Positions 1-64,000 of a stretch of 64,000 nucleotides of DNA are shown in pieces. Numbering within the stretch: the first letter of the stretch is position 1; each line of letters starts with the position of its first letter. The position numbers were made by a program, and so were the translations under genes. The notes under the pieces are model-generated. The model had not been told where the DNA came from. It did not search any database and saw only the letters and a list, made by a program, of their open reading frames with translations. Source of the DNA: Candidatus Obscuribacterales bacterium (lineage in GTDB: Bacteria > Cyanobacteriota > Vampirovibrionia > Obscuribacterales > Obscuribacteraceae); assembly GCA_965228855.1 (NCBI GenBank), contig CBDDIJ010000002.1:448001-512000 (forward strand), in the 5' to 3' direction.

Positions 1-478
1 GCAGGCAACACGGTCTCGACCGCCGATCGCGAGCGTTCCTAATTTGTTGGCACACCATGGACAGCTTTTCAAAGAGACTCCGCGAAAAAACAGGTGATAA
101 TTGCGATTTTACCAGGGATTTAGCGGTTCACACTGCCTGCCTCGCCCCTCGGCACAGGCGGAACGTTTCAAAGAAAAACAAATATTTCGCTAAATTTGTT
201 AGCGCCCGAAAAGGTCGACTTAACGCCCATCCAGACGAATCTGTCCGGTGTCGATCATCCGAAAAGTCCGATAACGACCATATATACTATTGCATCCTGA
301 TACCACACTGTTAATATGTGCGTCACAGGCGCTGGCATATTTCTCAAGCGAAATGAATGAGCTGTATGCAAGCCGGGAATAAGACAACAAGCAGAACTCG
401 CAGAAATACCGTTGGCGGACCGTAAAGTCTCCGCGGCAGCTTTTAATCCTCGATAAGAGGCTAGTAGGAGTCCAGAGT

Positions 479-664
479 ATGAATACGGAAACCCTTATTA
501 ACGCGTCCGACAAAGAGATCCAACCGGTCAAGTCCATCGATATCAAAGCTCCAAACTCGAAAGACGCCGAGAGAGCAAAATGTGGAAATGGCGTATGCGA
601 AGTGGCATGGAAGCCGTTCGCACAACCTGGTACTCCGCGCGACGTGCGCCAGGCTGGCGCTTAG
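479..664 (+). CDS. small hypothetical protein (61 aa, CGNGVC motif)
   Basis: ORF with AGGAG upstream of ATG; no recognisable family. Confidence 0.45.
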   Translation: MNTETLINASDKEIQPVKSIDIKAPNSKDAERAKCGNGVCEVAWKPFAQPGTPRDVRQAGA

Positions 665-1050
665 TCCCAGCACTTACCTCAATTTTTAACGGAACTTCAT
701 CGGTTCTGGATTTGTATGATTTCAAGTGCAGCCAGTGGTGATCGCACTTGTTTTAAGCCACCCTTTTGGACTGAAACAGAATTCGCCCGTCGGCGTTGCG
801 ATTCGAGTTGCCAAGCCGGGAATCACCTATTGGCTAGCGCAACTGCGTCGATTTTCAAACAGATCGTTAACCTCCAAAATACCTGCGCGGCATATGCCGA
901 GTTGTCAGGTTTGATTGAAAAGACAGTCTCCGCACGAATAGGCTAAGCGGGTCTTTCTTCTCTTCTTTTCGCGAGCCTTTACCGAGCCAACAAATAGCTG
1001 CAAATGTTTTTCTGCAAATTCGGCAAACTCATTTTGCCGGAGGTAGTCAC

Positions 1051-1743
1051 ATGCGCTTCGATAAGCACATTCGCGCCGCTTCCGCCGTTACGCTCGCAGT
1101 CTTCGCACTCAGCGCTCTGGCAGGCAATTTGTTACTTCGGCTCTTCTTCTCGCTTCTTCAGGGTCCGACGGAAACGGGCTTTGAGAAAGACGTTATCAGC
1201 GCAAACAGTCTGCTTCTCATTTGCGGTCTGTTTGGTTTGATGATCGCAGTTGTCTGTTTTCGCCCAATTCTCGGATGGATTCGAGAGCGTGGGCTGCCCG
1301 GTTTCATTCCTGCACCCGACCCATTCGAGGATAAACACATTCGCGTCGCCCTGGTCGCAAGTCCGGATGGCTCGACGCCCACGGAGGTTTATTCTCAATG
1401 GATTCCGGCGCATCACATTCGCACGCTCATGAAGGGGCCGCTGGGCAAGAAATTGACTCTCGGCAACAAAGCGGGCGAACGGTTGAGCATTCTGCGTTGC
1501 CTCACAGCAGCGGAAGAGGGTGGCGATGAGATTTTCCTGGTCGTGCACCGCAAGGGGCGCCGGGTGAATTACAACATGGAGCTGCCCGCCGGCAAACGAG
1601 GAACGCTCGAAACCGACGATGAACGCAACTACGCCACCTGCTGGTACCCGCTCACGTTCGTGGGTTGCGATGATACCACCCCTGGTGGCTGGCTGAAGTT
1701 TGGAGGCGAGACACGCATCATGCGTCTCGCGTTCCTAGATTGA
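1051..1743 (+). CDS. hypothetical membrane protein (two N-terminal hydrophobic segments)
   Basis: GGAGG RBS; 230-aa ORF followed by a stem-loop at 1753-1794. Confidence 0.7.
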   Translation: MRFDKHIRAASAVTLAVFALSALAGNLLLRLFFSLLQGPTETGFEKDVISANSLLLICGLFGLMIAVVCFRPILGWIRERGLPGFIPAPDPFEDKHIRVALVASPDGSTPTEVYSQWIPAHHIRTLMKGPLGKKLTLGNKAGERLSILRCLTAAEEGGDEIFLVVHRKGRRVNYNMELPAGKRGTLETDDERNYATCWYPLTFVGCDDTTPGGWLKFGGETRIMRLAFLD

Positions 1744-1797
1744 GGCCGGTCCGGCGCCAAGCGAAACTGCAATGCCAGTTCTTCGCTTGTCGCCCTC

Positions 1798-2072
1798 CCA
1801 GATTTTTCTACTATACAAGCTAGTCTATGTTATTAGCGCCAGTCTTCTTTTCGGGCACTTCCAAATTTGCCTACTATAGAAGCCAGTCTGAACTATTAGC
1901 GCCAGTCTTCGTTTCGGTCACTTTAGAGTCTCAAGCTTACGCGCTGTCTATCCCTCGTTGACGGATCAGATCTTCCTACTATACAAGCTAGTTTAAATTA
2001 TTGGCGCCAGTCTTCGTTTCTGTCACTTTTAGAGTCTCAAGCTTACGCGCTGTCTATCCCTCGTTGACGGAT
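1798..2072 (+). repeat. three imperfect tandem copies beginning at a CTACTATA box (locus 1, left arm)
   Basis: Units start at ~1798, 1861 and 1966, with boxes at 1808, 1871 and 1976. All share (A/G)GCGCCAGTCTTC; copies 2 and 3 also share TAGAGTCTCAAGCTTACGCGCTGTCTATCCCTCGTTGACGGAT. Confidence 0.95.
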
Positions 2073-2102
2073 ATTCAAAAAAGCGGCAATGAGGGATAGA
2101 CA
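2051..2102. promoter_or_regulatory. 52-bp dyad element, locus 1
   Basis: TGTCTAT-CCCTCGT-TGACG-GATATTCAAAAAAG-CGGCA-ATGAGGG-ATAGACA; flanking boxes at 1976 (+) and 2194-2201 (TTTAGTAG, -). Confidence 0.85.
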
Positions 2103-2425
2103 GGCGAGCTGATATGCAGCCTCCGAGCTATAGGCAAATCCCCGAACTCCTGCTCGGTAGGGGAACCTCAGCTTAACCGTTAATACTATGCTCTTTAGTA
2201 GGCAAAGTGGCGGGTTTAAAAAGTTCAGCATAGGCCCCGACTTACATCAGGAGCGGTTTTAATCCGCCGCTGAGTGTAAGTCGGGGGCTGCTGAGGCAAC
2301 AGCGCAATGCGTATTTCGCGGGCATGGCGCGCGAGATCGTTTCCTGCTGCCAATCCTCAGTAAGAGCACTTTAGTGCCTCGTGCGGGCGCGATTTCCAGC
2401 CGGAAATCGATTGCGACTGAAGTCC

Positions 2426-2977
2426 TTAGCCCAGCATGACCGCAACTGCGGCATTGCGCCAGGGGGAGCCGAACTCGAATGCGTTTTCCGGCTGATGCGC
2501 GACGTCACCATCCTGACGGAACCACAGGCTGTTGCGGCTTTCGCGGCGGAACTGCAGCTGTTTTCCGTTGAGAAGGCGAACGTGACGCTCGCGCTCCGTA
2601 CGGTCGCGGGTGAAGTGCGACTCGACGACGATGCCGATCGGGAAGAAGATTCGCTCGCGCACGACGAAACTGCCGTCGAGGAATCGGATGGAGATCGAGC
2701 CGGCGACGTTCTCCTTCGAGCCCGAGGGCACGACTTCGATGGTCGCACAGAAAGTCTGTCCGTCCTCGGACGTCCAGACGTTGGTGTCGGCTTCGCGGCT
2801 GTAGGTGACGCCATCGGTGTCGACGAAGCGGTTCGGGATGCCGTTGTCGTCGTATCCGATTTGGCGCGCTTTGCCGTCAGCATAGCGAACTTCGCCGATG
2901 AGACCGTTGAGGCGGCAGGTGCCAGCCGGCAGAACGGTCAATTGAAACTCGTTAGAGTATCCTCTGTTCTTAGACAT
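2426..2977 (-). CDS. hypothetical protein (beta-rich)
   Basis: ATG at 2977 preceded by GAGG; GC-biased codons; stem-loop downstream at 2234-2288. Confidence 0.65.
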   Translation of the reverse strand: MSKNRGYSNEFQLTVLPAGTCRLNGLIGEVRYADGKARQIGYDDNGIPNRFVDTDGVTYSREADTNVWTSEDGQTFCATIEVVPSGSKENVAGSISIRFLDGSFVVRERIFFPIGIVVESHFTRDRTERERHVRLLNGKQLQFRRESRNSLWFRQDGDVAHQPENAFEFGSPWRNAAVAVMLG

Positions 2978-3618
2978 ATTAGTCCTCGCTTTGTTCAGGT
3001 GAATAGGCCGAAGATTGACACCGCAGGTTACGCGGTCACGAAACCTGGGCATCTTTGGTTACCCCGGAAAGTGTCGTCAGAGGTGTCCAGAAGCTCCGTG
3101 AGCTCGTACGACACCTGAGTGAACCAGAACCTCCAATCTACGAACGCGCCGACCAATCCAGAAGCTGATACAGCCCGTGGAGAGATTGGTTTTGTTGCGG
3201 TGCAGATAGGGGTTCGAGTGCGGAAGAGACCTGGAGAGGTTTGAGATGAGAAGCACTCACAACTTATGAACCGGGCGGGCTGCTGAACAATCTTTCTTAC
3301 ACTGCATAAACGCAGTGTGTACGCTGATTAAGCGCATGCGCTAGCGTTTCAGGTATTTTTAACAGTTCCGAAAACAGTTGTAGATGCTGCTATAGACGCC
3401 TTTTTTAAGCATTTCTTCCAAACCGTGATCGATTGACGTTTCAGGCAGTTGCGCCTGAAATCGTTGATGGTGAGCGCTTTTAGCAACCTGTGCTGAAACT
3501 AATACAAATTGCCCTGGCCGGAGTTCGCTCTGCAAACGCAAAAATATCCAAAGCAAATATTTTAGACCACTCTCGCGCTAATTAACACGAGCTCGCGAAG
3601 CTATCAGATCCAACATCC

Positions 3619-3647
3619 TTGACAACGGCGTAAAGAAAGCTTAGTAA
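3619..3647 (+). promoter_or_regulatory. possible sigma70-type promoter for the 3997 gene
   Basis: TTGACA-N17-TAGTAA; the -10 match is weak. Confidence 0.35.
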
Positions 3648-3996
3648 CCCTGGTTCTTGGAGCTAAACATCGCTAGGTTCTGAGTATCAGTTTTCTGTTT
3701 CAGCTTTAAGAACTTCGCTCCGTAAACCGTCCCCTCAACTCCATCTCAAACCACCGCACGTGAAGTTCAGCTTCGCGGCAGTACACGGGATGAGTTGGGA
3801 CTTGTCGTGACGGTACGCGTGTCGTGGATCTGACGAGCTGCATCAGAACTGTCGTGGAAACGGGCTCCGAATCGAACCGTGTTGTGCGGTCACGAGCGGT
3901 CCCAAGCGTGAGTCGGATTGACCATCCGGCTTTTGTCCATTCACAGGTCGAGCTGAACCAATCTCACAGCTCACTACGAGAGGAAACTCTACTTTT

Positions 3997-6060
3997 ATGA
4001 ACATCACATCCGCTGATTCGGGCAAGCCTGCCAGCTTGCCAACCCGCATCATCTCGGCTGTCGTCGGTGGTGGACTCGCCTACATGGCGGCGTCTTACTT
4101 CGCGGCCCTGCCGATCGCCCTCGTCGTCGCGGCTCTGGTCGCTGCGGTCGGGCTCGTCTCGCCCAAGTGGCTCCTCTTCCCGGTCGCCGGTGTCGTCGTG
4201 CCGGCTTACCGGCTCGGCAAGTACCTCTCCGGCAAGGCCTACCACGGCATCTTCCCGGGAATCTTCAACGCTCTCGCCGGACTGGCGTCCTCCGTCGCCG
4301 CAGCGATGGCAACGGCCACCTACGTCGGCTGGGCGAACGGCTTGTCCGTCCTCGTCTGGTTTCCGGCGTGCTGCATCGCATTCGTGGCCACGCTGTTCAT
4401 CATCGAACCCGCGGTCTACCTGGTCATCCTGAAGCCCGCCTGCGACCTTCTCGAGGCGATCTGGGACTGGACCCGCGACGTGCTGAAGAAGTACGCCAAG
4501 CCCTTCTTCGCCGGCATCGTCAACGCCACCAAGCTCCTGCCCGGCTCCAGCCAGCTCTGGGCCTGGGTCGAGAACAAGGAGAAGGGTGCGCAGTGGGTCG
4601 ACGGTTTCATGGGCTTCGTCACGGTCATCGGCTCGCTGGGCCTGACCGCCACCGTCGCCTACGCCGTCTTCAACCTCGTCGCCCCGTTCACCGCGCTCCT
4701 CGGCGTCTCATGGCTCGTGACCGGTTCCACCTGGTTCGTCGCAGGTGTCGCCGCCATCGCCGTCATCGGTGTGCTGTACCAGCTGATCGACAAGGGTGAA
4801 CTGCCGTTCGTCGCCACCGCGCTTTCGGGCGCCGGTGTGTACGCCATCCAGCCCGTCGTCGCCTCGCTCGGCTTCGGTCTGATCGGCAACATCGCCATCA
4901 GCGCTGCCGCCTTCGTCCTGTCAGTCGCCTACGTCTACCCGGCGGTGCACGGTCTGCTCAAGACCGGTCTCATCAAGGCGATTCTCGACGGCGTGAAGAA
5001 GCTGGTGGAGAAGACCTACGACGAGCAGGACAAGGACTTCCGCAAGTTCTTCGCGCACGTCGTCACTCCGGTGGTCACCCTGATCGCCGCAGGCGTCGTC
5101 TTCTGGGCGCTGTCGTTCTACTCGCTGCCGTTCGCGCTCGTCGCTCTCTTCGCGGCGGTCACGGCGGTCACTACCTACGTCGGCGTCGGCGAAGCCTTCG
5201 ACGACTTCCCGACCACGATCGCCACGAGCGTCGTGCTCTCCCTCGCGGCCGGGTTCGGTGGCTGGTACTTCTTCGCCGAAACCAGCCCGTACATCCTGTG
5301 GCCGTCCCTGGTCGCCCTGGTCGCCGCCACGTTCGCGGTGATTCTGCCGATCATCTACCTCGGCTTCCGCGCCGTGACGTTCCCGATCGCCAAGCCTGTC
5401 GGCGCCTCGCTTGCCGCCCTCAACAAGAAGGCGTACAACGCGGTTCGCGACCTGACCAAGTGGTGGGACAAGAACGTCATCGAGAAGACCTACGAGGACC
5501 GCAGCGACTACAAGGGCTCGTTCCTGCACATCTTCAACGCCGGCGTTCTCGCCCTCGGCATCTGGACCGCTCTGCCCCTCACGGCGGGCTGGCTGGGTCT
5601 GCCGGGCTGGGCGATCATCGCGGGTCTCGTGGCTTCCGGCTACATCGTGTACATGGTGCTGGGCCGCGTGCTGCTGTCGGTTGGCGTGGGAGCGGTCGGC
5701 GTCGCCGCTGCTGTCGCGTCCTTCGCCGGCATCACCTGGGAGCTCTATCAGGTCGACCCGTCCAAGTGGTGGCTCGCTGCGCTCGTCGCCGCGACCTTCA
5801 CGAGCGCCATCGGTGTGGTTGTCGTCCCGGTTCTGCTGCTGGGCGTCAAAACCATCGGCGGCTGGCTCATCACCCCGGTCGGTAAGGGCTTCGGCGCTGT
5901 CTACGACTTCGCCTGGGCTCGGTTCGAGGTGATCTGGGACGCCTTCGTCTGGGTGTGCAAGTTCGTCAACAACTGGCTGTTCATGCCGATCATCCGGCTG
6001 CTCGGTGGCATCATCAACGCCATCGTCGACGCCTGGAACAGCATGTTCGGTCGCAAGTAA
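3997..6060 (+). CDS. large polytopic membrane protein with internal repeats
   Basis: 687 aa, many hydrophobic helices, very strong GC3 bias; repeated KTY(D/E)..D....F.H motif. Confidence 0.85.
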   Translation: MNITSADSGKPASLPTRIISAVVGGGLAYMAASYFAALPIALVVAALVAAVGLVSPKWLLFPVAGVVVPAYRLGKYLSGKAYHGIFPGIFNALAGLASSVAAAMATATYVGWANGLSVLVWFPACCIAFVATLFIIEPAVYLVILKPACDLLEAIWDWTRDVLKKYAKPFFAGIVNATKLLPGSSQLWAWVENKEKGAQWVDGFMGFVTVIGSLGLTATVAYAVFNLVAPFTALLGVSWLVTGSTWFVAGVAAIAVIGVLYQLIDKGELPFVATALSGAGVYAIQPVVASLGFGLIGNIAISAAAFVLSVAYVYPAVHGLLKTGLIKAILDGVKKLVEKTYDEQDKDFRKFFAHVVTPVVTLIAAGVVFWALSFYSLPFALVALFAAVTAVTTYVGVGEAFDDFPTTIATSVVLSLAAGFGGWYFFAETSPYILWPSLVALVAATFAVILPIIYLGFRAVTFPIAKPVGASLAALNKKAYNAVRDLTKWWDKNVIEKTYEDRSDYKGSFLHIFNAGVLALGIWTALPLTAGWLGLPGWAIIAGLVASGYIVYMVLGRVLLSVGVGAVGVAAAVASFAGITWELYQVDPSKWWLAALVAATFTSAIGVVVVPVLLLGVKTIGGWLITPVGKGFGAVYDFAWARFEVIWDAFVWVCKFVNNWLFMPIIRLLGGIINAIVDAWNSMFGRK

Positions 6061-6161
6061 ACGCGAAAACGCCGAGCGCTCGCAAGAGTAGCTAGCTAAA
6101 CCGCGTGCGAAGGCGGGCAGGCATCGGGATTCGTCCCGATGTCCTGCTCTCCCTTCGTCTC

Positions 6162-6283
6162 CCAACTCTCCCTACTATATGCCGACATAATCCGTAATTC
6201 CCCGACACGATTTTGATAGGCGCCAAATCTTTCTACTATACGCCGACATAATCCGTAATTCCCGACAAGCCTTCGGATAGGCG
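6162..6283 (+). repeat. two tandem ~61-bp copies beginning at a CTACTATA box (locus 2, left arm)
   Basis: CTACTATA(T/C)GCCGACATAATCCGTAATTCCC at 6172 and 6233; follows a stem-loop at 6117-6147. Confidence 0.95.
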
Positions 6284-6318
6284 TTCTTCGGCGTACCGGC
6301 TTCAAGCCAACCACCCTT

Positions 6319-6370
6319 TGGCAATGGTGCGTAGACGATTTTCGCGAATTCCGTCATAGCCAGATAGACA
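6319..6370. promoter_or_regulatory. 52-bp dyad element, locus 2a (left outer box degenerate)
   Basis: TGGCAAT-GGTGCGT-AGACG-ATTTTCGCGAATTC-CGTCA-TAGCCAG-ATAGACA. Confidence 0.8.
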
Positions 6371-6488
6371 GCGGCGACTTTTTACGCCCCTGCCAGGGTT
6401 GCAGAATCATCCCAACCCCGGGTCAGCTCAACGTTTTGAGCCGGAACAGGCTTATCATACTGTATAGTAGTAAGATTTGGTCGCCTTT

Positions 6489-6540
6489 TGGCAATGGTAC
6501 GTAGACGATTTTTGCCAAATGCGTCGTAGCCAGATAGACA
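6489..6540. promoter_or_regulatory. 52-bp dyad element, locus 2b (duplicate of 2a)
   Basis: TGGCAAT-GGTACGT-AGACG-ATTTTTGCCAAATG-CGTCG-TAGCCAG-ATAGACA. Confidence 0.8.
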
Positions 6541-6772
6541 GCGGCGACTCTTTGCAGCCCTGCACGGGTTGTGGAATCGCCACAATTCCCGGTCATCTCG
6601 ACGTTTTCAGCCCGAAGATAGCTACCAAGCCGTATAGTAGTAAGATTTGGTCAGAATCATCCCAACCCCGGGCCAGCTCAACGTTTTAAGCCGGAACACG
6701 CTTATCATGCCGTATAGTAGCAAAAGTTTTGGGAGAACCGGGCGCGAGAGAGTGCGCGCCCGGTTCGGAAAA

Positions 6773-7654
6773 CTAGTCGATGTCGATCACGATGGCGGTG
6801 GCGTTGTCCTTGGTGGCGTCCGCCAGAGCGTTGTCGATGAGCGCCTGCACGCGTTCTTCGACTGTGCCCTCACCACCGAGGATGGCTGCGATCTTGCTGA
6901 GCTCGCTGTAGTCAGTGAGCCCATCGGAGCAGATCAGATAGCGATCGCCCGGCTCGATCTCGATCGTCTTCTCTTCCCATTCCGGCAGCTTGTGCTCGCC
7001 GTTGACGCACTTGTGCAGCACGTTGCGGTACGGACTGGTGGCGATTTCCGCCTCGCTGAGCTTGCCTGCCTTCCACAGGAAGACAGCCACCGAGTGGTCT
7101 TCGGTCAACTGCTCGAGCACTCCGGCGCGCAGTCGGAAGAGCGGCGAATCGCCGGACCAGCCGACGTGCAGTTGGTTCGGGGCGACACGGCGAACCGCGG
7201 TAACTGTCGTGCCGAAGCGCTTGCGGCGCGGGTCCTCGGCAACCAAATCGCGCATGCGCAGGTTCGCGAGCGTGACGGCCGCCTCGAACCAGTTTGGTTG
7301 CTCGAGATCCGTGTCCTGGAATGCGCCGATCGCAGCAGCAGAAGCCTCCTCGCCGCACGCCATGCCGCCCATGCCGTCGGCAACGATGTAGGCGTCCCCC
7401 TTGAGCAAGAAGGCGTCCTCGTTGTTCTCGCGCCCGCCGATGTGTGTGCCACCAGATGCGGTGATCTTCATGCCGGTCCTCTTGAACTTCTCGTTGGATT
7501 TCCGCTTCGCAAGCAGAAATCGGAACACGTATCCGCCGACGACCAGCGCGGCGACAGCCACGAGAATCGCCGAAGCGGATGAGAGAAAACCGTTGGCGAA
7601 CAGCGCCTGAAAAGCGCCGCTGTTTGCCAACAAACAATCGATGTTGCTCGTCAT
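6773..7654 (-). CDS. PP2C/PPM-family Ser/Thr phosphatase with N-terminal membrane anchor
   Basis: Motifs GGRENNED, VADGMGG, GDS, LTEDHS, CSDGL, DNAT. Confidence 0.93.
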   Translation of the reverse strand: MTSNIDCLLANSGAFQALFANGFLSSASAILVAVAALVVGGYVFRFLLAKRKSNEKFKRTGMKITASGGTHIGGRENNEDAFLLKGDAYIVADGMGGMACGEEASAAAIGAFQDTDLEQPNWFEAAVTLANLRMRDLVAEDPRRKRFGTTVTAVRRVAPNQLHVGWSGDSPLFRLRAGVLEQLTEDHSVAVFLWKAGKLSEAEIATSPYRNVLHKCVNGEHKLPEWEEKTIEIEPGDRYLICSDGLTDYSELSKIAAILGGEGTVEERVQALIDNALADATKDNATAIVIDID

Positions 7655-8005
7655 GGTCCGAACCCTTTCGTAAAACTGATTTTGCAGCAGTCGCAGCTGG
7701 GAACACCACGACGTTCCGTTTCCACACCATCGAGAAGCACGAGCAGCTCACCCGCATCAAAGTACAACTCCCACCGCTTGGCGGCTGGGCAGTTCAAACT
7801 TAGTAGCGGATGGGTGAGCGTTCTGGTCGTGAATTCTCGAAAAAATGCAGAAAGAAGATACAATCATGGTTGGCATATGTTCTGTTTCCAAACAAGCTTT
7901 TATGTCTTGGAACAGCTAACTTCTGCCGAAACCGAAATCGTGCTATTCACACATCGCATATTCGTTCATATCAAAACCGTTTGAACGAAACACCGGAAAC
8001 CATAA

Positions 8006-8860
8006 ATGAGTGTCGAACAATCAAATTCAGTCGTGCAAGTCGAGAACGTGCGAAAAGAGTTCGGCGCTTTCACAGCTGTTTCCGACGTGTCATTCTCTGT
8101 GGCACGCGGCGAAATAGTGGGATTGCTGGGCGCAAACGGTGCCGGCAAAACCACTCTCATTCAGATGTTGCTCGGACTACTCAGCCCCACATCCGGTTTG
8201 ATCCGGGTCTTTGGAATGGACCCGGAGAAAGATCGAATCGCTATTTTAAAACGTGCCAACTTTTCATCCGCGTATATCGCTATGCCTTACAACTTGAAGG
8301 TGGTGGAAAACCTTGATGTTTTCGCAGGTTTATATCGCGTTAAAAATCCGAAGAAGAAAATCGACGATCTTTTGGAATTGTTCGGGGTCGCTCATTTGAA
8401 AACGCGCATGACAGGCAGACTTTCCTCAGGGGAATCAACACGCGTGAATTTGTGCAAGGCGTTGTTGAACGATCCGGAAATTTTGTTTCTCGACGAACCA
8501 ACCGCGAGCCTGGACCCAGACATCGCCGATAAGGTGCGAAAACTGTTGACGCAATACAAGCGCGAACACAACACGACAATGATTTACACGTCGCACAATA
8601 TGAAGGACGTAGAGGAGCTCTGCGACAGGATTCTCTTTGTCGCAGGCGGCAAAATAATTGCAGACGGAAGAACCGAAGACGTGCTCACTAAGTTCGAAAA
8701 GAGTTCGCTCGAGGAGCTTTTCATCAAAATAGCGCGCGACGGTGAAATCACCACCACCGGTGGCAATGATGAAGACGAGTCAAGTTCCCAATCGCAAACC
8801 CTGGACAAGGGCAACCTGGCTGCCGTGCGGGATGCAGAGCGAGGCAACACAAATGATTAG
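8006..8860 (+). CDS. ABC transporter ATP-binding protein (DrrA/NodI-like)
   Basis: Walker A GANGAGKT, signature LSSGE, Walker B FLDEPT, H-loop TSH. Confidence 0.95.
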   Translation: MSVEQSNSVVQVENVRKEFGAFTAVSDVSFSVARGEIVGLLGANGAGKTTLIQMLLGLLSPTSGLIRVFGMDPEKDRIAILKRANFSSAYIAMPYNLKVVENLDVFAGLYRVKNPKKKIDDLLELFGVAHLKTRMTGRLSSGESTRVNLCKALLNDPEILFLDEPTASLDPDIADKVRKLLTQYKREHNTTMIYTSHNMKDVEELCDRILFVAGGKIIADGRTEDVLTKFEKSSLEELFIKIARDGEITTTGGNDEDESSSQSQTLDKGNLAAVRDAERGNTND

Positions 8861-9647
8861 CTGGCCGGTTGTCGCCTCTCTGTGCAAAAGATACATCTAT
8901 ATTTATTCGAGAAACAGCTTCCGAATTCTCGACGTCACATTCTGGCCGGTCATGGATCTTCTCGTCTGGGGCTGGGTTTCAAACTACATGCTCTCAAATC
9001 AGAATGGCATTCCTCAGATGGTCACGTTTCTCGTCGGCTCGATCATCCTGTTCAACATTCTCTACCGAGCCCAGCAGGGCATAACGGTTTCCTTCCTCGA
9101 AGACATCTGGTCGAGAAACTTGTTGAACGTGTTCGCCGCCCCCGTACGAGCGTCCGAATTTATCGCCGCAACCTATCTAGTAGGTTTGACTCAGGCGTTA
9201 ATGGTACTGGCGGTAATGGCAGTCGCAGCCGCTTCGATTTACAATTTCAACCTGAGCGCAATCGGTTGGACACTGATTCCGCTGTTTCTAAATCTTCTGG
9301 TCATGGGCTGGTGGCTGGGCATGTTCACCACCGCGCTAATCCTGCGTTTCGGCAATCAGGCTGAGGCTCTGGCGTGGGCGGTCCCTTTTCTAATACAGCC
9401 ACTATCTGCGGTGTTCTATCCGGTTTCAATTCTTCCAAAATTTCTGCAACCAGTCTCGAATTGCATTCCGGCCGCGCATGTCTTCGAAGGGATGCGCGAG
9501 ATTCTGCAAAAGAACCAGTTTCCGCAGGAGCACTTGCTCACAGCGACCGTTCTCAACGCGATTTATATGACGCTATCGGCACTGTTTTTCGCGTTCATGT
9601 TCAAAGAAGCGCGCCGCAAGGGGCTCATCAGCAAGTTAGTTTGCTGA
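8853..9647 (+). CDS. ABC-2 type transporter permease
   Basis: About six TM segments, VFYPVS.LP..LQ motif; start overlaps the ATPase gene end. Confidence 0.9.
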   Translation: MISWPVVASLCKRYIYIYSRNSFRILDVTFWPVMDLLVWGWVSNYMLSNQNGIPQMVTFLVGSIILFNILYRAQQGITVSFLEDIWSRNLLNVFAAPVRASEFIAATYLVGLTQALMVLAVMAVAAASIYNFNLSAIGWTLIPLFLNLLVMGWWLGMFTTALILRFGNQAEALAWAVPFLIQPLSAVFYPVSILPKFLQPVSNCIPAAHVFEGMREILQKNQFPQEHLLTATVLNAIYMTLSALFFAFMFKEARRKGLISKLVC

Positions 9648-9761
9648 AGCGCAAACTGTTTTTCTCAAAAGAAATTGGGCTGTCAAGCGCGAATAGTCGG
9701 CGACGAGGGGTAAGTAAGTCTTACCGGGATAGATTTTTATACTTGAAAGCAGAGGTGCGCA

Positions 9762-9911
9762 ATGGCTAAACTCTCGAAGAATTTTTTGTCTGCATTTAAA
9801 CAGTTCCTGTTGTCTCTGGTTCCATCAGACAGCGACAGTGCATGGGATGACTACCGGAAAGCCAGAGTTATGGCAGCTCAGCCGGTTCCAATTCGGATTC
9901 ATACCAAGTAG
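9762..9911 (+). CDS. small hypothetical protein (49 aa, MAKLSKNF...PIRIHTK)
   Basis: Translated by eye (below the ORF-track cutoff); GAGG RBS upstream. Confidence 0.45.
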   Translation: MAKLSKNFLSAFKQFLLSLVPSDSDSAWDDYRKARVMAAQPVPIRIHTK

Positions 9912-10045
9912 ATCACTTTAGTAGTTCAAAATCAGCATAGGGCTCAATAGCAATGCTAAGCTTAGGTACGCGTGTGCCGGCTCGCCAAGATTGGCGATGA
10001 TTGCAAAGAAACGCTTACTAGCAACTGTTTCGAAAGGAATTATCT

Positions 10046-10711
10046 ATGAGATTCAAAGTACTCTTGGCGACAATGCTAATAGCTGCAGCCTCGATAAGCG
10101 CGGTTGACGCACAGGATAGAACAGGTCTGTATCTGCGCGGCACTCAGCACCAGCGCGGCGGCGACGCAATCGCTCAAGAGACGGCAATCCTGTTTATCTA
10201 CGACGGATGCAAGTGCAAGGCATACGACCAATCCAAGATTACAGCCCACGACACCTGCCAGGTCGAAGCCTACGGTCAAGCCACCGTGACAGCCAAGGCT
10301 GAAACGAAGATTCGCGCATTCGATACCACAAGAGTGATCGCATCCAACTCTGCAGTCATCGATGCAAACGGCAGTGCCAACGTTTTAGCAGATCAAAAAG
10401 TGACGGTCAACGCACACGGCAACGTCAACGTTAACGGCGAAGACGAGGTCGTGATCAACGCGGACGGCAACTGCACCATTTTTGCCAGAGACAAATCAAA
10501 AGTGACCGCCACGGGAAATTGCATCGTCATGGCGCTTGGGCAGTCAACTGTCACAGCGACTGGCAACGTTCACATCAAAGCTTACGATCAATCCAAAGTG
10601 AACGCGAAGGGCGAGTGCAGCGTGGAAGCCTGGGGTACGTCCGAAATCACGACCGAGGGCAAGTGCGAAGTCGAGGCTCATGACAGCACGGTTAAGGTCA
10701 ACAAAGGCTAA
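10046..10711 (+). CDS. secreted protein with 8-residue beta-solenoid-like repeats
   Basis: Signal peptide; repeated A-x-(G/D)-(N/Q)-x-x-V-x units. Confidence 0.8.
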   Translation: MRFKVLLATMLIAAASISAVDAQDRTGLYLRGTQHQRGGDAIAQETAILFIYDGCKCKAYDQSKITAHDTCQVEAYGQATVTAKAETKIRAFDTTRVIASNSAVIDANGSANVLADQKVTVNAHGNVNVNGEDEVVINADGNCTIFARDKSKVTATGNCIVMALGQSTVTATGNVHIKAYDQSKVNAKGECSVEAWGTSEITTEGKCEVEAHDSTVKVNKG

Positions 10712-10755
10712 ACCGTTTCGCATCGCCACCATTCACGCGACAATCAGCAATAATC

Positions 10756-10785
10756 AAAGCCCCCAGTCGCAGGACCGGGGGCTTT
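10756..10785. terminator. probable bidirectional intrinsic terminator
   Basis: AAAGCCCCC...GGGGGCTTT between convergent genes. Confidence 0.7.
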
Positions 10786-10830
10786 CAATTTATGCTAGCG
10801 AAACGTTCCCGTTTCACACATCAATTTCCA

Positions 10831-11895
10831 CTAAGCGATGGTTACATCTTTGCAGAGGTAGACATCCTGGATGGCGTTGAGAAGCTCAATACCATCTTTC
10901 ATCGGCTTTTGGAAAGCCTTGCGTCCCGAAATAAGTCCGGTGCCGCCTGCTCTCTTGTTCACCACAGCCGTCATGATTGCTTGCTCGAGGTCATTGGAGC
11001 CGGATGCGCCGCCGGAGTTGATCAATCCAGCGCGACCCATGTAGCAGTTCATGACCTGGTAGCGAGTCAAATCGATCGGGTGATCGGTGGTCAATTCGGA
11101 GTAGACGCGTGAGTCTGTTTTTCCGAACTTCAATGCGTTGTAACCGCCATTGTTCTCAGGCATTTTTTGCTTGATGATATCGGCTTCGATTGTGACGCCG
11201 AGGTGGTTGGCTTGACCGGTGAGGTCAGCGGAAACGTGGTAGTCGACGCCGTCTTTGACGAACGCGGAGTTTCTGACGTAGCACCAGAGGATGGTCGCCA
11301 TGCCCAGTTCATGAGCGCGGTGGAAAGCTTCCGATACTTCCTGGATTTGTCTTTTCGATTCTTCCGATCCGAAGTAGATCGTTGCGCCAACCGCAGCAGC
11401 TCCCAATTCCCAGGCTTGTTCGACAGCGCCGAACATAATCTGGTCGTATGAGTTCGGGTAGGAGATGAATTCGTTGTGGTTGATTTTAACGATGAAGGGA
11501 ATCTTGTGCGCATATTTGCGCGAGATCGTTCCCAGCACACCATAGGTAGTGGCAACAGCGTTGCAACCGCCTTCGATAGCCAGCTTGATGATGTTCTCAC
11601 CATCGAAATAAATCGGGTTCTTTGCAAAAGAAGCGCCGGCGGAGTGCTCGATGCCCTGGTCTACAGGAAGAATCGAGAGATAGCCTGTGCCTGCCAGGCG
11701 TCCGTGGTTGTAGATCGCTTGAAGATTGCGGAGAACTTGAGGATTTCTGTCGCTCTGCATCCAGACGCGGTCTACGAAGTCGGGACCGGGAAGATGGAGC
11801 GATTCTTTATCAACTTTAGCTTTATGGTTGAGGTAAAACGAAGCCTTGTCGCCAAGAGCTTTTTCGATACTAGACAATTCTGTCATGACTGGCAT
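10831..11895 (-). CDS. fbaB: class I fructose-bisphosphate aldolase (DhnA/FbaB type)
   Basis: [24 protein letters not shown] (Schiff-base Lys), [10 protein letters not shown]. Confidence 0.95.
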
Positions 11896-12078
11896 GATGC
11901 TTAATGCCTCCGATGGGGTCGTGTGTTAGCTGTCTAGCCGACCTGGTCGACTGAGCTAACGCAATAAACTACCAAGAAATCATCTTAAAGCGAACAATTC
12001 GTACGAAACTTTGAACAATTACCGCAACGCAACATAACAATCGCTGTCCGGCGGTAATGTTTTCTCCGCCAACCCCTG

Positions 12079-12492
12079 CTAGTGCGCGCCGCTTCCATCT
12101 ACCGGCTGTGACAGCTCGAGAAGCACTCCGCAAGTCGCTTTTGGGTGGAGGAACGCAATCGAGGCACCATCGGCACCTGTTCGCGGTTTCTCATCAATAA
12201 GCTTCACGCCCTTCTCTTTGAGCTTCCCAAGCTCATCTTCGATATCATCGACACCCATGCAAATATGATGCAAGCCCGTTCCCCGTTTAGCTATAAACTT
12301 TCCAACAGGAGTGTCCGGGCTGAGCGGCTCCAGAAGCTCGATGTGCGTGTTTCCAACATCCAGTTTCGCCACGGTAACGCCCTGCTCTTCCACCACTTCG
12401 ATGGTGATGCAGTCGAGCCCCAAGGTTTCCTTATAGAACTTGAGCGACTCTTCAAGATTTTCGACAGCAACAGCTATGTGATCGATGCGCAC
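12079..12492 (-). CDS. mce: methylmalonyl-CoA epimerase (VOC superfamily)
   Basis: IDHIAVAV, IELLEP, GLHHIC, FLHPK...GVLLEL. Confidence 0.88.
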   Translation of the reverse strand: MRIDHIAVAVENLEESLKFYKETLGLDCITIEVVEEQGVTVAKLDVGNTHIELLEPLSPDTPVGKFIAKRGTGLHHICMGVDDIEDELGKLKEKGVKLIDEKPRTGADGASIAFLHPKATCGVLLELSQPVDGSGAH

Positions 12493-12530
12493 AAAACTTT
12501 CTCCCTGGTTGTTGGAACGGCTGGAACGGT

Positions 12531-12971
12531 TTATGGTCCAAAGCCTGATGCGCGCTCGAAAAACTTGTGAATGATGTTGAACTTTCTCAATTCGCTGAAC
12601 TCATCGTATTCCTTCCAGGTGCTCATTAAACGCGTTTGGCGCTCAATCAACGTTACCTGGTCGAACGGCTGCCAGACCTCGCCTCGCCACTTCGGATCAT
12701 AATAGAATTTGTTCAACGCCGTGGTGAGATTTACGGTTGTATCGACGTTCAATATAAAGTCCTGACCGTCGTCGCGAACAGGGAAGGTGTTGGCTTCGCC
12801 GGGCGGAGTGACCAGACCGCCGCGCGCTATCGCATGCGGTTCATTGAGATATGAACGTTTGCGATGAAACAGCGAAAATAGCCCAGCATGGGCACTTTCA
12901 ACAGTTCCCAAGGTGAAGATACAAAAAAGTATCAAACTTGTGCAAATTCTAATCTTCGATCTTCGATTCAC
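12531..12971 (-). CDS. hypothetical exported protein
   Basis: Signal-peptide-like N-terminus ending AHA; co-oriented with mce. Confidence 0.65.
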   Translation of the reverse strand: MNRRSKIRICTSLILFCIFTLGTVESAHAGLFSLFHRKRSYLNEPHAIARGGLVTPPGEANTFPVRDDGQDFILNVDTTVNLTTALNKFYYDPKWRGEVWQPFDQVTLIERQTRLMSTWKEYDEFSELRKFNIIHKFFERASGFGP

Positions 12972-13153
12972 TCGTTATCTCGCTTCCAAGGGTCCGGTAT
13001 CAAGTCCTGAGCCGAATTTGTCAAATACCATCATACGCCATAGTAGTCTCGTTTGCGCAAGAAAGTCCGTAACTTAAACGAAGGGCATGTCTTAATCGCT
13101 TGGCGTCTAGTAAACTGGGCACTTGTCTTAGTTCAGCCCTGGTTCTGGAGAAC

Positions 13154-14413
13154 ATGGTTATGGTAACGAGAAACGAGAAGCGCGAGATTTCAGCACGCTT
13201 GAGATACACGAGCCTTCTTCTTGGAATCTCATCACTTTCACTTTTATCAGCACCCGCATTCGCGCAAGCAGAGGACGAGAAATCCATCAGCGATCTGTCC
13301 TACGATCAGGCTCTTCAGAAGCTGATGGAGACTAAGCAAGAAAGCGACGCGGCTGCTAATTGGGAACGACGCCAGAAAAAAATTCCCAGCAACGTCGATC
13401 CGCAACGCTTCATTCAAGAAGAGATGACGAAAACCTCTAGTACGGTAAACCCGACGCAGGTTCAACCAATCAAAGTCGAAGGCGATCTGTCGCAAGCGCG
13501 AAAAGTCGGTTTGGGCGGCAAGCCCGCAGCGAACGATGGCTCCGACCAACAAAACGTCGGAGGCTGGACGGAGCAGGAACAAGCTCTCGCCCCGCAACAG
13601 GAGCAAGAGCAAGAAACTGCCTACACCGAAGCGCCCGTTCCGACGCCGGCAGTCCGAAAGAAAACTGGGGGCTTCACTACAGTCTTTGATGCCACATCCG
13701 GTGCCGGAGCGCAAACCAGACCGGTTGCAAATCAGTCGGACACAACCGCTGAAGAGTCTGATGCTCCCGGTGGCAATGAAACCGAAATCGTAGAAGAGGA
13801 GCAAGAGAAACCAAAGTCAGCGGCAGTAGTCGCAAAAGACGCAGTAGCCGTCTACAACGCCGCAGTTAAATTGCATCTTTCCGGAAAACTCGACGAGGCG
13901 GTCAGCGAGTACAGAACAGCACTGGCTGCCAATCCCGAGCTGAGCCAGGCACACTGCAACCTCGGTTTGATTTTCAACCAGCAACATGACTACGCCAAAG
14001 CCATCAGCGAATTCAACAAGGCTCTGGCGATCGATCCGAAAGACGCGATCACCTATAACGGTTTAGGCGCCGCATACAGAGCTCAAAAAGACCTCGACGG
14101 TGCCGTGAAAAACTGGAGCACCGCAGTTACGATCGACCCGAAACTGGCAACCGCTCACTATAACCTGGGCACGGTCTACGAGATTCAGAAGAACTTCGAC
14201 AAAGCGACCGAAGCCTACGAGGAAGCGATTAAGAACGACTTCCGACTGGGCGAAGCGCATTATCGCCTCGGTTTGATTCTCATGAAGAAAAACCGCACGG
14301 AAGACGCAAAAGAGCAGTTCAACAAGGCACTTCAGGTATCGAAGAATGCCGAATACTGCGCCGATGCCAGAAAGCGTCTAGCCGCTCTCGAAATGCCGGC
14401 ACCGACAAGATAG
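13154..14413 (+). CDS. exported tetratricopeptide-repeat protein
   Basis: GGAG RBS; signal peptide, low-complexity linker, about five C-terminal TPRs (AHCNLG, TYNGLG, AHYNLG, AHYRLG). Confidence 0.88.
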   Translation: MVMVTRNEKREISARLRYTSLLLGISSLSLLSAPAFAQAEDEKSISDLSYDQALQKLMETKQESDAAANWERRQKKIPSNVDPQRFIQEEMTKTSSTVNPTQVQPIKVEGDLSQARKVGLGGKPAANDGSDQQNVGGWTEQEQALAPQQEQEQETAYTEAPVPTPAVRKKTGGFTTVFDATSGAGAQTRPVANQSDTTAEESDAPGGNETEIVEEEQEKPKSAAVVAKDAVAVYNAAVKLHLSGKLDEAVSEYRTALAANPELSQAHCNLGLIFNQQHDYAKAISEFNKALAIDPKDAITYNGLGAAYRAQKDLDGAVKNWSTAVTIDPKLATAHYNLGTVYEIQKNFDKATEAYEEAIKNDFRLGEAHYRLGLILMKKNRTEDAKEQFNKALQVSKNAEYCADARKRLAALEMPAPTR

Positions 14414-14437
14414 CGCCACTAGCGTTTTCGATATTTG

Positions 14438-14469
14438 AAACGGCATCCGTCAAGGGTGCCGCTTTTTTT
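14438..14469 (+). terminator. intrinsic terminator
   Basis: CGGCATCC-gtcaa-GGGTGCCG followed by a T-run. Confidence 0.75.
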
Positions 14470-14473
14470 ACCA

Positions 14474-14965
14474 CTATGGGCAACTGTCGCTTTTGATTCT
14501 GTCGACTACTCTCGTCGTGCTTTTATTCGGCACAAGGGCGAGAATTTCGACTCTCCCCCCATAAGACTCCACCACAGGAGTTTCAGCCAGGTCAGAGGGC
14601 TTGTAATCGCTCCCTTTGACGTGAATATTCGGTTTAGCCTCGGTCAGAAATTCGACGGGAGTATCTTCATCGAAAATGGTTACGTAATCGACGCACGCCA
14701 GAGCGGATAGAACCTCGGCGCGGTCCTGTTCACTATTAATCGGTCTTGTCGGTCCTTTAAGTTTCTGCACGGACGCATCACTGTTTATCCCGACGACGAG
14801 CAGGTCGCCCAGTGCGCGTGCTTGCTGGAGAATGCGAACGTGACCGACGTGGAGAATGTCAAAACAACCATTGGTCGTTACTACCACTCGTTTCGCCTCT
14901 CGCGCTTGCTTGCAGATCTCGGCAAGCTCACTTCTCTCAACCAAACGTCCCATCCCACTCTCCAT
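14474..14965 (-). CDS. rfaE2: D-glycero-beta-D-manno-heptose 1-phosphate adenylyltransferase (HldE domain II)
   Basis: TNGCFDILHVGH, GINSDASV..LKG..RP, VKGSDY, STT. Confidence 0.92.
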   Translation of the reverse strand: MESGMGRLVERSELAEICKQAREAKRVVVTTNGCFDILHVGHVRILQQARALGDLLVVGINSDASVQKLKGPTRPINSEQDRAEVLSALACVDYVTIFDEDTPVEFLTEAKPNIHVKGSDYKPSDLAETPVVESYGGRVEILALVPNKSTTRVVDRIKSDSCP

Positions 14966-15576
14966 TTCTTAAGACCGGTCTTCTGATCACGGAAGCTGAC
15001 AATATCACAGATACGAGGTTGCGCGGATGGTTTCTCACAAACGGTTGAAACCGCTTGCAGCGGTTCCCACCCCATTCGGAACGCGCTGCTGGCACTGATA
15101 TTGTGCGAGATCATCCTCAACGGTCTAAGGAAAGCTAATATCACAAACGCCACCAAAGCTGATGTGCTGCCGTTTTCGCCGGACTCATATTTGCAAATAT
15201 CGAAATACCCAGGTTAGTAGGGATGTGTAGCGCCGGAAAACGTGAAGAAATTATTGAGACAAAACCGCATCCCCGACTCGCAAACGCTGTCACAATGAGC
15301 TCTCCCGGTCCCGACGCACCCCTTTGACAAGCCCATCTCTATTTAACGTATGGTGAGTAAATACATCCGCACTCCGCATCAAGCCAAGGACACACCCACC
15401 AACTTCGAGTTCCCCCCAGTCTTCCTCTGCTAATCAGGCTCCAACCGAGCCGGAATCACTAACGCTGTGACACCTGATTCGGTGCCAGGCGTTGACGCAA
15501 ATTCAGTCGCACTTCGGTGCAGACTATCGTGTTTCGACATTTCCATTCACTCTCCTGAATTACGGAGACCAAGGTC

Positions 15577-16791
15577 ATGAAACGATTCAACTGGCGCTCT
15601 CGCGACAGTCTTCGCATCTGCGTGGCTGCCGTGCTGGCGTTCTTCATCCTGGGCGGCGCCATCGTCGCCTTCCAGGCGCTTCGTCCGGCGAAACCGCCAA
15701 TCATCGTCCGCATCGTTCCGTCGGACACGGACGAGATCACCGCGCACGGTGCCATCACAAAGGTGAAAGCGCCGGACGGCACTGTGCTGGAAGTGCACAC
15801 GCCCTACCCCGACGGCAGTGTCGGTCACCAGTACTTCCGGACGGACGGCACGCTGCGCGAAACCAGGGAGCACTATCCGCAGCGCAGCAACTCCGACGAA
15901 CCGGTGCTCAAGTCAAAAAGCACCTGGGCCGCCGACGGCAAAACTTTCGAGTACGGAGAGGCTTACAGACCGGACGGCTCGCTCTGGTTCTCACACAGGG
16001 ACCTGCCCGACAACAAGCGCGAGGAGACCTTCTACTTCACGGGCGGCTACAAGTTCTCCAGCGCCACCAGGGTCAAGGGGCAGAGCGCGCTGGAAACGCG
16101 CTACTACCACCAGACCGGCAACCTGTGGGCCTTAGAGCAACACGAGCGCAACCAATGGGGCTCGTACAACGAAAAGGTTCTGTCCATCTACGACGCCTCC
16201 GGCAAACACAAGATGTATAAGGTAAACCAGGTCAGCGCCAACGAGACCGTCGACGGCTTCACTCCCAGCAGTTACGGTCGACTGGTAACCTTTTACAACG
16301 AGGACGGCAAGCGCACACACCGCCAGTGGTGCAACAACTACTGGAACTCCTTTCTCGGCTCGCAAGGCAACCTCCTGTCTGTGAGCGTATTCGACACGAA
16401 CACCGACACGGTAACCAAAACCTTCGAGGTGGACGACGGCGGACAAAACGTCAAACTGAAGACGCTGACTTTCGCCTCCGGAGCAAAGAAAGTCTTTCGC
16501 GATTTCGGGAAGATGCGAACGGTTTCGCTCGAAAAATTGACCATTCAAGGACAGGTCAAGGAGCGGTTTCTGGTCATGGGAACGGTTTCGTACGAACTCG
16601 ACGCCGGCGGCGTGCGGACCGATCACGACGACTCGGAACGCTTGTACGAGATCGTTGACACAGCACTCCTCGCCCGCAACTCGGGTGAAACCGACTTCCG
16701 CGACCGCCGCACCCAGTCTCAAGCCGAAAACCGCTCGGTCCTGGGTCCTCGCGACGACAGCGACCCGGTGAAGTGGTACCACAGACAGTGA
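15577..16791 (+). CDS. membrane-anchored hypothetical protein with MORN-variant-like (Y..DG) repeats
   Basis: N-terminal TM; repeated YPDG/FRTDG/YRPDG/YNEDG; first gene of the operon; TTGACA at 15324. Confidence 0.75.
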   Translation: MKRFNWRSRDSLRICVAAVLAFFILGGAIVAFQALRPAKPPIIVRIVPSDTDEITAHGAITKVKAPDGTVLEVHTPYPDGSVGHQYFRTDGTLRETREHYPQRSNSDEPVLKSKSTWAADGKTFEYGEAYRPDGSLWFSHRDLPDNKREETFYFTGGYKFSSATRVKGQSALETRYYHQTGNLWALEQHERNQWGSYNEKVLSIYDASGKHKMYKVNQVSANETVDGFTPSSYGRLVTFYNEDGKRTHRQWCNNYWNSFLGSQGNLLSVSVFDTNTDTVTKTFEVDDGGQNVKLKTLTFASGAKKVFRDFGKMRTVSLEKLTIQGQVKERFLVMGTVSYELDAGGVRTDHDDSERLYEIVDTALLARNSGETDFRDRRTQSQAENRSVLGPRDDSDPVKWYHRQ

Positions 16792-16905
16792 CGCACCCAG
16801 CGCCACGGTTCTTTTACAAGCCCGCAACAACTGCGGGCTGAATTCTTAACACATGCTCGGCGCCCCGATGGTGCCGAGCGCATTCGAGAAAGTGAGAACC
16901 CAACC

Positions 16906-18060
16906 ATGATGGAAGCCATCTACAATTGGCAGTTCATCCGCTTCGCCGAGCCGGTCTGGCTCTGGCTGGCGACTGGACTGATTTTACTGATTCCGATGTG
17001 GAAACGTCTGCGGCCCGCGCTCGCACACACGCACACGGGCATGCATAAGATCCGCTCCTCGAGCTGGCCGACAAAGGTCTGCCTGGCACTCTTCGCCGGC
17101 ACATGGCTGGCTATGACCGGCGCCATGATGAAGCCTCGCCTGACCCATCAAGAGATGCACGAGTACCTGGAGACCAGGGACTTCGTCATCGGCATCGACC
17201 GCTCAGGTTCGATGTACAGCGCCGACATCGAGTCTGCGGAGCTGCGCAGCGAGATCGACAATTTCGAGCAGGGCGAACGCGACAACGAGACGAAGCTTCG
17301 CGAGAAGTTTCCGACGCTGTACCCGTACCCGGCCGAAGATCCAAGCAAGCAACAGAAGGTGGAAGCAGGCAAGGTACAGCGCTTCCAGCTAGCACGCTAC
17401 GCCGCGTACCAGTTCCTCAAATCGCGTCCCGAAGGTGACCGCGCCGCCATGTTCACCTTCGACGACGAACCCTACTGGTCCTGGCCGCTCGGCAAGGACA
17501 TCAATGTAGTGCTGCGCAAAATTAGCGAGCTGTCGAAGGCATCCGGCGGCGGCACCAACTTCGACGGACCGTCCGGTTCCAACCGCCAGAAAGGCGCTTT
17601 TCAGGCGACCCTGGAGCAGTTCGATTCGCTCGGTCAGGCGAAGACGAAGGTGATCGTGTTCATCTCGGACGGCGATGCCGGAATCAATGAAGAACGGCAT
17701 CAATACTTCGTCGACCGCATGAAGGCTGAGGGGTCGAACATCCACATCTTCGCGCTCGTCTGTGGTTCACCCTCGCAAATGACCAATTCGAGCACGCAGT
17801 CTCTGCGCCGGCTGGTCGAGGAAGTGAACCCGAAAGATTGGCGCGACGCGCAAGGCGAAGCAGTCGACGCAGTGATCTGGGCGGGCAACGGCGAAGCTAT
17901 GAAGAAAGCCTTCGATCGAATCAGCGACCTGGAGAAATCCACGGTCGAACTCGAGGCAATCGAGAGCCACAAGCCGGTCGAGTCGGCGTTCGTGATGCTC
18001 GCCCTCGTGCTCGGTGGTCTGTTCCTGGGACTCTGCTACCTGTTCAGCGAGTCGTTCTAA
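16906..18060 (+). CDS. vWA-domain membrane protein (BatA-like)
   Basis: N-terminal F..P.WLWL, MIDAS DRSGS, GGTNF, ISDG, C-terminal TM. Confidence 0.88.
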   Translation: MMEAIYNWQFIRFAEPVWLWLATGLILLIPMWKRLRPALAHTHTGMHKIRSSSWPTKVCLALFAGTWLAMTGAMMKPRLTHQEMHEYLETRDFVIGIDRSGSMYSADIESAELRSEIDNFEQGERDNETKLREKFPTLYPYPAEDPSKQQKVEAGKVQRFQLARYAAYQFLKSRPEGDRAAMFTFDDEPYWSWPLGKDINVVLRKISELSKASGGGTNFDGPSGSNRQKGAFQATLEQFDSLGQAKTKVIVFISDGDAGINEERHQYFVDRMKAEGSNIHIFALVCGSPSQMTNSSTQSLRRLVEEVNPKDWRDAQGEAVDAVIWAGNGEAMKKAFDRISDLEKSTVELEAIESHKPVESAFVMLALVLGGLFLGLCYLFSESF

Positions 18061-18079
18061 CTTCACTGGAGACATTCAC

Positions 18080-19045
18080 ATGAAATTCATTCGTAACTGG
18101 CTCTGGCTGCTGCCTGCGCTTGGCGCCGGCATCCCCGGCAGCCTGGCGGCGGTGAGCTTGTTTCAAGGCGACTTCGCAGCGGCGATCAACCGGGGGCTGG
18201 CAGCGCTGGTCCTCTTCGCCGTCGGCACCGTCGCCGCCGCGACCTTCTCCGGGGCGCTCAAAGCCTGGGCGGAATGGCTCGGAGACTCGCTTATCGCCAT
18301 GTTCAACTTCCGCGCCGGCGGCATCGCGCACCATCTGTGGCAGGTGCCCGTCGGTCTAACCGCGCTGGCCGGTCTCTATGCCGGCTTCAAGCTGCACTTC
18401 AACACAGCGACGCTCATCCACGTTTATGTGCTGGTCGGCGCCGTGTCCTTCCTCGCGCTCTACGGCGCCCTCTATCTGCTCCACACGAAGTGGGCGAAAC
18501 CGGCGTTCGTCGGGGCGGGAGTGGTGGTGCTTGCAATCGGTTTATACCTGTGGAGCTATCGCTCCGCGCAGGTCGACCTGTACAACGCCGGCATCGCCGC
18601 GATGGACCAGGGCGATATTCCGACAGCGGTAAAACTGTTCGACGCCTCGGTCGCGGCTTACAAACAAGAATCCAGCCGGTCCCAGCTCGCCAGGCTGATT
18701 CTGCCGGAACCGAATAAGGATCTGGAAGCACGCGCGCACTTTCACAAGGGCAACTGCCTGGTCAAGGCGCGCAAAACCAAGGATGCCGTCAAGGCTTACG
18801 TCGAGAGCCTGCAGTCCAATCCGGGCAACTGCTTCGAGGGCATCACCCTGGAGGAAGCGGCCAGTCGGTACAACGACGCGCTGCAAACCATGGCAAATCT
18901 GGAGAAGCTTTTCTCTTCGGGTCAGAGCGGCGGCAAAGCTACCGGCAACGGCAAGCAACGCGGTCAGGGTCAACCTCAGCCCGGTCCGTCGCGAGACCGC
19001 CAGCCCAATCCCGGCGCGGGACGTCAGCCCCGAGACACTCTGTAA
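18080..19045 (+). CDS. membrane-anchored TPR protein (BatC-like)
   Basis: TM segments, YNAG, AHFHKGNCL, ANLE, G/Q/P-rich tail. Confidence 0.8.
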   Translation: MKFIRNWLWLLPALGAGIPGSLAAVSLFQGDFAAAINRGLAALVLFAVGTVAAATFSGALKAWAEWLGDSLIAMFNFRAGGIAHHLWQVPVGLTALAGLYAGFKLHFNTATLIHVYVLVGAVSFLALYGALYLLHTKWAKPAFVGAGVVVLAIGLYLWSYRSAQVDLYNAGIAAMDQGDIPTAVKLFDASVAAYKQESSRSQLARLILPEPNKDLEARAHFHKGNCLVKARKTKDAVKAYVESLQSNPGNCFEGITLEEAASRYNDALQTMANLEKLFSSGQSGGKATGNGKQRGQGQPQPGPSRDRQPNPGAGRQPRDTL

Positions 19046-19083
19046 TTCACCACTAACCACAACCTCTCAGAGGAGGGTTTTAC

Positions 19084-20253
19084 ATGAATATGTTCGGACG
19101 ATTCGTCGAATTCGAGCATCCGGAGTACGTCGCCTACTCCTGGCTGCCTGTGCTTCTCGTGGTGGCGATCTGCGTGGCGAGCTGGTACTCGCTCAAGCGC
19201 TTTCAGAAAGCCTACGCCAACCCCGAGCACTTGCGAAGCAGCACCCGCACTTCGTCTGTGGCGGGGCTGTTTGTCAAAACCGTCGGCTGGTCGCTCGTCA
19301 CCTTCGCATTGTTCGCCGCGCTGGCCGAGCCGTTCGAGAAGAACGCCGCCGTCACCGTCCCACAGGGCAGCTTGCACGTGGTCGGAGCCTTCGACGTCTC
19401 CAAATCCATGGCGGCTGAGGACTATCGCTTCAGCATGCCGACGCGGGACGGCGGACCGCCAATCGGACCGTGGGGTTCACGCCTGCAGAAGGCGAAGACC
19501 GAGTTTACCGAGCAAATCTTCAAAGTGATCCCCGGCAACAAAATCGGGCTCGTCACCTACACGGCCGACGGCTATCCCCAGGCGCCTCTCTGCGAGGACT
19601 ACGGGACTCTGCGCTATCTGCTCCACAACAGTGGATGGATGGGGATCGGCTCGGCACCGGGTGGCGGGTCCGACTACGTGCAAGGGCTCAGGCTGTCGAT
19701 CCATACGCTGCGGCGCGACTTCGACAAAAACAAACGTCAGGTGATCGTGCTCTTCTCGGACGGCGGCGCGCCCACGTTCGACAATCAGGAGGACACCGCC
19801 AACTGGCAGAAGGAGCTTGGCGAAACGCTGGAGGAACTCAACGCGTTGCGCACCGCTTGCGGTGGCAACCTGTCAGTCGTCGTCATCGGAGTGGGCGGGC
19901 ATCAGGACATGATGATTCCTGTCTACAACGAGCGTACCGGCGAGCGCTTCGATTGGTTTCCCCTCGATAAAGAGGAGAAGGAAAAAACCAAGATCGACGA
20001 AAGCGGTCTCAAGGAACTGGCCGCTAAGGTCGGGGGCACCTACGTCTGGCTGGACATCTCGGAAGCGACGAAACTGCCGCTCGACTGGGCGTCGGTTATC
20101 GGGGGTCAGAAGACCGTACAGGGCAAGCTTCCGCTCGCCAGCTTCCCGGTTGCCTTCGCAATGATCGTCGCTGCCCTGCTCATCCTGCGCGGGCTATTCC
20201 GCCCGGCTCACCAGATCGCCGCGCGACCGGTGCAAATCCGCAAGCGCCCTTGA
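19084..20253 (+). CDS. vWA-domain membrane protein (BatB-like)
   Basis: DVSKSMAAED, SRL..AK, GGSD, LFSDG, IGVG, IDE..LKELA. Confidence 0.88.
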   Translation: MNMFGRFVEFEHPEYVAYSWLPVLLVVAICVASWYSLKRFQKAYANPEHLRSSTRTSSVAGLFVKTVGWSLVTFALFAALAEPFEKNAAVTVPQGSLHVVGAFDVSKSMAAEDYRFSMPTRDGGPPIGPWGSRLQKAKTEFTEQIFKVIPGNKIGLVTYTADGYPQAPLCEDYGTLRYLLHNSGWMGIGSAPGGGSDYVQGLRLSIHTLRRDFDKNKRQVIVLFSDGGAPTFDNQEDTANWQKELGETLEELNALRTACGGNLSVVVIGVGGHQDMMIPVYNERTGERFDWFPLDKEEKEKTKIDESGLKELAAKVGGTYVWLDISEATKLPLDWASVIGGQKTVQGKLPLASFPVAFAMIVAALLILRGLFRPAHQIAARPVQIRKRP

Positions 20254-20361
20254 AGATGTTTCGGAACTGAATTTCTTACAGGCGGAGTCGCGTCTGACTT
20301 CGCCTTCCTCTAGGTCGGGCGCCACCAGTCGTGGTGCCTATTTTCTCAACGGAGTTTTGAT

Positions 20362-21387
<1,026 letters not shown>

Positions 21388-21529
21388 GTCAATCACCCAG
21401 AACCGCAACCTGCACCACATGCGGTGCAGGTTCAAACCGGAGGCGCGAACCAGCCGGTGAGAATCGGCTGTTCGCGCCTTTCGGTTGGGTTTGTTTCTAA
21501 AACCTTCTCTCTGAATGAACGGAGACAAT

Positions 21530-22516
21530 ATGTCGAACATCTTTTCGCGCCTCGGGCTCGGCGCAGACTCAGAGTCCCCGGCTTTGCTCGATGAGGACGT
21601 CGACGCCCGTATCGACGATATCCTCAGGCAATCGGGCGAAGGCTTCGTGGCAATCGGCTTCCGGTCTCGGTCGTTCCGCACCGGTTCTCGACGCACGATC
21701 TTCACGGGACCGTCCGGCGACTTCTACAAAACCGCAGAATACGTCCCCGGCGAGCACGAGCAGCGTCAAATCATGGGGCGTGCCACCGCTCGAACGGGAG
21801 GGCGACAGAAGGTCGTCAAAATTTGCCGCCCGGACGCGCAAACGACGGTCTACATGCTCGCCGACGTCAACCGCACGCTCGACTTCGGTCACAGCCGGGA
21901 GAGCAAGCTGCAACTGATGGCACGCTGCGCCGCCACCGTCTGTCTCTCCTTGCAGGAGACGCAGGATCTGGTGAAGGCGGCTCTCTATGCCAACGAAAGC
22001 GTGGCTTACAGCATGCCGCGCGCCAAGATTCCGAATCTGGCCGTCCGCCACATCATCCGCGAGATCATCGACCCGGTGCACTCGACCGGCAAGCTGGATT
22101 CCGGTCTCGAAGAGGCGCTTCGCATCGTGCCGGCCTCCGGTCAGCGTGAGGTCGTCATCCTGTCCGACTTCCTCAACACGACCGAACAGCAGTACCAGGC
22201 GCTCGCCGACCTCGCCCGCCTCAACAACGTGCGCGCAGTCGTCATCCAGGACATCCGAGAGCGCGAGCTTCCCGATAAGGGCGGCTTCATCCCGCGCCCG
22301 CTCAAAGTGTTCGACATGACGACCGGCAAACAAGTCACCTGGTGGCTCACCGAGTCGAACCGGCGCAAGTACACAGCCGAGTTCGAAGCGCATGAGGAAG
22401 CGCTCAAAGCATTTTTCGAAGAGAACCTCATCCGGTACGAAATCGTCCGGACCGACGATGAGGACTCGGTTCCCAAAGTCATCGGGTTGCTCAGCAGCCC
22501 TCCCCTTCTTAGCTAA
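21530..22516 (+). CDS. DUF58-family protein (MoxR-associated)
   Basis: EYVPGE, ATARTG, ILSDF, D.RERELP; position after moxR. Confidence 0.85.
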   Translation: MSNIFSRLGLGADSESPALLDEDVDARIDDILRQSGEGFVAIGFRSRSFRTGSRRTIFTGPSGDFYKTAEYVPGEHEQRQIMGRATARTGGRQKVVKICRPDAQTTVYMLADVNRTLDFGHSRESKLQLMARCAATVCLSLQETQDLVKAALYANESVAYSMPRAKIPNLAVRHIIREIIDPVHSTGKLDSGLEEALRIVPASGQREVVILSDFLNTTEQQYQALADLARLNNVRAVVIQDIRERELPDKGGFIPRPLKVFDMTTGKQVTWWLTESNRRKYTAEFEAHEEALKAFFEENLIRYEIVRTDDEDSVPKVIGLLSSPPLLS

Positions 22517-22526
22517 GGAGATTCGT

Positions 22527-23642
22527 ATGAAGAACAAAGCTCTTTACCTGGGCGCGCTCCTGAGCTGGCTTCTCATGCCGGTTCTCGCGCAAGCGCAGAT
22601 CACTCCGCCACCACGGGCGACGCCCGCGGAAGTGAAGCGCGGCTGGTTCGAAAACCGACGCATCATGATCGAGGTCCGCACCGACAGCGCCTTCGCCCCC
22701 ACAGGCGAAGGACTGCGCCCCGGAGCGCCCTCGACGTTTCCATTCGGCGAGCACTTCGGCATCCGCATCGGCAACGTCGTTCCGATGCGCGTCAACGTCT
22801 ATGTCCTCAAACCGCAGCAGGGCGAACGCAAGATCGACATCGACTTCAATCCCCTGAAGGCTGGCCGCCTGTCTATCGACCCGAATCCGGATCCGGACTT
22901 CCGCCTCGTGTCGCCCCAACTGCTTCCGAAAGGCGAGACGCCGGTTTCCATGGCAGCCGCCAAAGAAGTGAAACTTCAACTCGGCGACAACGAATACGAC
23001 GCCGAGCTGTATGAAATCCGGCTCTACGTGCAGACTATGCGCCAGCCCCAGCCGATGCGCTTCGCCATCGAGTTCGCCTACGCGGCAAGCGAAGTCAACG
23101 GCGCTCCGGACTGGAAGCGCATCTGGACGCCGGACTTCATCCTCTCGATGTCGAAGACCGCCGACGACGGTTCAGACCTCTCCGCCGGCAACACTAACTA
23201 CGAGGCTCAGCACCCGCCGTTCACCGCCGGGCTGTTCTTCGTAATCCTGGGCACGATCTGGGTGATTACGCCAATCAGCTACATCGCCATTCGGGCGATT
23301 CGACGCAAACTCATGAAGGAGCGGCTACTCGACCCAGAGGAGCTTGCCTGGCTGAAGCTGGAACCAATCTTCGCATCCGCCCGGGTCGAAAACGGTTATC
23401 GCTTCAGTGAGTCGCAGGTTCGCGGTGTGGTGGGCACGGTTTTGCAGTACGTCGGAAAGCCGACACTCACCTCCCGACAGCTCGACTCGCTCGTTTACGA
23501 AGACGACGACGGCGAGTTGCTCATTGCGATTTTGCGACCGCTCCTCGAAGGTGTCATGGAAGGCAAGCTCAAAGAGCCGCTTAGCGCCGAAACCGGCGCG
23601 CGCATCGTCGAACGCATCGGTCAATTGATTCCGCGAGCATAA
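22527..23642 (+). CDS. exported/membrane-anchored protein (BatD-like position)
   Basis: Signal peptide plus one TM; HFG.RIG..(V/I)P and KR..TPDF shared with 40250..41389. Confidence 0.75.
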   Translation: MKNKALYLGALLSWLLMPVLAQAQITPPPRATPAEVKRGWFENRRIMIEVRTDSAFAPTGEGLRPGAPSTFPFGEHFGIRIGNVVPMRVNVYVLKPQQGERKIDIDFNPLKAGRLSIDPNPDPDFRLVSPQLLPKGETPVSMAAAKEVKLQLGDNEYDAELYEIRLYVQTMRQPQPMRFAIEFAYAASEVNGAPDWKRIWTPDFILSMSKTADDGSDLSAGNTNYEAQHPPFTAGLFFVILGTIWVITPISYIAIRAIRRKLMKERLLDPEELAWLKLEPIFASARVENGYRFSESQVRGVVGTVLQYVGKPTLTSRQLDSLVYEDDDGELLIAILRPLLEGVMEGKLKEPLSAETGARIVERIGQLIPRA

Positions 23643-23795
23643 ATGTTTTTCCCAGCAGGCGAATCATGGAAGCGGCGCTTGTTGCGCCGCTTTCCATGCC
23701 TGCTTATTGGATAGATCCTGATCATAGTGAGGAGCAATTGCCGCGGCTTTGCAGCGCGGTCCCTTTGCGTCTCACGATTTCCAAAGGAATTTCTG

Positions 23796-25436
23796 ATGAA
23801 ACCTTCCAAGATTCTCGGTGGTGGTATCACCGGAGCAATCGCGCTCCTCGTGACGCTCGCCGGGTCGAGCTTCGCGCAGACGCCGACGCCGGCCGCGCCG
23901 TCCATGCACGAGCTGCTTCAGGGAATGAAGTTCCCTCTGGCCGTGCCGGTTCCGGAGAAGCCGGATCCACTTCGATTGTATAAAGAGGCGATTGATACGA
24001 TTGCAAAACAACACATCGCGCTGGCCGGCTACGCCGAGCCGGAAGCGACCCAGGTCGAGACCATGGTCAACGGTTGGTTGGGCCGACCGTCCCGGGCTCG
24101 CAAGACTAAGATGGACGCTTTTCTCGAGAAGTGGGGAACGCCGCCTCGCGAGCTGAAGACACTCGACGACGCCGATACGGCTATTCAAGAGGCGCTCAAA
24201 GACCTCGATTTCCGCTTCGACTCCTACCTCGTCCCCAAGGACGTGAAGCTCGAAGACAAGCGAATCGACAACACCAACATCGGTATCGGCGTCATCTTGA
24301 AGCTCGAGGGCATGCAGGAGCTGCTCAAGAGTCTTCCCCAGGATGCCACCGAAGAACAAGTCGACAAGGTGCTCGTCATCTCCGAGAAGAACTTCCTCTC
24401 CGCCAAGCCGGTCCGTAACAGTCCGGCGGAGAAGGGCGGGATGCTCGATGGCGACGTCATCAAAGAAGTCGCCGGCAAAGCCATTCTCGGGATGCAGTAC
24501 ACCGAGGTGATGAAGCTCATTCGGGGCAAGCAGGGCACCAAAGTCGATATCACTGTCGAGCGGGTGGAGAGCGGCAGTAAAATCACCAAGAAGCTCACCA
24601 TCACTCGTGATGAGTACGAGGTTCCGGTAGTGACGTTGAAGCATGTCGGCAACGACGTCTGGCATCTGCATCTGGAAACCTTCGCTGCCCGCAACGCCGC
24701 CAAGGATGTGAAAGAAGCGCTGGACGAGGTCGTGAAGAAAGGCGGCAAAGCCCTGATCTTCGACCTGCGCGACAATGGCGGCGGCTTGGTCGACCAGGCA
24801 ATCGATATCGCCACGTACATGCTGCCGGAAGGCACCATCGTCACGCAGCAGCAAAGGCTGTTCGGCGGTCCCGGTGTGGTCGAGACCCAGAGTCACGTCA
24901 CCAAGCACGTCATGCTCGAGACTCGCCCGCAACCCAACGGGCAGTTGCCGGTAATCAAACCGCGCACGCTGGCAGTGCCAGCTGACATGCCCATCGTCGT
25001 GCTTGTAAACGGACACAGCGCCTCCGCATCGGAACTCGTGTCCGGTGCGCTCAAGTTCAACAAGCGTGCGAAGCTCGTCGGTACGCGCACCTTCGGCAAA
25101 GGCGTCGGTCAGGCGCTTCTAGATCTGCCCTATGGTCGGCGACTGCACGTCACTTCGTTCTACTTCTTGCCTGACGACCAGTTTACCGACTGGGTCGGTA
25201 TCGAGGTAGACGTGGAGTCGAAGCTGGCCGACGATGCGAAGAAGGACACCCAGCTCGAAGACGCCGTCAAGGTCGTCACCGAGATGTACGAAAATGGCGT
25301 GCAGGAGCGAGCCGCCAACGCCAAACGCGAAGAGGAGATTCGCAAGCTCAATCGTGAGCTGTGGCAGAAACGCCTGGAGCGCCAGAAGGAGATGGAGGAA
25401 GCGCTCAAGAAGAAAGAAGCGAAGCCCTCGAAGTAA
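23796..25436 (+). CDS. S41A C-terminal processing peptidase with PDZ domain
   Basis: GIGV, SPAEKGG, DLRDNGGG, SASASE, TFGKG. Confidence 0.93.
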   Translation: MKPSKILGGGITGAIALLVTLAGSSFAQTPTPAAPSMHELLQGMKFPLAVPVPEKPDPLRLYKEAIDTIAKQHIALAGYAEPEATQVETMVNGWLGRPSRARKTKMDAFLEKWGTPPRELKTLDDADTAIQEALKDLDFRFDSYLVPKDVKLEDKRIDNTNIGIGVILKLEGMQELLKSLPQDATEEQVDKVLVISEKNFLSAKPVRNSPAEKGGMLDGDVIKEVAGKAILGMQYTEVMKLIRGKQGTKVDITVERVESGSKITKKLTITRDEYEVPVVTLKHVGNDVWHLHLETFAARNAAKDVKEALDEVVKKGGKALIFDLRDNGGGLVDQAIDIATYMLPEGTIVTQQQRLFGGPGVVETQSHVTKHVMLETRPQPNGQLPVIKPRTLAVPADMPIVVLVNGHSASASELVSGALKFNKRAKLVGTRTFGKGVGQALLDLPYGRRLHVTSFYFLPDDQFTDWVGIEVDVESKLADDAKKDTQLEDAVKVVTEMYENGVQERAANAKREEEIRKLNRELWQKRLERQKEMEEALKKKEAKPSK

Positions 25437-25521
25437 CTCCGGGACTTCGCGCGCGTTGATTTCTCACTGACACGGGGAGCCGCATTCTATGCGGTTCCCC
25501 CTTCTCATAAAGGAAACACCT

Positions 25522-27057
25522 ATGTCGAAACGACACACGTTTGCGCGCGCTACCAGGCGCGCCCGGGCTTACAACGCCACGCTGGCGTTGCGCGCCATTG
25601 GGCTCGGTCTCGTCGTGACGCCGATTATCGTATTGGCACTCTTCTGGGCCGGACGACCTTCACCTGTCGCACCGCCTCCACGTGTCGGGGTGGCACTCGT
25701 CTCGGAATTCGCCCCCAGCGCCACTGCCCAGGATCTGTCGAAGGTCTTCAAAGACGTCGCGCTGTCTACCGAGACGCGCTTCATCGAGCGCGACAAGGTC
25801 GTGCCCACGCTCGCGAGAATGCGCAAGGAGTACAAGGACGGTGCTCTGCAAAGCAAGCAGCAACTCGACCAGGCGCTCGTGGACTACCTCTCCACTCTCA
25901 ACGACCGCTACGCCACGGTCATGTCGACCCAGGAATACATCGACCTTATGGTCGGTATGTCCGGGCAGCAGGTCGGCGTGGAGCTCAACTTCACCCAGGA
26001 TTCGGCGACCGGCAACTGGGTTGTTCAGCAGATGGCGAAGGACGGACCTGCGGCCCAAGCCGGAATTCAGGTGGGCGACCTGCTGGTCTCCATCGAGGGC
26101 TACCATGTCGAGGAACTGAAGAAGATCGGAAACGTCGGGGAGCTCTCGCAGTTTCTGCTCTCGCAAGCGGGCGTTCTGGGCAGCAAAGCCAAGATTACGC
26201 TGCGGCGGGGAGGCGATGTTTTCGACTTCGAAGTCGAGCGCACTATCATCAAAACCCTCCCTGCCATCGCGGTCCGCGACATGGACGGCGGCTTCGACGA
26301 GGAGGCAGCGATGATGGGCTTTCCGAGCGGAATCTCATCGGACGGACAGTACATCAAGGTCAGCCACATGGATGGTGACAACTTCTTGAGAGAACTGGAA
26401 GGTATTGTCAACAAGCTGGTCGAAGACGGCGTTCCCGGTGTTGTACTCGACCTGGCCGATGTGACAGGTGGCAACGGAGACGTCGCCATCCAGGCAGCGG
26501 CGCTGTTTATCGACTCCGGCGTGATCGCTCACTGCATCAAAAACGTTGAGGGTGATGCCATCGAGATGAGCACCTACAGCGTTCGCGACCACAAAGTGTA
26601 CCGGAGCGTGCGCGGTCCATTCCGCAAAGCACCTGACGGCAAGCTCGTTGCGGACGAAAGCGTCAAGGAGTCAGAAGAGGCTTTGCCCTGGAAAGCCGGC
26701 GTGTTCAAGGGCGAAGTGGTGGTGGGAGTCAACGGTGGCACTCAGGGAGCAGCGGAGCTTCTCGCCGGAGCCATTCAGAAGAACAAACACACCATGGTCG
26801 TCGGGACTGACGTGACCTTCGGCAAGGGCATGACGGTGACTTACTTTCCGGTTTCGCCGGATCACGTCGTGCGATTCTCGACCGCGGTCTACCTGCAGCC
26901 TGACGGAGCGTCAATCGAAAAGCGAGGCATTATGCCGAATGTCGGAGTCCAGGAATTCGAGTACAATCGGGCACTGATGCAGGTGCTCGAGCACCGTCTG
27001 CGAATCGTGCCCTACCCGACGGGACCGGTCAAGCCTGGAACCGGCAGCGACAAGTAG
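25522..27057 (+). CDS. S41-like PDZ protein, catalytic Ser apparently lost
   Basis: GPAAQAGIQVGD (PDZ) and TFGKG retained; SASASE replaced by TQGAAE. Confidence 0.85.
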   Translation: MSKRHTFARATRRARAYNATLALRAIGLGLVVTPIIVLALFWAGRPSPVAPPPRVGVALVSEFAPSATAQDLSKVFKDVALSTETRFIERDKVVPTLARMRKEYKDGALQSKQQLDQALVDYLSTLNDRYATVMSTQEYIDLMVGMSGQQVGVELNFTQDSATGNWVVQQMAKDGPAAQAGIQVGDLLVSIEGYHVEELKKIGNVGELSQFLLSQAGVLGSKAKITLRRGGDVFDFEVERTIIKTLPAIAVRDMDGGFDEEAAMMGFPSGISSDGQYIKVSHMDGDNFLRELEGIVNKLVEDGVPGVVLDLADVTGGNGDVAIQAAALFIDSGVIAHCIKNVEGDAIEMSTYSVRDHKVYRSVRGPFRKAPDGKLVADESVKESEEALPWKAGVFKGEVVVGVNGGTQGAAELLAGAIQKNKHTMVVGTDVTFGKGMTVTYFPVSPDHVVRFSTAVYLQPDGASIEKRGIMPNVGVQEFEYNRALMQVLEHRLRIVPYPTGPVKPGTGSDK

Positions 27058-27119
27058 TTTGAACGCGACACTACGGGCGGTGCCGAGGACGCAATCGCGA
27101 CCTCGGCACCTTTGCCCCT

Positions 27120-27174
27120 CTCCGCTTTGCTACTATATGATCTCATGGCACCTCGCTACTATATGATCCCATGG
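27120..27174 (+). repeat. two tandem 26-bp copies containing the CTACTATA box (locus 3)
   Basis: GCTACTATATGATC(T/C)CATGG with boxes at 27130 and 27156; follows a stem-loop at 27079-27110. Confidence 0.9.
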
Positions 27175-27243
27175 AATCAAAATGCTCAGAGCCGTGATGG
27201 TGATTGGGTTTTTAGAAACGACATGCGCCAGACACAAAGCGTT

Positions 27244-27295
27244 TGTCTACGACTCATTGACGCTTTTCCGAAAATCCGTCGCTCTCTCGTAGACA
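27244..27295. promoter_or_regulatory. 52-bp dyad element, locus 3
   Basis: TGTCTAC-GACTCAT-TGACG-CTTTTCCGAAAATC-CGTCG-CTCTCTC-GTAGACA. Confidence 0.85.
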
Positions 27296-27733
27296 GAGAA
27301 CGACACCACTCTCGGTGGCAGCAGCAATATCTGAGACGCACCGAATTCGCCCCTTCAATAATATTTCGCAGGCTTGGATCTTGAGAATATCAACGTGCTT
27401 AGCACTAGCCTCGCGAGCCTCAAGATGCTGTAAACACGTCAACATTAGAGGCTTTCTATCTTGAAGATGTAACCTCTTGATTACTTTACTGGTTTTAAGA
27501 CCCTTCTGAACATTACGTTGCTTGTACACCTCCCTCTCTTATTGCACGTATCGATCAGGACGCAAAACCTCACGCACGACAACTGTTTCTGTTCACGCTC
27601 GATTTACCGATCGCAGCGTCCAGAGCCGTTCCCTGATCGCGTGTACTTCATTGGCTCGACGCCCGGACAGCAGTTGCAAAACCGGAGGTTGGTTTTGCTG
27701 TCTGGCTCGTCGTCCTAACCGAAAGGAGCACCT

Positions 27734-28726
27734 ATGGATAAACCGCAAGCTCAACCCGGTCTCGGCTGGGTCGAACGTTTCATCGGCGGAAGCAAGCAAG
27801 CCGAAGCCGCGTTCATCGCGCAAGCCATGAACGATATTCATGTGGTCCAGCGCCGCAACCAGAAAACCGGTCAGGCCGAACGTGCTGCCCGCGCTTTCCA
27901 CGCCAAGATCCAGGCCGGCATCACCAACGCCGAGTTCGTGATCTTGCCGGATGCGCCTCGCGAGCTCGTCTCGAAATTCATCGTGCCCGGTCGCCGTTAT
28001 GCAGCCAGTCTGCGCTTCTCCAACGCGTCGGGCGTCATTCAGCCTGACACGAAGGGCGACCTGCGCGGTCTGGCTGTCGAAGTGAAAACCGAAGATGGCG
28101 TTCAACACTTCCTCGGCACCAACGGCGCCGGCTCGCACGCTCGAGACGCGCGTCAATTCATCGAGTTCGCCAAGGCGGCCTCCGGCTCGAAACTCCTGAT
28201 GTTTCCTCGTCTTCTGTGGAACGTCGGACCGTTCGAGATGGTGCGCATGCTGCGCACAGTGATCGGTCAGGTCAAACGCCCCATCGCCAGCCTGGCTACC
28301 GAGAGCTATTTCAGTCGTTCCGCATTCGCGTTCGGCGCCTACGCTCTCAAGTTCCAGTTCACTCCGCGCGAGAGCGTGGACGTGAGCACGGCCAAGTCGG
28401 ACTCGTTCCTGCGAGACGACCTGGTGGAGCGCCTTCGCCGCGGTCGCATCGTCTTCGACTTCCAGGTCCAGTACTTCTCCAACGAGAAGGAAACCCCGGT
28501 CGAGGACGGAAGCGCGATCTGGCCGACCCGGCTCATCACCATCGCCCAGCTGATCATCCCTCAGCAAGACCTGCTTTCCGAAGACGCGCTCGCGGCTCAG
28601 AAGCTGGTCGAGGAGATCGAATTCAGCCCGTGGAAGACCCCGGGCTTCATCAGGCCTCTGGGCAGCCTGAACCGCGCACGCCGCTCCGTGTATCGGGCGA
28701 GCGTCCAACTCAGGAAGGGACTCTGA
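27734..28726 (+). CDS. small catalase-like heme protein (catalase-related AOS/hydroperoxide lyase-like)
   Basis: RAFHAK (distal His), LRFSN, DLRGLAV, PLGSLNRAR..VY (proximal Tyr). Confidence 0.88.
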   Translation: MDKPQAQPGLGWVERFIGGSKQAEAAFIAQAMNDIHVVQRRNQKTGQAERAARAFHAKIQAGITNAEFVILPDAPRELVSKFIVPGRRYAASLRFSNASGVIQPDTKGDLRGLAVEVKTEDGVQHFLGTNGAGSHARDARQFIEFAKAASGSKLLMFPRLLWNVGPFEMVRMLRTVIGQVKRPIASLATESYFSRSAFAFGAYALKFQFTPRESVDVSTAKSDSFLRDDLVERLRRGRIVFDFQVQYFSNEKETPVEDGSAIWPTRLITIAQLIIPQQDLLSEDALAAQKLVEEIEFSPWKTPGFIRPLGSLNRARRSVYRASVQLRKGL

Positions 28727-28852
28727 GTCTGTAAAGACAGGGTTCAGCAACCGCACTCCGGATGCGGCAGGCCATGCCTTGCCGCGTTCGGGATGCCGCG
28801 CAGTCTGTTTAAACCTCGATCCCAAACATCCTACTACGACGAAGGATTTCTC

Positions 28853-31800
28853 ATGAGCGACAATCCGATTCAAAACGGTGCAGAAGGCACCCACGGCGGC
28901 GACTCCCGACGATGCCCCATGCATCAGGGCGCCGCACCGGACAACACCACGGGCGGTGCCGCAGGCACGCCCACCGATCAACAGAACGAGAGCCGCTGTC
29001 CGTTCACGCGCGCGAAGAACAAGCTCGGAAGCCTGGTCTGGCGTCCCGACTCCAAGCGCGTCGGCATCGGTCTGTTCGAGTACATCTTCCTCAACGCGTT
29101 CTATTACCTGATGGAAACGGCGAACCGGGCCCTCTCCCGCAACCCGTACCGCAAGGTCTCCTGGGACAAGTGGCCGGCATCGCTCGCACAGCTCTACCTG
29201 CTGGCGAAGATCTGGTACAACCGCACCAACGCGATCACCGACCCCTACGACTACGCGGCCAACGACACCGTGGAACTCGGCAAGCCGCCGGCTTCGGTGA
29301 AGGATAACATCGCGACCGACGGCACCTGGGTCTCGGACGACGAGAACCCGCAGATGGGCGCTGCCAACACCCGCTTCGGGTCGAACATTCCGCCCAAGAA
29401 AGTGCGCCCGGACGTCGAGAACATGACGCCGTCCGCTCGCGAAGCCGGCAAGCTGCGCTGGCGCCGCATCGACCCCGAGACAGGCAAGGAAATCACCGTC
29501 TACGCCATGATTCTGAACGACATGGCCGGCGGCTGGATTCAGTTCCAGTTCCACGGCTTCGGCGGCAACACCATGCGCGACCCGGTCAGCGTCTGCCCGC
29601 ACATCATGAAGCGCGAGCCGCACGACAACTGGCCGGGTGGTGAAGCGAAGATCGATCGCACTTCGGTCGATCACACTCGCATCACCGACAACGGGCGTCC
29701 GACGCCGATCAACGAACGTGTGCAAGCGTGGATTCAGGGCGAGATCTACGGGACGTCCGAAGAAGAGCTGAAGCCTCTGCGCGCCTTCAAGGGCGGGCTG
29801 ATGCTTATCGAGGACGACGGTCGCCTGCCTGCGGACCCGAAGCGTCCGGGCGTCGACCTGACGGGCTTCAACAACAACTTCAACCCGCTGCTCAGCTTCC
29901 TGCACTGGCTGTTCGTCAGCGAGCACAACGCCATCGCCGCTTACTACGCCTCCTTCCATCCGGATTGGGACGACGAGCGCCTCTTCCAGATGGCTCGCCG
30001 CACCAACATCGCGCAGATTGCTCGCATCCACACGATCCAGTGGACCGAGGACCTGCTCCAGCACCCGGCTCTGCAGATCGGCATGCACACCGACTGGTAC
30101 GGTCTGATCGGACCGCGCAAGAAGATGTGGCTGATGCGCATGTGCCACCGCTATCCCTGGGTGGAACGCCTGACTCGCCGCCTGCGAAGCAGCGACCTTC
30201 TCTTCGGAATGCCCGGCTCCAAGTGGGATCACCACGAGGGTCCGTACCAGGTTCCGAAGCACTTCCGCATGGTCTATCGTCTCCACGAGATGATTCTCGG
30301 CGAGACGGAGATTTGCGAACCGGGCACGGATCGGCTGATCGAGCGCGTCAAGCTGCTCGACTTCGTGATGCACAACACCCGGGCGCAGGTGCAGAAGTTC
30401 GGATATGAAACGCTCGCCTGGTCGTTCGTCCGCAAGTCCTGCGGCGCGCTCGTTCCGCACAACGTCGCTCGCGCGATGACGCAGTTCGAGAACCAGCAGG
30501 ACGGAACGCTCACCGACATTTGCGAGCGCGACATCTTCCGCGAGCGCACCGACGGCACCGGCACCTACAACGAATTCCGGCAGTCGGTCGGAGAGCCGCC
30601 CGTCACGAGCTTCCTGGAACTGACCGGCGGCGACGCCGAAATGGCCAGGGAGCTGTCGATCAAGTACGACGGCGACGTGGACGCAGTCGACTCGGGCATC
30701 GGCATCCTGGTCGAGCCGAAGCCCGCGGGCTTCGCGCTGGGCTTCTGCCAGTTCTATCAGTTCGTGCTCAACGCTCCTCGTCGAGTGAAGAGCAACCGTC
30801 ACCTGACCGAGCTGTTCACCTACGAGTACTACAAGGAGGGCATGAACTGGGTCGAGCACGGTGGTGGCATGCTCGGTGCCATGCATCGTCACCTGCCCAA
30901 GATGCGTCCGCTCATGGAAGGCGTCACCCGTGCGTTCGCGCCCTGGAAGGATACGGAAACCTTCCCGCATCGCCAGCTCCAGGAGTTGCACACTCACACG
31001 GCCAACGTCTTCAAGTCCGACATGGCCACCCTGGGTCTGGGCATCCTCACCGCGATCGCCGCGGTCCGGACGGGCGCGGTTCCGCTTTCAACCGCGGTAC
31101 TGCTGCTGGTGGCAATCACGCTCATCCCCACAGCGCTCACCGTGAGGCGTATGGCTGCGATGCGCTTCCTTCAGCTCTGCTGGAAGAAGTGCTATACGGA
31201 CAAGCGCCACTTCATGTTCGGCACGCTCGAACGCGCTGAGAACTCGATGAACAGCGCCGCCCGCTTCGGCTGCGCACATGCCGTGGCGGTGACTTACATC
31301 TCGCTGTTCCTGGCCTGGGTGTTCTTCGCCACACACCCACTCACATCCGTCCTGCTGCTTGCCGTCGCCGTCTCCGGACTGCGGGTGCGCAAGTGGTCGA
31401 ACGCATTTGCGCACGACGCGCAGGTGCTCAAGATCGCGCTGCGCAATCGCATGCGCGAAGAGGGTGAAACACCGGCAATCGTCGAAGAGCTGCCGGGCAA
31501 CACGCACAAGCAGAAGCGCTCACGCTTCCTGTCGGTCAGCGGAGCTTCGACATTCGACCTGTCCTCCACGCGCATCTATGCGCAGGATGGCAACGTCGAC
31601 ATGGCGGAATTCGACCTGATGTGCCGCATGTACGCGCCCGGCCGCGACTACTTCACCAGCTACGACTTCGCTCGTATGCGCGAGGGCAACAGCCATCGCG
31701 ACGCCGACGAGGGTCGTGGCAACTGGCTGTCGCGCCTGTTCGGACGCCTGTCCGCCAAGCGCACTGCCGACCAGCTCATGCTCCAATTCGGCGACCGCAT

Positions 31801-31933
31801 CGTCGAGGAGGACAAGAAACTGGTGCCCGCCATCAGCCATGAAACTCTGCTGCGCTTCTATCAGGGCGCCGCTCAGCACGATTGGCATCGCGAGCAAACC
31901 GAGGGCGACATCGACCCGACCTCGGCGCACTAA
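28853..31933 (+). CDS. heme peroxidase/fatty-acid alpha-dioxygenase-like protein with TM segment and caleosin-like C-terminus
   Basis: MGAANTRFG.N, WIQF..H, IYG, EHNAI, ARIHTIQWT, WYGL, VYRLH, YNEFR; the C-terminal domain call is a weaker by-eye match. Confidence 0.85.
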   Translation: MSDNPIQNGAEGTHGGDSRRCPMHQGAAPDNTTGGAAGTPTDQQNESRCPFTRAKNKLGSLVWRPDSKRVGIGLFEYIFLNAFYYLMETANRALSRNPYRKVSWDKWPASLAQLYLLAKIWYNRTNAITDPYDYAANDTVELGKPPASVKDNIATDGTWVSDDENPQMGAANTRFGSNIPPKKVRPDVENMTPSAREAGKLRWRRIDPETGKEITVYAMILNDMAGGWIQFQFHGFGGNTMRDPVSVCPHIMKREPHDNWPGGEAKIDRTSVDHTRITDNGRPTPINERVQAWIQGEIYGTSEEELKPLRAFKGGLMLIEDDGRLPADPKRPGVDLTGFNNNFNPLLSFLHWLFVSEHNAIAAYYASFHPDWDDERLFQMARRTNIAQIARIHTIQWTEDLLQHPALQIGMHTDWYGLIGPRKKMWLMRMCHRYPWVERLTRRLRSSDLLFGMPGSKWDHHEGPYQVPKHFRMVYRLHEMILGETEICEPGTDRLIERVKLLDFVMHNTRAQVQKFGYETLAWSFVRKSCGALVPHNVARAMTQFENQQDGTLTDICERDIFRERTDGTGTYNEFRQSVGEPPVTSFLELTGGDAEMARELSIKYDGDVDAVDSGIGILVEPKPAGFALGFCQFYQFVLNAPRRVKSNRHLTELFTYEYYKEGMNWVEHGGGMLGAMHRHLPKMRPLMEGVTRAFAPWKDTETFPHRQLQELHTHTANVFKSDMATLGLGILTAIAAVRTGAVPLSTAVLLLVAITLIPTALTVRRMAAMRFLQLCWKKCYTDKRHFMFGTLERAENSMNSAARFGCAHAVAVTYISLFLAWVFFATHPLTSVLLLAVAVSGLRVRKWSNAFAHDAQVLKIALRNRMREEGETPAIVEELPGNTHKQKRSRFLSVSGASTFDLSSTRIYAQDGNVDMAEFDLMCRMYAPGRDYFTSYDFARMREGNSHRDADEGRGNWLSRLFGRLSAKRTADQLMLQFGDRIVEEDKKLVPAISHETLLRFYQGAAQHDWHREQTEGDIDPTSAH

Positions 31934-32073
31934 ACTGCGGGGCGGAAGATCCGGATTACATCCGGGTCTTTCGTTCCCCGATCTTTTCTACTATATCAAA
32001 CAGGACTAGCAAAGTTCCAAGACAAAGCCATCAACAGCCCTTTCGGAATACCTAGCCAGCTGCCACACAATTT

Positions 32074-32125
32074 TGTCTATGACCCGATGACGGTTTCGGG
32101 AGAAAGCGTCAACGCCTCGTAGACA
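32074..32125. promoter_or_regulatory. 52-bp dyad element, locus 4
   Basis: TGTCTAT-GACCCGA-TGACG-GTTTCGGGAGAAAG-CGTCA-ACGCCTC-GTAGACA; boxes at 31988 (+) and 32217 (-); stem-loops at 31945-31971 and 32240-32269. Confidence 0.9.
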
Positions 32126-32320
32126 GCCACCCGGTTTTTGACATGCGGAATCCGATAGAGTCGCCCGAAAGCGCTACCGACATGAGGTCCTGAGTTTCGA
32201 AACGAATACGCTGGTATATAGTAGTTATTTTGCGAAAAAGGAACCAAGAGGTTTAACCCTCCTGGTCCCAGTCCTCATGCGACTCAACGGTTTGAACGAT
32301 GAGTGCGCACTTGAAAAAAC

Positions 32321-33631
32321 TTAGTCGGAGCCGCCACCGGAGTTGGTATCACCACCGAGACGCTTGAACGAATCGTAATAGCGCTTGAGCTCAGCGAACT
32401 CAGCAGCCATTTGCGTCGCGCCCTTGCCGGACGTGACGTCGTTTTCGTACTCCTTCGCGACCTCGACGAGACTGCGGCCGGCTTGGCGCAGCTGAACATC
32501 GGCAGCGATACAGTTGATCAGCGCCAGGCGACGCGTGAACAGCTTATCCGTGGTTGCGCAACGATCGCCGCCGATTTGACGCTCGAGCTCCTCGCATTCG
32601 ACCACCGCCTCGCGCAACGTGGCGAGCACCTCGCGGCGCAGAGCCTCAGCGGCAACGAGTTCGGAATACACGACGATGCGCTGGCTTTCGAACATCACAC
32701 GAGCGCGTTTCTGACGCTCCTGCTCGTCCTTCATCGCCTTCGGACCGGCGTATCCACACGTGCCGGGCGTGCCATCGAGCACATTCAGCAACCGATTGGC
32801 ATACTGACGCTCGTTGACCTTGCCCTTCTCACCGCTCCGAAGCGCGTTGGCGGCTTCTCGAGCCTTGCGCACAGCGATGTCGAGAGCGCTCAGCAAGTCT
32901 GAGAGCTTCTGCAGCGCTGGATGCTTGTCGTTGACGGTGTCGAGGAAAGGTTGAGCCGGGCAGACCCGCATCTCGTCTCGCTTGAAGTCCTTGCCGATGG
33001 CAGCGGGAGTGACAACCCCCTCCAGCGGATAGAGCTGCTGAAGCGAGGACCTCAGATCCTGATTCCCGAACGAATAGGTCCGCAACGACTTCACGAATTC
33101 GGCGACTTCGGCGAACGCGCCCTTGAGCGCAGCCAGTGAAGCCGAATCGCGATCAGCGTCGACGCGATTGGGAATGGAACCTTCTGCGAACATCGGGCGC
33201 CGGCGGCGGATTTCCTCGGCGCGCAGAGCCGCGTTGACCAGGATCGGCCGAAGCCAGGCATCAGCCGAGTGACGCTGTTCGCTGCTCGCCTGCTCAACGA
33301 CAAGCTTGATCGCTTCGAACAGATCACGCTGCACATTGCCGAGACGATCGCCCATCGAATAGAAACCGAAAAGGAGCGATTGCGCCAGAATCAGCGCCTC
33401 ACGCCGCTCCACGCGGAGAAATTCGAGACCCTCGGGATTATCCAGATTGGACTCGATTCGAGTCGTCCAGGCGCTCGCCTCCGTCTGCTGGAGAGAACGC
33501 GTCACTCCTTCGGCACGCCTTGTGATATCGGCGTCGAGTGCCAGCGCTTCTTCCATCATGCGTTCCAGCGCTTGCAGCGCGGGAGGATGAATTTCTTGGA
33601 CTGGGGTTTGGTACATAAGTCTTGTCTCCAT
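32321..33631 (-). CDS. hypothetical alpha-helical/coiled-coil protein
   Basis: 436-aa ORF rich in E/R/A/L; TTGACA on the minus strand at 33891-33896. Confidence 0.75.
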   Translation of the reverse strand: METRLMYQTPVQEIHPPALQALERMMEEALALDADITRRAEGVTRSLQQTEASAWTTRIESNLDNPEGLEFLRVERREALILAQSLLFGFYSMGDRLGNVQRDLFEAIKLVVEQASSEQRHSADAWLRPILVNAALRAEEIRRRRPMFAEGSIPNRVDADRDSASLAALKGAFAEVAEFVKSLRTYSFGNQDLRSSLQQLYPLEGVVTPAAIGKDFKRDEMRVCPAQPFLDTVNDKHPALQKLSDLLSALDIAVRKAREAANALRSGEKGKVNERQYANRLLNVLDGTPGTCGYAGPKAMKDEQERQKRARVMFESQRIVVYSELVAAEALRREVLATLREAVVECEELERQIGGDRCATTDKLFTRRLALINCIAADVQLRQAGRSLVEVAKEYENDVTSGKGATQMAAEFAELKRYYDSFKRLGGDTNSGGGSD

Positions 33632-34166
33632 GCCTGAGAGGTTAATGGCGAGGGACGTAGCTCAGGCGCGCTCCCACACCGGATGTCCGCGACAGGCAGA
33701 GTTGGAATTCCCCGGCTGTCGTTGTTGTGGACGGTTTACTTCTCCAGAATTCTGCTCACCGAAAAGCTCTGCCACGGACGATCCTCAGCGACTGGAAGTC
33801 AGCTCGCGTCATAGGAAATCGTGCACAGCAGTTTTGTTTAGCTTGGTTCGGTATTGGAAAAGAGAAGTAGATGAAACCTAAACGATCTCTTGTCAACATA
33901 TCAACAATAAGCCCCTTGCATGAATTCGCTTTTACCAAATCCTGCTTTCGGAGCTGCCGCTAACGCGTCTTCTTTCTTAACATGCGACAGTGCCGCTCGG
34001 TCAATGCCACTGTATGTGATACCAGACCAATCACGTTTTCGTCTGCATTTTGAAAAACGGAAGCGAGCAGTTAATGTTGTCAAGAAGATTAAGATTGACA
34101 GGTTCAGCGCTGACAGCCACTAGGATAGTCACAAGTTCAATTCCCGCCTGCAACTGAGCTAAAAAT

Positions 34167-34664
34167 ATGCATCATCACCATACCCAGATGTCGCCCGGTC
34201 TTCGGAATTTCCTATATGTCTGCTACATGGTCGCATTCGGTTTCGCCGCTTTCACTGTGTTCTTCATGGCAAAGGAGACGGAAACCTGGCTTCCCACGCA
34301 TGGTGTGGTTCAAAACAATACCGTCGAGAAGCGCACCATCGCCTATTGCGTCGGGAAGAAAACCTTCCGAACCTCGAACGAAAACCTGCTCAATATGCTG
34401 GAACAGAAGATTGGCATGCAGATCCCATACAGCCGTCCCGGACAATCTAAGCAAACGTGGAACGGCGTCGACCCTGAAATCGGCCGCTCTGTCACGGTCT
34501 ACTACAACCCCCAAAATTCAGCAGAGGCAGTTGTGCTGCCCGGATGGTCCGGACCGGTCGTAATCGTGGGAATATGCACAGCTATACCCCTGTTTCTTAT
34601 GGCTTGGCTGTCGCTGGTAGGCGACTGGGACGTTTCGCCCTGCTTCGGCGACGACGATTACTAA
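34167..34664 (+). CDS. DUF3592-like membrane protein
   Basis: TM-W..T.G.V...Y.V..K...G..V.VYYNP.N..EAV-TM pattern. Confidence 0.75.
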   Translation: MHHHHTQMSPGLRNFLYVCYMVAFGFAAFTVFFMAKETETWLPTHGVVQNNTVEKRTIAYCVGKKTFRTSNENLLNMLEQKIGMQIPYSRPGQSKQTWNGVDPEIGRSVTVYYNPQNSAEAVVLPGWSGPVVIVGICTAIPLFLMAWLSLVGDWDVSPCFGDDDY

Positions 34665-34959
34665 CTCTGTACCAATATATAGGATCACAAGAGGACCAAT
34701 TTGGCTGCGCCACGGCGAAAGGTTCAAAAACTCAAGCACACGAAACTCCTATAGGTTGCAAAGCGACCCTGTTTACTCTAGGTTCAGAAATCATGTTTGA
34801 TACTTGAACTAAACCTTCAACCTCGCCGCACTTCTGTATCTCGCTGAATTCGCCAACTGTTCCGAGCTTGTCCAACCAGGTTCGGTTTATGCTCGCCTGG
34901 AACAGCTCGGAACCGAAACAGAGTGCCGCCCCCATTCATACCTCACCTGGAGTCCTATC

Positions 34960-35403
34960 GTGAAAATCGCTATCTTGCTGGTTCTCGTGGTCATCGCACT
35001 GCAGCTGTTTTGGAACGGTCGCCGTCTGCTCGCTGGGTGTGCCAACGTTCGAAACCTGCAGCAGAAGAACGCTTTCGTAGAACAACTCATGACGAAATTC
35101 GGCGAACAGCGCGAATTGCTGAAAGAGTTGCATGCATCCTTCCACCTCGCCTACCGCGATGAAGACAGCCGCACCAAGTGGCTGCTCGTGGAGCATTGGA
35201 AACAGGATGCCGTGAAACACCTTTGCGAGTTCGATTTCGCGGGCGCACTGGCACGTATGACACACGCCGTCGAGCAAGCCCGGCGTCTCATCGAAGACAC
35301 TCAGAGCATTTCTCCGAGCATCTCCGTCGGTCACGTGCGCGCGTTTCTGGAACGTCAACGCCTCGGCATGTCGCTTAAAGGCGCACCGCTCGAGTTCGTT
35401 TAA
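34960..35403 (+). CDS. hypothetical membrane-anchored protein
   Basis: GGAG RBS, GTG start, N-terminal TM; stem-loop at 35411-35438. Confidence 0.65.
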   Translation: MKIAILLVLVVIALQLFWNGRRLLAGCANVRNLQQKNAFVEQLMTKFGEQRELLKELHASFHLAYRDEDSRTKWLLVEHWKQDAVKHLCEFDFAGALARMTHAVEQARRLIEDTQSISPSISVGHVRAFLERQRLGMSLKGAPLEFV

Positions 35404-35534
35404 ACCCACCGCAAGAAGCCGCATCCCGGGCTTCTTGCCTAAAAAACCGCCTACTACGCAATGTACTAACTTCATTTCTGAAAAATGCCTTGCTCACTGA
35501 GGTCTGGACATGAGCAATAAAAAGCTGAACACTT

Positions 35535-35586
35535 TGTCTATCCACGAATGACGCATTTGCCGAAATCCGGCATTGTCAGATAGACA
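35535..35586. promoter_or_regulatory. 52-bp dyad element, locus 5
   Basis: TGTCTAT-CCACGAA-TGACG-CATTTGCCGAAATC-CGGCA-TTGTCAG-ATAGACA; boxes CTACTACG at 35451 (+) and TATAGTAG at 35762 (-). Confidence 0.88.
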
Positions 35587-35844
35587 AGCGAATTCGAGGG
35601 CGATATTTTTGGCAAGTACAAATCTACCAATATCTTGCATATTAATATAGTCAATTATTACTTCAATCCTTTATACCGCATCACGCAACGCTCACAGAAG
35701 ACGGCCAAAAGTCAGCCTCGCAAAACTCAGAAATTTTTTTCAGCCCGATTATACTTATCCTTATAGTAGCAAAGTTTTTTAAAGGCTCGGTTCAGAAAGG
35801 GGGTTCCTTTCCAAACCGAGCGAAACCGGGATTGAACCCGTGCG

Positions 35845-36141
35845 TCAGCCGCCGATGACCTTGGCCTCGATGAAGCCGAGTTCGGCGAGCTTAGCCGCGA
35901 TGACGCGATGGCGACCGTCTTCGACGTTATAGCCACCGCCCGCACGCGGACGCAGAACAACACGAACCATTTCGCGGCCGTCCTCGAAGTCCTGGCGCAT
36001 CTGCTCGATCTGACCGAAGTCGCGGTCGAGCAGCTTCTTCCAGGTGCTTTCGGAAACGTACACCTCATCGAGGCGGACGAAGATGGTATCGTCAGCGGTC
36101 GCCTCTTCGTAGAAGCGATCGCGCTTGTAGGACTTGCCCAT
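35845..36141 (-). CDS. small ParB/Srx N-terminal-like domain protein
   Basis: AGGAGG RBS; Y.VEDGRHRV.AAK motif; stem-loop at 35786-35820. Confidence 0.75.
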   Translation of the reverse strand: MGKSYKRDRFYEEATADDTIFVRLDEVYVSESTWKKLLDRDFGQIEQMRQDFEDGREMVRVVLRPRAGGGYNVEDGRHRVIAAKLAELGFIEAKVIGG

Positions 36142-36430
36142 GGTGCCTCCTGATAGGAGGGCCAGGTGCAAGATTGGAAATGAATGGAACCTACGAATCG
36201 ACAGCCGGAGCTGCTTTCATCGCATGCTCACATCCGGGCATTCGTCTGAACGCCCTTCTGCACCGGCCCTACCGTATCTTCGGCATGGGATGTCCTCCTT
36301 TGAGTTCGGTCATATAGAACCTTGGGTTGAGGGTTTCGGTTTCGCACAATCCGGCTCCGCACGGAAGATGGCGACAGTTACCCGTCGTCACCCTTCCGTG
36401 CAGAAACCGAATCACGCAGCCGGACTGCGC

Positions 36431-38155
36431 TTACTCGCTCTCGCCGTCCCGCTTCGCCTCTTCCTTGCGGCGGCGATTGGCGAGGACGTGATTGCTGGCA
36501 GCGAAGACGATGAGCAGCATGAACAGAGCGCAGCCGGCAGCGATTGCCACCGGGTTGCTCGTCCAGTCGCCCTCGCCGAACTGCTTCTTGGCGTCGTCCT
36601 TGACGGGCGCCGTCAGCGGGTCCGGGTGGTTCGCCTTCAGCAGCTTGATGGCTGCGTCGAGCTGTTCGTCGACCTTGGCGCCCGGCGTACGCTCGACCAC
36701 GACCTGCGGGGGGATGCCCTTGTTCGACAGGTTGTAGCCGGACGGCGTCAGGTAGTCCATGGTCGTGATGTACATGGTCCCACCCGGAGGGATGCCACCC
36801 GAGATGTAGCCCACGCCCTTGCCGTAGGTCGTGGTACCGAGGATGGTGGCGCGACCGGAGTCCTTGAGGGCACCGGTGACGATCTCCGAGGAGCTCGCCG
36901 AGCTGCCGTCGACCAGAACGACCATCGGGACCTTGTAGAAGTCCGTGATCAAGGTGACGATCTCTTGCGGGGCGCCCATGAAGTCATGCTTCAGCGGAGC
37001 GATCGTCTCGTAGCTCTGGTGAGTGACCATGCGGCCCTCACGCGTAGTGCTGTTGACGATGGTGCCCTTCTCCATGAAGATGCTGGCCACCTGCAGCGCG
37101 ATGTCGACGACGCCGCCGGGGTTGCCGCGCAGGTCGAAGATCAGCCCATTGAGATGCCCACCGGAAGCCATGTGCATCTGCTGCAGACCGCGGACGAACA
37201 GCGGGAAAGCCTGCTCATCGAACTGGGGAAGACGGATGTAGCCGATGTTACCCGGCATGACATTGACGACGACCGCAGCATCGGCAGCCGGCGCTACGGT
37301 GAGAACTTCCTTGTACTCCTTGCCGTTGCGGCTGAGCACAAGTTCGATCCTCGCGCCGTCTTTGCCCTCGAGCAGAGCTTCCGCGTCCTCCTTGCTGAGC
37401 CCCTTGAGCGGCTTGCCGTTCGCGGAGATCAGGTCATCGTACTTGTGGATGCCCGACTTGTAGCTCGGCGTTCCCCAAGTCGTGTAGTCGACCCGGTAGG
37501 AGCCATCCGGCTTCTGGACGATCCAGATGCCCAGGTCGGAGATTCCGGCCTCGGCGTTGGCGCGCGCCTTCTTGATCTCGGTCGTGGTGATGTACTTCGT
37601 CCAGGGGTCGTGCAGGCTGCCCAGCATCTCCTTGAGAGCGTTTTCGAGCTCCTCGGGAGTGGTGAGCTTGCCCTTGTACTTGTCCTGGTACTTGTACCAA
37701 TCCGCCAGCCGATCCGGGTCGTGGTACGACTGGGCGACCTGCTGCCAGACCTTCTGATAGACGGTCTCGAGCATCTCGGGCGTGGGCTTGCCGGGCGCGC
37801 CCTGATTGCGACCGAAGAGCTGCTGGATCATCCGGGGGTCCGTGATGATCTGCAGTTCGCCGGGAACCTGCGGAGCGACCACCGGAGTGTCCGGCTTGGC
37901 AGGCGCGGCGCTCGGCGCAGGGGTAGTTGGCGCCGTCGTGGGGGCGGCGCTCGGAACAGGCGTCGGCGCGGGCGTGGGCACGGCCGGGGTCTGCGGGGCA
38001 GGAGCCTTGGGGGCTCCGGAATTCGGGACGACATCCAGCCCCAGGAAGGGATGGGCGGGCGTAGCTTTCGGCTCATCGGCGACGGAGTACGTCGCGCCAG
38101 TGACCGCGAGGAACGCCAGCATCGTCGCGCTGACGATGATTTTTCTTACCGACAT
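36431..38155 (-). CDS. S41A C-terminal processing peptidase with PDZ, Pro/Ala linker and C-terminal TM
   Basis: SLHDPWT.Y, IGYIRL, DLRGNPGG, SASSSE, TYGKG. Confidence 0.93.
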   Translation of the reverse strand: MSVRKIIVSATMLAFLAVTGATYSVADEPKATPAHPFLGLDVVPNSGAPKAPAPQTPAVPTPAPTPVPSAAPTTAPTTPAPSAAPAKPDTPVVAPQVPGELQIITDPRMIQQLFGRNQGAPGKPTPEMLETVYQKVWQQVAQSYHDPDRLADWYKYQDKYKGKLTTPEELENALKEMLGSLHDPWTKYITTTEIKKARANAEAGISDLGIWIVQKPDGSYRVDYTTWGTPSYKSGIHKYDDLISANGKPLKGLSKEDAEALLEGKDGARIELVLSRNGKEYKEVLTVAPAADAAVVVNVMPGNIGYIRLPQFDEQAFPLFVRGLQQMHMASGGHLNGLIFDLRGNPGGVVDIALQVASIFMEKGTIVNSTTREGRMVTHQSYETIAPLKHDFMGAPQEIVTLITDFYKVPMVVLVDGSSASSSEIVTGALKDSGRATILGTTTYGKGVGYISGGIPPGGTMYITTMDYLTPSGYNLSNKGIPPQVVVERTPGAKVDEQLDAAIKLLKANHPDPLTAPVKDDAKKQFGEGDWTSNPVAIAAGCALFMLLIVFAASNHVLANRRRKEEAKRDGESE

Positions 38156-38238
38156 GGTATTGTCCTCAAGTTAAAGTTGCGGCAAAGGCGCGACACCACA
38201 TCTGGTATCGCGCCTTGCCTTTGTTGAAACTAGAAGTC

Positions 38239-39855
38239 TTACTTGGTCGGCGCCGCCGGAGCGGTGCCGGTGCCGTTGCCGCTGAGCGCCTTCTTGGCCG
38301 CGTCGAGTTCCTTCTGGAACGCATCGACATTGGCCTTGCGAGTGTCCTCGCTCTTCTTGGCGTGAGCTTCGGCCTTGGTGACCGCATCCTGGACAGCCTT
38401 CTTGGCGGCGTCCAGCTGCATGTCCTTGGTCGGATCGACGATCACCTCATCGGGGTTGGTCACCTCGATATCGGGAATCACGCCGACCCAGTCCATGGGC
38501 ACACCACCGGGGAGGAACTCGAAGGTGGTGACGTGGATGTTGCGGTCGAACGGCAGCGGCACGACCTGCTGGCCGACGCCCTTGCCATGCGACGTCTTGC
38601 CGACGATGACGGCGCGCTTGTTGGCCTGCAGGAGCCCCGAGAGAATCTCGGAAGCCGAAGCAGAGCCTTCGTCGATGAGGACAGCGATCGGCATGTCCTC
38701 GGGAACGATCATCTCCTCGCGTTCACCGCTGACCATCCCGATCTTGCCGGGCTGCGCGCTGGACTTCATCAGCTGGAGAGCGAACTCCGGCTGCAGGACG
38801 GTCTTGGTCTCGACCATGGCGTCGCCACGGCGCTCCTTCATGGTCAGCAGGGTGCCTTCCTTGAGGATGAACTGACCGACCGTCTCGACGGCATCCAGGC
38901 GACCGCCCGGGTTGCCGCGCAGGTCGATGACGATGCCCTTGCCCTTGGCGGCGTTGGTGAGCGCCTCGTACATCTCCTTCTCGACGAACCGGCTGGACCA
39001 GTCGTTGAGCTTGATGTAGGTGATGCCGTTGCCGAGGTCCTTGACCTTGGTCACCTTGGACACGACCTGGGCGCGGGTGATGTCGATGGTCTGTTCGACC
39101 GTACCACCCTTGCCGTCGTCGCGCGTGACGGTGATCTTGACGACGGTGCCCGCCTTGCCGCGAATGGTCTTCACGACATCGTCCAGGCTCTTGCCGTTGA
39201 CGTCGGCGCCGTCCACCTTGGTGATCCGGTCACCCTTCTTGATGCCGGACTTCTCGGCAGGACCACCTTCCATCGGCTCTTCGACGATGATCGGATGGGC
39301 GTCCGAAACCGCTTTCAGCGGCTCGAAGATCTGCTTGAGCTGTTCCTTCGTGGCCTTCTCGCCGAGCTTGCGAGCCTGGAGGATGGCTTCCGCCTGCCCC
39401 TTCAGCTTGAGCTGGGCGCCGATGCCGACGAGCGTGGCATCGAACTGCTCGCGCTCGGCCTTGTTGCGAGCCGGCGGGTTGTAGTAGTCGAAGCGCTGCC
39501 CGAGGCTCTGGATCATCTCATAGACAGCCTTGTCGGCCGACTCTTCGGTGTCGAGAGCGTTGTCATTGGCATGCTTGTTCTCCCACTCGGCGGCCCACTT
39601 GGCGCGCGCGGCGGGGTCCGACAGCGTGATGTGCCGGTCGCGGAGGTTTTCGAAAACCTCCTTGTAGAGCTTCTTGCCGTCGAACTGGACGGCCGGTGCG
39701 GTCGCCGGAGCCGACTTGGCGGGGGCGACGGTGGACTGAGCGACAGGGCTCGAAACAGGCGTGTCGTCTGCCGACGCGAAGGTCAGCGGCGCGGACAGCA
39801 TGAAAGCCGCCACGGCAAGAGCGAACACGCGCGAGGCGATGTTTCGCGATTTCAT
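38239..39855 (-). CDS. S41A C-terminal processing peptidase with PDZ
   Basis: GIGA, GPAEKSGI..GD, DLRGNPGG, SASASE, SHGKG. Confidence 0.93.
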   Translation of the reverse strand: MKSRNIASRVFALAVAAFMLSAPLTFASADDTPVSSPVAQSTVAPAKSAPATAPAVQFDGKKLYKEVFENLRDRHITLSDPAARAKWAAEWENKHANDNALDTEESADKAVYEMIQSLGQRFDYYNPPARNKAEREQFDATLVGIGAQLKLKGQAEAILQARKLGEKATKEQLKQIFEPLKAVSDAHPIIVEEPMEGGPAEKSGIKKGDRITKVDGADVNGKSLDDVVKTIRGKAGTVVKITVTRDDGKGGTVEQTIDITRAQVVSKVTKVKDLGNGITYIKLNDWSSRFVEKEMYEALTNAAKGKGIVIDLRGNPGGRLDAVETVGQFILKEGTLLTMKERRGDAMVETKTVLQPEFALQLMKSSAQPGKIGMVSGEREEMIVPEDMPIAVLIDEGSASASEILSGLLQANKRAVIVGKTSHGKGVGQQVVPLPFDRNIHVTTFEFLPGGVPMDWVGVIPDIEVTNPDEVIVDPTKDMQLDAAKKAVQDAVTKAEAHAKKSEDTRKANVDAFQKELDAAKKALSGNGTGTAPAAPTK

Positions 39856-40249
39856 GGTATTGCTCCTAAAGTTGAATTCTTCGGTTGCGACCCCTTTGGA
39901 TGGGGACAGGGTTAGAAGAGTGGTCTAGAGCGTTGAAAACATGAGGTGACGGCTTGCCACGCGCATGGGAGTCAAAGGATGGCCGCAGGTTTGGACAACT
40001 GCCAGCCATTCCTTGACACCACATGTGGTGACAAGGTCCAGTTCGGGATGAAGCGTGCTCTAACGCCCGACCCGTTACGCACGAGTCGACTGGAACCACC
40101 TGAGGGAAGGCGCACTTGACGATGAGCGTCCGCATCTGCTCAGCGACAACTACGCCCTCCCGACATCCGGCACCGGTCTGATTGCTCAGAACCGGCACCG
40201 AATGTGGTGGCTTAGGTCGACTGGCAGACTGTTGCCGATGCTACCGTAT

Positions 40250-41389
40250 TTAGCGCTGCTCCCAGGGCCGCGGGACGAGCTGCTCGATCTGCTTGAGCAG
40301 TTCGCGATTCTCCTCATCCGAGAGCGTGGCACCGTGGTACAGCACCCGTTCGCACTTCGTCAGCGCACTCTCGATCTTGTCGAGCTCGGGGTCACCCTCG
40401 AGCCGGTCGCGCACCTCGAGGAAGGTGGCGGGTTCGATCGGCACGCCCTTGGTCGCGCCCAGATAACGCCGGAACGCCGACGCGATCTGCTTGTAGTGCC
40501 TGTACTCGAAGCCTTCCGCCTTCGCTTCCGCGAAGACCTTGTCGAAGACCTTCCAGGCAGCCGCCTTGGGAGGCAGCACCTTGCGCGGACGCACGCGATT
40601 GATGTACTTCGCCACTTCGATGCCGGGCAGGAGCCCGATCATGAAGATGGCGAGCGCAATCACGGGGATGATCATCCAGGACGAACCGAGAGGCTTGGCC
40701 TCCAGGTCGCCCTCGAGCAGCGCTTCGCCGTTGTCCGCCGTGGGCGAACGCGAGACGACGAAGTCAGGCGTGGTCAGGCGCTTGAAGTTGGGCGTCTTGC
40801 CGTCGGGCGCAAGCTCGGTGGCGTAGCGCAGGTCGAGGTTGAACACCACGTTGTCCTTCGGCACCCAGGTCACGACCGTGAGGTCGAGCCGATAGAGCAC
40901 CTTGCCGTTCTGCAGCTTCTGGCTGCGAACCACCGCCGGGGCAGCGAGTTCGAAGTCGGAGCCCTCGAAGCCGAGGACTTCCTGCTTCAGCGACGTGAAG
41001 TCGATCGTGACGTTCGGGTCGACGGCGATCAGCACGACCAGGGGAATCCGGTCGCCGATGCGGTAGCCGAAGTGGCGCGCGTTGCCCAGTCGAATCTCGA
41101 CCTTGCCGTCTTCGCAGACTTTGCGGACCGGATTCTGGGGCTTGGGAGGCTCGGGCGGCTGAGCATTGTAGCCGCCGCCGTCCTCGGGATATTCATAGGG
41201 GTAGCCGCCGTACGCCGGCGCCTGTGCCCCCGATGCGTCGGCCATGACACCGCAGGCGGTGCTGGCCTTGCTCTGGGCGGAGCCCGGACCGGCAGCCTGC
41301 GCCGCCGCATCCTGAGCCATCGCGGTTGCTCCGACGGCGACCGTCAGAGCGAGAACCAGAGCCTTCAATCCAAACAGTTTCGTTTTCAT
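40250..41389 (-). CDS. exported/membrane-anchored protein (BatD-like position), paralog of 22527..23642
   Basis: Signal peptide, HFGYRIGDRIP, KRLTTPDFVVS, one TM. Confidence 0.78.
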   Translation of the reverse strand: MKTKLFGLKALVLALTVAVGATAMAQDAAAQAAGPGSAQSKASTACGVMADASGAQAPAYGGYPYEYPEDGGGYNAQPPEPPKPQNPVRKVCEDGKVEIRLGNARHFGYRIGDRIPLVVLIAVDPNVTIDFTSLKQEVLGFEGSDFELAAPAVVRSQKLQNGKVLYRLDLTVVTWVPKDNVVFNLDLRYATELAPDGKTPNFKRLTTPDFVVSRSPTADNGEALLEGDLEAKPLGSSWMIIPVIALAIFMIGLLPGIEVAKYINRVRPRKVLPPKAAAWKVFDKVFAEAKAEGFEYRHYKQIASAFRRYLGATKGVPIEPATFLEVRDRLEGDPELDKIESALTKCERVLYHGATLSDEENRELLKQIEQLVPRPWEQR

Positions 41390-41401
41390 GATTTTGGCTC
41401 C

Positions 41402-42346
41402 TTACCGACGGTGTCCAGCGAACAACCGCATGAGTTTGGGATAAGCGGCGACGCCTTCTTCGGTCGAAACAACCGTCCAGTCGACGTGCGCCGAACGGAA
41501 GAACTCGAAGAGGGCAGTCTCATGCCGTTGGAAGTTCTCGGCGAACTTGGCGCGATTGGCCTTGCTCAGCCAGATCGAACGGCGCTCGCCAGTGAGCAGG
41601 TCCTGGAAGGTGTAAACACCGAACCCGCTGGGGAGCTCGCGTTCACGCAGGTCCTGCACACAGATGCAGACGACGTCATGCTTGACGGCCGTCCGCTTCA
41701 GAAGCGTCTTCTCCTCGTCCGTGAGGTTGAGGAAGTCCGAGATGATGAACACCAGGGACCGGCTCTGTCCGCTGACGGCCTTGAGGGCCTTCATCAGACC
41801 AGTGGTACCGTCCTTGGTGTCTCCACCGCGGCGGGCGGCACGCTCGATCGCCGAACCTTCGACAATCGAGGCAAGCGCGGGGAAGAGCATGACCTTGGCG
41901 CTGCGCGCCGGGAGGTAACGCTCGACCGCCTTTTCCGAGTAGGCGATGATGCCGACGCGGTCGCCGGTTTCGTCCGCCGACTTGATGATCGAACCGGTCA
42001 GTTCGCCGGCAAGATGCCGTTTGATGGTACGGAACGAACCGAACTCCATCGTCATACCGGTGTCGACCAGGCAGTACATCTTCACGTCACGCGGTTCCCG
42101 ATAGAAAACCGTGCAGACCGTCTGACCGCCCGTTTGTGCCGTGGCGTGCCAGTCGATCGAACGCGGATCGTCACCGGGCTCGTAAACACCGCGAGAAACA
42201 AGATCGTATCCCGTATTCCCGCGCTTCTTGCCCTTACGGCCAGCCCCGGAGGGCATGGCAGTCGAGCTGCGCCAGGTAATCGGGATCGGATGAGAAACGA
42301 CCCACTTAACGAGTTCGCGGACCGTTTCCCGTGTATTTGTCTTCAT
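41402..42346 (-). CDS. DUF58-family protein
   Basis: YEPGDDPRSIDWHATA, GDRVG, IISDF, DLRERELP. Confidence 0.92.
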   Translation of the reverse strand: MKTNTRETVRELVKWVVSHPIPITWRSSTAMPSGAGRKGKKRGNTGYDLVSRGVYEPGDDPRSIDWHATAQTGGQTVCTVFYREPRDVKMYCLVDTGMTMEFGSFRTIKRHLAGELTGSIIKSADETGDRVGIIAYSEKAVERYLPARSAKVMLFPALASIVEGSAIERAARRGGDTKDGTTGLMKALKAVSGQSRSLVFIISDFLNLTDEEKTLLKRTAVKHDVVCICVQDLRERELPSGFGVYTFQDLLTGERRSIWLSKANRAKFAENFQRHETALFEFFRSAHVDWTVVSTEEGVAAYPKLMRLFAGHRR

Positions 42347-42445
42347 GTGAATACTCCGGAAGCGGTTTGAGTTAGTTCAGCCGAGAGCGGCGATCACTAA
42401 ATAGCGACCGCCGCTCTGGCTTGGTAATAAGTACCGAACGACCGG

Positions 42446-43498
42446 TTACTTGCCCTTGGCGCGACCGACCACCGGGACCTGGGACTCGACCGCCGTGATG
42501 AACGTGTCGGTCTGGAAGCGATCGAACGTCGCTTCCTGAGTCAGGATGAGGCGGTGACGGACGGCGTCGCGGTAGACCGACTTGACGTCATCCGGCTCGA
42601 TGTGAGTCCGGCCGTCGAGCCAGGCGTTGCAGGCGGCGCCCTTCTGCACCCAGATGCCGAGACGCGGCGAGGCACCGTAGGCGATGCGCTCTTCGAACGA
42701 CTTACCCTCGGCGTCGCGGATCTTGCCGAACGACGGGTCGGTCGGACGAGTGGCGCGCATCAGGTCGACGATGTACTCGCGGATGGCGTCCGAAGCGTTG
42801 TCGACGACCTGCTGGACTTCCGTGCGGATGGCGCGGAGGTCGGACAGATCCATGACCGGCTCGACCTTCTCGGTGGCGTTGCGACCGTGGACCTGGGTGT
42901 TGGCCAGGACCTTGATCTCGTCGGCGCGCGAGACGTAGCCCATCATGATCTTGAACATGAAGCGGTCGAGCTGCGCTTCCGGCAGAGCGAAGGTGCCTTC
43001 CTGCTCGACCGGGTTGATGGTCGCCATGACCATGAACGGATCGGGCAGCATGATGCGCGGCACGCCGGGGATGTCGGCGAAGCGCTCCTGCATCGGCTGC
43101 AGCAGGGCAGCCTGGGTCAGGGCGATGCCGCGGTTGAGCTCGTCGGCCAGGAGCAGGTTGACGGCCGACTTGTAGTTGGCGTCGACGGCGCCCAGGAGCG
43201 GGCCGGGAACGAAGTCGTACTTGCCGGTGACGGGGTTGAAGACCCGCGTGCCCTTCACGTCGGAGGGCTTCAGGTCCGGGTCGAACTGGATGCGGCCGGA
43301 GGTCGCACCGTCGATGGTCTTCTGCAGGGTGTTGATCATCAGAGTCTTGGCCAGACCGGGCATCGACTCCAGAAGCACGTGACCGTCGGCCATCAGGGCG
43401 AGGGTGAGGGCGCGCTTCACGGGGGTGTAACCGACGATCACCTTGTCCATCTCGGTGGACAGGGCGTTCGCCTTGATAACGAGCTGATTCTTAGACAT
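42446..43498 (-). CDS. moxR: MoxR-family AAA+ ATPase
   Basis: GHVLLE, PGLAKT, RIQF.PDL.PSD, LADELNR, NPVEQEGTF.LPEAQLDRF, GASPR. Confidence 0.95.
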   Translation of the reverse strand: MSKNQLVIKANALSTEMDKVIVGYTPVKRALTLALMADGHVLLESMPGLAKTLMINTLQKTIDGATSGRIQFDPDLKPSDVKGTRVFNPVTGKYDFVPGPLLGAVDANYKSAVNLLLADELNRGIALTQAALLQPMQERFADIPGVPRIMLPDPFMVMATINPVEQEGTFALPEAQLDRFMFKIMMGYVSRADEIKVLANTQVHGRNATEKVEPVMDLSDLRAIRTEVQQVVDNASDAIREYIVDLMRATRPTDPSFGKIRDAEGKSFEERIAYGASPRLGIWVQKGAACNAWLDGRTHIEPDDVKSVYRDAVRHRLILTQEATFDRFQTDTFITAVESQVPVVGRAKGK

Positions 43499-43600
43499 GG
43501 TCGTAATCTCCGTTTGGGATTTGAGAGAAAGGTTGCTACGAAAGAGGCGGACCATCGGGTCCGCCTCTAGAGGTTTGCGTTGGACGAAACACTGGAGTCG

Positions 43601-44677
43601 TTAGCGAACCAGGTCCTTCCTGGGCAAGACTCCTCGGATGAACAAGCCGGTCAGAAGGATGATCGCCAGCCCCAGGGGGTACTGGAAGATCGGATCCTCT
43701 TTGGTCTCGGCTTTGCTTCCACCGAGGGAGGCTGCCCAGCTGATTTTCAGCTCGCCGCCGTTACCCGGATCGAGTGGAAGGTACTCGGCGCCAGACATGG
43801 CGACGAGCTTCGAGAGATTGCTCTCCTCACGGCCGGACAGCGACACCTTGCCTTCCTCCTGGAAGTATCCGGTGAGCTGCCCTTCCTTGTTGTATTCGGG
43901 AATCGGCGACGGCGAAAGCGAGCCGACGCCGACGACGATGAAGCGAATGCCCTTTTCCCGAATCTTCGCGACCGCGTCGGCGAGAATCTTCTCGTCGCCG
44001 GTGAAGCCGCCGTCGGAGAACAGGACGATGACCTGCTGCCGATTGGCGACCTTGTCGCGGTCCAGCATCGCCAGAGCCATGGTCAGACCTTCGGCGTAAT
44101 CGGAACCGCCGCCAGGGGCGTTGCCGACACGAATCCAGTTGTCCATGACCCACTTGGTCGACGTCCAGTCGTCGGTGAGGGGAATCTGCTCGAAGCCGTT
44201 GCCCGAGTAGGTGACGATGCCGAGCTGGTTTCCGATGATCGCAGGCATGACCTGCGTCTGGAGAATCAGCTTGGTGTAGTCGAGGCGGTTGCCGTACGGT
44301 CCCGGCACCAGGTCAGGCGTGTAGCCGTTCTTCGAGGGCATGAACGGGCGGTATTCCTCCGCCGCCATGCTCTTCGAGACGTCGATCACGCCCACGACCT
44401 GCAAGCTCCCCGCCCGAACATTGGTGGGCAGAGACTTGGAGATGGGACCGGCGGCGGCAGCCACCATAAGCGCGACCGCGATTGCCCACACAGAGGCAAT
44501 CGCGACTTCGCCCGCGAACCTGACTGCGCGCGTGTAGCGCGACACCAGCTTCTCTTCGCCGTATGCCGCACGAGCCTTGCGCCGGAGGTCGTACCCCAGG
44601 TAGCAAAGCCCGTACACAGCAGGGACGACCAGCAAGAGCGCTGTCAGGTAGTGCGGACGCAGGAATGTGATATCCAT
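43601..44677 (-). CDS. vWA-domain membrane protein (BatB-like)
   Basis: DVSKSMAAE, APGGGSDY, LFSDGG; clear paralog of 19084..20253. Confidence 0.88.
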   Translation of the reverse strand: MDITFLRPHYLTALLLVVPAVYGLCYLGYDLRRKARAAYGEEKLVSRYTRAVRFAGEVAIASVWAIAVALMVAAAAGPISKSLPTNVRAGSLQVVGVIDVSKSMAAEEYRPFMPSKNGYTPDLVPGPYGNRLDYTKLILQTQVMPAIIGNQLGIVTYSGNGFEQIPLTDDWTSTKWVMDNWIRVGNAPGGGSDYAEGLTMALAMLDRDKVANRQQVIVLFSDGGFTGDEKILADAVAKIREKGIRFIVVGVGSLSPSPIPEYNKEGQLTGYFQEEGKVSLSGREESNLSKLVAMSGAEYLPLDPGNGGELKISWAASLGGSKAETKEDPIFQYPLGLAIILLTGLFIRGVLPRKDLVR

Positions 44678-44689
44678 AGCGTCTTCTCC

Positions 44690-45307
44690 TTACAGAGTGT
44701 TGGGCTTGCCTTTGCCGGGCTGGTCGCCAGGTTCCTGTCCAGGAGCCTGCTTCTTGCCTTGTCCGGGCTGAGGCTTGCCTTTGCCTTTGCCCTTGCCCTG
44801 ACCTTCGGCCTGCTGTTTGTTGTTCTTGAAGAGAAGCTCCAGGTCGTACTTGACCTGCAGGGCTTGCTCCTCCAGGCGAACGACGTCTTCCTTCGTCACC
44901 TGCTCGAAGCCGGGGACGTTGGCATAGTCGTTGCCGGGGTTGAGCCGAAGCGATTCCTTGAAGGCCTCGACGGCGGGCTCAGCCTGCCGGAGTCTCAGGA
45001 GCGCTTTGGCTTTGTGGAACTGCGCGAGAGCCGCACGTTCACGGGAAGGCGCCGGGTACAGGAAGCGCTCCATCCAGGACGACGCCCGGACGCGCTGCTT
45101 GTACACCGCCACGGAACGGTCGAACGCTTCGATCGCGCCCTTCATCCCGTCTTCGTCCTGCGCGGTCTGGTACATGGTGAGACCGACGTTGTAGTACGCC
45201 GCCTGGGCGTCCTGCCACGTCAGAAGGCGGAATCCGAATCCGCCGACAAGCAAGCCGCCGACGAGAATCGCCAGCAGCCACAATCGTGATTTGCTGAAAA
45301 ATTTCAT
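44690..45307 (-). CDS. TPR protein (BatC-like)
   Basis: TM, YNVG, AQFHKAKAL, SLRLNPGN, G/K/Q/P tail; paralog of 18080..19045. Confidence 0.8.
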   Translation of the reverse strand: MKFFSKSRLWLLAILVGGLLVGGFGFRLLTWQDAQAAYYNVGLTMYQTAQDEDGMKGAIEAFDRSVAVYKQRVRASSWMERFLYPAPSRERAALAQFHKAKALLRLRQAEPAVEAFKESLRLNPGNDYANVPGFEQVTKEDVVRLEEQALQVKYDLELLFKNNKQQAEGQGKGKGKGKPQPGQGKKQAPGQEPGDQPGKGKPNTL

Positions 45308-45334
45308 TTTCAGGTTTCTCCTAAAGGTTAGCTG

Positions 45335-46318
45335 TTAGGCGTCCTCGCGGACGAGTGCAGCGGCTACGAGGAAGAGGCAGAGCACGAGCCCGGCGCCAAT
45401 CAGGAAGAACTGATAGATGTCGCGATAGCTCACGGTCTTCTCGACCTCAACACGGGATTTCTCGAGTTCGGAGATCTTCTGGAAGCCGGCCTTCATGTCG
45501 GCGCCGTTTCCGACGACGATCACCTGACCGCCAGTGGCTTCCGTGATCTTGCGCAGGTCGTTTTCCGCATTGGGATTGGACCAGCCGATCGCGAGCGTGT
45601 AGATCTTGATGCCGCCCGCTTGCAACATCGGAAGGAGCTGTTGCATGCGCTCCTCCGGAATGGAGTCCTCACCATCGGTGACCATGATGAGAACCTTCGA
45701 CTGAGCCTGACCGAGCTCCTTGAAGTGGTCGACTGCAGCCTGGATGGGACCGGACTCACTGGAGAAGTCGGTGCCACCGCCGTTGTAGGTGCCGGTGCGG
45801 CCCACGTTCTTGAGCTCGATCACGCGCAGGTCCTTCGAAAGGGGCCAGCTGTAATAGACGCTCGTGTCGAACATGAACAGCGCGACGCGATCACCTTCCC
45901 GTTCCTTGACGAACAGGCTGATCGCCTTTTCGGCGAGCTGGATGCGTTTGACGGTCTGAACCGGTTGTCCAGCCGCATCCTTCACTTCACCAGCGACAGC
46001 GAGCTGGTCCGGGTCAGAAATCTGACCTTGCATCGAACCAGAGATGTCGACTGCGATGATGAAGTCACGAGTAATGATCACCTCTTTCTCGCCGACGTCG
46101 GGCAGCTGCGGTCGCGACATGGCGAGGGCAGCGAGCACGAAGAATGCGACAAGAAGGATCTGAGGCAGACGTCCCACGAGGGGAACGGAACGCACGTTGC
46201 CGTGCATGCCGACTTGCGTGTGCCCCAAAGCTCTCCGGCGCCGGTATGCCAGCCACAAGGCGGGCACAGCCAGAAGCGCCAGCAGCATAAACTGCGGGTA
46301 TGCGAACGTGATGGGCAT
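45335..46318 (-). CDS. vWA-domain membrane protein (BatA-like)
   Basis: FAYP..LL, RPQ, DISGSM, GDRV, GGTD, VTDGE, ISELEKS. Confidence 0.9.
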   Translation of the reverse strand: MPITFAYPQFMLLALLAVPALWLAYRRRRALGHTQVGMHGNVRSVPLVGRLPQILLVAFFVLAALAMSRPQLPDVGEKEVIITRDFIIAVDISGSMQGQISDPDQLAVAGEVKDAAGQPVQTVKRIQLAEKAISLFVKEREGDRVALFMFDTSVYYSWPLSKDLRVIELKNVGRTGTYNGGGTDFSSESGPIQAAVDHFKELGQAQSKVLIMVTDGEDSIPEERMQQLLPMLQAGGIKIYTLAIGWSNPNAENDLRKITEATGGQVIVVGNGADMKAGFQKISELEKSRVEVEKTVSYRDIYQFFLIGAGLVLCLFLVAAALVREDA

Positions 46319-47260
46319 GTTAGCGCTCCAAGTTAGGAAATTTTTGCGATTACCCAAGACAGCAAGGATGCAGGGCATCCAAGCTGGAGGTTTGTAACTG
46401 GATGCAACCGTATGGAACAAGTCCATCCAGATGCAAACAGACCGATAGAGCCCGCAGCGCAAGCCGCGAACTCAGAGGTCGTGCTGAGGTTACCGTCGCC
46501 GAGGCAACTCGTGTCGCCGCGGTGAGAACGATGGCTCGAACAGTTGTTCTCGTTGGCGGACTCACCGACGGCAAGGTAGTGACCCGAATAGAGATTCGGA
46601 GACAGGAGAGGTTGCTCTGCTGTCTGCGAACATCCGGATCACGTGCAGCTCGCTAGGGAGCTGGATTGCTATTGGTCGGAACTGAGAGAGGATGAGCCGT
46701 GTGGATGTGAAACAGTAACCTTAAGGAAAGATGAATGGATGCATTCAATGTACTAAAAGGCAGATATCGAGACAAACCTATAAAACACTAATGAGATCCT
46801 GAACTAGCTCGCATATACATGCATCTCTTGGCCTGCAGCGCTTACAAGACGTTCGCTCACACGGTTTCCGTAACCCCCCGGGCAGCAGCGGAAACGCCCA
46901 TCTACTGACAACTTGAGCACTTTAGATATTTCGTGAACGGTCGGTCAAACAATCCTCTTGATAACATCACGGGCTGCCACTCTTAATAGGTTTCCAAGAA
47001 GTGTTGATATTTAGCGCAGCTTCACGACTGGGCATGTTTAGATATTAGCGCCGCTCGCGCCAACAATCTTAGCCTTTCCTTAACAATTGGGCTCTAAAAT
47101 GTAAAGAGTTTGTCATGCCTCCACGGGCGGTGCCGTATTTGGTACCACCGTGAGCCTTCCGGAACACGAGCCGAAAGCAACTGTTTTTCAAGGTTTAATG
47201 CGCGCAAAACCGCTTGAAACTTGAGCGAGCTAACCCATAACTTTCACCAAGCTGAGCGCG

Positions 47261-48340
47261 TCACAGCTCCACCCGGCAACTCAAGACTGTCTTCGAATCG
47301 TTGCTTTTGCAGCCAAGCTCAATAAGACGCATGACAGCCAGAGCATCGTCGGGCACCACCGGATTCGCAGCGCCATTTCGAAGAGCATCTCGCACACCGG
47401 AATAATAAGCGAGATAATCGCCTCGTTCTGTCGACAGTGAATTCGAGACGAGAGCGGCGCCATCAACCAGCCCGGAGGCGATGGTGAGCAGACCATCTCT
47501 GCCATCAACTCCGAAATCCTTATTGTGAACATCGATTTTTCGCTTCAAAGCATCCTCTTGGGTGTCCAGTCCGAATTTGATGTAGCTGCCGAGCTTCCCA
47601 TGAATAGTGAATCTCGGTGAATCCGCCGCCACCAGAGCGCCGCCATGAAGGACAGCACGCATTTTCCCGTAGCGCAAAACCACATGGAAATAATCCACGG
47701 ACTGAGCCTGGTCGCGCTGCATCTCCAGGTCCGCTTGAATGGCGTCCGGCATACCAAATAATTGCAGCACCTGATCGAGCAGGTGAGGTCCCAGGTCATA
47801 CCAGATGCCGGAAGCCGCCCCGGCTTGTTCGCGCCAGCGTTGCCTTACCTCCGGACGATAGCGATCGAAGTGCGACTCAAAATGCATCACATCTCCCAAT
47901 GCTCCCTCTTCCAGAAGTCGACGAACAGTCAGAAAATCGCTGTCCCATCTGCGATTATGAAAAACAGAAAGAAAGCGATTCTGCTCTCGAGCAAGCTTAA
48001 TGAGTTCCTCCGCCTCCGAGCTGGTCGTCGTAAAAGGTTTATCAACGACAACATGCTTTCCGGCAAGAAGCGCTCTTTTCGCCAGATCGTAATGAGTGTC
48101 GTTCGGCGTAGCCACTACAACCAGTTCTACGTCGTTGTCGGCAAAGACCTGATCATGACTAGCGCTAACTGCAACTTGCGGAAAATCTTCTCTGACTTTG
48201 CGCTCGTCGCTAGAAACCACCGCAGCCAAACGCAATCCAGAAACGCCCATGATGAGCGGAGCATGGAATGTTTTACCAGCGTAGCCATATCCGAAAAGGG
48301 CGACATTGATGCCGTCAGATCTATTCATACTCGGTCTCAT
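47261..48340 (-). CDS. Gfo/Idh/MocA-family oxidoreductase (YdgJ-like)
   Basis: GYGYAGKTFHAPLI, GKHVVVDKPF, FHNRRWDSDF, DLGPHL.DQ. Confidence 0.93.
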   Translation of the reverse strand: MRPSMNRSDGINVALFGYGYAGKTFHAPLIMGVSGLRLAAVVSSDERKVREDFPQVAVSASHDQVFADNDVELVVVATPNDTHYDLAKRALLAGKHVVVDKPFTTTSSEAEELIKLAREQNRFLSVFHNRRWDSDFLTVRRLLEEGALGDVMHFESHFDRYRPEVRQRWREQAGAASGIWYDLGPHLLDQVLQLFGMPDAIQADLEMQRDQAQSVDYFHVVLRYGKMRAVLHGGALVAADSPRFTIHGKLGSYIKFGLDTQEDALKRKIDVHNKDFGVDGRDGLLTIASGLVDGAALVSNSLSTERGDYLAYYSGVRDALRNGAANPVVPDDALAVMRLIELGCKSNDSKTVLSCRVEL

Positions 48341-48553
48341 GAAAGGGGAACGCTATTCTCTCAAAGTACCGGGCGGTAAGTCGCGAGCGGTTTCAAACTG
48401 AACGGTTAGATGAACTGATTCGCGAGCTAGCGCAGGCGAAGATCAAGATTGAATAATTGCTGATATCGGGCGTAAAACGGGCTTCTCACATATAAGAAGA
48501 GCTCTAGACTCTGTCATAGATTGATTTTGAGACTTCACAGAAGTTCTATGTTC

Positions 48554-48583
48554 TTGACAACATATCTAAAGCTTTGCTATCCC
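48554..48583 (+). promoter_or_regulatory. possible sigma70-type promoter for the GT4 block
   Basis: TTGACA-N18-TATCCC with TG upstream of the -10. Confidence 0.35.
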
Positions 48584-48875
48584 AAGATACACTCTACTTT
48601 TTCTGCTTCAGGTAACCATTACCAACACCCAAATAGTCTAACCAAACTTATTTGAGAACCTCTCGTGCGACCTCCCGGTGCGCTTGAGGAACAAGGTGTT
48701 GCAGAAAAACGAAGCGTCTGGCGCGTGTCAGGGGCTTCTGAGTGCTTTTTTGAACCTGGTTCGCATCGGTGTGAAACGGTCGGCAGCTTGCAGGACTGGC
48801 GCGAATTTCTCGCGTTTGTTCTGGAGCGCCACCATTCTGCACCCGTGCGAGCTCAACCTTCGGAGACCGAATCGT

Positions 48876-50105
48876 ATGGGACTGAGAATCCTTATGCTCG
48901 CCTGGGAATACCCGCCCCGGCTCGTTGGCGGCCTTGCCCGCGTTGTTTGTGCCGTTTCACGTGAACTCGTTCGACAGGGACACGAAGTCCATGTCATCAC
49001 GTCGAACTTCGAAGGCACTGACGAACACTCGATGGACCAGGGTGTTCACGTTCACCGCGTCAAGACCCAGACCGGTCCCAATGGCGCCGACATGGAGACG
49101 CCCGACTTCCTGACCTGGGATGCCAGGCTCAATTTCGGCATTCTCCAGTACGCCATCAAGCTGCAGCTCGAGCAGCCGTTCGACATCGTGCATGCGCACG
49201 ACTGGCTCGTGGCCGACGCTGGCTGGGTGATGAAGTCCTTCGGCGTGCCGATGATTTCGACCATCCACGCGACCGAATTCGGCCGCAACCACCAGTCGAT
49301 CCCGAACCCGAGCAGCAAGTACATCGACGACATCGAGTGGCGCCTGATTTACGAATCGGGCCATGTGATTGTGAACAGCAAGCACATGCACCGCGAGGTC
49401 GTCGACCACTTCCACGCGCCCGCCGACAAGGTCTCGGTCATCCCCAACGGGATCGAACCGGACCGCCTGAAGTGCGACGCCGGCAAGTTCGAGCTTCGCG
49501 AGAAGCACGGCGTCGGCGACGGACCGATGATTCTGTTCGTGGGTCGCCTCGTTCAGGAGAAGGGCATTCAGGTTCTGCTTCAGGCTGCCCCGCGCATCCT
49601 CGAGAAGCATCCCGATGCCACCGTCATGATCGCGGGCACCGGCTACTTCATGGACGACCTGCAGCGCAAAGTCGCGGAGCTGGGAATCGGCAACAACGTC
49701 CGGTTCTTCGGTCACGCCGACGACAAGTCGCTGCCGGAACTCTACAAGATGGCCGACATCTGCGTGGTGCCGAGCCTCTATGAGCCCTTCGGCATCGTCG
49801 CGCTCGAAGGCATGGCGGCTTCCCTGCCGACCGTGACTTCCGACAACGGCGGCCTGACCGACATCATCCAGCACATGGAGAACGGGCTCACCACCTTCGC
49901 CGGCGATTCCGACAGCCTGGCGTGGGGTCTGCTGCAGGTTCTGGACTCTCCGGAACTGGCGGAGAAGGTCGGACAGCGCGCCCGCGCTCACGTGCTCGAG
50001 CACTACTCCTGGGAGGCGATCACCACCAAGACGGTGGCTGCCTATCAGGACGTGATCGAGAACGCGAAGCGTCCGCGCGACATCTCGAGCGACTCGGCCG
50101 AATAA
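48876..50105 (+). CDS. glycosyltransferase family 4
   Basis: WEYPP..VGGL, HAHDW, TIHATE.GR, FVGRL..EKG, PSLYEPFGIVALE. Confidence 0.95.
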   Translation: MGLRILMLAWEYPPRLVGGLARVVCAVSRELVRQGHEVHVITSNFEGTDEHSMDQGVHVHRVKTQTGPNGADMETPDFLTWDARLNFGILQYAIKLQLEQPFDIVHAHDWLVADAGWVMKSFGVPMISTIHATEFGRNHQSIPNPSSKYIDDIEWRLIYESGHVIVNSKHMHREVVDHFHAPADKVSVIPNGIEPDRLKCDAGKFELREKHGVGDGPMILFVGRLVQEKGIQVLLQAAPRILEKHPDATVMIAGTGYFMDDLQRKVAELGIGNNVRFFGHADDKSLPELYKMADICVVPSLYEPFGIVALEGMAASLPTVTSDNGGLTDIIQHMENGLTTFAGDSDSLAWGLLQVLDSPELAEKVGQRARAHVLEHYSWEAITTKTVAAYQDVIENAKRPRDISSDSAE

Positions 50106-50287
50106 ACCGACGCTCAACGGGCGCCACTGCCAGTGGTGCCTGACCGGTAGTGAAGGTCGCTCTCCTCTGTGGCAAAACCGCACGAGAGCGACCTTTGCTT
50201 TCTTTCCTGGAATGCTTCTTCTTTCGCCGAAGGCGACCGACACAGTCGCCTTTCAAATTCGAACGAAACAAACGCAGGATTTCCAAG

Positions 50288-50713
50288 ATGACAACCTTCC
50301 TCAAGCTGCTCGGAAGTGCAATCGGTGCGGTCGTCGGCTTTGTCATGCTCGTCGCATTTCGCGGCATGCTTGCACCGCTTCTCAACGAGGGCTCCGCCCT
50401 CATGATCGCCGTCATCCTCGGCATCGTCGGACTGGCGATCGGTACCACGATCGGCGCCTACGAGAAGGATAACGGTCCGGTCGGCATCCTCAAGGCTAAC
50501 CTCGTGGGCGTCGGCTTCCTGATCGCGATGGCCGTGAGCGTCATCCTCGCGTGGTTCGCCATCACGATGCTGGTCCCGCGCGCCGAACCCCTGACGATGA
50601 CCTGGCTCGGCGCCTTCTCGCTGGTGCGCGCCATCCTCTTCGTCGCCGTCCCGGCAAGCAGCGGTTTCTTCATCGCCGGCAAGCTCGCTTCCACTTCCAA
50701 AACCTCGGCATAA
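50288..50713 (+). CDS. hypothetical 4-TM membrane protein
   Basis: AGGA RBS, hydrophobic ORF, GC3 bias. Confidence 0.75.
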   Translation: MTTFLKLLGSAIGAVVGFVMLVAFRGMLAPLLNEGSALMIAVILGIVGLAIGTTIGAYEKDNGPVGILKANLVGVGFLIAMAVSVILAWFAITMLVPRAEPLTMTWLGAFSLVRAILFVAVPASSGFFIAGKLASTSKTSA

Positions 50714-50723
50714 GGAACTAACG

Positions 50724-51059
50724 ATGCATCAACTCGAGTTCGTCGTGGACCTGCTGGTCTGGTCCTTCCTCAGCGGCTTCGTCGGCGTCGTCGTCGGCCA
50801 GCTGCTCCCCAGCCGCGTGGCCAGCCTCCGGGTTGCCACCTGGATCTTCCTGGCTGCCTGGGCGGTGATCGTCACCACCGCAGTCGTCATGCTCGGTCTC
50901 GCCACATTCGTCGGCGACCCGAACCAATACGTGCCGGCCTGGCTCGTCGCCGGAGCTCTGCTCTCCTACGTCTTCGCCGCCGGCATCACCCGCGGTATCG
51001 ACATCCGCGCCGCCGGCTACTGGCGCTGGTTCCCCCGCACTCCGGTGCTGAAGAACTGA
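50724..51059 (+). CDS. hypothetical 3-TM membrane protein
   Basis: AAGGA RBS, hydrophobic ORF; stem-loop at 51069-51099. Confidence 0.75.
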   Translation: MHQLEFVVDLLVWSFLSGFVGVVVGQLLPSRVASLRVATWIFLAAWAVIVTTAVVMLGLATFVGDPNQYVPAWLVAGALLSYVFAAGITRGIDIRAAGYWRWFPRTPVLKN

Positions 51060-51104
51060 ACTGATACGACGGTGCAGCGAACCCCTTTCGCTGCACCGTT
51101 TCCT

Positions 51105-51169
51105 CCAAATCTTCCTACTATATTCCGGCGTATACGCGAAGACCCCCTACTATATTCCGGCGTATCCGG
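51105..51169 (+). repeat. two tandem 32-bp copies beginning at a CTACTATA box (locus 6, left arm)
   Basis: CCTACTATATTCCGGCGTAT with boxes at 51115 and 51147. Confidence 0.92.
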
Positions 51170-51244
51170 AGATGTCCGGCGAAGCTGCATCGACAGCAGT
51201 CTTAAGACCTGCGACTCCGCGATGGAGTGTGGGAAAGGGCAATT

Positions 51245-51296
51245 TGTCTACGGTACGTTGCCGAAATTCGGCAAATCTGTCTACGCACGATAGACA
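51245..51296. promoter_or_regulatory. 52-bp dyad element, locus 6
   Basis: TGTCTAC-GGTACGT-TGCCG-AAATTCGGCAAATC-TGTCT-ACGCACG-ATAGACA. Confidence 0.85.
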
Positions 51297-51349
51297 AGAG
51301 CAGACGCGTCCGAACAGGCGAAGCGACCCGACCCTCCCGCTGCAGCCCT

Positions 51350-51443
51350 CGCCGCGATTCTATTTATCCTATCGTATATAGTAACATGGCTATTGGCGCC
51401 ACTGTTTCACTTATCCTATCTTTTATAGTAATCAAACCAAAAA
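51350..51443 (-). repeat. two tandem 47-bp copies with a TTACTATA box (locus 6, right arm)
   Basis: TTATCCTATC...TATAGTAA with boxes at 51377 and 51424; stem-loop at 51448-51488. Confidence 0.88.
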
Positions 51444-51512
51444 AAATGAAACCCAAAGATCCGCTGGTGAAGCGAATCCTTGGGTTTCGAAACGGGGAAG
51501 GGCGACGACGGT

Positions 51513-52055
51513 TTACTTCACCGTGATGGTGAGCTTGTAGGTCGTGCCGGTCTTGCTGTCCTTGACGTAGCCGGAAGAACCGCCCCAATGGCTGTATTCC
51601 CAGCGCATCTGCCACTCCTCGATTTCGAGGGTGGTGGTGCCTTTCGCCAGAGCCTTGAACTTCAGCGTGCGGTAACCCGTGCTGTAGTTCTGACCCTGGG
51701 TGAAGTCGCCGCGATGAGTTTCGGAGATGAAACTCGAGTCGTGCGTGCGGCCGGTCCAGTACTCCTTGGCGCGCGACTCGTCGAGAGTGATCTCGAGTTC
51801 GTCGCCGACATTGAGCGAAGCCTTGCCGCCGTTGTCCTTCATGTTCTTCTTCAGGACCCAGTTCGAAGGAGTCCCCGTCGAGCCGGAACACGAGCCCTTG
51901 GTGCCCATGTCGGTCCGGCAGATCTCGCACTCGTCGAGATCCGTGCTGCACTGAGTGCAGAGCTTCTGGTAGTAGTTCGGAGTGGCAGCGGAGCAGTGGG
52001 CACAAGTGCCCGCCGCGCTTTGCCACGAATAACGCGTGCAGTTCGGACAGAGCAT
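51513..52055 (-). CDS. Cys-rich (4x CxxC) domain fused to a chagasin/I42-like Ig-fold inhibitor domain
   Basis: CPNC, CAHC, CTQC, CEIC; LNVGDELEITL...FKA.AKG.T.L.....W....TY.L.I.VK. Confidence 0.72.
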   Translation of the reverse strand: MLCPNCTRYSWQSAAGTCAHCSAATPNYYQKLCTQCSTDLDECEICRTDMGTKGSCSGSTGTPSNWVLKKNMKDNGGKASLNVGDELEITLDESRAKEYWTGRTHDSSFISETHRGDFTQGQNYSTGYRTLKFKALAKGTTTLEIEEWQMRWEYSHWGGSSGYVKDSKTGTTYKLTITVK

Positions 52056-52207
52056 ATGCCTACCTCTCGTAGTTCAGACCATGTCAGGAGCGCCGGACCA
52101 AAAAAAAGGAGAACGGGAGCAGACAAGCGACTCAAGCTGACGCCGAGTCTCAAGCCTGCCCCCGCTTCCTAGCCCAGTCTCAGACGGGTCGGTTCAGGGA
52201 TGAACGG

Positions 52208-52858
52208 TTACTTGTCGCGCCGGCAGCACGAGCACCAGCGGGGCTCGATCTTCTCGGGCGGCACGATCTTGTGGAAGTTCGCCGCGACCATCTGGTTGTG
52301 GTCGTCGGGCGGGTTCATCTGGAACGCGACCTGGTCCTCATCGTACGGAGGAGGCACGACACCGGGGATGGGCGCCTGTTCCGTGAACTTCACGGAGACG
52401 ATCAGGAATCCGGTGATGTGCTCCGGCTGCGTGGACTCCAGCATGGCCAGAGCCTCGTCGCCGCCCACGACCACGTCGCGGACAGCGCCAGCCAGCACGT
52501 CGGGGGAGACGTCCTCGTCGAAGCCCTCGGTCGGCACTTCGGAAGCCGAAACTTCCTCGCAGACCATGGGCGAGCCGGCACCGCGGGCGGTGTCAGCGGC
52601 GGACTTGAACTCGAAGGCGCGACCATCCTGTCCCATCGCCAGCTCGGTGATGCCGGCCGGGATCTTGGCGGACAGAAGCGACTTCTGGTCGAGGGTGATG
52701 GCGACGTCGGTCGGGTGAGGCGTGATCAGCCGAACCTTGAACGGTCCGTGCGGAACCTTCACCAGGGTCAGCCCGCCCTCGAGCAAAACATTCAGCGGAA
52801 GCCGATTCGGCGTGTTGGCGTTCAACACGTCGATGGCAATGCCGTTTTTCGATTGCAT
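52208..52858 (-). CDS. hypothetical protein
   Basis: AAGGAG RBS; 216 aa, C-terminal CSCC. Confidence 0.7.
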   Translation of the reverse strand: MQSKNGIAIDVLNANTPNRLPLNVLLEGGLTLVKVPHGPFKVRLITPHPTDVAITLDQKSLLSAKIPAGITELAMGQDGRAFEFKSAADTARGAGSPMVCEEVSASEVPTEGFDEDVSPDVLAGAVRDVVVGGDEALAMLESTQPEHITGFLIVSVKFTEQAPIPGVVPPPYDEDQVAFQMNPPDDHNQMVAANFHKIVPPEKIEPRWCSCCRRDK

Positions 52859-52952
52859 CGTTTTGACTCCTTTAAGAGTTAGCCTGTTAGAGAAGACGAG
52901 AAAGGGAGAGCCGCATAGCGACTCCCCCTCAACAAGTCACGTTGACCTCGGC

Positions 52953-54800
52953 TCACGCCAGGTAACGCTCCCTGACCTCGCCGTCCTCGTCACAGAAGTA
53001 CTCGTACGGGCGGGGCGAACCGATGGGACGACCCCAACGATCCTGCGCCTGTTCGACGGTGATGAGACGGACCGGGCGACCCCAGAGACGACGCGCGTAA
53101 CGCACCGTATCCTTACACTCCGACTGCTTGAGGAAGCCGAAGGTGGGATCGAACACGTGACGAAGCGTCAGCGAGCCGGTCAGGTCCTGCGAGAGCGGAC
53201 CGCCGTCAACCACCTCGATGTCCGGGATGGAGTGACGACCGGTGCGCAGAATCAGCATCGAGCGGAACTTGGCCTTGTCCTGGTCGTAGGCGGCCACGAT
53301 CTGGAGGATCGTGCCCATCACCTGCAGGGTCTGCGGCGGAACCGGGAACGCGGGCCAGCCCTGCTGCTGCAGCTGCTGACCCATCTGGGCGAAGTTGCTC
53401 CAGGTCTCGACGATCTCGTTGAACACCTCGAGCGAAGCGTTCGTGAGCTTCTGTTCCATCGGGTGGAACGAGACGGCGGGCGGGAAGCCGGACGCACGCA
53501 GCTGACGGCTGATGACGCCGCAGACGCGATGCATCCACTCGAGCGCCTTGCCGTTGATGTGCTGCACGTGCTTCTCGGTCAGGTACTCACGGAAGAACGA
53601 CTTGTCCTCGTGGTGCTGACGCACCTGGAACATCTTGTCGCGATTCCGGTTGACCGTCATGACCTTGTGGGTCTCGCCGGTGTACTCGATGACCTTGCCG
53701 TCCACCGTGCGGTACTGGAAGTCCGACTCTTCGTCGTTGTCGGCAGGGGTCGCTTCGCGAGTCGTGAAACTCGGAGCGTCCACCTCGACTTCGCCGTCGT
53801 CGAACCCGTGTTCCCGATCGATGTACTCGAAGCAGGACAGGCCCAGCGCGTACGGGTCGAAGTACCAGGCGGTGGCCTGGCGGTCGTGCATCGACCAGTA
53901 CTGCGGCATCTCCATCGCCCAGTTCGCGGGCATGGACACTTCCGGCTGGAGAAGCAGATTCTTCTCCCAGTAGGACGCCCAGCCCTCGTTCATGAACTTG
54001 GTGCGCGCCTGCGGATGCAGGTACAGCGCCTGGTCGCGCACGATGGCGATCAGACCGCGCTCTTCGTCGCCGAGACGAGGGTTGTTGCGCTCGTCCATGA
54101 TGAACGAGAGCACGTCGGACACCGGGTTGATCGGGTCACGCTTGAGGCGCGCCGCGATCTCGTCGATGCGCTCCTGGATGCCGCGCGACTCGAACTCGCT
54201 CGACTCCGCCTGCTTCAGCCGCTGACGCAGCTCGACAAGCTGATGCTCGAGTTCCTTGCGCACCAGCTTGTCGCTGACGCGGTCCTTGATGGCGGGCACC
54301 CAGCCGACGTGATCGTCCAGAGCATGGGCGGCGTCGAGGATCCATTCGACCTTCTCGACACCATATGCGGGGTCACGCGTCAGTCGCTTCACGAACTCAC
54401 CGTTCTGAGCCAGCCGCTCGATGATCGAGTCTGCGCCGGAGTCTCCGAAGGTTTCGTTGTTGGCGAAGAAGTCGACGTGACCCCACTTCGCGTGCGCCAT
54501 CACCAGAAGCTGCATGGGCAGCCGGTTCGTGACGCCGAGGTAGCAGAAGCTCGGCGAAGAGTTGATCACAGCTTCGAAGATGTGGAAGTTTCCACCATCC
54601 TTCATCTGCTGCTCGTACTTCTTGCCGAAGCTCCAGTGACGGTAGTGAGCGGGCAACATCACGTAGGGGATGAGCCGGACCATCTGGTCGTCGCCGACCA
54701 GTTCGTAGCGGGTTTCGTAGGGCTTGAGGCCCACACGAACGCCCGCCCTGGTCAGGCGCTCGTCCCACATTCGAATGTGCTTAATGAGCTTATCGTACAT
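52953..54800 (-). CDS. spoVR: SpoVR/YcgB-family protein
   Basis: YRHWSFGKKY, E.VINSSP, AHA.WGHVDFF.NN, TKFMNEGWASYW, PY.LG. Confidence 0.93.
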   Translation of the reverse strand: MYDKLIKHIRMWDERLTRAGVRVGLKPYETRYELVGDDQMVRLIPYVMLPAHYRHWSFGKKYEQQMKDGGNFHIFEAVINSSPSFCYLGVTNRLPMQLLVMAHAKWGHVDFFANNETFGDSGADSIIERLAQNGEFVKRLTRDPAYGVEKVEWILDAAHALDDHVGWVPAIKDRVSDKLVRKELEHQLVELRQRLKQAESSEFESRGIQERIDEIAARLKRDPINPVSDVLSFIMDERNNPRLGDEERGLIAIVRDQALYLHPQARTKFMNEGWASYWEKNLLLQPEVSMPANWAMEMPQYWSMHDRQATAWYFDPYALGLSCFEYIDREHGFDDGEVEVDAPSFTTREATPADNDEESDFQYRTVDGKVIEYTGETHKVMTVNRNRDKMFQVRQHHEDKSFFREYLTEKHVQHINGKALEWMHRVCGVISRQLRASGFPPAVSFHPMEQKLTNASLEVFNEIVETWSNFAQMGQQLQQQGWPAFPVPPQTLQVMGTILQIVAAYDQDKAKFRSMLILRTGRHSIPDIEVVDGGPLSQDLTGSLTLRHVFDPTFGFLKQSECKDTVRYARRLWGRPVRLITVEQAQDRWGRPIGSPRPYEYFCDEDGEVRERYLA

Positions 54801-54813
54801 GGCTAGGACCTCC

Positions 54814-56085
54814 TTACTTTTTCTTGTCCTTGTCGAGGATCTGCTTGAACGCGTCCGGCACCTGCTTCAGGTTTTCCACCCGAGCCATGCCAACGTGTTT
54901 CTTCACATCCTCAGGCAAAGACTTGAGAGCCAGGCCACCAGACTGCCAGCCGCTTCCACCCCAGCCCATGCCACCACATTCGAGGTAGCCGAGATAGTTG
55001 AAATCGGTCTTGACGAGCTTGGTGTACCAGCCGCGGATGACATCATCGCCGTCGAAGAGCACGCCGTCCGTCGCCTGGAACATGTAGCGGTTCCAGGTTG
55101 CGGCGGGAAACTCCGCTTGAGCGATATCGTAAACCATCTGATAGGCCGGCTCGGCGACAGTGCCACCACCAGCCTCGATCTGGAACCACTTGGTCTCGTC
55201 TTCGATGCGGAAGGCGTGAGCGTCGTGGGCGATCATCACAACCTTGACGTCCTTGTACTTGTTGCGCAGGAACATCAGGTTGAGGACGAAGAACGCCTTG
55301 GCGATCATGAGCGGGTCACCGCCCATGGAGCCGGAGCGATCGAGCACGAAGAAGATGACCGCCTTCGACTCGTCGTCGAGGGTCTCTTCCACCCGGTTGT
55401 AGCGGAAGTCCTTCTTGTGGAAGGGAACATCCTGCACGCTCGGGATCTTCTTCTTCTTCTCGTCTTCGAGAAGTGCCGCGAACTTCGGGTCGTCGGGGTT
55501 CGCATTGCGCATACCGATGGAACGGCGAACGCGAGCGCGCGCCGTATCACCCTTGCGCAGACGCGGCTTCGGCCCAGTGGGCTGGACGCCGCGGTACTTG
55601 TGAGCTTTGACCTTCGTGGTGGCGAGCTGCTTCTTCAGAAGCTCGGGCAGCTCCATGTCCTCGAAGAGCATCTGGAGGAGCTCATCGAGGTCGATTTCCA
55701 CGAAAATTTCGTCAGCCGGGTCGGAGCCGGCGTCTTGGCCGCCTCCACCACCGCCGCCCTGCTGGTCGCGTCCATAGCGCCAGCGAGGCTCGTAACCGCC
55801 GGAAACGGGCACTTTGATCTTGCCCTTGTCCCCGAAGATCGGGTTGCCGCCGATGAGTTCGGGCAGCTTGGGCTTGATCTGATCCTTGATACGATCTTTG
55901 TGCCGCTTGCGGTCTTCTTCAGTGCGGTCACCACCGTTCGGGTCGGGCGGGCTGACGACAGCGTCGGCAACGACGGCCCGGGTCATGAGCGTCAGAGGAA
56001 ACGGACGCGAACCCGAGTCGTAAACCGTGACGGAGCTCAGGTTACCCTGAACGTCCGCCTTGTCGTGAGTCTTGTCGTTAGACAT
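54814..56085 (-). CDS. yeaH: YeaH/YhbH (DUF444) vWA-like protein
   Basis: D.KRH, Gly-rich stretch, LFEDMELP.L, DFRY, DRSGSM, GGT, QATDG. Confidence 0.9.
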   Translation of the reverse strand: MSNDKTHDKADVQGNLSSVTVYDSGSRPFPLTLMTRAVVADAVVSPPDPNGGDRTEEDRKRHKDRIKDQIKPKLPELIGGNPIFGDKGKIKVPVSGGYEPRWRYGRDQQGGGGGGGQDAGSDPADEIFVEIDLDELLQMLFEDMELPELLKKQLATTKVKAHKYRGVQPTGPKPRLRKGDTARARVRRSIGMRNANPDDPKFAALLEDEKKKKIPSVQDVPFHKKDFRYNRVEETLDDESKAVIFFVLDRSGSMGGDPLMIAKAFFVLNLMFLRNKYKDVKVVMIAHDAHAFRIEDETKWFQIEAGGGTVAEPAYQMVYDIAQAEFPAATWNRYMFQATDGVLFDGDDVIRGWYTKLVKTDFNYLGYLECGGMGWGGSGWQSGGLALKSLPEDVKKHVGMARVENLKQVPDAFKQILDKDKKK

Positions 56086-56409
56086 GCGGAATACCTCCTG
56101 CTTCGGTTTAGATGAGAAGCCGGGTAAGTTTGAACCGCCCAGAAAGAGCGGCCGGCATTCAAAAAAAAGAGTTGGTGTTTCTGCCGAAAGCCGCTTTTGA
56201 AGCGGATGTTGTCGTATGAACGACGGAGCGGATGGCAGAGAACACCACTCCCTGAAAAATGTCGAGCCGCTCAACCGAAGCGACCGAAACTCCCGTCAGA
56301 AAATGCAACCAGGCAAGCGAAGGAAGCGAGCGCTCCTATAAAGGAACGCCCGCCTCCTTGCCATTCGCAACATCAAGGAATCTTGCGATTCCTATCTATT
56401 GCTAGCCGA

Positions 56410-58629
56410 TTACACCTCCTTCAGGAAGTCCCGGGTCTCTTCGGCTTCCTTCAGGACCTCGTCAGCGGTGTACTCATCGAAGCCGTGCTCCGAGATGAGA
56501 CGCTGCTTGACGGTGGCGAGCTTGCGACGCTCCTCGTCCGTACCGGCGTTCGCCGAGTTGAGGACGCGGGCGGTGTCCTTCACCTTCGCGCAGACGAAGC
56601 GCTCGATGGCGCGCTGCAGCGGCTCGTAGCAGGTGTAGGGCACGTCGACGGTCTGGTTGTCCGTCATGAACGCGGCGACGACCGAGGCGACCTCGGCGCG
56701 GAACGACTTGGACTGAGCCGACGTGATGTTCAGCTCGGGGTCCGCCTCGATCTTGCGCATGAAGTCCTCGTCCGGACCGCTGCGGAAGGACGAGCCCGAC
56801 GAAGCACGGACAGTCGTGTTGCGGTTGTACGCCTGCACGTTGTCGAAGTACTTGCGGAACACGTCCTGGACCTCGCTCTTGAAGCCCTCGACCATGGCGG
56901 CGAGAACGATGCGAGCGAGGCGCTTGCGGCGCCATTCGTCGAGCTGACGCGAGATGAACTCGCGGTACTGCTTCTGGACCTTCTCGTCCTGGATGTGGCG
57001 GATCGACTCGTAGAGCCGCTCGCGCACTTCACGCGACGTGATGGCGTGGTTCTTCACCACCGCCTCGGAGGCCAGACCGGTCAGCAGCTTGCTGATGAAA
57101 CGGGGCGAGACGCCGTCCATGCCTTCCCACGGGGTGGCTTCGCGCTTGAGCGCGAGGACGTCGATCTTGGTGCCCATGCCGCGCAGACGCGACTCGTCGC
57201 CGTTGTAGGCGTCGAGCTTGATCATCAGGTCGGCAACCTGGGTGGAGGGCTCCAGGCGGGTGAGCACGGCGAAGCGCGCCAGGTACGGCACGATCGTCGG
57301 CTCGAGGTGGCAGCCACCCTCGGACTGGGGAATGGCGAAGTCGGTGCCGCCCCATTCCTTCTGGATGACGCGCTCCATCTCGGACGCCTCGAGCGGGTAC
57401 GGCCAGTTGATCTGGATGAAACGGTCCAGATACGGCTCGTTCTTCGGCTCGTTCTTGAACTCCCGGAACTCGGGGGCGTTCGAGTGGTAGATCAGGACGC
57501 CGTCCCAGTGCAGGTTGAGGCGCATCGGATCGGGAGCGGGGATGCTCTTGTCCTGCGTCGCTTCCAGCACGGAGCGGTGGGCTTCCTTCGGGTTCTTGAA
57601 GCCCTCGACGAACTCCAGCATGCCGCGGTTGGACAGGTTGTACGCACCGTTGAGCTCGACGGAGCGCGGGTCGGCGCGGTCGACGTTGCCGAGGACGGCA
57701 ATGTTCTCCTCACCGATCATGACGCGCATGTCGAAGTTGAGCGGCTGCACTTCCTTGACCGAGCAGATGCCGACGGCACCTTCCTGGTCGTCCGCGAAGT
57801 AGAACGACTCGACCGGGTAGTCCCACAGCGGGAACGTCTCCGACTTGTCGATGTACTTGCCGAGCACGCGGTCCTTCACGAACGGGTCGGGGTAGCCGAG
57901 GTTCGCGCGGGTGGCGCGGGGCAGACCCATGGCGTGCACGATGGCGGACACGAGCTGGTCGGCGTCGGTGATCTCGCAGAGACCGTCGAAACCGGGCTCG
58001 GCGCCGGCCTGGTTGAAGGCCTTCAGCGCGTCGCGGTTCTGGTAGTTGAGGGGCAGGTCCTGCAGGCCGAGGTTGGCGAGGATGAGCTTGCGCGCCTCGC
58101 GGGTCGACTTGGCCTCGCCGTCCAGCACCATCTTCTGCGCGACCTGGGGAATCAGGAAGAGCAGGTTGAGCGGGTTCACGCGCATCGGCGAGTGAGCCGC
58201 GTAGGGGATGGGCTCGGAGGTCTTCAGGATCTTCTTCAGCTTCTTGGCGAACTGGGACTTGCCGGAGCCCTTGGGCCCGATCAGCACCAGCACCTGCTTG
58301 TCCGCTTCACCACCGTGGATGGCGGCGCCGAAGCACTCGGCCACGACCTGGTGGATGTAGGGCTCGATGCCGTAGAACTCGTCGAACGCCTTGTAGGCGA
58401 CGATCGGCTTGCCGTAGATGCGCTCGAGCTTCTCGGAGCGGACGACGTTGACGCCCTGGCGGACGATCAGGCGGAACATGCGGCTCTTGGCGGACTCGAC
58501 GTACGCCGGGAACTCGATGGCCGTCGGGAGGAAGGTCTTCAAGGTACCCTTGAACGGCTCTTCCGGGAGGAAGAACTTCGCGCGCTCTTCCTCGGAAATC
58601 TGGAACTTCTTGTCATTGATGGTCGACAT
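56410..58629 (-). CDS. prkA: PrkA/YeaG-family AAA+ serine kinase-like protein
   Basis: EFYGIE, KQVL.L.GPKGSGKS, DPR..E.NG....NRGMLEFVE, DR.....PY.L. Confidence 0.92.
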   Translation of the reverse strand: MSTINDKKFQISEEERAKFFLPEEPFKGTLKTFLPTAIEFPAYVESAKSRMFRLIVRQGVNVVRSEKLERIYGKPIVAYKAFDEFYGIEPYIHQVVAECFGAAIHGGEADKQVLVLIGPKGSGKSQFAKKLKKILKTSEPIPYAAHSPMRVNPLNLLFLIPQVAQKMVLDGEAKSTREARKLILANLGLQDLPLNYQNRDALKAFNQAGAEPGFDGLCEITDADQLVSAIVHAMGLPRATRANLGYPDPFVKDRVLGKYIDKSETFPLWDYPVESFYFADDQEGAVGICSVKEVQPLNFDMRVMIGEENIAVLGNVDRADPRSVELNGAYNLSNRGMLEFVEGFKNPKEAHRSVLEATQDKSIPAPDPMRLNLHWDGVLIYHSNAPEFREFKNEPKNEPYLDRFIQINWPYPLEASEMERVIQKEWGGTDFAIPQSEGGCHLEPTIVPYLARFAVLTRLEPSTQVADLMIKLDAYNGDESRLRGMGTKIDVLALKREATPWEGMDGVSPRFISKLLTGLASEAVVKNHAITSREVRERLYESIRHIQDEKVQKQYREFISRQLDEWRRKRLARIVLAAMVEGFKSEVQDVFRKYFDNVQAYNRNTTVRASSGSSFRSGPDEDFMRKIEADPELNITSAQSKSFRAEVASVVAAFMTDNQTVDVPYTCYEPLQRAIERFVCAKVKDTARVLNSANAGTDEERRKLATVKQRLISEHGFDEYTADEVLKEAEETRDFLKEV

Positions 58630-58689
58630 GGTTTTCACCCTTTCAGAGTTAGTGTGAGACGACGTAAGGAACCGGTTGGATCGGCACCG

Positions 58690-60903
58690 TTACTTCCAAA
58701 GCTCGAACTCTTTGAAGTACGCGAGTGCAACCTTGCGGCTGGCCTCGTTGTATCCGGAGCCCGAGCCCTCGAAGCGCTCAATGGACTCGGTACGGAGCTT
58801 GCGATCCTCTTCGCCGAGGTTGGTATCGTCGCCCAGGATCGTCTGAACCTTGAGCGCGATCTCGTCGTCGAGAATCTTCTTGATGGCCTTCTTCAGGTCC
58901 GGGTGCGTTTCCCAGGTGAAGATGCTCTTGTCGAGCCGTTCCTCACCGTCGGTGGACGCAGCAGCCTCGCGCATGAGCTCGATGAACTCAGACTCGAGAG
59001 AGCGCCGGAAGTTGGCGGCATCGTCGCCGGACTTGCCCATCGCCGCTTCGATCTTCATCAGATGAGCGGTGTCGATGGACAGCATGCGATTGTGCCGTTC
59101 GTCGAAGACCTTGTCCTTGCCCTTGCCCCATTCCACCGCGTGCTTGTGGTACTTGCGGAACATGTCCTCGGCACGGGTGTCATAGTCGGGCGAGAACGCT
59201 GCCAGGACCTGCGCCTTCAGCAGACGACGATATTCGGCTTCGATCAGTTCGACCGTGCCGTACTTCGACATCAGCATGGTGAGGTGCTTCTTGGAGCGCT
59301 CGAAAATCTTCTTGGTCGCGTCCGTGAGCCCGGGGCGGGTGAGCTCACGCTCGACGCGCGCCTTCAAGTAGTTCACAGCGGCGAGCGCAGTGACCGACTT
59401 GTGCTTGGACTGCAGACCGAGCTCGCAGAGCTGCGAGACCGAAGAGAGCATGAAGCCGAAGTCGATACCGGTCCGTCCCTCCTCTTCGCCGGCGGCGATC
59501 CAGAGATCGGAAACCGAGTAGTTCTTGCTCTGAGCTTCGTTCTGCTTCGCCGCGTTGCCGAGGCTGGCAGCACCGCCCAACCAGGGGTTGGGTCGCTCAT
59601 TGATCGAGCTGGACTTCTTCTCCAGGATCAGCGGTTCGCCGTTGTACATGCGAATGCGCTGCGCGAGCGTGGGACCTTCGGTCTCATCCTTCATACGGCT
59701 CGCAACGGCCGCGGTAGCCAGAACCTGCAGCACGAGCGGATCGAGGTGCGGCACCTCCTTGAGCTGCTTGATGAAGGCAGCGTAGGCGGCGACCTCTTCA
59801 CAGACCACGGTGTTGTAGTCCATGACGAAGACCTGGCCGCGGCGGTGCCACTTGCCCGGGTCTTCCTGATCCTTTACAAAGCGCAGCCAGGCGCCTTCGT
59901 TGGTCTCGACGACCTGCATCTGGTCGAGGGGGATGAAACCCGCACTCGAGCCGCAGCTGACCGCCGAAGCCGGCATGCGCCGACCTTCGGTCGCTTCCAG
60001 AAGAACCTGGAGCTGGCTGACGGAACCCGCCTCGGCGCCCTTGGCGTCGAAGGCTTCCTGCATGCGGACGACGCCACGGTTGCCCTGGCGAATCGCGACC
60101 GGCAGGCTGCAGCCCTGATCCGGAGCACTGGGAGTCCACACGGAGATGCCCGCGTTGCGCGAGGACAGGCGCAGAGCTTCGACCTTGAAGGACGAGAGGT
60201 TCGGCGCGGTCTCCGCGTGGGCATGGGTGTCTTCGCCTTCGCCGCAACCGGTGTTGCAGGCGCCGGCAGACGGCTTCTTGTCGATGCCCATCACGGTGCG
60301 GAAGCAGTGAGCACACGGCTCCTGCGCCACCTTCAGAAGGTCATCGAGCTTGTCACACTTGATCTTGCCGTCATCGCCGCGCTCGATCATGCCGAGCTGT
60401 TCGGAGATGGCGACGCGCTCCTCGGGGGAGAGGAGCTTGAGGAGATTCATCGGGCTTTCGTGCTCGGGGCAGCCGGCGACCGCGTAGACGATCTGTCCTT
60501 CCAGGGCGCGAACCATGTGGTCCACGAGGAAAGACTTACCGCTACCGGGGCCACCGCACAGCACGAGCATCTGACGAAGCTGATACCCGTTCTGGGCAGC
60601 AGATTCGTAGAATTTCATCAGGCGCGCAACAACACGTTGGCTGCCGCGCACACCGGCGAATGCCTTATAGGACGGAATCTTCATCGCGCGAAGCATCCGG
60701 AGGTAGGGCTGGCGTTCCGGATGGGCTTCGTCGATGTTCTCCTCACCGAGCGATTTCACTGCGCGAACGAACAACGCTGCAGCGGTGTCCGCGCGTTCGG
60801 GATGTTCCTTGAGCGAACCCAGGAACTCCGGAAAACTCATGGTCTCAGCGACGAGCGGCTTCAGCCCAAGCAGCTCGGTGAGACCATCGGTGGTTTTCGA
60901 CAT
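58690..60903 (-). CDS. second, divergent PrkA/YeaG-family protein
   Basis: GGAGG RBS; RQML.L.GGPGSGKS, GCP.HESP..L, GNRG. Confidence 0.85.
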   Translation of the reverse strand: MSKTTDGLTELLGLKPLVAETMSFPEFLGSLKEHPERADTAAALFVRAVKSLGEENIDEAHPERQPYLRMLRAMKIPSYKAFAGVRGSQRVVARLMKFYESAAQNGYQLRQMLVLCGGPGSGKSFLVDHMVRALEGQIVYAVAGCPEHESPMNLLKLLSPEERVAISEQLGMIERGDDGKIKCDKLDDLLKVAQEPCAHCFRTVMGIDKKPSAGACNTGCGEGEDTHAHAETAPNLSSFKVEALRLSSRNAGISVWTPSAPDQGCSLPVAIRQGNRGVVRMQEAFDAKGAEAGSVSQLQVLLEATEGRRMPASAVSCGSSAGFIPLDQMQVVETNEGAWLRFVKDQEDPGKWHRRGQVFVMDYNTVVCEEVAAYAAFIKQLKEVPHLDPLVLQVLATAAVASRMKDETEGPTLAQRIRMYNGEPLILEKKSSSINERPNPWLGGAASLGNAAKQNEAQSKNYSVSDLWIAAGEEEGRTGIDFGFMLSSVSQLCELGLQSKHKSVTALAAVNYLKARVERELTRPGLTDATKKIFERSKKHLTMLMSKYGTVELIEAEYRRLLKAQVLAAFSPDYDTRAEDMFRKYHKHAVEWGKGKDKVFDERHNRMLSIDTAHLMKIEAAMGKSGDDAANFRRSLESEFIELMREAAASTDGEERLDKSIFTWETHPDLKKAIKKILDDEIALKVQTILGDDTNLGEEDRKLRTESIERFEGSGSGYNEASRKVALAYFKEFELWK

Positions 60904-61758
60904 ATTTGTCCTCCAATCGTTAGGAGTCTGTTGGCAGAGCCATGAATGAATGTCGGTCGGCAGATGGAGACCCGCGTTTGGCATTCGAATGTCACCAGCT
61001 GGTTTGACACTCGTGCCGATGGCGAGCCGCTCCCTTATCAAGGAAGTTGCTGCCAAACGCGTTTCACACACCTGCATCTGACAAGGAAAACTAACCGCAC
61101 TAACGACGCTGAAGCATCCACCGATTCACGTGACCCGGCTCAGCATGCGTAGCGCAGCTGGTGGTTCAATTTTGTGCTTCGAGGCGTCGATAGAGTTGCG
61201 GGCTTGGGTTTCGGGTTCCGTGAATTGGAGTCGGTAGATATCTGCCAAACTACCAGACACAGACACATATTCAAAACCTGTAAACGCCCGTCTATTGACA
61301 ACCCCGGGAGATTCTAAAGGAAAGGCTAATTGGGTGTTGCCAAGCAGCAAATCCCCCGAAACCTTTGTGCCCCAAACGATACACCAGCTGGCAAAATCCC
61401 CGGTTGCCAAGAGGGGCTCAATATCATCAACTCGCCCCCTATTTTTGGGGTATATATCCAGCATGCCACCATGACCAGCTTTACCTTTACAGCCAGGTTG
61501 TCATGCGGTTGAGAATCCTTAAGGAAACCTGAAACCCATAGCGAGGCTCTGAGAGCCTTACCAAACGGGCGTTTCCAGCCTAATTGTCATGAGGTCGCAC
61601 CCACCTGGACATAACACCTCTTTACGACCCATCGGAACCGATACCGATCAAATCCGACACAAACGACATCCTCTTTACATATTCGCAGCAAACAAGATCA
61701 CTACCGGGGTCGCGATCTTCCAGATTCTAAAAGCGCCAGGAGCTGCGCCCGTTTAGGC

Positions 61759-62890
61759 TCACGTCACCGATGATGCCGCCGCTTTCTGGCGTAAAAATGC
61801 ATCTATAAAAGGATCAATGTCGCCATTCAAGACAGACTCGACATGCGGTGTTTCATGCTTAGTTCGGACGTCCTTCACCATTCGGTCATCCAAAACGTAC
61901 GATCGAATAGCATTGCCAAAACTAGCTTGCACGGTTTCCCCGCGGAGCCGCGCTAATTCTTCCTCTCTCTCGGCCTGCTTTTTCGCCAGGAGCTTCGATC
62001 TCAGGATTTCCATTGCCAGCGCTCTGTTCTGCAGCTGGCTGCGCTCCTGCTGGCATTTGACGGCGATTCCGGTGGGTATGTGAACTATGCGAACAGCCGA
62101 TTCGACCTTGTTGACGTTTTGACCACCCGCGCCACCTGAGCGCATTGTGTCCACCTCTATGTCATCATCACTTATTTCAATCAACGACTCACTGTCACTC
62201 ATCATAGGAGTGACATCCACAGCCGCAAAGCTTGTCTGTCTAGAATCGTTGCCCTGCTTGAATGGTGATTTGCGAACCAGCCGGTGAACACCCTTTTCGC
62301 ACGACAGATATCCGTAGGCGAAAGGTCCTTCTACCTTTATAGTGGCACTTTTCAAACCGGCTTCCTCTCCGGGAGACGAGTCCAGAAGCTCGGTCTTGAA
62401 ACCACGCACTTCGCACCACCTTGTGTACATGCGCAGCAGCATCTCTGCCCAATCCTGAGCATCAGTACCTCCGGCACCCGCGTTAATAGTTACAAGAGCA
62501 GCAGAATCATCGTATTCGCCCGAGAGCAAGTTCTCAAGCTCGTATCGCTCAAGCTCCTTATTCATCTCTTTGACGCCGACTGACACTTCGGTTGTCACTT
62601 CTTTGATCAGCACTTCGTCTTGCTCAGCTTGGCCAATCTCTACGAGATCAAAAAGGTCTCTGAGACGTGCATGCCAACCTTCATATTTCTCAATCGTGCC
62701 CTTAACACGACTTAGCTTTTGCGTTACATCTTTGGCACGCTTCTGGTCCTGCCAGAACTCCGGGTCCAGAGTCTGGTTTTCGAGGCTCTCTTGCTCTTTC
62801 TTCAGCGCAACTACGTCAAAGATATTGGCTGACTTTCGTCAACCGTTCCTCGATCTCTTCAAGATCTCGTTTAAGTTCCGACAGATCCAC
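61759..62890 (-). CDS. prfB: peptide chain release factor 2 with programmed +1 frameshift
   Basis: GGAGG then GTG at 62890, 24 codons to CTT-TGA-C (62821-62815); the +1 frame continues through [29 protein letters not shown]. Confidence 0.97.
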
Positions 62891-62999
62891 GACAAGGCCT
62901 CCAATCAATCGAATCCGGCACAGAGAGCCGGCGAGCTCCAACTTAGTCTAACAATCATTCATACGAGCGCATCACGAAAAAAAATGCGAGCGTCCGGAG

Positions 63000-64000
63000 T
63001 TATTGGAACTGTGGCGGGACAGAGAAAGGAGAGTATCCATCACTGTTTTCAACGTTCCGCATAGAGAAGAACATGACACCCGGCTTCTTGCACTTATTGC
63101 CGTTAACCGTGACCTGGACTTCCTTCATCGAAGGCATATCCGTGATCTCCGGCGTGCGAACGGTGATCGACGAGTCACTTAATGAGAGTATGTCACCAGG
63201 CACGCCGCCGAATGTGACTTTCACCTTGGAAGCATCTTTGCCGAAATTTTTACCGGAGATAGTCATCGTCTGTTCAGACGCGATAGAGACGTGACTGAAT
63301 GAAGAGATCTCTGGATCTGCGCCTAGCTTAAGCGTCATCGCCTTGAATTTTATTCCGGAGGCGGTGATTAATACAGGCACTTCGCCTTTAGTATCAGCCT
63401 TGATACCGTCGGGAACCTTAAACTCAACAGCCTCGGTTGTCGCCGTAGTCACAGTGGCAGCTTTTCCACCAACGGTAATTTGATAGGCTTTGGGCTCCAC
63501 CGGAAGCATTTTCCCAACCGCTTTAACAGTTGCGCCAATCACAGCGGAAGCGGGATTGAGTTCCTTAATCACCGGACTTATTTTAGAGGTCAGGTCCCAG
63601 GTGAAGTATGAACCAGCTTCACCGTAGCACTGGAAAACAATCTGCGTGGAACCAGGTGTAAGCGCGCCGGTCAGGTCCAGCACTAAAGTACTTTTGCCGT
63701 TGAAGCTCTTTTCGTTGAACAGATCTCGCCCGGAAAGGGTGCCGCGAATAGCCCGCATCGGCTTGCCGTTTTCACCGCCGTTGTTTATCGTGAGCGTCAG
63801 GGGAAGCACTTCCTGACCCGGCTTTAGGATAATGTAGTCGGCAAACTGATTCCACTTTCCACCAGTCGCCACATGCTTCAGCGGCTTGACTATGGTCAGA
63901 GTCTTGCTGGTTTTGGCGGTCGTGCCTGCAGCTGCAGGAGTCCCTGTCCCCGTGGTCGTGGTTGTCGTAGTCGTCACTTTCGTGCCGCCATCTTTTGTTT
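63000..64000 (-). CDS. IPT/TIG-domain protein (5' end beyond the window)
   Basis: Two P.I....P/H....G....I.G.NF.......V.FGG-type repeats; Thr-rich linker; frame open to the window edge. Confidence 0.8.
   Translation of the reverse strand, partial: TKDGGTKVTTTTTTTTGTGTPAAAGTTAKTSKTLTIVKPLKHVATGGKWNQFADYIILKPGQEVLPLTLTINNGGENGKPMRAIRGTLSGRDLFNEKSFNGKSTLVLDLTGALTPGSTQIVFQCYGEAGSYFTWDLTSKISPVIKELNPASAVIGATVKAVGKMLPVEPKAYQITVGGKAATVTTATTEAVEFKVPDGIKADTKGEVPVLITASGIKFKAMTLKLGADPEISSFSHVSIASEQTMTISGKNFGKDASKVKVTFGGVPGDILSLSDSSITVRTPEITDMPSMKEVQVTVNGNKCKKPGVMFFSMRNVENSDGYSPFSVPPQFQ

Follow-up and report, generated by a model that had tools for sequence, protein, structure and literature searches.

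REP/REPIN sequences and their RAYT (TnpA-REP) enzymes are the closest described system. In the available text of two reports (PMC3337134, PMC1525189), these extragenic palindromes occur by the hundreds and in tandem arrays, are entered by insertion sequences, and flank the gene of the enzyme, each variant of which is paired with its own repeat type. The genome analyzed here resembles this system: it carries 211 extragenic palindromes (hub dyads), some in tandem arrays, and 7 of 7 IS110 copies lie within dyads. Furthermore, a gene for a PLD nuclease with an XRE HTH (PLD-HTH) is flanked by its own, lineage-specific repeats; at 11 of 30 homologous loci, but at 0 of 60 host-gene controls, a double palindrome with 32-35 bp spacing was found at most 450 bp away, while the other 19 loci had no strong double palindrome. 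In contrast to REP/RAYT, the enzyme is not an HUH/Y1 transposase, and PF01797 had no match in genome G000 (95% complete; 6 of 14 controls matched). The hub dyad also differs: it resembles a pair of double-stranded dimer sites whose 5-nt spacers are free, and helical phase links it to another, older site of the host. The PLD-HTH gene, in addition, is multi-copy and patchy. We conclude that the pair appears to work like REP/RAYT, yet does not belong to it.

As in integron cassette arrays, a repeated site lies 3' of gene units of mixed function. However, the hub blocks are multi-gene, occupy both strands, have upstream regions, are interleaved with host genes and are inherited in place. Among the 17 PF00589 matches in G000, two, those inside the region, were scored against the integron integrase cut-off of 265 bits and reached 57 and 44 bits. 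The same 7-bp overlap at flanking sites, a tyrosine-recombinase att feature, was not found (the N7 of paired arms had an identity of 2.21, vs 2.16 after shuffling, in 62 two-armed hubs), nor were the near-identical copies and target-site duplications of MITEs and DDE insertion sequences (no duplication of 5-8 bp at offsets 6-21). TTF-I/Reb1 and mTERF are protein-assisted terminators, with the protein site a short fixed distance past the release point. The hubs contain a box at such a distance, behind hairpins with tails of just 42% T. This box differs from those sites in being bacterial, palindromic and confined to one gene class, and its roadblock role is putative.

The window is the whole stretch of 64,000 nt that was analyzed (contig CBDDIJ010000002.1, positions 448,001-512,000, assembly GCA_965228855.1, Candidatus Obscuribacterales bacterium, an uncultured organism related to cyanobacteria). 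The original prediction, made from these letters, had placed dyads at 2051, 6319, 6489, 27244, 32074, 35535 and 51245, and all seven are there. Likewise, each of the 11 listed block ends has a hairpin, then a CTACTA-type box, then a dyad (Table 1), although the box in the 35845 arm of hub 5 lies 177 bp from the dyad, out of phase. Five hubs are two-armed, in agreement with the predicted mirror-image arms, and the hub at 27244 is one-armed. At the host junctions 10711/10831 and 14413/14474, both box and dyad are missing, again as predicted. The dyad pair of hub 2 is a 170-bp tandem unit. No Rfam match, whether CRISPR array or described RNA family, was obtained in the window at gathering score.

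Table 1. Gene blocks and hubs in the window (window positions).
Feature	Coordinates	Strand	Description
Block ending at hub 1	1051..1743	+	no Pfam match; GC3 0.64, borderline; orthologs in 5 relatives
Hub 1, two-armed	1744..2425		terminator 1744-1795; dyad 2051-2102
Hub 1 boxes	1809-1825, 1872-1888, 1977-1993 (tandem copies), 2184-2200		
Hub 1 part-dyad	1945-1966		with one of the tandem box copies
Hub 1, hairpin of 2426 gene	~2235-2290		
GC-rich block ending at hub 1	2426..2977	-	no Pfam match; GC3 0.78
GC-rich block	3997..6060	+	membrane protein without Pfam match; GC3 0.90
Hub 2, two-armed	6061..6772		terminator; dyads 6319-6370 and 6489-6540; terminator of PP2C gene
Hub 2 boxes	6173-6189, 6234-6250, 6453-6469, 6623-6639, 6703-6719		
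GC-rich block	6773..7654	-	PP2C phosphatase; GC3 0.81
GC-rich block	15577..27057	+	vWA/TPR/MoxR/DUF58 genes and two S41 peptidases; GC3 0.76-0.91
Hub 3, one-armed	27058..27295		terminator; boxes 27131-27147, 27157-27173; dyad 27244-27295
GC-rich block	27734..31933	+	catalase-like and haem peroxidase genes; GC3 0.77-0.85
Hub 4, two-armed	31934..32320		terminators; boxes 31989-32005, 32207-32223; dyad 32074-32125
GC-rich block	32321..33631	-	no Pfam match; GC3 0.71
Two small genes ending at hub 5	34167..35403	+	intermediate GC3 0.67
Hub 5	35404..35844		terminators; box 35452-35468; off-phase box 35752-35768; dyad 35535-35586
GC-rich block	35845..46318	-	second vWA/MoxR/DUF58/S41 operon; GC3 0.75-0.91
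GC-rich block	48876..51059	+	glycosyltransferase and two small membrane proteins; GC3 0.83-0.89
Hub 6, two-armed	51060..51512		terminators; dyad 51245-51296
Hub 6 boxes	51116-51132, 51148-51164, 51367-51383, 51414-51430		
GC-rich block	51513..60903	-	two PrkA AAA proteins, DUF444, SpoVR, small genes; GC3 0.79-0.93

A genome scan, which had been proposed as a check, was performed with a matrix built on the seven window dyads. It gave 212 matches, compared with 0 in each of three column-shuffled matrices, showing that the hubs are real and genome-wide. The 211 dyads form 160 hubs, and 175 dyads lie within ~1 Mb around oriC. Each 52-bp dyad has four half-sites, i.e., two 19-bp palindromes 33 bp apart. 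High dyad numbers are confined to this genome and its nearest relative. The box, a palindrome TACTA-N7-TAGTA, follows the terminators of many GC3-rich blocks in Obscuribacteraceae. Its spacing to the dyad is 69, 80, 92 or 103 bp, in helical phase; these four classes, about 11 bp apart, comprise 13, 111, 106 and 17 arms.

The suggested bias toward 3' ends of GC-rich blocks was upheld: boxes were found at 103 of 170 such ends, 34 of 242 host-type ends of the same region, and 15 of 2621 ends outside it. This rule is strong but not absolute genome-wide, and boxed arms also face 5' ends (21/36 GC-rich, 23/39 host-type). Crude gene calls gave significant enrichment in three genomes (G000, G041, G060); in G082 (5/24 vs 8/90), G002 (6/33 vs 7/79) and G070 (0/8 vs 4/20) it did not reach significance. 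Exact whole-genome box counts in most of 221 genomes did not exceed the reversed control. A pattern search in G002 yielded 2 matches vs 12 control matches. Degenerate Xer-like proteins, a lead for box binders, were not found in the box-bearing G041 and G060.

We favor the explanation, at a probability of roughly 0.55, that two systems of different age meet at the hubs: an old host site and a young partnership of dyad and PLD-HTH. The old layer would be an Obscuribacteraceae host feature, a second class of transcription units often ending in a terminator plus the box palindrome. The box would be a putative protein site 11-19 nt past the hairpin, most likely acting where the transcript ends, as a roadblock or insulator. 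In the young layer, the PLD-HTH protein would bind its own double palindrome as two dimers, as suggested by the flanking of its gene and by co-variation. Facing the same side of the helix as the box, it would nick ~8-10 bp outside the box, near RNA polymerase release; duplication ends and a mutation hotspot point to this site. Nick repair might then copy dyad-plus-arm pieces, producing tandem copies, moving arms and half-dyads between hubs and occasionally carrying a gene cassette, and one dyad type would have swept ~160 sites in this lineage. The dyad is probably now under selection, which suggests that it has become part of how block ends work.

Evidence for the age order comes from the blocks. 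GC3-rich blocks, interleaved with host-type genes and vertically inherited, are present in all seven Obscuribacteraceae relatives sampled, with GC3 about 0.25-0.3 above host genes. In the window, the description of the cargo as GC-rich held for most blocks, while 1051-1743 and 34227-35403 are intermediate (0.64-0.67). Relatives without this genome's dyad have orthologs of the blocks, in conserved order and with GC just as high. Therefore, cargo and box are older than the dyad, and the claim that the dyad docked the blocks is not supported; the missing target duplication and shared 7-bp overlap also speak against it. A recent foreign origin is ruled out, since GC3 remains high at near-saturated silent divergence. 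Ordinary high-expression codon bias is ruled out as well, since ribosomal and elongation-factor genes have a GC3 of 0.52-0.65; they favor CAA, AAA and GAA, codons that the blocks avoid. Pfam scans of 340 region and 47 window proteins (~17 short ones omitted) revealed no virion, packaging or replication genes; holin, amidase and lysozyme were present. Neither of two cargo proteins tested had relatives in viral contigs, a feature expected of a prophage or giant phage remnant.

Together, the GC-rich genes form a coherent catabolic programme: peptidases, FtsH paralogs, TCA and beta-oxidation enzymes (the latter two with host-type paralogs) and a sigma factor of its own. This sigma factor was rejected as a family-wide driver, as it was detected in just 15 of 85 genomes at E<=1e-60. 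No shared promoter motif was found among 164 block 5' ends. The older layer, a vertically inherited class with raised GC in coding and non-coding DNA of one chromosome, allows the determinants of bacterial GC content to be tested directly. It also points to an unrecognized two-stage life cycle in a lineage with no known cultured member. We tentatively raise the further, rather doubtful idea of a second, stage-specific sub-genome near oriC, with its 3' ends marked by a dedicated site and with its own GC regime, to which a once-selfish PLD nuclease was recruited; nicking at transcript release, followed by repair and copying, would reshape and perhaps rewrite its units.

The original prediction had also offered RNA-templated insertion or rewriting of transcript-like units at the box, which could in addition keep the units GC-rich. 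In 85 of 109 arms, 11-19 nt separate the hairpin from the box, which places the transcript end near the duplication point. In line with such rewriting, GC is raised also in intra-block spacers (0.56 vs 0.47) and over ~150 nt of leader, where the rise ends; silent divergence is about half of the host-gene value, block genes were gained or lost at the hub end between G000 and G007, and the genomes of the genus (8 of 8) share a conserved retron-like reverse transcriptase. However, its close orthologs occur in 6 genera only and not in the block-bearing G060, G082 and G070, so no reverse transcriptase tracks the cargo. Moreover, blocks are syntenic at near-saturated silent divergence, show no GC3 gradient in the window and have long upstream regions (median, 667 bp). 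We regard this model as unlikely.

Returning to the two-layer explanation, a dyad-bound enzyme, as had been postulated, likely exists, and the candidate is encoded elsewhere in the genome, outside the window. This stand-alone protein of ~255 aa (PLD-CxxC-XRE HTH; gene C2:103074-103847 in G000) has a dyad on each side of its gene. G007 has a gene of 54% identity, embedded in arrays of a related B-type dyad; a third paralog sits between C-type arrays (46 copies, 11 arrays). At the 11 positive loci, the sequence of the double palindrome differs lineage by lineage. A box was found at most 500 bp from 10 of 30 PLD-HTH loci, compared with 25 of 300 controls, and at the block end orthologous to hub 4 the gene lies just past the end in two relatives. 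G041 has a different dyad in 7 copies, one of them 108 bp after a PLD-HTH gene; the 5 within 260 kb are each 42-73 bp from a box. G042 and G043 contain dyads without a PLD-HTH match. Conversely, G082, G070 and G086 contain boxes and GC-rich blocks without a full-length match, so the enzyme cannot explain the older layer. These sequence associations make it probable that the 52-bp dyad is the element of an undescribed nuclease that binds DNA and spreads copies of the dyad.

By its motif HxKx4Dx6GSxN (intact in 135 of 150 top relatives) and its modeled fold (pLDDT 86.8), the candidate is assigned to the PLD nuclease superfamily, sharing both with Nuc, NucT, Zucchini and PLD3. BfiI, a type IIS nuclease, is of the PLD family. 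The PLD domains of Mokosh MkoB/MkoC and DISARM DrmC were matched weakly, below family cut-offs where these are given. In contrast to these systems and to PLD nucleases, the candidate is stand-alone, has the PLD-CxxC-XRE HTH layout and is bordered by cognate palindromes; the loci examined revealed no partner methyltransferase, helicase or kinase. The ESM Atlas returned generic HTH clusters only, under 0.9. No description of the dyad repeats, the PLD-HTH family or the two gene classes was found in the accessible parts of the open-access literature, which supports the view of an undescribed system. If binding holds, this is a repeat/enzyme partnership of an enzyme class not known for such, guided to a host site by helical phase and not by the sequence into which it inserts. 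The family, which comprises at least 284 sequence clusters, would then allow each HTH variant to be paired with a DNA site straight from the genome.

Alternatively, the PLD-HTH protein or another factor could be purely a transcription regulator, its PLD domain sensing or inert. Dyad and box would then work as a pair (activator/promoter or roadblock) through which the GC-rich regulon is silenced or insulated from the 3' side, and duplications would be by-products of polymerase collisions at strong terminators and of gene conversion among repeats. The helical phasing, the strict conservation of dyad and box, the catabolic programme with its own sigma factor, and the presence of TrmBL2, a chromatin protein with a PLD-like domain, among the fold matches would fit. 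So would the outer half of the G000 box, TATAGT, a -10-like hexamer in antisense orientation. However, family-wide the box conserves TAGTA but not the TA of a -10, and judged by this conservation it is a palindrome rather than a -10 element. The intact catalytic motif, a patchy, multi-copy gene that moves between hubs along with its repeats, and hubs that abut host stop codons without a terminator, never closer than 13 nt, also argue against regulation alone, which we consider possible but not probable.

The young layer is further suggested by duplications and strain differences. As predicted, there is a break-like point at a fixed place just beyond the box, near the expected transcript end: hub arms duplicate from ~8-10 bp beyond the box. 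Hub sequence restarts after 80 of 342 boxes, in 46 cases 11-19 nt from the box outer half, and duplication ends spread across 8-44 nt. In about 120 kb of G007 compared with G000, differences were absent from the dyad core (0/191) and outer box (0/112), compared with 97/1003 in the arm and 21/112 in the 8 nt past the box. The 320 half-dyads are of 264 kinds (block-shuffled minimum, 294); identical half-dyads are paired with different partners, halves having been shuffled between hubs. Between hubs, arms are for the most part unrelated in sequence (mean identity, 0.33-0.35), indicating that most spreading is old or piecemeal.

The proposed comparison across relatives revealed junction variation. 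At one host-host junction, G000 carries a complete hub where G002 and G006 have none. In G007 the B cassette occupies one hub; contig L249 has it at the neighboring hub, behind an A/B hybrid dyad, and G000 lacks it. These positions and the tandem copies come from metagenome contigs, in which repeat arrays can be misassembled. Local copying or excision of blocks, with hubs as origins at which a dyad-bound initiator uses a nick or RNA primer at the box, appears very improbable. A conserved site with a lineage-specific binding locus ~80 bp away does recall pMV158-type origins, the G000 box has the spacing of a T7 promoter (a T7-type polymerase search had no match, and its control search likewise matched nowhere), and blocks show a smaller leading/lagging difference in G/C skew (0.04 vs 0.10-0.15). 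The T/A skew difference, however, is unchanged (0.27 vs 0.26-0.31); cargo thus keeps the chromosomal skew, which leaves local copying unsupported. Furthermore, G000 has neither a Rep_OBD (pMV158-type RepB, PF01719; 1 of 14 controls matched) nor a Y1 transposase match, and a single 91-kb contig of run X3 spans hubs and blocks without an alternative joint, although contigs drop rare forms. Hub 1 differs in strain X6 (joint 2107-2208), and run X6 shows copy-number joints in hub 2 (6586-6667 and 6649). In the two-layer explanation, the putative cut by the PLD-HTH protein would be ~95-105 bp from the dyad, a distance that would need looping.

The dyads, boxes and hairpins of the original prediction were all found in the window, which corresponds to C2:448001-512000, at the positions assigned to them. 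A matrix built from the seven window dyads yielded 212 copies in the genome under study (G000; 8.2 Mb in six contigs) and 0 with shuffled columns. The refined set comprised 211 copies in 160 hubs, and 175 of these copies lie in 77-1,122 kb of contig C2, a stretch in which the GC skew reaches its minimum (~800 kb), with a DnaA-like gene located at 792,753. We conclude that the hub system is real and genome-wide and, as far as searched, undescribed; our literature search found no paper describing it. Each dyad consists of two 19-bp palindromes (TGKCWAY-N5-RWTGMCR) spaced 33 bp apart, with an A/T-rich centre between them. The box lies 3' of the terminator hairpin, and in 85 of the 109 arms the gap between them is 11-19 nt. 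Its distance to the edge of the dyad falls into classes of ~69, 80, 92 and 103 bp, represented by 13, 111, 106 and 17 arms, respectively. Since successive distance classes differ by one helical turn, box and dyad are probably two protein-bound sites sharing one face of the DNA.

The GC-rich gene blocks form a distinct class. With a custom gene caller, GC3 is bimodal in G000. C2:65-1,125 kb holds 740 genes, of which 352 are of the high class; only 18 such genes were found elsewhere on C2, C3 and C5 (C2:1-65 kb, C1 and C4 excepted). These exceptions are GC-rich, without dyads or boxes and with intergenic repeats of a different kind; they are probably foreign, contributed to the assembly by another organism or by a mobile element. 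Pfam scans of the high class revealed peptidases, several FtsH, MoxR-vWA operons, TCA and beta-oxidation enzymes, NAD salvage, transporters and a sigma-70 factor, but no reverse transcriptase, integrase or capsid. A host-type paralog exists for 82 of 329 GC-rich genes. The window blocks have orthologs in the same order and with equally high GC3 in five relatives (G001, G002, G003, G005 and G006), and the window PrkA has copies 75-92% identical in Obscuribacteraceae and Obscuribacterales. Two interleaved GC3 classes were likewise seen in G041, G060, G082, G070, G047 and G086 (host GC3, 0.42 to 0.59), while in the 20 kb examined of G012 nearly all genes were of the high class. Silent divergence was 0.10 in blocks versus 0.19 in host genes to the closest relative, G007, and 0.74 versus 1.51 to G002, thus about half in blocks, yet protein conservation was not higher. 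Block codon use shuns the A-ending codons favoured by ribosomal genes, and leaders and within-block spacers are also GC-richer. We conclude that this gene class is of old standing and stable, and that it is being actively maintained.

In G000 the box, read outward from the dyad, is aTACK-N6-TATAGTAG; in relatives it is the palindrome TACTA-N7-TAGTA. With at most one mismatch, this palindrome gave 118 matches in G000, 36 in G041, 19 in G082, 15 each in G060 and G002, and 8 in G070. Other spacers between the halves gave 0-14, except spacer 10 (3-36), presumably an overlap artefact of TAGTAG. Boxes were found at 103/170 block ends versus 34/242 host ends in the G000 region, 20/42 versus 5/70 in G041 and 9/20 versus 10/83 in G060; the excess was not significant in G082, G002, G070, G047 and G086. 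The G000 dyad had 94 matches in G007, 2 in G006 and 0 in G001, G004 and G021, and none at orthologous hubs. Since box and blocks are kept in relatives without this dyad, they predate it. This reverses the proposal that blocks docked on the hubs: the repeat arrived at blocks already in place, and RNA-templated docking is improbable.

Several observations point to activity at the hubs. After 80 of 342 boxes, upstream hub sequence restarts; in 46 cases the restart is 11-19 nt away, counted from the outer half's first base, versus 13 scattered cases with a shifted anchor. Many duplicated units start at the dyad's far edge. Half-dyads recur with different partner halves, and arms were alike in 8% of 89 recurring half-dyad pairs versus <0.1% otherwise. 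In 120 kb compared, G007 differed from G000 by one replaced arm, dyad hubs at dyad-less boxes of G000, and genes missing from a block's hub end. Metagenome run X6, whose strain is related, showed 7 joints over window 1-10000; 4 fell within the hubs there, including two at window position 6649, 14 nt from the box. Neither target duplication nor a shared overlap between arms was detected at hubs, and the minimum distance from host stop codon to box was 13 nt (44 arms). Over the same 10 kb, X6 is roughly 90-99% identical; sixteen metagenome runs, X6 among them, each contain ~0.2-0.27 of the words sampled from this stretch.

The original prediction placed no candidate enzyme in the window. In G007, a 256-aa gene at one hub is embedded in arrays of a related dyad (B type); its G000 homolog is 54% identical, and the G000 paralogs (5/5) all lie inside the GC-rich region, yet have host-type GC3. 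The protein combines a PLD domain (HxKx4Dx6GSxN), CxxC and an XRE HTH; its predicted structure matches PLD nucleases, and its family comprises 284 clusters at E<=1e-30. A double palindrome (32-35 bp spacing) was present near the gene at 11 of 30 PLD-HTH loci (five G000, one G007, the best from each of 24 other genomes, leaving out four matches to long helicase-type proteins) versus 0 of 60 host-gene controls, and palindromes resemble each other where the proteins do. When G000 spacers were scanned de novo, 39 strong double palindromes emerged, of which 34 have the 33-bp spacing; a C type that surrounds a third paralog was among them. G041 has its own dyad adjoining its own PLD-HTH genes and boxes. 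The B cassette occupies different hubs in G007 and in contig L249. Counting against this link, PLD-HTH matches occur in 46 of 85 genomes (in ~20 of these only partial, mostly to longer proteins), with none in some block-bearing genomes and in two that have dyads. We consider the protein a testable candidate enzyme for the hubs.

Most likely, two HTH dimers would occupy the dyad, the arm between dyad and box would bend, and a PLD dimer would nick on the outer side of the box, close to where the transcript ends; in repairing the nick, the cell would then copy pieces of dyad and arm and, in some cases, the gene. Neither the core of the dyad nor the outer box differed between G000 and G007, with change rates of 10% in the arms and 19% in the 8 nt beyond the box. 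Selection on dyad and box at orthologous hubs suggests host use, for example sharper termination or insulation of blocks; conversion among repeats could also explain the uniformity. Regulation as the sole function is unlikely, if the strongest rival to nicking and repair; local replication starting from the hubs is the least probable of the explanations considered.

The system resembles REP/RAYT, in which each RAYT gene has the repeats to which it is specific on either side (PMC3337134) and REP repeats are IS targets (PMC1525189): the candidate gene is flanked by its own repeats, and all 7 IS110 copies in G000 interrupt dyads. These are of two subtypes, one in the outer and the other in the inner half-site. 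Because no Y1 transposase was found in G000, we do not regard the system as a REP/RAYT member. Nor did hubs or blocks show the defining features of integrons, att sites, MITEs, rolling-circle elements or prophages.

Coordinates of individual features (G000 unless noted)
Feature	Position	Remark
PLD-HTH homolog	C2:103074-103847	A dyad (52-bp type) on both sides
B cassette, G007	hub matching C2:656749	
B cassette, L249	hub matching C2:652729	first dyad A/B hybrid; G000 has the hybrid, gene absent
IS110-type copy	C2:774714	inside dyad
IS110-type copy	C2:858575	inside dyad
IS110-type copy	C2:1120784	inside dyad
IS110-type copy	C2:987926	inside dyad
IS110-type copy	C2:197250	inside dyad
IS110-type copy	C5:861234	inside dyad
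IS110-type copy	C5:1461455	inside dyad
MoxR-vWA-DUF58-S41 operon	window 15577-27057	
Paralogous operon	window 36431-46318	opposite orientation
Aconitase-malate dehydrogenase fusion	L059:9005-12490 (C2:949022-952510)	adjoins citrate synthase; GC-rich class
Xer-like protein	L036:8601-9482 (C2:369829)	GC-rich region
Xer-like protein	L058:2761-3669 (C2:923144)	GC-rich region
Retron-like reverse transcriptase	L098 (C3:2800508-2801410)	behind ~370-bp non-coding stretch
21-gene tRNA array	C3:724518-727973	B-type dyad at 729322
Smaller tRNA cluster	C3:1529761-1530653	
Long hairpin	window 2235-2290	3' region of 2426-2977 gene

At least three more MoxR-vWA-DUF58-S41 operons lie elsewhere in the GC-rich region. 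The two Xer-like proteins are 54% alike, with catalytic residues that by eye appear degenerate; they are 84-85% conserved in the genus and matched in 53 of 85 genomes, with none in G041 or G060. The reverse transcriptase (84-93% identity in 8/8 genomes of the genus, also in five other genera) behaves like a core gene. A second repeated palindrome, with core ACCGATATCGGT, has 44 copies, some of them in pairs with a spacing of 32-35 bp; the copies cluster on C5 and, on C3, in the direction of the skew maximum (C3:0.95-1.63 Mb). Finally, the long hairpin of the window, which has a conserved internal motif, is kept in five relatives (L009, L013, L015, L016 and L017) despite sequence change and is possibly a structured RNA.

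Follow-up and report, generated by a model that had tools for sequence, protein, structure and literature searches.

The 52-bp dyads in this DNA are the centres of arrays of up to four 19-bp sites lying on one face of the helix. The reading that we prefer, at rather less than even confidence, is that these phased duplex sites bind a putative protein and organise the origin domain of the chromosome, working like ram sites and RacA. A dimeric chromosome-organising protein would likely occupy the array, recognising outer boxes and dyad halves alike, and would bridge or wrap the stretches that separate adjacent transcription units. Arrays occupied in this way would set the origin-proximal megabase apart, as ram sites do when bound by RacA.

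The window, meaning the whole stretch of 64,000 nucleotides analysed (contig CBDDIJ010000002.1 of Candidatus Obscuribacterales bacterium), contains seven full dyads, at 2051..2102, 6319..6370, 6489..6540, 27244..27295, 32074..32125, 35535..35586 and 51245..51296. They align without gaps at the positions given by an earlier sequence-only reading, and the half copy noted there is present as a truncated 22-nt dyad at 1945..1966 (+ strand). The central dinucleotides that it listed (CA, GC, GC, CG, GG, CC, GG) are also correct. Its written consensus is matched exactly by the copy at 32074 and with one to four mismatches by the other six, and the N7 spacers, described as mostly not complementary, form 6, 2, 1, 3, 4, 3 and 5 pairs out of 7, so that this description holds in part; genome-wide, all five middle N7 bases are complementary in 14 of 171 non-redundant copies, where 3.3 would be expected. 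A relaxed pattern yields seven matches in the window against 0.00 in 100 dinucleotide shuffles. Genome-wide, a position weight matrix identified 210 copies, every one scoring at least 30 bits, and a single match between 10 and 30 bits; decayed dyads are nearly absent, and the block-shuffled or reversed genome gave no match above 0 bits. The dyad consists of two 19-bp pseudo-palindromic half-sites (YGKC-N11-GMCR), 33 bp apart, that flank a 14-bp T-rich/A-rich core.

Flanking the dyad at 141 of 161 loci is an outer 19-bp box, CTACTAY-N7-MGTAT. The sequence-only reading missed these boxes, and the feature is therefore about 140-250 bp in size instead of the 52 bp then assigned to it. Box and dyad halves both carry C-TAY-N8-G in a 4-11-4 layout, and terminal inverted repeats, CTACTATA...TATAGTAG, are present on both sides at 65 of the 161 loci. 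Box-to-half-site centre distances cluster at 75-76, 85-88, 96-100 and 107-110 bp; the phase test leaves the period loose (R 0.74-0.78 across 10.75 to 12.5 bp), and along the arms W-W steps return with a repeat of about 10 bp.

A two-armed element of 237 bp (31988..32224), with the order box-arm-dyad-arm-box, fills the gap between two convergent terminators in the window. Its left box, beginning CTACTATA, occupies 31988..32006 (+), the exact-consensus dyad forms its centre, and its right box, ATAC-N11-GTAG, lies at 32206..32224 (-). The adjoining terminator-like hairpins, at 31939..31977 (+) and 32240..32269 (-), belong to a haem-peroxidase gene (28793-31933) and to the gene at 32321-33631, respectively. 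At the 2051 locus, the left box in phase with the dyad (1976..1994, +) is preceded by a duplicated box (1871..1889, +) and an outermost one (1808..1826, +), with a right box at 2183..2201 (-); the truncated dyad is the end of a tandem duplication starting outside box 1871. The dyads at 6319 and 6489 are copies 1 and 2 of a 170-bp tandem unit, accompanied by two left boxes (6172..6190 and 6233..6251, +, a partial duplication), three right boxes (6452..6470, 6622..6640 and 6702..6720, -) and a terminator-like hairpin (6735..6766, -) 14 nt past the last right box. The one-armed 27244 locus has two left boxes (27130..27148 and 27156..27174, +) after a terminator-like hairpin (27079..27110, +) of gene 25522-27057. 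At the 35535 locus, the left box (35451..35469, +) lies 12 nt after a hairpin at 35411-35438, and a right box (35751..35769, -) by the terminator of gene 35845-36141 stands 174 bp away from the dyad, a distance not among the usual spacings. The dyad at 51245 has two left boxes (51115..51133 and 51147..51165, +), 16 nt after a hairpin at 51070-51098, and two right boxes of a TAGTAA variant (51366..51384 and 51413..51431, -).

The earlier proposal of a duplex binding site with sub-sites is supported by the fixed 33-bp spacing of the halves, by the helical phasing of the outer boxes and of the arm W-W steps, and by the finding of no covarying helix outside the dyad. Between the sister genomes G000 and G007, boxes diverge by 1.2% and dyad halves by 4.6%, compared with 12% at four-fold sites and 13% in the arms. 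Spacing is unchanged in 51 of 69 G000/G007 pairs, and 56 of 57 loci are common to both. The two genomes are collinear at the 57 loci over about 590 kb, with 247,045 forward anchors against 93 scattered reverse ones.

The dyads are concentrated around the origin. Of the 210 dyads, 174 fall in a 1.05-Mb domain that includes dnaA-dnaN-rnpA-yidC as well as the GC-skew minimum and makes up 13% of the genome (C2:70-1125 kb). Nearly all (208/210) are intergenic, 88 of them between convergent and 17 between divergent genes (background gaps, 391 and 1066 of 3413), with gene calls from a hexamer-scored ORF caller made for this analysis whose orientations and distances carry some error; this placement makes the classical operator, one of the earlier suggestions, unlikely. 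Convergent junctions carry a dyad in 54 of 135 cases inside the domain and 12 of 1012 outside, and terminators are boxed in 80 of 251 cases inside and 7 of 496 outside, so that terminators alone are insufficient to explain the pattern. High-GC3 genes are likewise abundant in the origin domain, and ancestrally so; the sites may therefore track gene expression rather than the origin. That the elements themselves raise local GC3 was rejected, as dyad-free orthologues have the same GC3 (rho 0.86). A 16-bp parS pattern formed no cluster near oriC, ParB_N had no match in seven congeners, and G000 has a single match to it, in a 727-aa frame of contig C4.

Judged from the relatives compared, the outer box is ancestral and the dyad is abundant only in the lineage of G000 and G007. 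On sequence grounds, we take it as demonstrated that the dyad spread later than the box, via tandem and ectopic cassette copying. The pattern matches 199 times in G000 and 181 times in G007, against 0-1 in each of 102 other family genomes; by another pattern, G006 has two dyads. In G001-G006, boxes sit after orthologous terminators that lack the dyad, and dyad-free congeners show no enrichment of box pairs spaced 150-180 bp apart. The box of relatives is often CTACTAC and occurs in either orientation. Exact box counts family-wide are modestly above reversed-pattern controls (56 vs 31; 38 vs 23). Among three other-genus genomes with box matches near dnaA, G065 has two of three within 160 kb, a total below its reversed-pattern control (3 vs 6), G091 has three of five within 270 kb, and G092 has three of 14 on the dnaA contig. 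No exact dyad was present in IMG/VR, and 59 looser-pattern matches there were discarded as chance, all scoring below -11 bits. A metagenome scan recovered 66 loci from a close relative (two assemblies, 91% mean identity) and no distant lineage; a genome-collection scan gave at least 57 dyad loci, from two records among the matches listed.

We consider a MerR-type helix-turn-helix (HTH) coiled-coil protein a candidate reader, with a circumstantial link. This single-copy protein (G000:C2:82811-84028) has a MerR-type HTH that matches the MerR_1 Pfam domain, a coiled coil recognised by eye and a disordered tail, and occurs in 69 of 104 family genomes, with 73-100% identity across 140 aa. Its PDB matches are CarH (E 1e-4) and then RacA (E 4e-4). 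All its ESM Atlas matches score below 0.9, and the MerR_1 clusters that include RacA, at ranks 17 and 25, serve as a lead only. CarH reads TnnACA (PMC9304148), a motif that the dyad ends fit. The MerR-type domain is 97-99% identical in congeners nearly devoid of dyads, and the protein therefore suits the box better than the dyad. A second candidate (C2:338357-340330) has a short N-terminal domain that looks ribbon-helix-helix-like by eye, a label for which there was no Pfam match and a best PDB match of E 0.49. Boxes lie upstream of the MerR-type gene at 13 of 30 loci and of the second gene at 8 of 30, with control windows that are mostly coding; in the rows inspected, these upstream boxes usually follow the terminator of the preceding gene.

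The position of the box relative to terminators suggests another function, in which RNA polymerase, on reaching the pyrimidine tract of a weak intrinsic terminator, would be stalled by a box-bound protein, and cooperative binding at the dyad would make a two-way barrier, or insulator, that separates transcription units. Eukaryotic TTF-I and Reb1 offer an analogy for such protein-assisted termination. The box adjoins a terminator hairpin, mostly at 13-20 nt, or a promoter, and the hairpin-to-box distance has a mode of 14 nt with a sharp lower edge; stalling accounts for this distance more directly than origin organisation does. CTACTA occurs 10-19 nt past 70 of 107 dyad-locus hairpins and anywhere within 70 nt past only 6 of 423 others. 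Boxes also favour gene ends (148/199) over gene starts (56/95; P 0.01), and in other genera 9 of 50 sites, the 50 including 20 that came from a pattern requiring upstream pyrimidines, have a hairpin 10-22 nt upstream of the box, against 2 of 150 controls; by eye, many of the remaining sites have a reverse terminator downstream. Pyrimidine-tailed hairpins have fewer T in their first 8 nt when boxed (4.2, n = 63) than when unboxed (5.0, n = 304; P 2e-5), but the counts do not differ when all hairpins are pooled (P 0.76), and within the origin domain boxed hairpins are the richer in T. Against polymerase stalling also stand the 56 boxes that face gene starts, mostly hairpin-free, the origin bias, which it leaves unexplained, and the break points of duplications, which are not coupled to hairpin distance, a measure of the transcript 3' end (rho -0.02, n = 43). 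We judge this reading unlikely. Similar caution applies to the idea of a selfish, non-autonomous cassette of 138-152 bp that parasitises the terminator-side box through one-ended copying, rolling-circle-like or target-primed, its motifs being kept because only intact cassettes re-copy; we rate it quite unlikely. Box-arm-dyad cassettes of this length are indeed duplicated in tandem and copied between loci. Orthologous gaps in congeners lack the dyad. Twenty cross-locus arm pairs are related (70-88%, against a baseline of 34-36%), the match spanning box to far dyad edge in at least about ten alignments, and the arms of most loci are unrelated. A whole unit was copied once, at two loci, and half units more often. 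Of 163 duplication junctions, some non-independent, 110 are situated beyond the box by 5-13 nt and 31 lead back to the dyad's far edge, any microhomology being masked because the junction caller absorbs it; under the preferred origin-organiser reading, copying may take place where the bound complex ends. A role of the elements as platforms for gene cassettes was considered and dropped: of 30 large indels, 13 are within 250 bp of a dyad, against 20% of intergenic bases, but IS110 and tandem expansions are among them and the alignment chain took a wrong step at C2:607-657 kb. The dyad is the target of two IS110 elements with matching bridge-RNA guides; between them, these natural variants have a single donor guide and two target guides, and the target core of one is GT. 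IS621 similarly uses REPs as its target (PMC11208160). The selfish view is weakened by the shared loci in G007, by the near absence of decayed copies and by the lack of an adenine bias in arm substitutions. No candidate enzyme emerged: RAYT/Y1 (PF01797) is absent from G000 and G007 (95% and 91% complete), the Y2 transposase (PF04986) had no match in five genomes, with control genomes equally silent, and the Xer-like recombinases of the domain are genus-core. A retron-like RT beside three dyads was also set aside, as dyad-free congeners hold similar-scoring RTs. Exact target-site duplications of 2 to 13 bp were not in excess at 65 two-ended loci (best z 2.4), where old insertions could have lost theirs.

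Three further readings fare less well. A two-way activator-dependent promoter, with the dyad as upstream enhancer and TATAGT in the box as a -10 element making antisense RNA at terminators, is very unlikely. TATAGT does resemble a -10 hexamer, and phasing at a distance of 100-145 bp is reminiscent of enhancer-type promoters. Antisense initiation near terminators has precedent (PMC6978322). Sigma-54 (PF04552) nevertheless had no match, the box logo lacks both the GG-N10-GC -24/-12 motif and a -35 element, TATAATAG is unenriched (47 vs 292 TATAGTAG), and the CTACTAC of relatives, which occurs in either orientation, disrupts the -11 A of a -10 element so placed. A sigma-54-activator-like response regulator was set aside, being encoded outside the domain, at C2:1713001. 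Site-specific recombinase attachment or core sites with crossover at the dyad centre, the large serine recombinase comparison made by the sequence-only reading, are highly improbable and already largely refuted. A size near 50 bp, an excess of self-complementary central dinucleotides (103/171 vs 66.6 expected) and cross-locus pairs that share just the arm-side dyad half would fit such sites. The resolvase domain PF00239 is, however, absent from G000 and G007, the central dinucleotide varies (8 classes), there are no inversions among the 57 collinear loci, IMG/VR lacks the dyad, and four sequencing runs over three loci contained no joint at a dyad centre. The searches turned up neither a resolvase-domain recombinase nor a RAYT, and no target-site duplication or inversion, which leaves att sites, REPs and MITEs unsupported. 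An RNA or single-strand hairpin of REP or attC type is scarcely credible. Dyads do fold better than shuffled sequences (mean z about -3.8) and show weak left-right covariation, but complementarity at core positions 20-22 is below chance (z -2.6, -3.0 and -1.4), the arms neither fold (z -0.1 to -0.3) nor contain a covarying helix, an Rfam search of the window gave no match, and helical phasing indicates duplex DNA.

A host function confined to one lineage is unusual and counts against the origin-organiser reading. A broader proposal, on the unlikely side, is that Obscuribacterales without ParB organise the origin via an undescribed system: a family-wide 19-bp site at transcription-unit borders with a RacA-like putative reader, grown in the G000/G007 lineage into self-propagating phased four-site arrays that act as both centromere-like element and transcription boundary. 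On how origins are positioned and organised without ParB-parS, our literature searches returned nothing for the non-photosynthetic cyanobacterial sister group. With a defined site, its map across about 160 loci, natural variants and a candidate protein to hand, the question becomes testable in vitro without culture. Should polymerase stalling prove true instead, bacteria would provide an example of intrinsic termination assisted by a sequence-specific protein. The element is also a case of an apparently functional site array expanding inside a single lineage.

Compared with known systems, the dyad resembles large serine recombinase att sites in its length of about 50 bp and two sub-sites per half, and simple attC sites resemble its 7-5-7 layout; unlike att or attC, it comes without enzyme, rearrangements, extrahelical asymmetry or cassette array, and its centre is variable. 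The 225-250 bp unit with 8-bp inverted ends, copied whole at two loci, recalls MITEs of the Correia and RUP type, but its ends pre-exist in relatives without the interior, most arms are unrelated, half units outnumber whole ones in copying and target-site duplication is lacking. REP/BIME/REPIN families, as PMC3733652 describes them, likewise form hundreds of lineage-specific intergenic palindromes, mainly after genes or between convergent genes, in tandem clusters, and IS110 elements target both REPs and dyads (PMC11208160). A REP is nevertheless a 20-40 bp stem-loop with an unpaired GTAG/CGTC tag at one end, whereas the 52-bp dyad pairs weakly and has its GTAG at the 3' foot, inside the symmetric part; the dyad is helically phased to an older host site within one chromosome domain, most REP families are genome-wide, and RAYT is missing here, as it is for CGTC REPs (PMC3733652). 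From parS/ParB the system differs in its lack of both the site cluster and ParB_N noted above. Like matS/MatP, described in PMC4914108, it has sequence-specific sites confined to one chromosomal domain, but these are origin-side, not at the terminus, differ in sequence and form composite phased arrays. S. aureus ricS, read by RicO, is an 18-bp non-palindrome (10.64898/2026.03.06.710092). For ram, PMC4914108 gives 25 RacA-bound regions from -412 to +200 kb and the consensus TGACGCCGGCGTCA, a 14-bp palindrome with a 4-bp centre, whereas the dyad arms stand 14 bp apart. Unlike ram and ricS, the present loci (about 130) have four phased 19-bp sites, with putative binding, and a fixed tie to terminators. 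The likeness to ram and RacA lies in many short sites spread unevenly around oriC (dyads, about -720 to +330 kb), in the inner motif TGACG...CGTCA, equal to the ram arms as given there, and, more tentatively, in a G000 protein with a MerR-type HTH and a coiled coil judged by eye; the PDB match of this candidate to RacA stands behind that to CarH.

All seven 52-mers, and the half copy as well, lie at the positions given in the sequence-only reading, and a relaxed pattern matched seven times in the window but never in 100 shuffles. The consensus as then written fits one of the seven copies exactly, the other six carrying one to four mismatches. The dyad is real, while the full element is larger and more complex than first reported, with boxes outside it. 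Searching the 8.2-Mb source assembly (G000; contigs C2–C5 below), in which the window occupies C2:448001–512000, with an iterated position weight matrix returned 210 dyads, every one scoring at least 30 bits, and one partial match at 15 bits; shuffled or reversed G000 DNA gave none. The two dyad halves, 33 bp apart, are both 19-bp pseudo-palindromes of the form YGKC-N11-GMCR. The element is strongly non-random.

The motif TATAGTAG occurs 292 times in G000, with 231 occurrences no more than 250 bp from a dyad centre, and is oriented outward on either side of the dyad. It lies on both sides at 65 of 161 loci, on one side at 76 and on neither at 20. A weaker inner half completes it to a 19-bp box, which reads CTAC-TAY-N8-GTAT in the inward direction and matches the outer half of the dyad in its 4-11-4 layout and its C-TAY core. 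Centre-to-centre distances cluster at 75–76, 85–88, 96–100 and 107–110 bp, in steps of 11–12 bp for which a circular test leaves the period unfixed. The arms between box and dyad share 34–36% identity between different loci versus 25% when shuffled, and W-W steps recur in them about every 10 bp. Outside the box stands a terminator-like hairpin at a modal distance of 14 nt or, at gene starts, the apparent promoter of that gene (judged by eye). A box-less dyad subfamily (outer TGTCAAT, inner AGCGACG) forms 73-bp tandem arrays at C2:77322, 137257, 322787, 552317 and 652729, with more copies per locus in the dyad-rich sister genome G007. A sister repeat family consists of two TGCAAW-N4-WTTGCA palindromes, also spaced by 33 bp and enclosing a T-rich/A-rich core similar to that of the dyad, and forms tandem arrays of 102–103 bp (C2:145609, 218879, 318183, 572609, 907853, 1040794, 1043744 and 1488872; C5:885502 and 1605012). 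It has 44 matches in G000, 41 in G007 and none in six other congeners, and at C2:1040794 it occupies the place held by the main dyad element in a close relative.

Across the 560 kb that were compared, G007 and G000 share 95% identity, and G007 has a dyad at 56 of 57 G000 loci, often in a different tandem number. Between the two, boxes diverge by 1.2%, dyad halves by 4.6% and arms by 13%; four-fold sites diverge by 12% and the remaining intergenic DNA by 5.5%. Divergence is 16–30% near the box and 4.5% from 12 nt outside it (55 pairs, in which retained paralogous copies may inflate the values). The window loci are covered in three more strains at roughly 90–95% identity, and in two of these there are back-joints (140 and 117 bp) with the same geometry. 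A record titled Acidobacteria also has dyads (L083, L084) and is 93% identical to C2:562–566 kb; it is most likely a mis-binned contig. At C2:1001889–1003783, a 1.9-kb one-gene insert, whose right end lies at the dyad edge, stands in place of part of an arm and of a dyad that G007 and another relative still keep.

The interval C2:70–1125 kb holds 174 of the 210 dyads and includes dnaA (793 kb), dnaN, rnpA and yidC, with the skew minimum at 790 kb. Nearly all dyads (208/210) are intergenic; by our own gene calls, dyad gaps are 88 convergent, 103 tandem and 17 divergent, and the 3413 background gaps 391, 1956 and 1066, respectively. Dyads occupy 54 of 135 convergent junctions inside this domain versus 12 of 1012 outside. 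The same origin-spanning region (C2:70000–1125000) has a GC3 of 0.62–0.82 versus about 0.54 elsewhere and a lower coding density, and its gene-level GC3 is common to congeners. An isolated dyad at C3:729322 adjoins 21 tRNA-like genes arrayed along a single strand (C3:724518–727973). In the window, two facing paralogous operons (16906–27057, plus strand; 36431–46318, minus strand) each encode vWA, TPR, vWA, MoxR AAA, DUF58 and two S41 proteases with PDZ. A catalase-like gene followed by one for a 1046-aa animal haem peroxidase (27734–31933) is conserved in congeners, and a PrkA–PrkA–DUF444–SpoVR cluster lies at 52953–61077 on the minus strand.

The dyad pattern matched 199 times in G000, 181 times in G007 and at most once in any of the 102 other genomes of the family; congener G006 has two dyads, one orthologous to a G000 site. 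At orthologous dyad-free gaps in congeners G001–G006, the box still lies 3' of the terminator. Outside the genus, exact box patterns show a modest excess over controls both in 104 genomes (56 versus 31 matches) and in a set of five (38 versus 23); in the latter, the box ends in T in 34 of the 38, where A was equally permitted. Beyond the genus, a hairpin lies 10–22 nt upstream of 9/50 box sites versus 2/150 controls. For one conserved gene, 13 of 30 loci have an unselected box-like site, in one orientation or the other, just after the terminator that precedes the gene, and three genomes of other Obscuribacterales genera (G065, G091 and G092) have several box matches near dnaA, in small numbers. 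The box is the older site on which the dyad array was built.

G000 and a G007 stretch together gave 163 duplication junctions, some of them non-independent, of which 110 are 5–13 nt outside the box; the opposite ends vary, 31 lying at the far dyad edge. Twenty arm pairs from distant loci are 70–88% identical. The shared stretch runs from box to far dyad edge in about ten of the cross-locus alignments listed; local alignments tend to end at conserved motifs, but here the similarity covers the arms and does not extend into the flanks. Sharing of the whole two-armed unit between loci was seen once among the alignments listed. No target-site duplication was found at dyad loci, and searches including Y1/RAYT, PF00239, Xer-like and RT candidates found no mobilising enzyme for the element. 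A retron-like reverse transcriptase with a C-terminal extension (C2:944459–945628) adjoins three dyads; a second, short one (C3:2800508) is present in all eight genus genomes.

Two IS110-family elements insert only into dyads, with 7/7 copies inside them (type A at C2:197176, C2:987606, C5:860914 and C5:1461394; type B at C2:774642, 858503 and 1120732). Their transposases are 52% identical and their donor ends the same; type A targets C-GT-CATAG and type B TTTGT-CT-ACG. The left end of each type contains left and right target guides matching the two sub-sites used, and a donor guide is common to both, in a layout as in bridge RNAs; the left guide is changed in one type A copy. Insertion there by two IS110 elements with matching guides shows that the dyad offers a target both stable and abundant, in parallel with IS621 and REPs (PMC11208160). 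This targeting does not make IS110 the mobiliser.

The element is an array of related 19-bp sites, at most four of them and in phase, that lies between transcription units, is under constraint and is concentrated around oriC. We infer that a dimeric protein binds these duplex sites cooperatively. As to function, chromosome organisation ranks first, albeit tentatively and at somewhat below even chances, because boxes hardly ever accompany terminators outside the domain (7/496 versus 80/251 inside), because no chromosomal ParB is detectable in the genus (ParB_N matched nothing in the eight genus genomes but one 727-aa frame on C4), and because a MerR-type HTH protein is conserved in the family. 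This protein, found in 69 of 104 family genomes, is single-copy with a long variable tail and probably a coiled coil, and its PDB matches are CarH and RacA. RacA binds 25 origin-proximal regions with the consensus TGACGCCGGCGTCA (PMC4914108), RicO has nine sites across about 700 kb (10.64898/2026.03.06.710092) and CarH recognises TnnACA in 11-bp repeats (PMC9304148). Sigma-54 was not found in G000. If the array organises the chromosome, its closeness to terminators and promoters would come from its sites having been fitted into the only space left free. It counts against this reading that the MerR-type protein, an unproven candidate reader, is nearly identical in dyad-free congeners, and that the origin domain is a high-GC3 gene domain as well.

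The tight box–hairpin distance and the somewhat poorer U tracts of the hairpins fit a termination roadblock instead, an unlikely reading but the foremost of the alternatives. A selfish cassette that exploits the host's box, placed next and also unlikely, accounts for lineage restriction and copying but leaves the lack of decayed copies and of an enzyme unexplained. Chromosome organisation, roadblock and cassette are mutually compatible. An antisense promoter (PMC6978322) is improbable and does not agree with how the box reads in relatives. Hairpins are very improbable, the arms showing neither folding nor a covarying helix, and so are the att sites to which the sequence-only reading had pointed; the inversions at dyads that it proposed looking for were not seen in the G000–G007 comparison.

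The element was set beside attC, TTF-I/Reb1, NtrC spacing, parS and DnaA boxes for comparison. It does not fit ram, REP, MITE, att or parS by the tests that define these classes. No description of such an element was found in the literature at the level of titles and abstract openings, and it is apparently undescribed. By analogy, it may be likened to the origin-domain sites ram/ricS, and in distribution it resembles REPs (PMC3733652).
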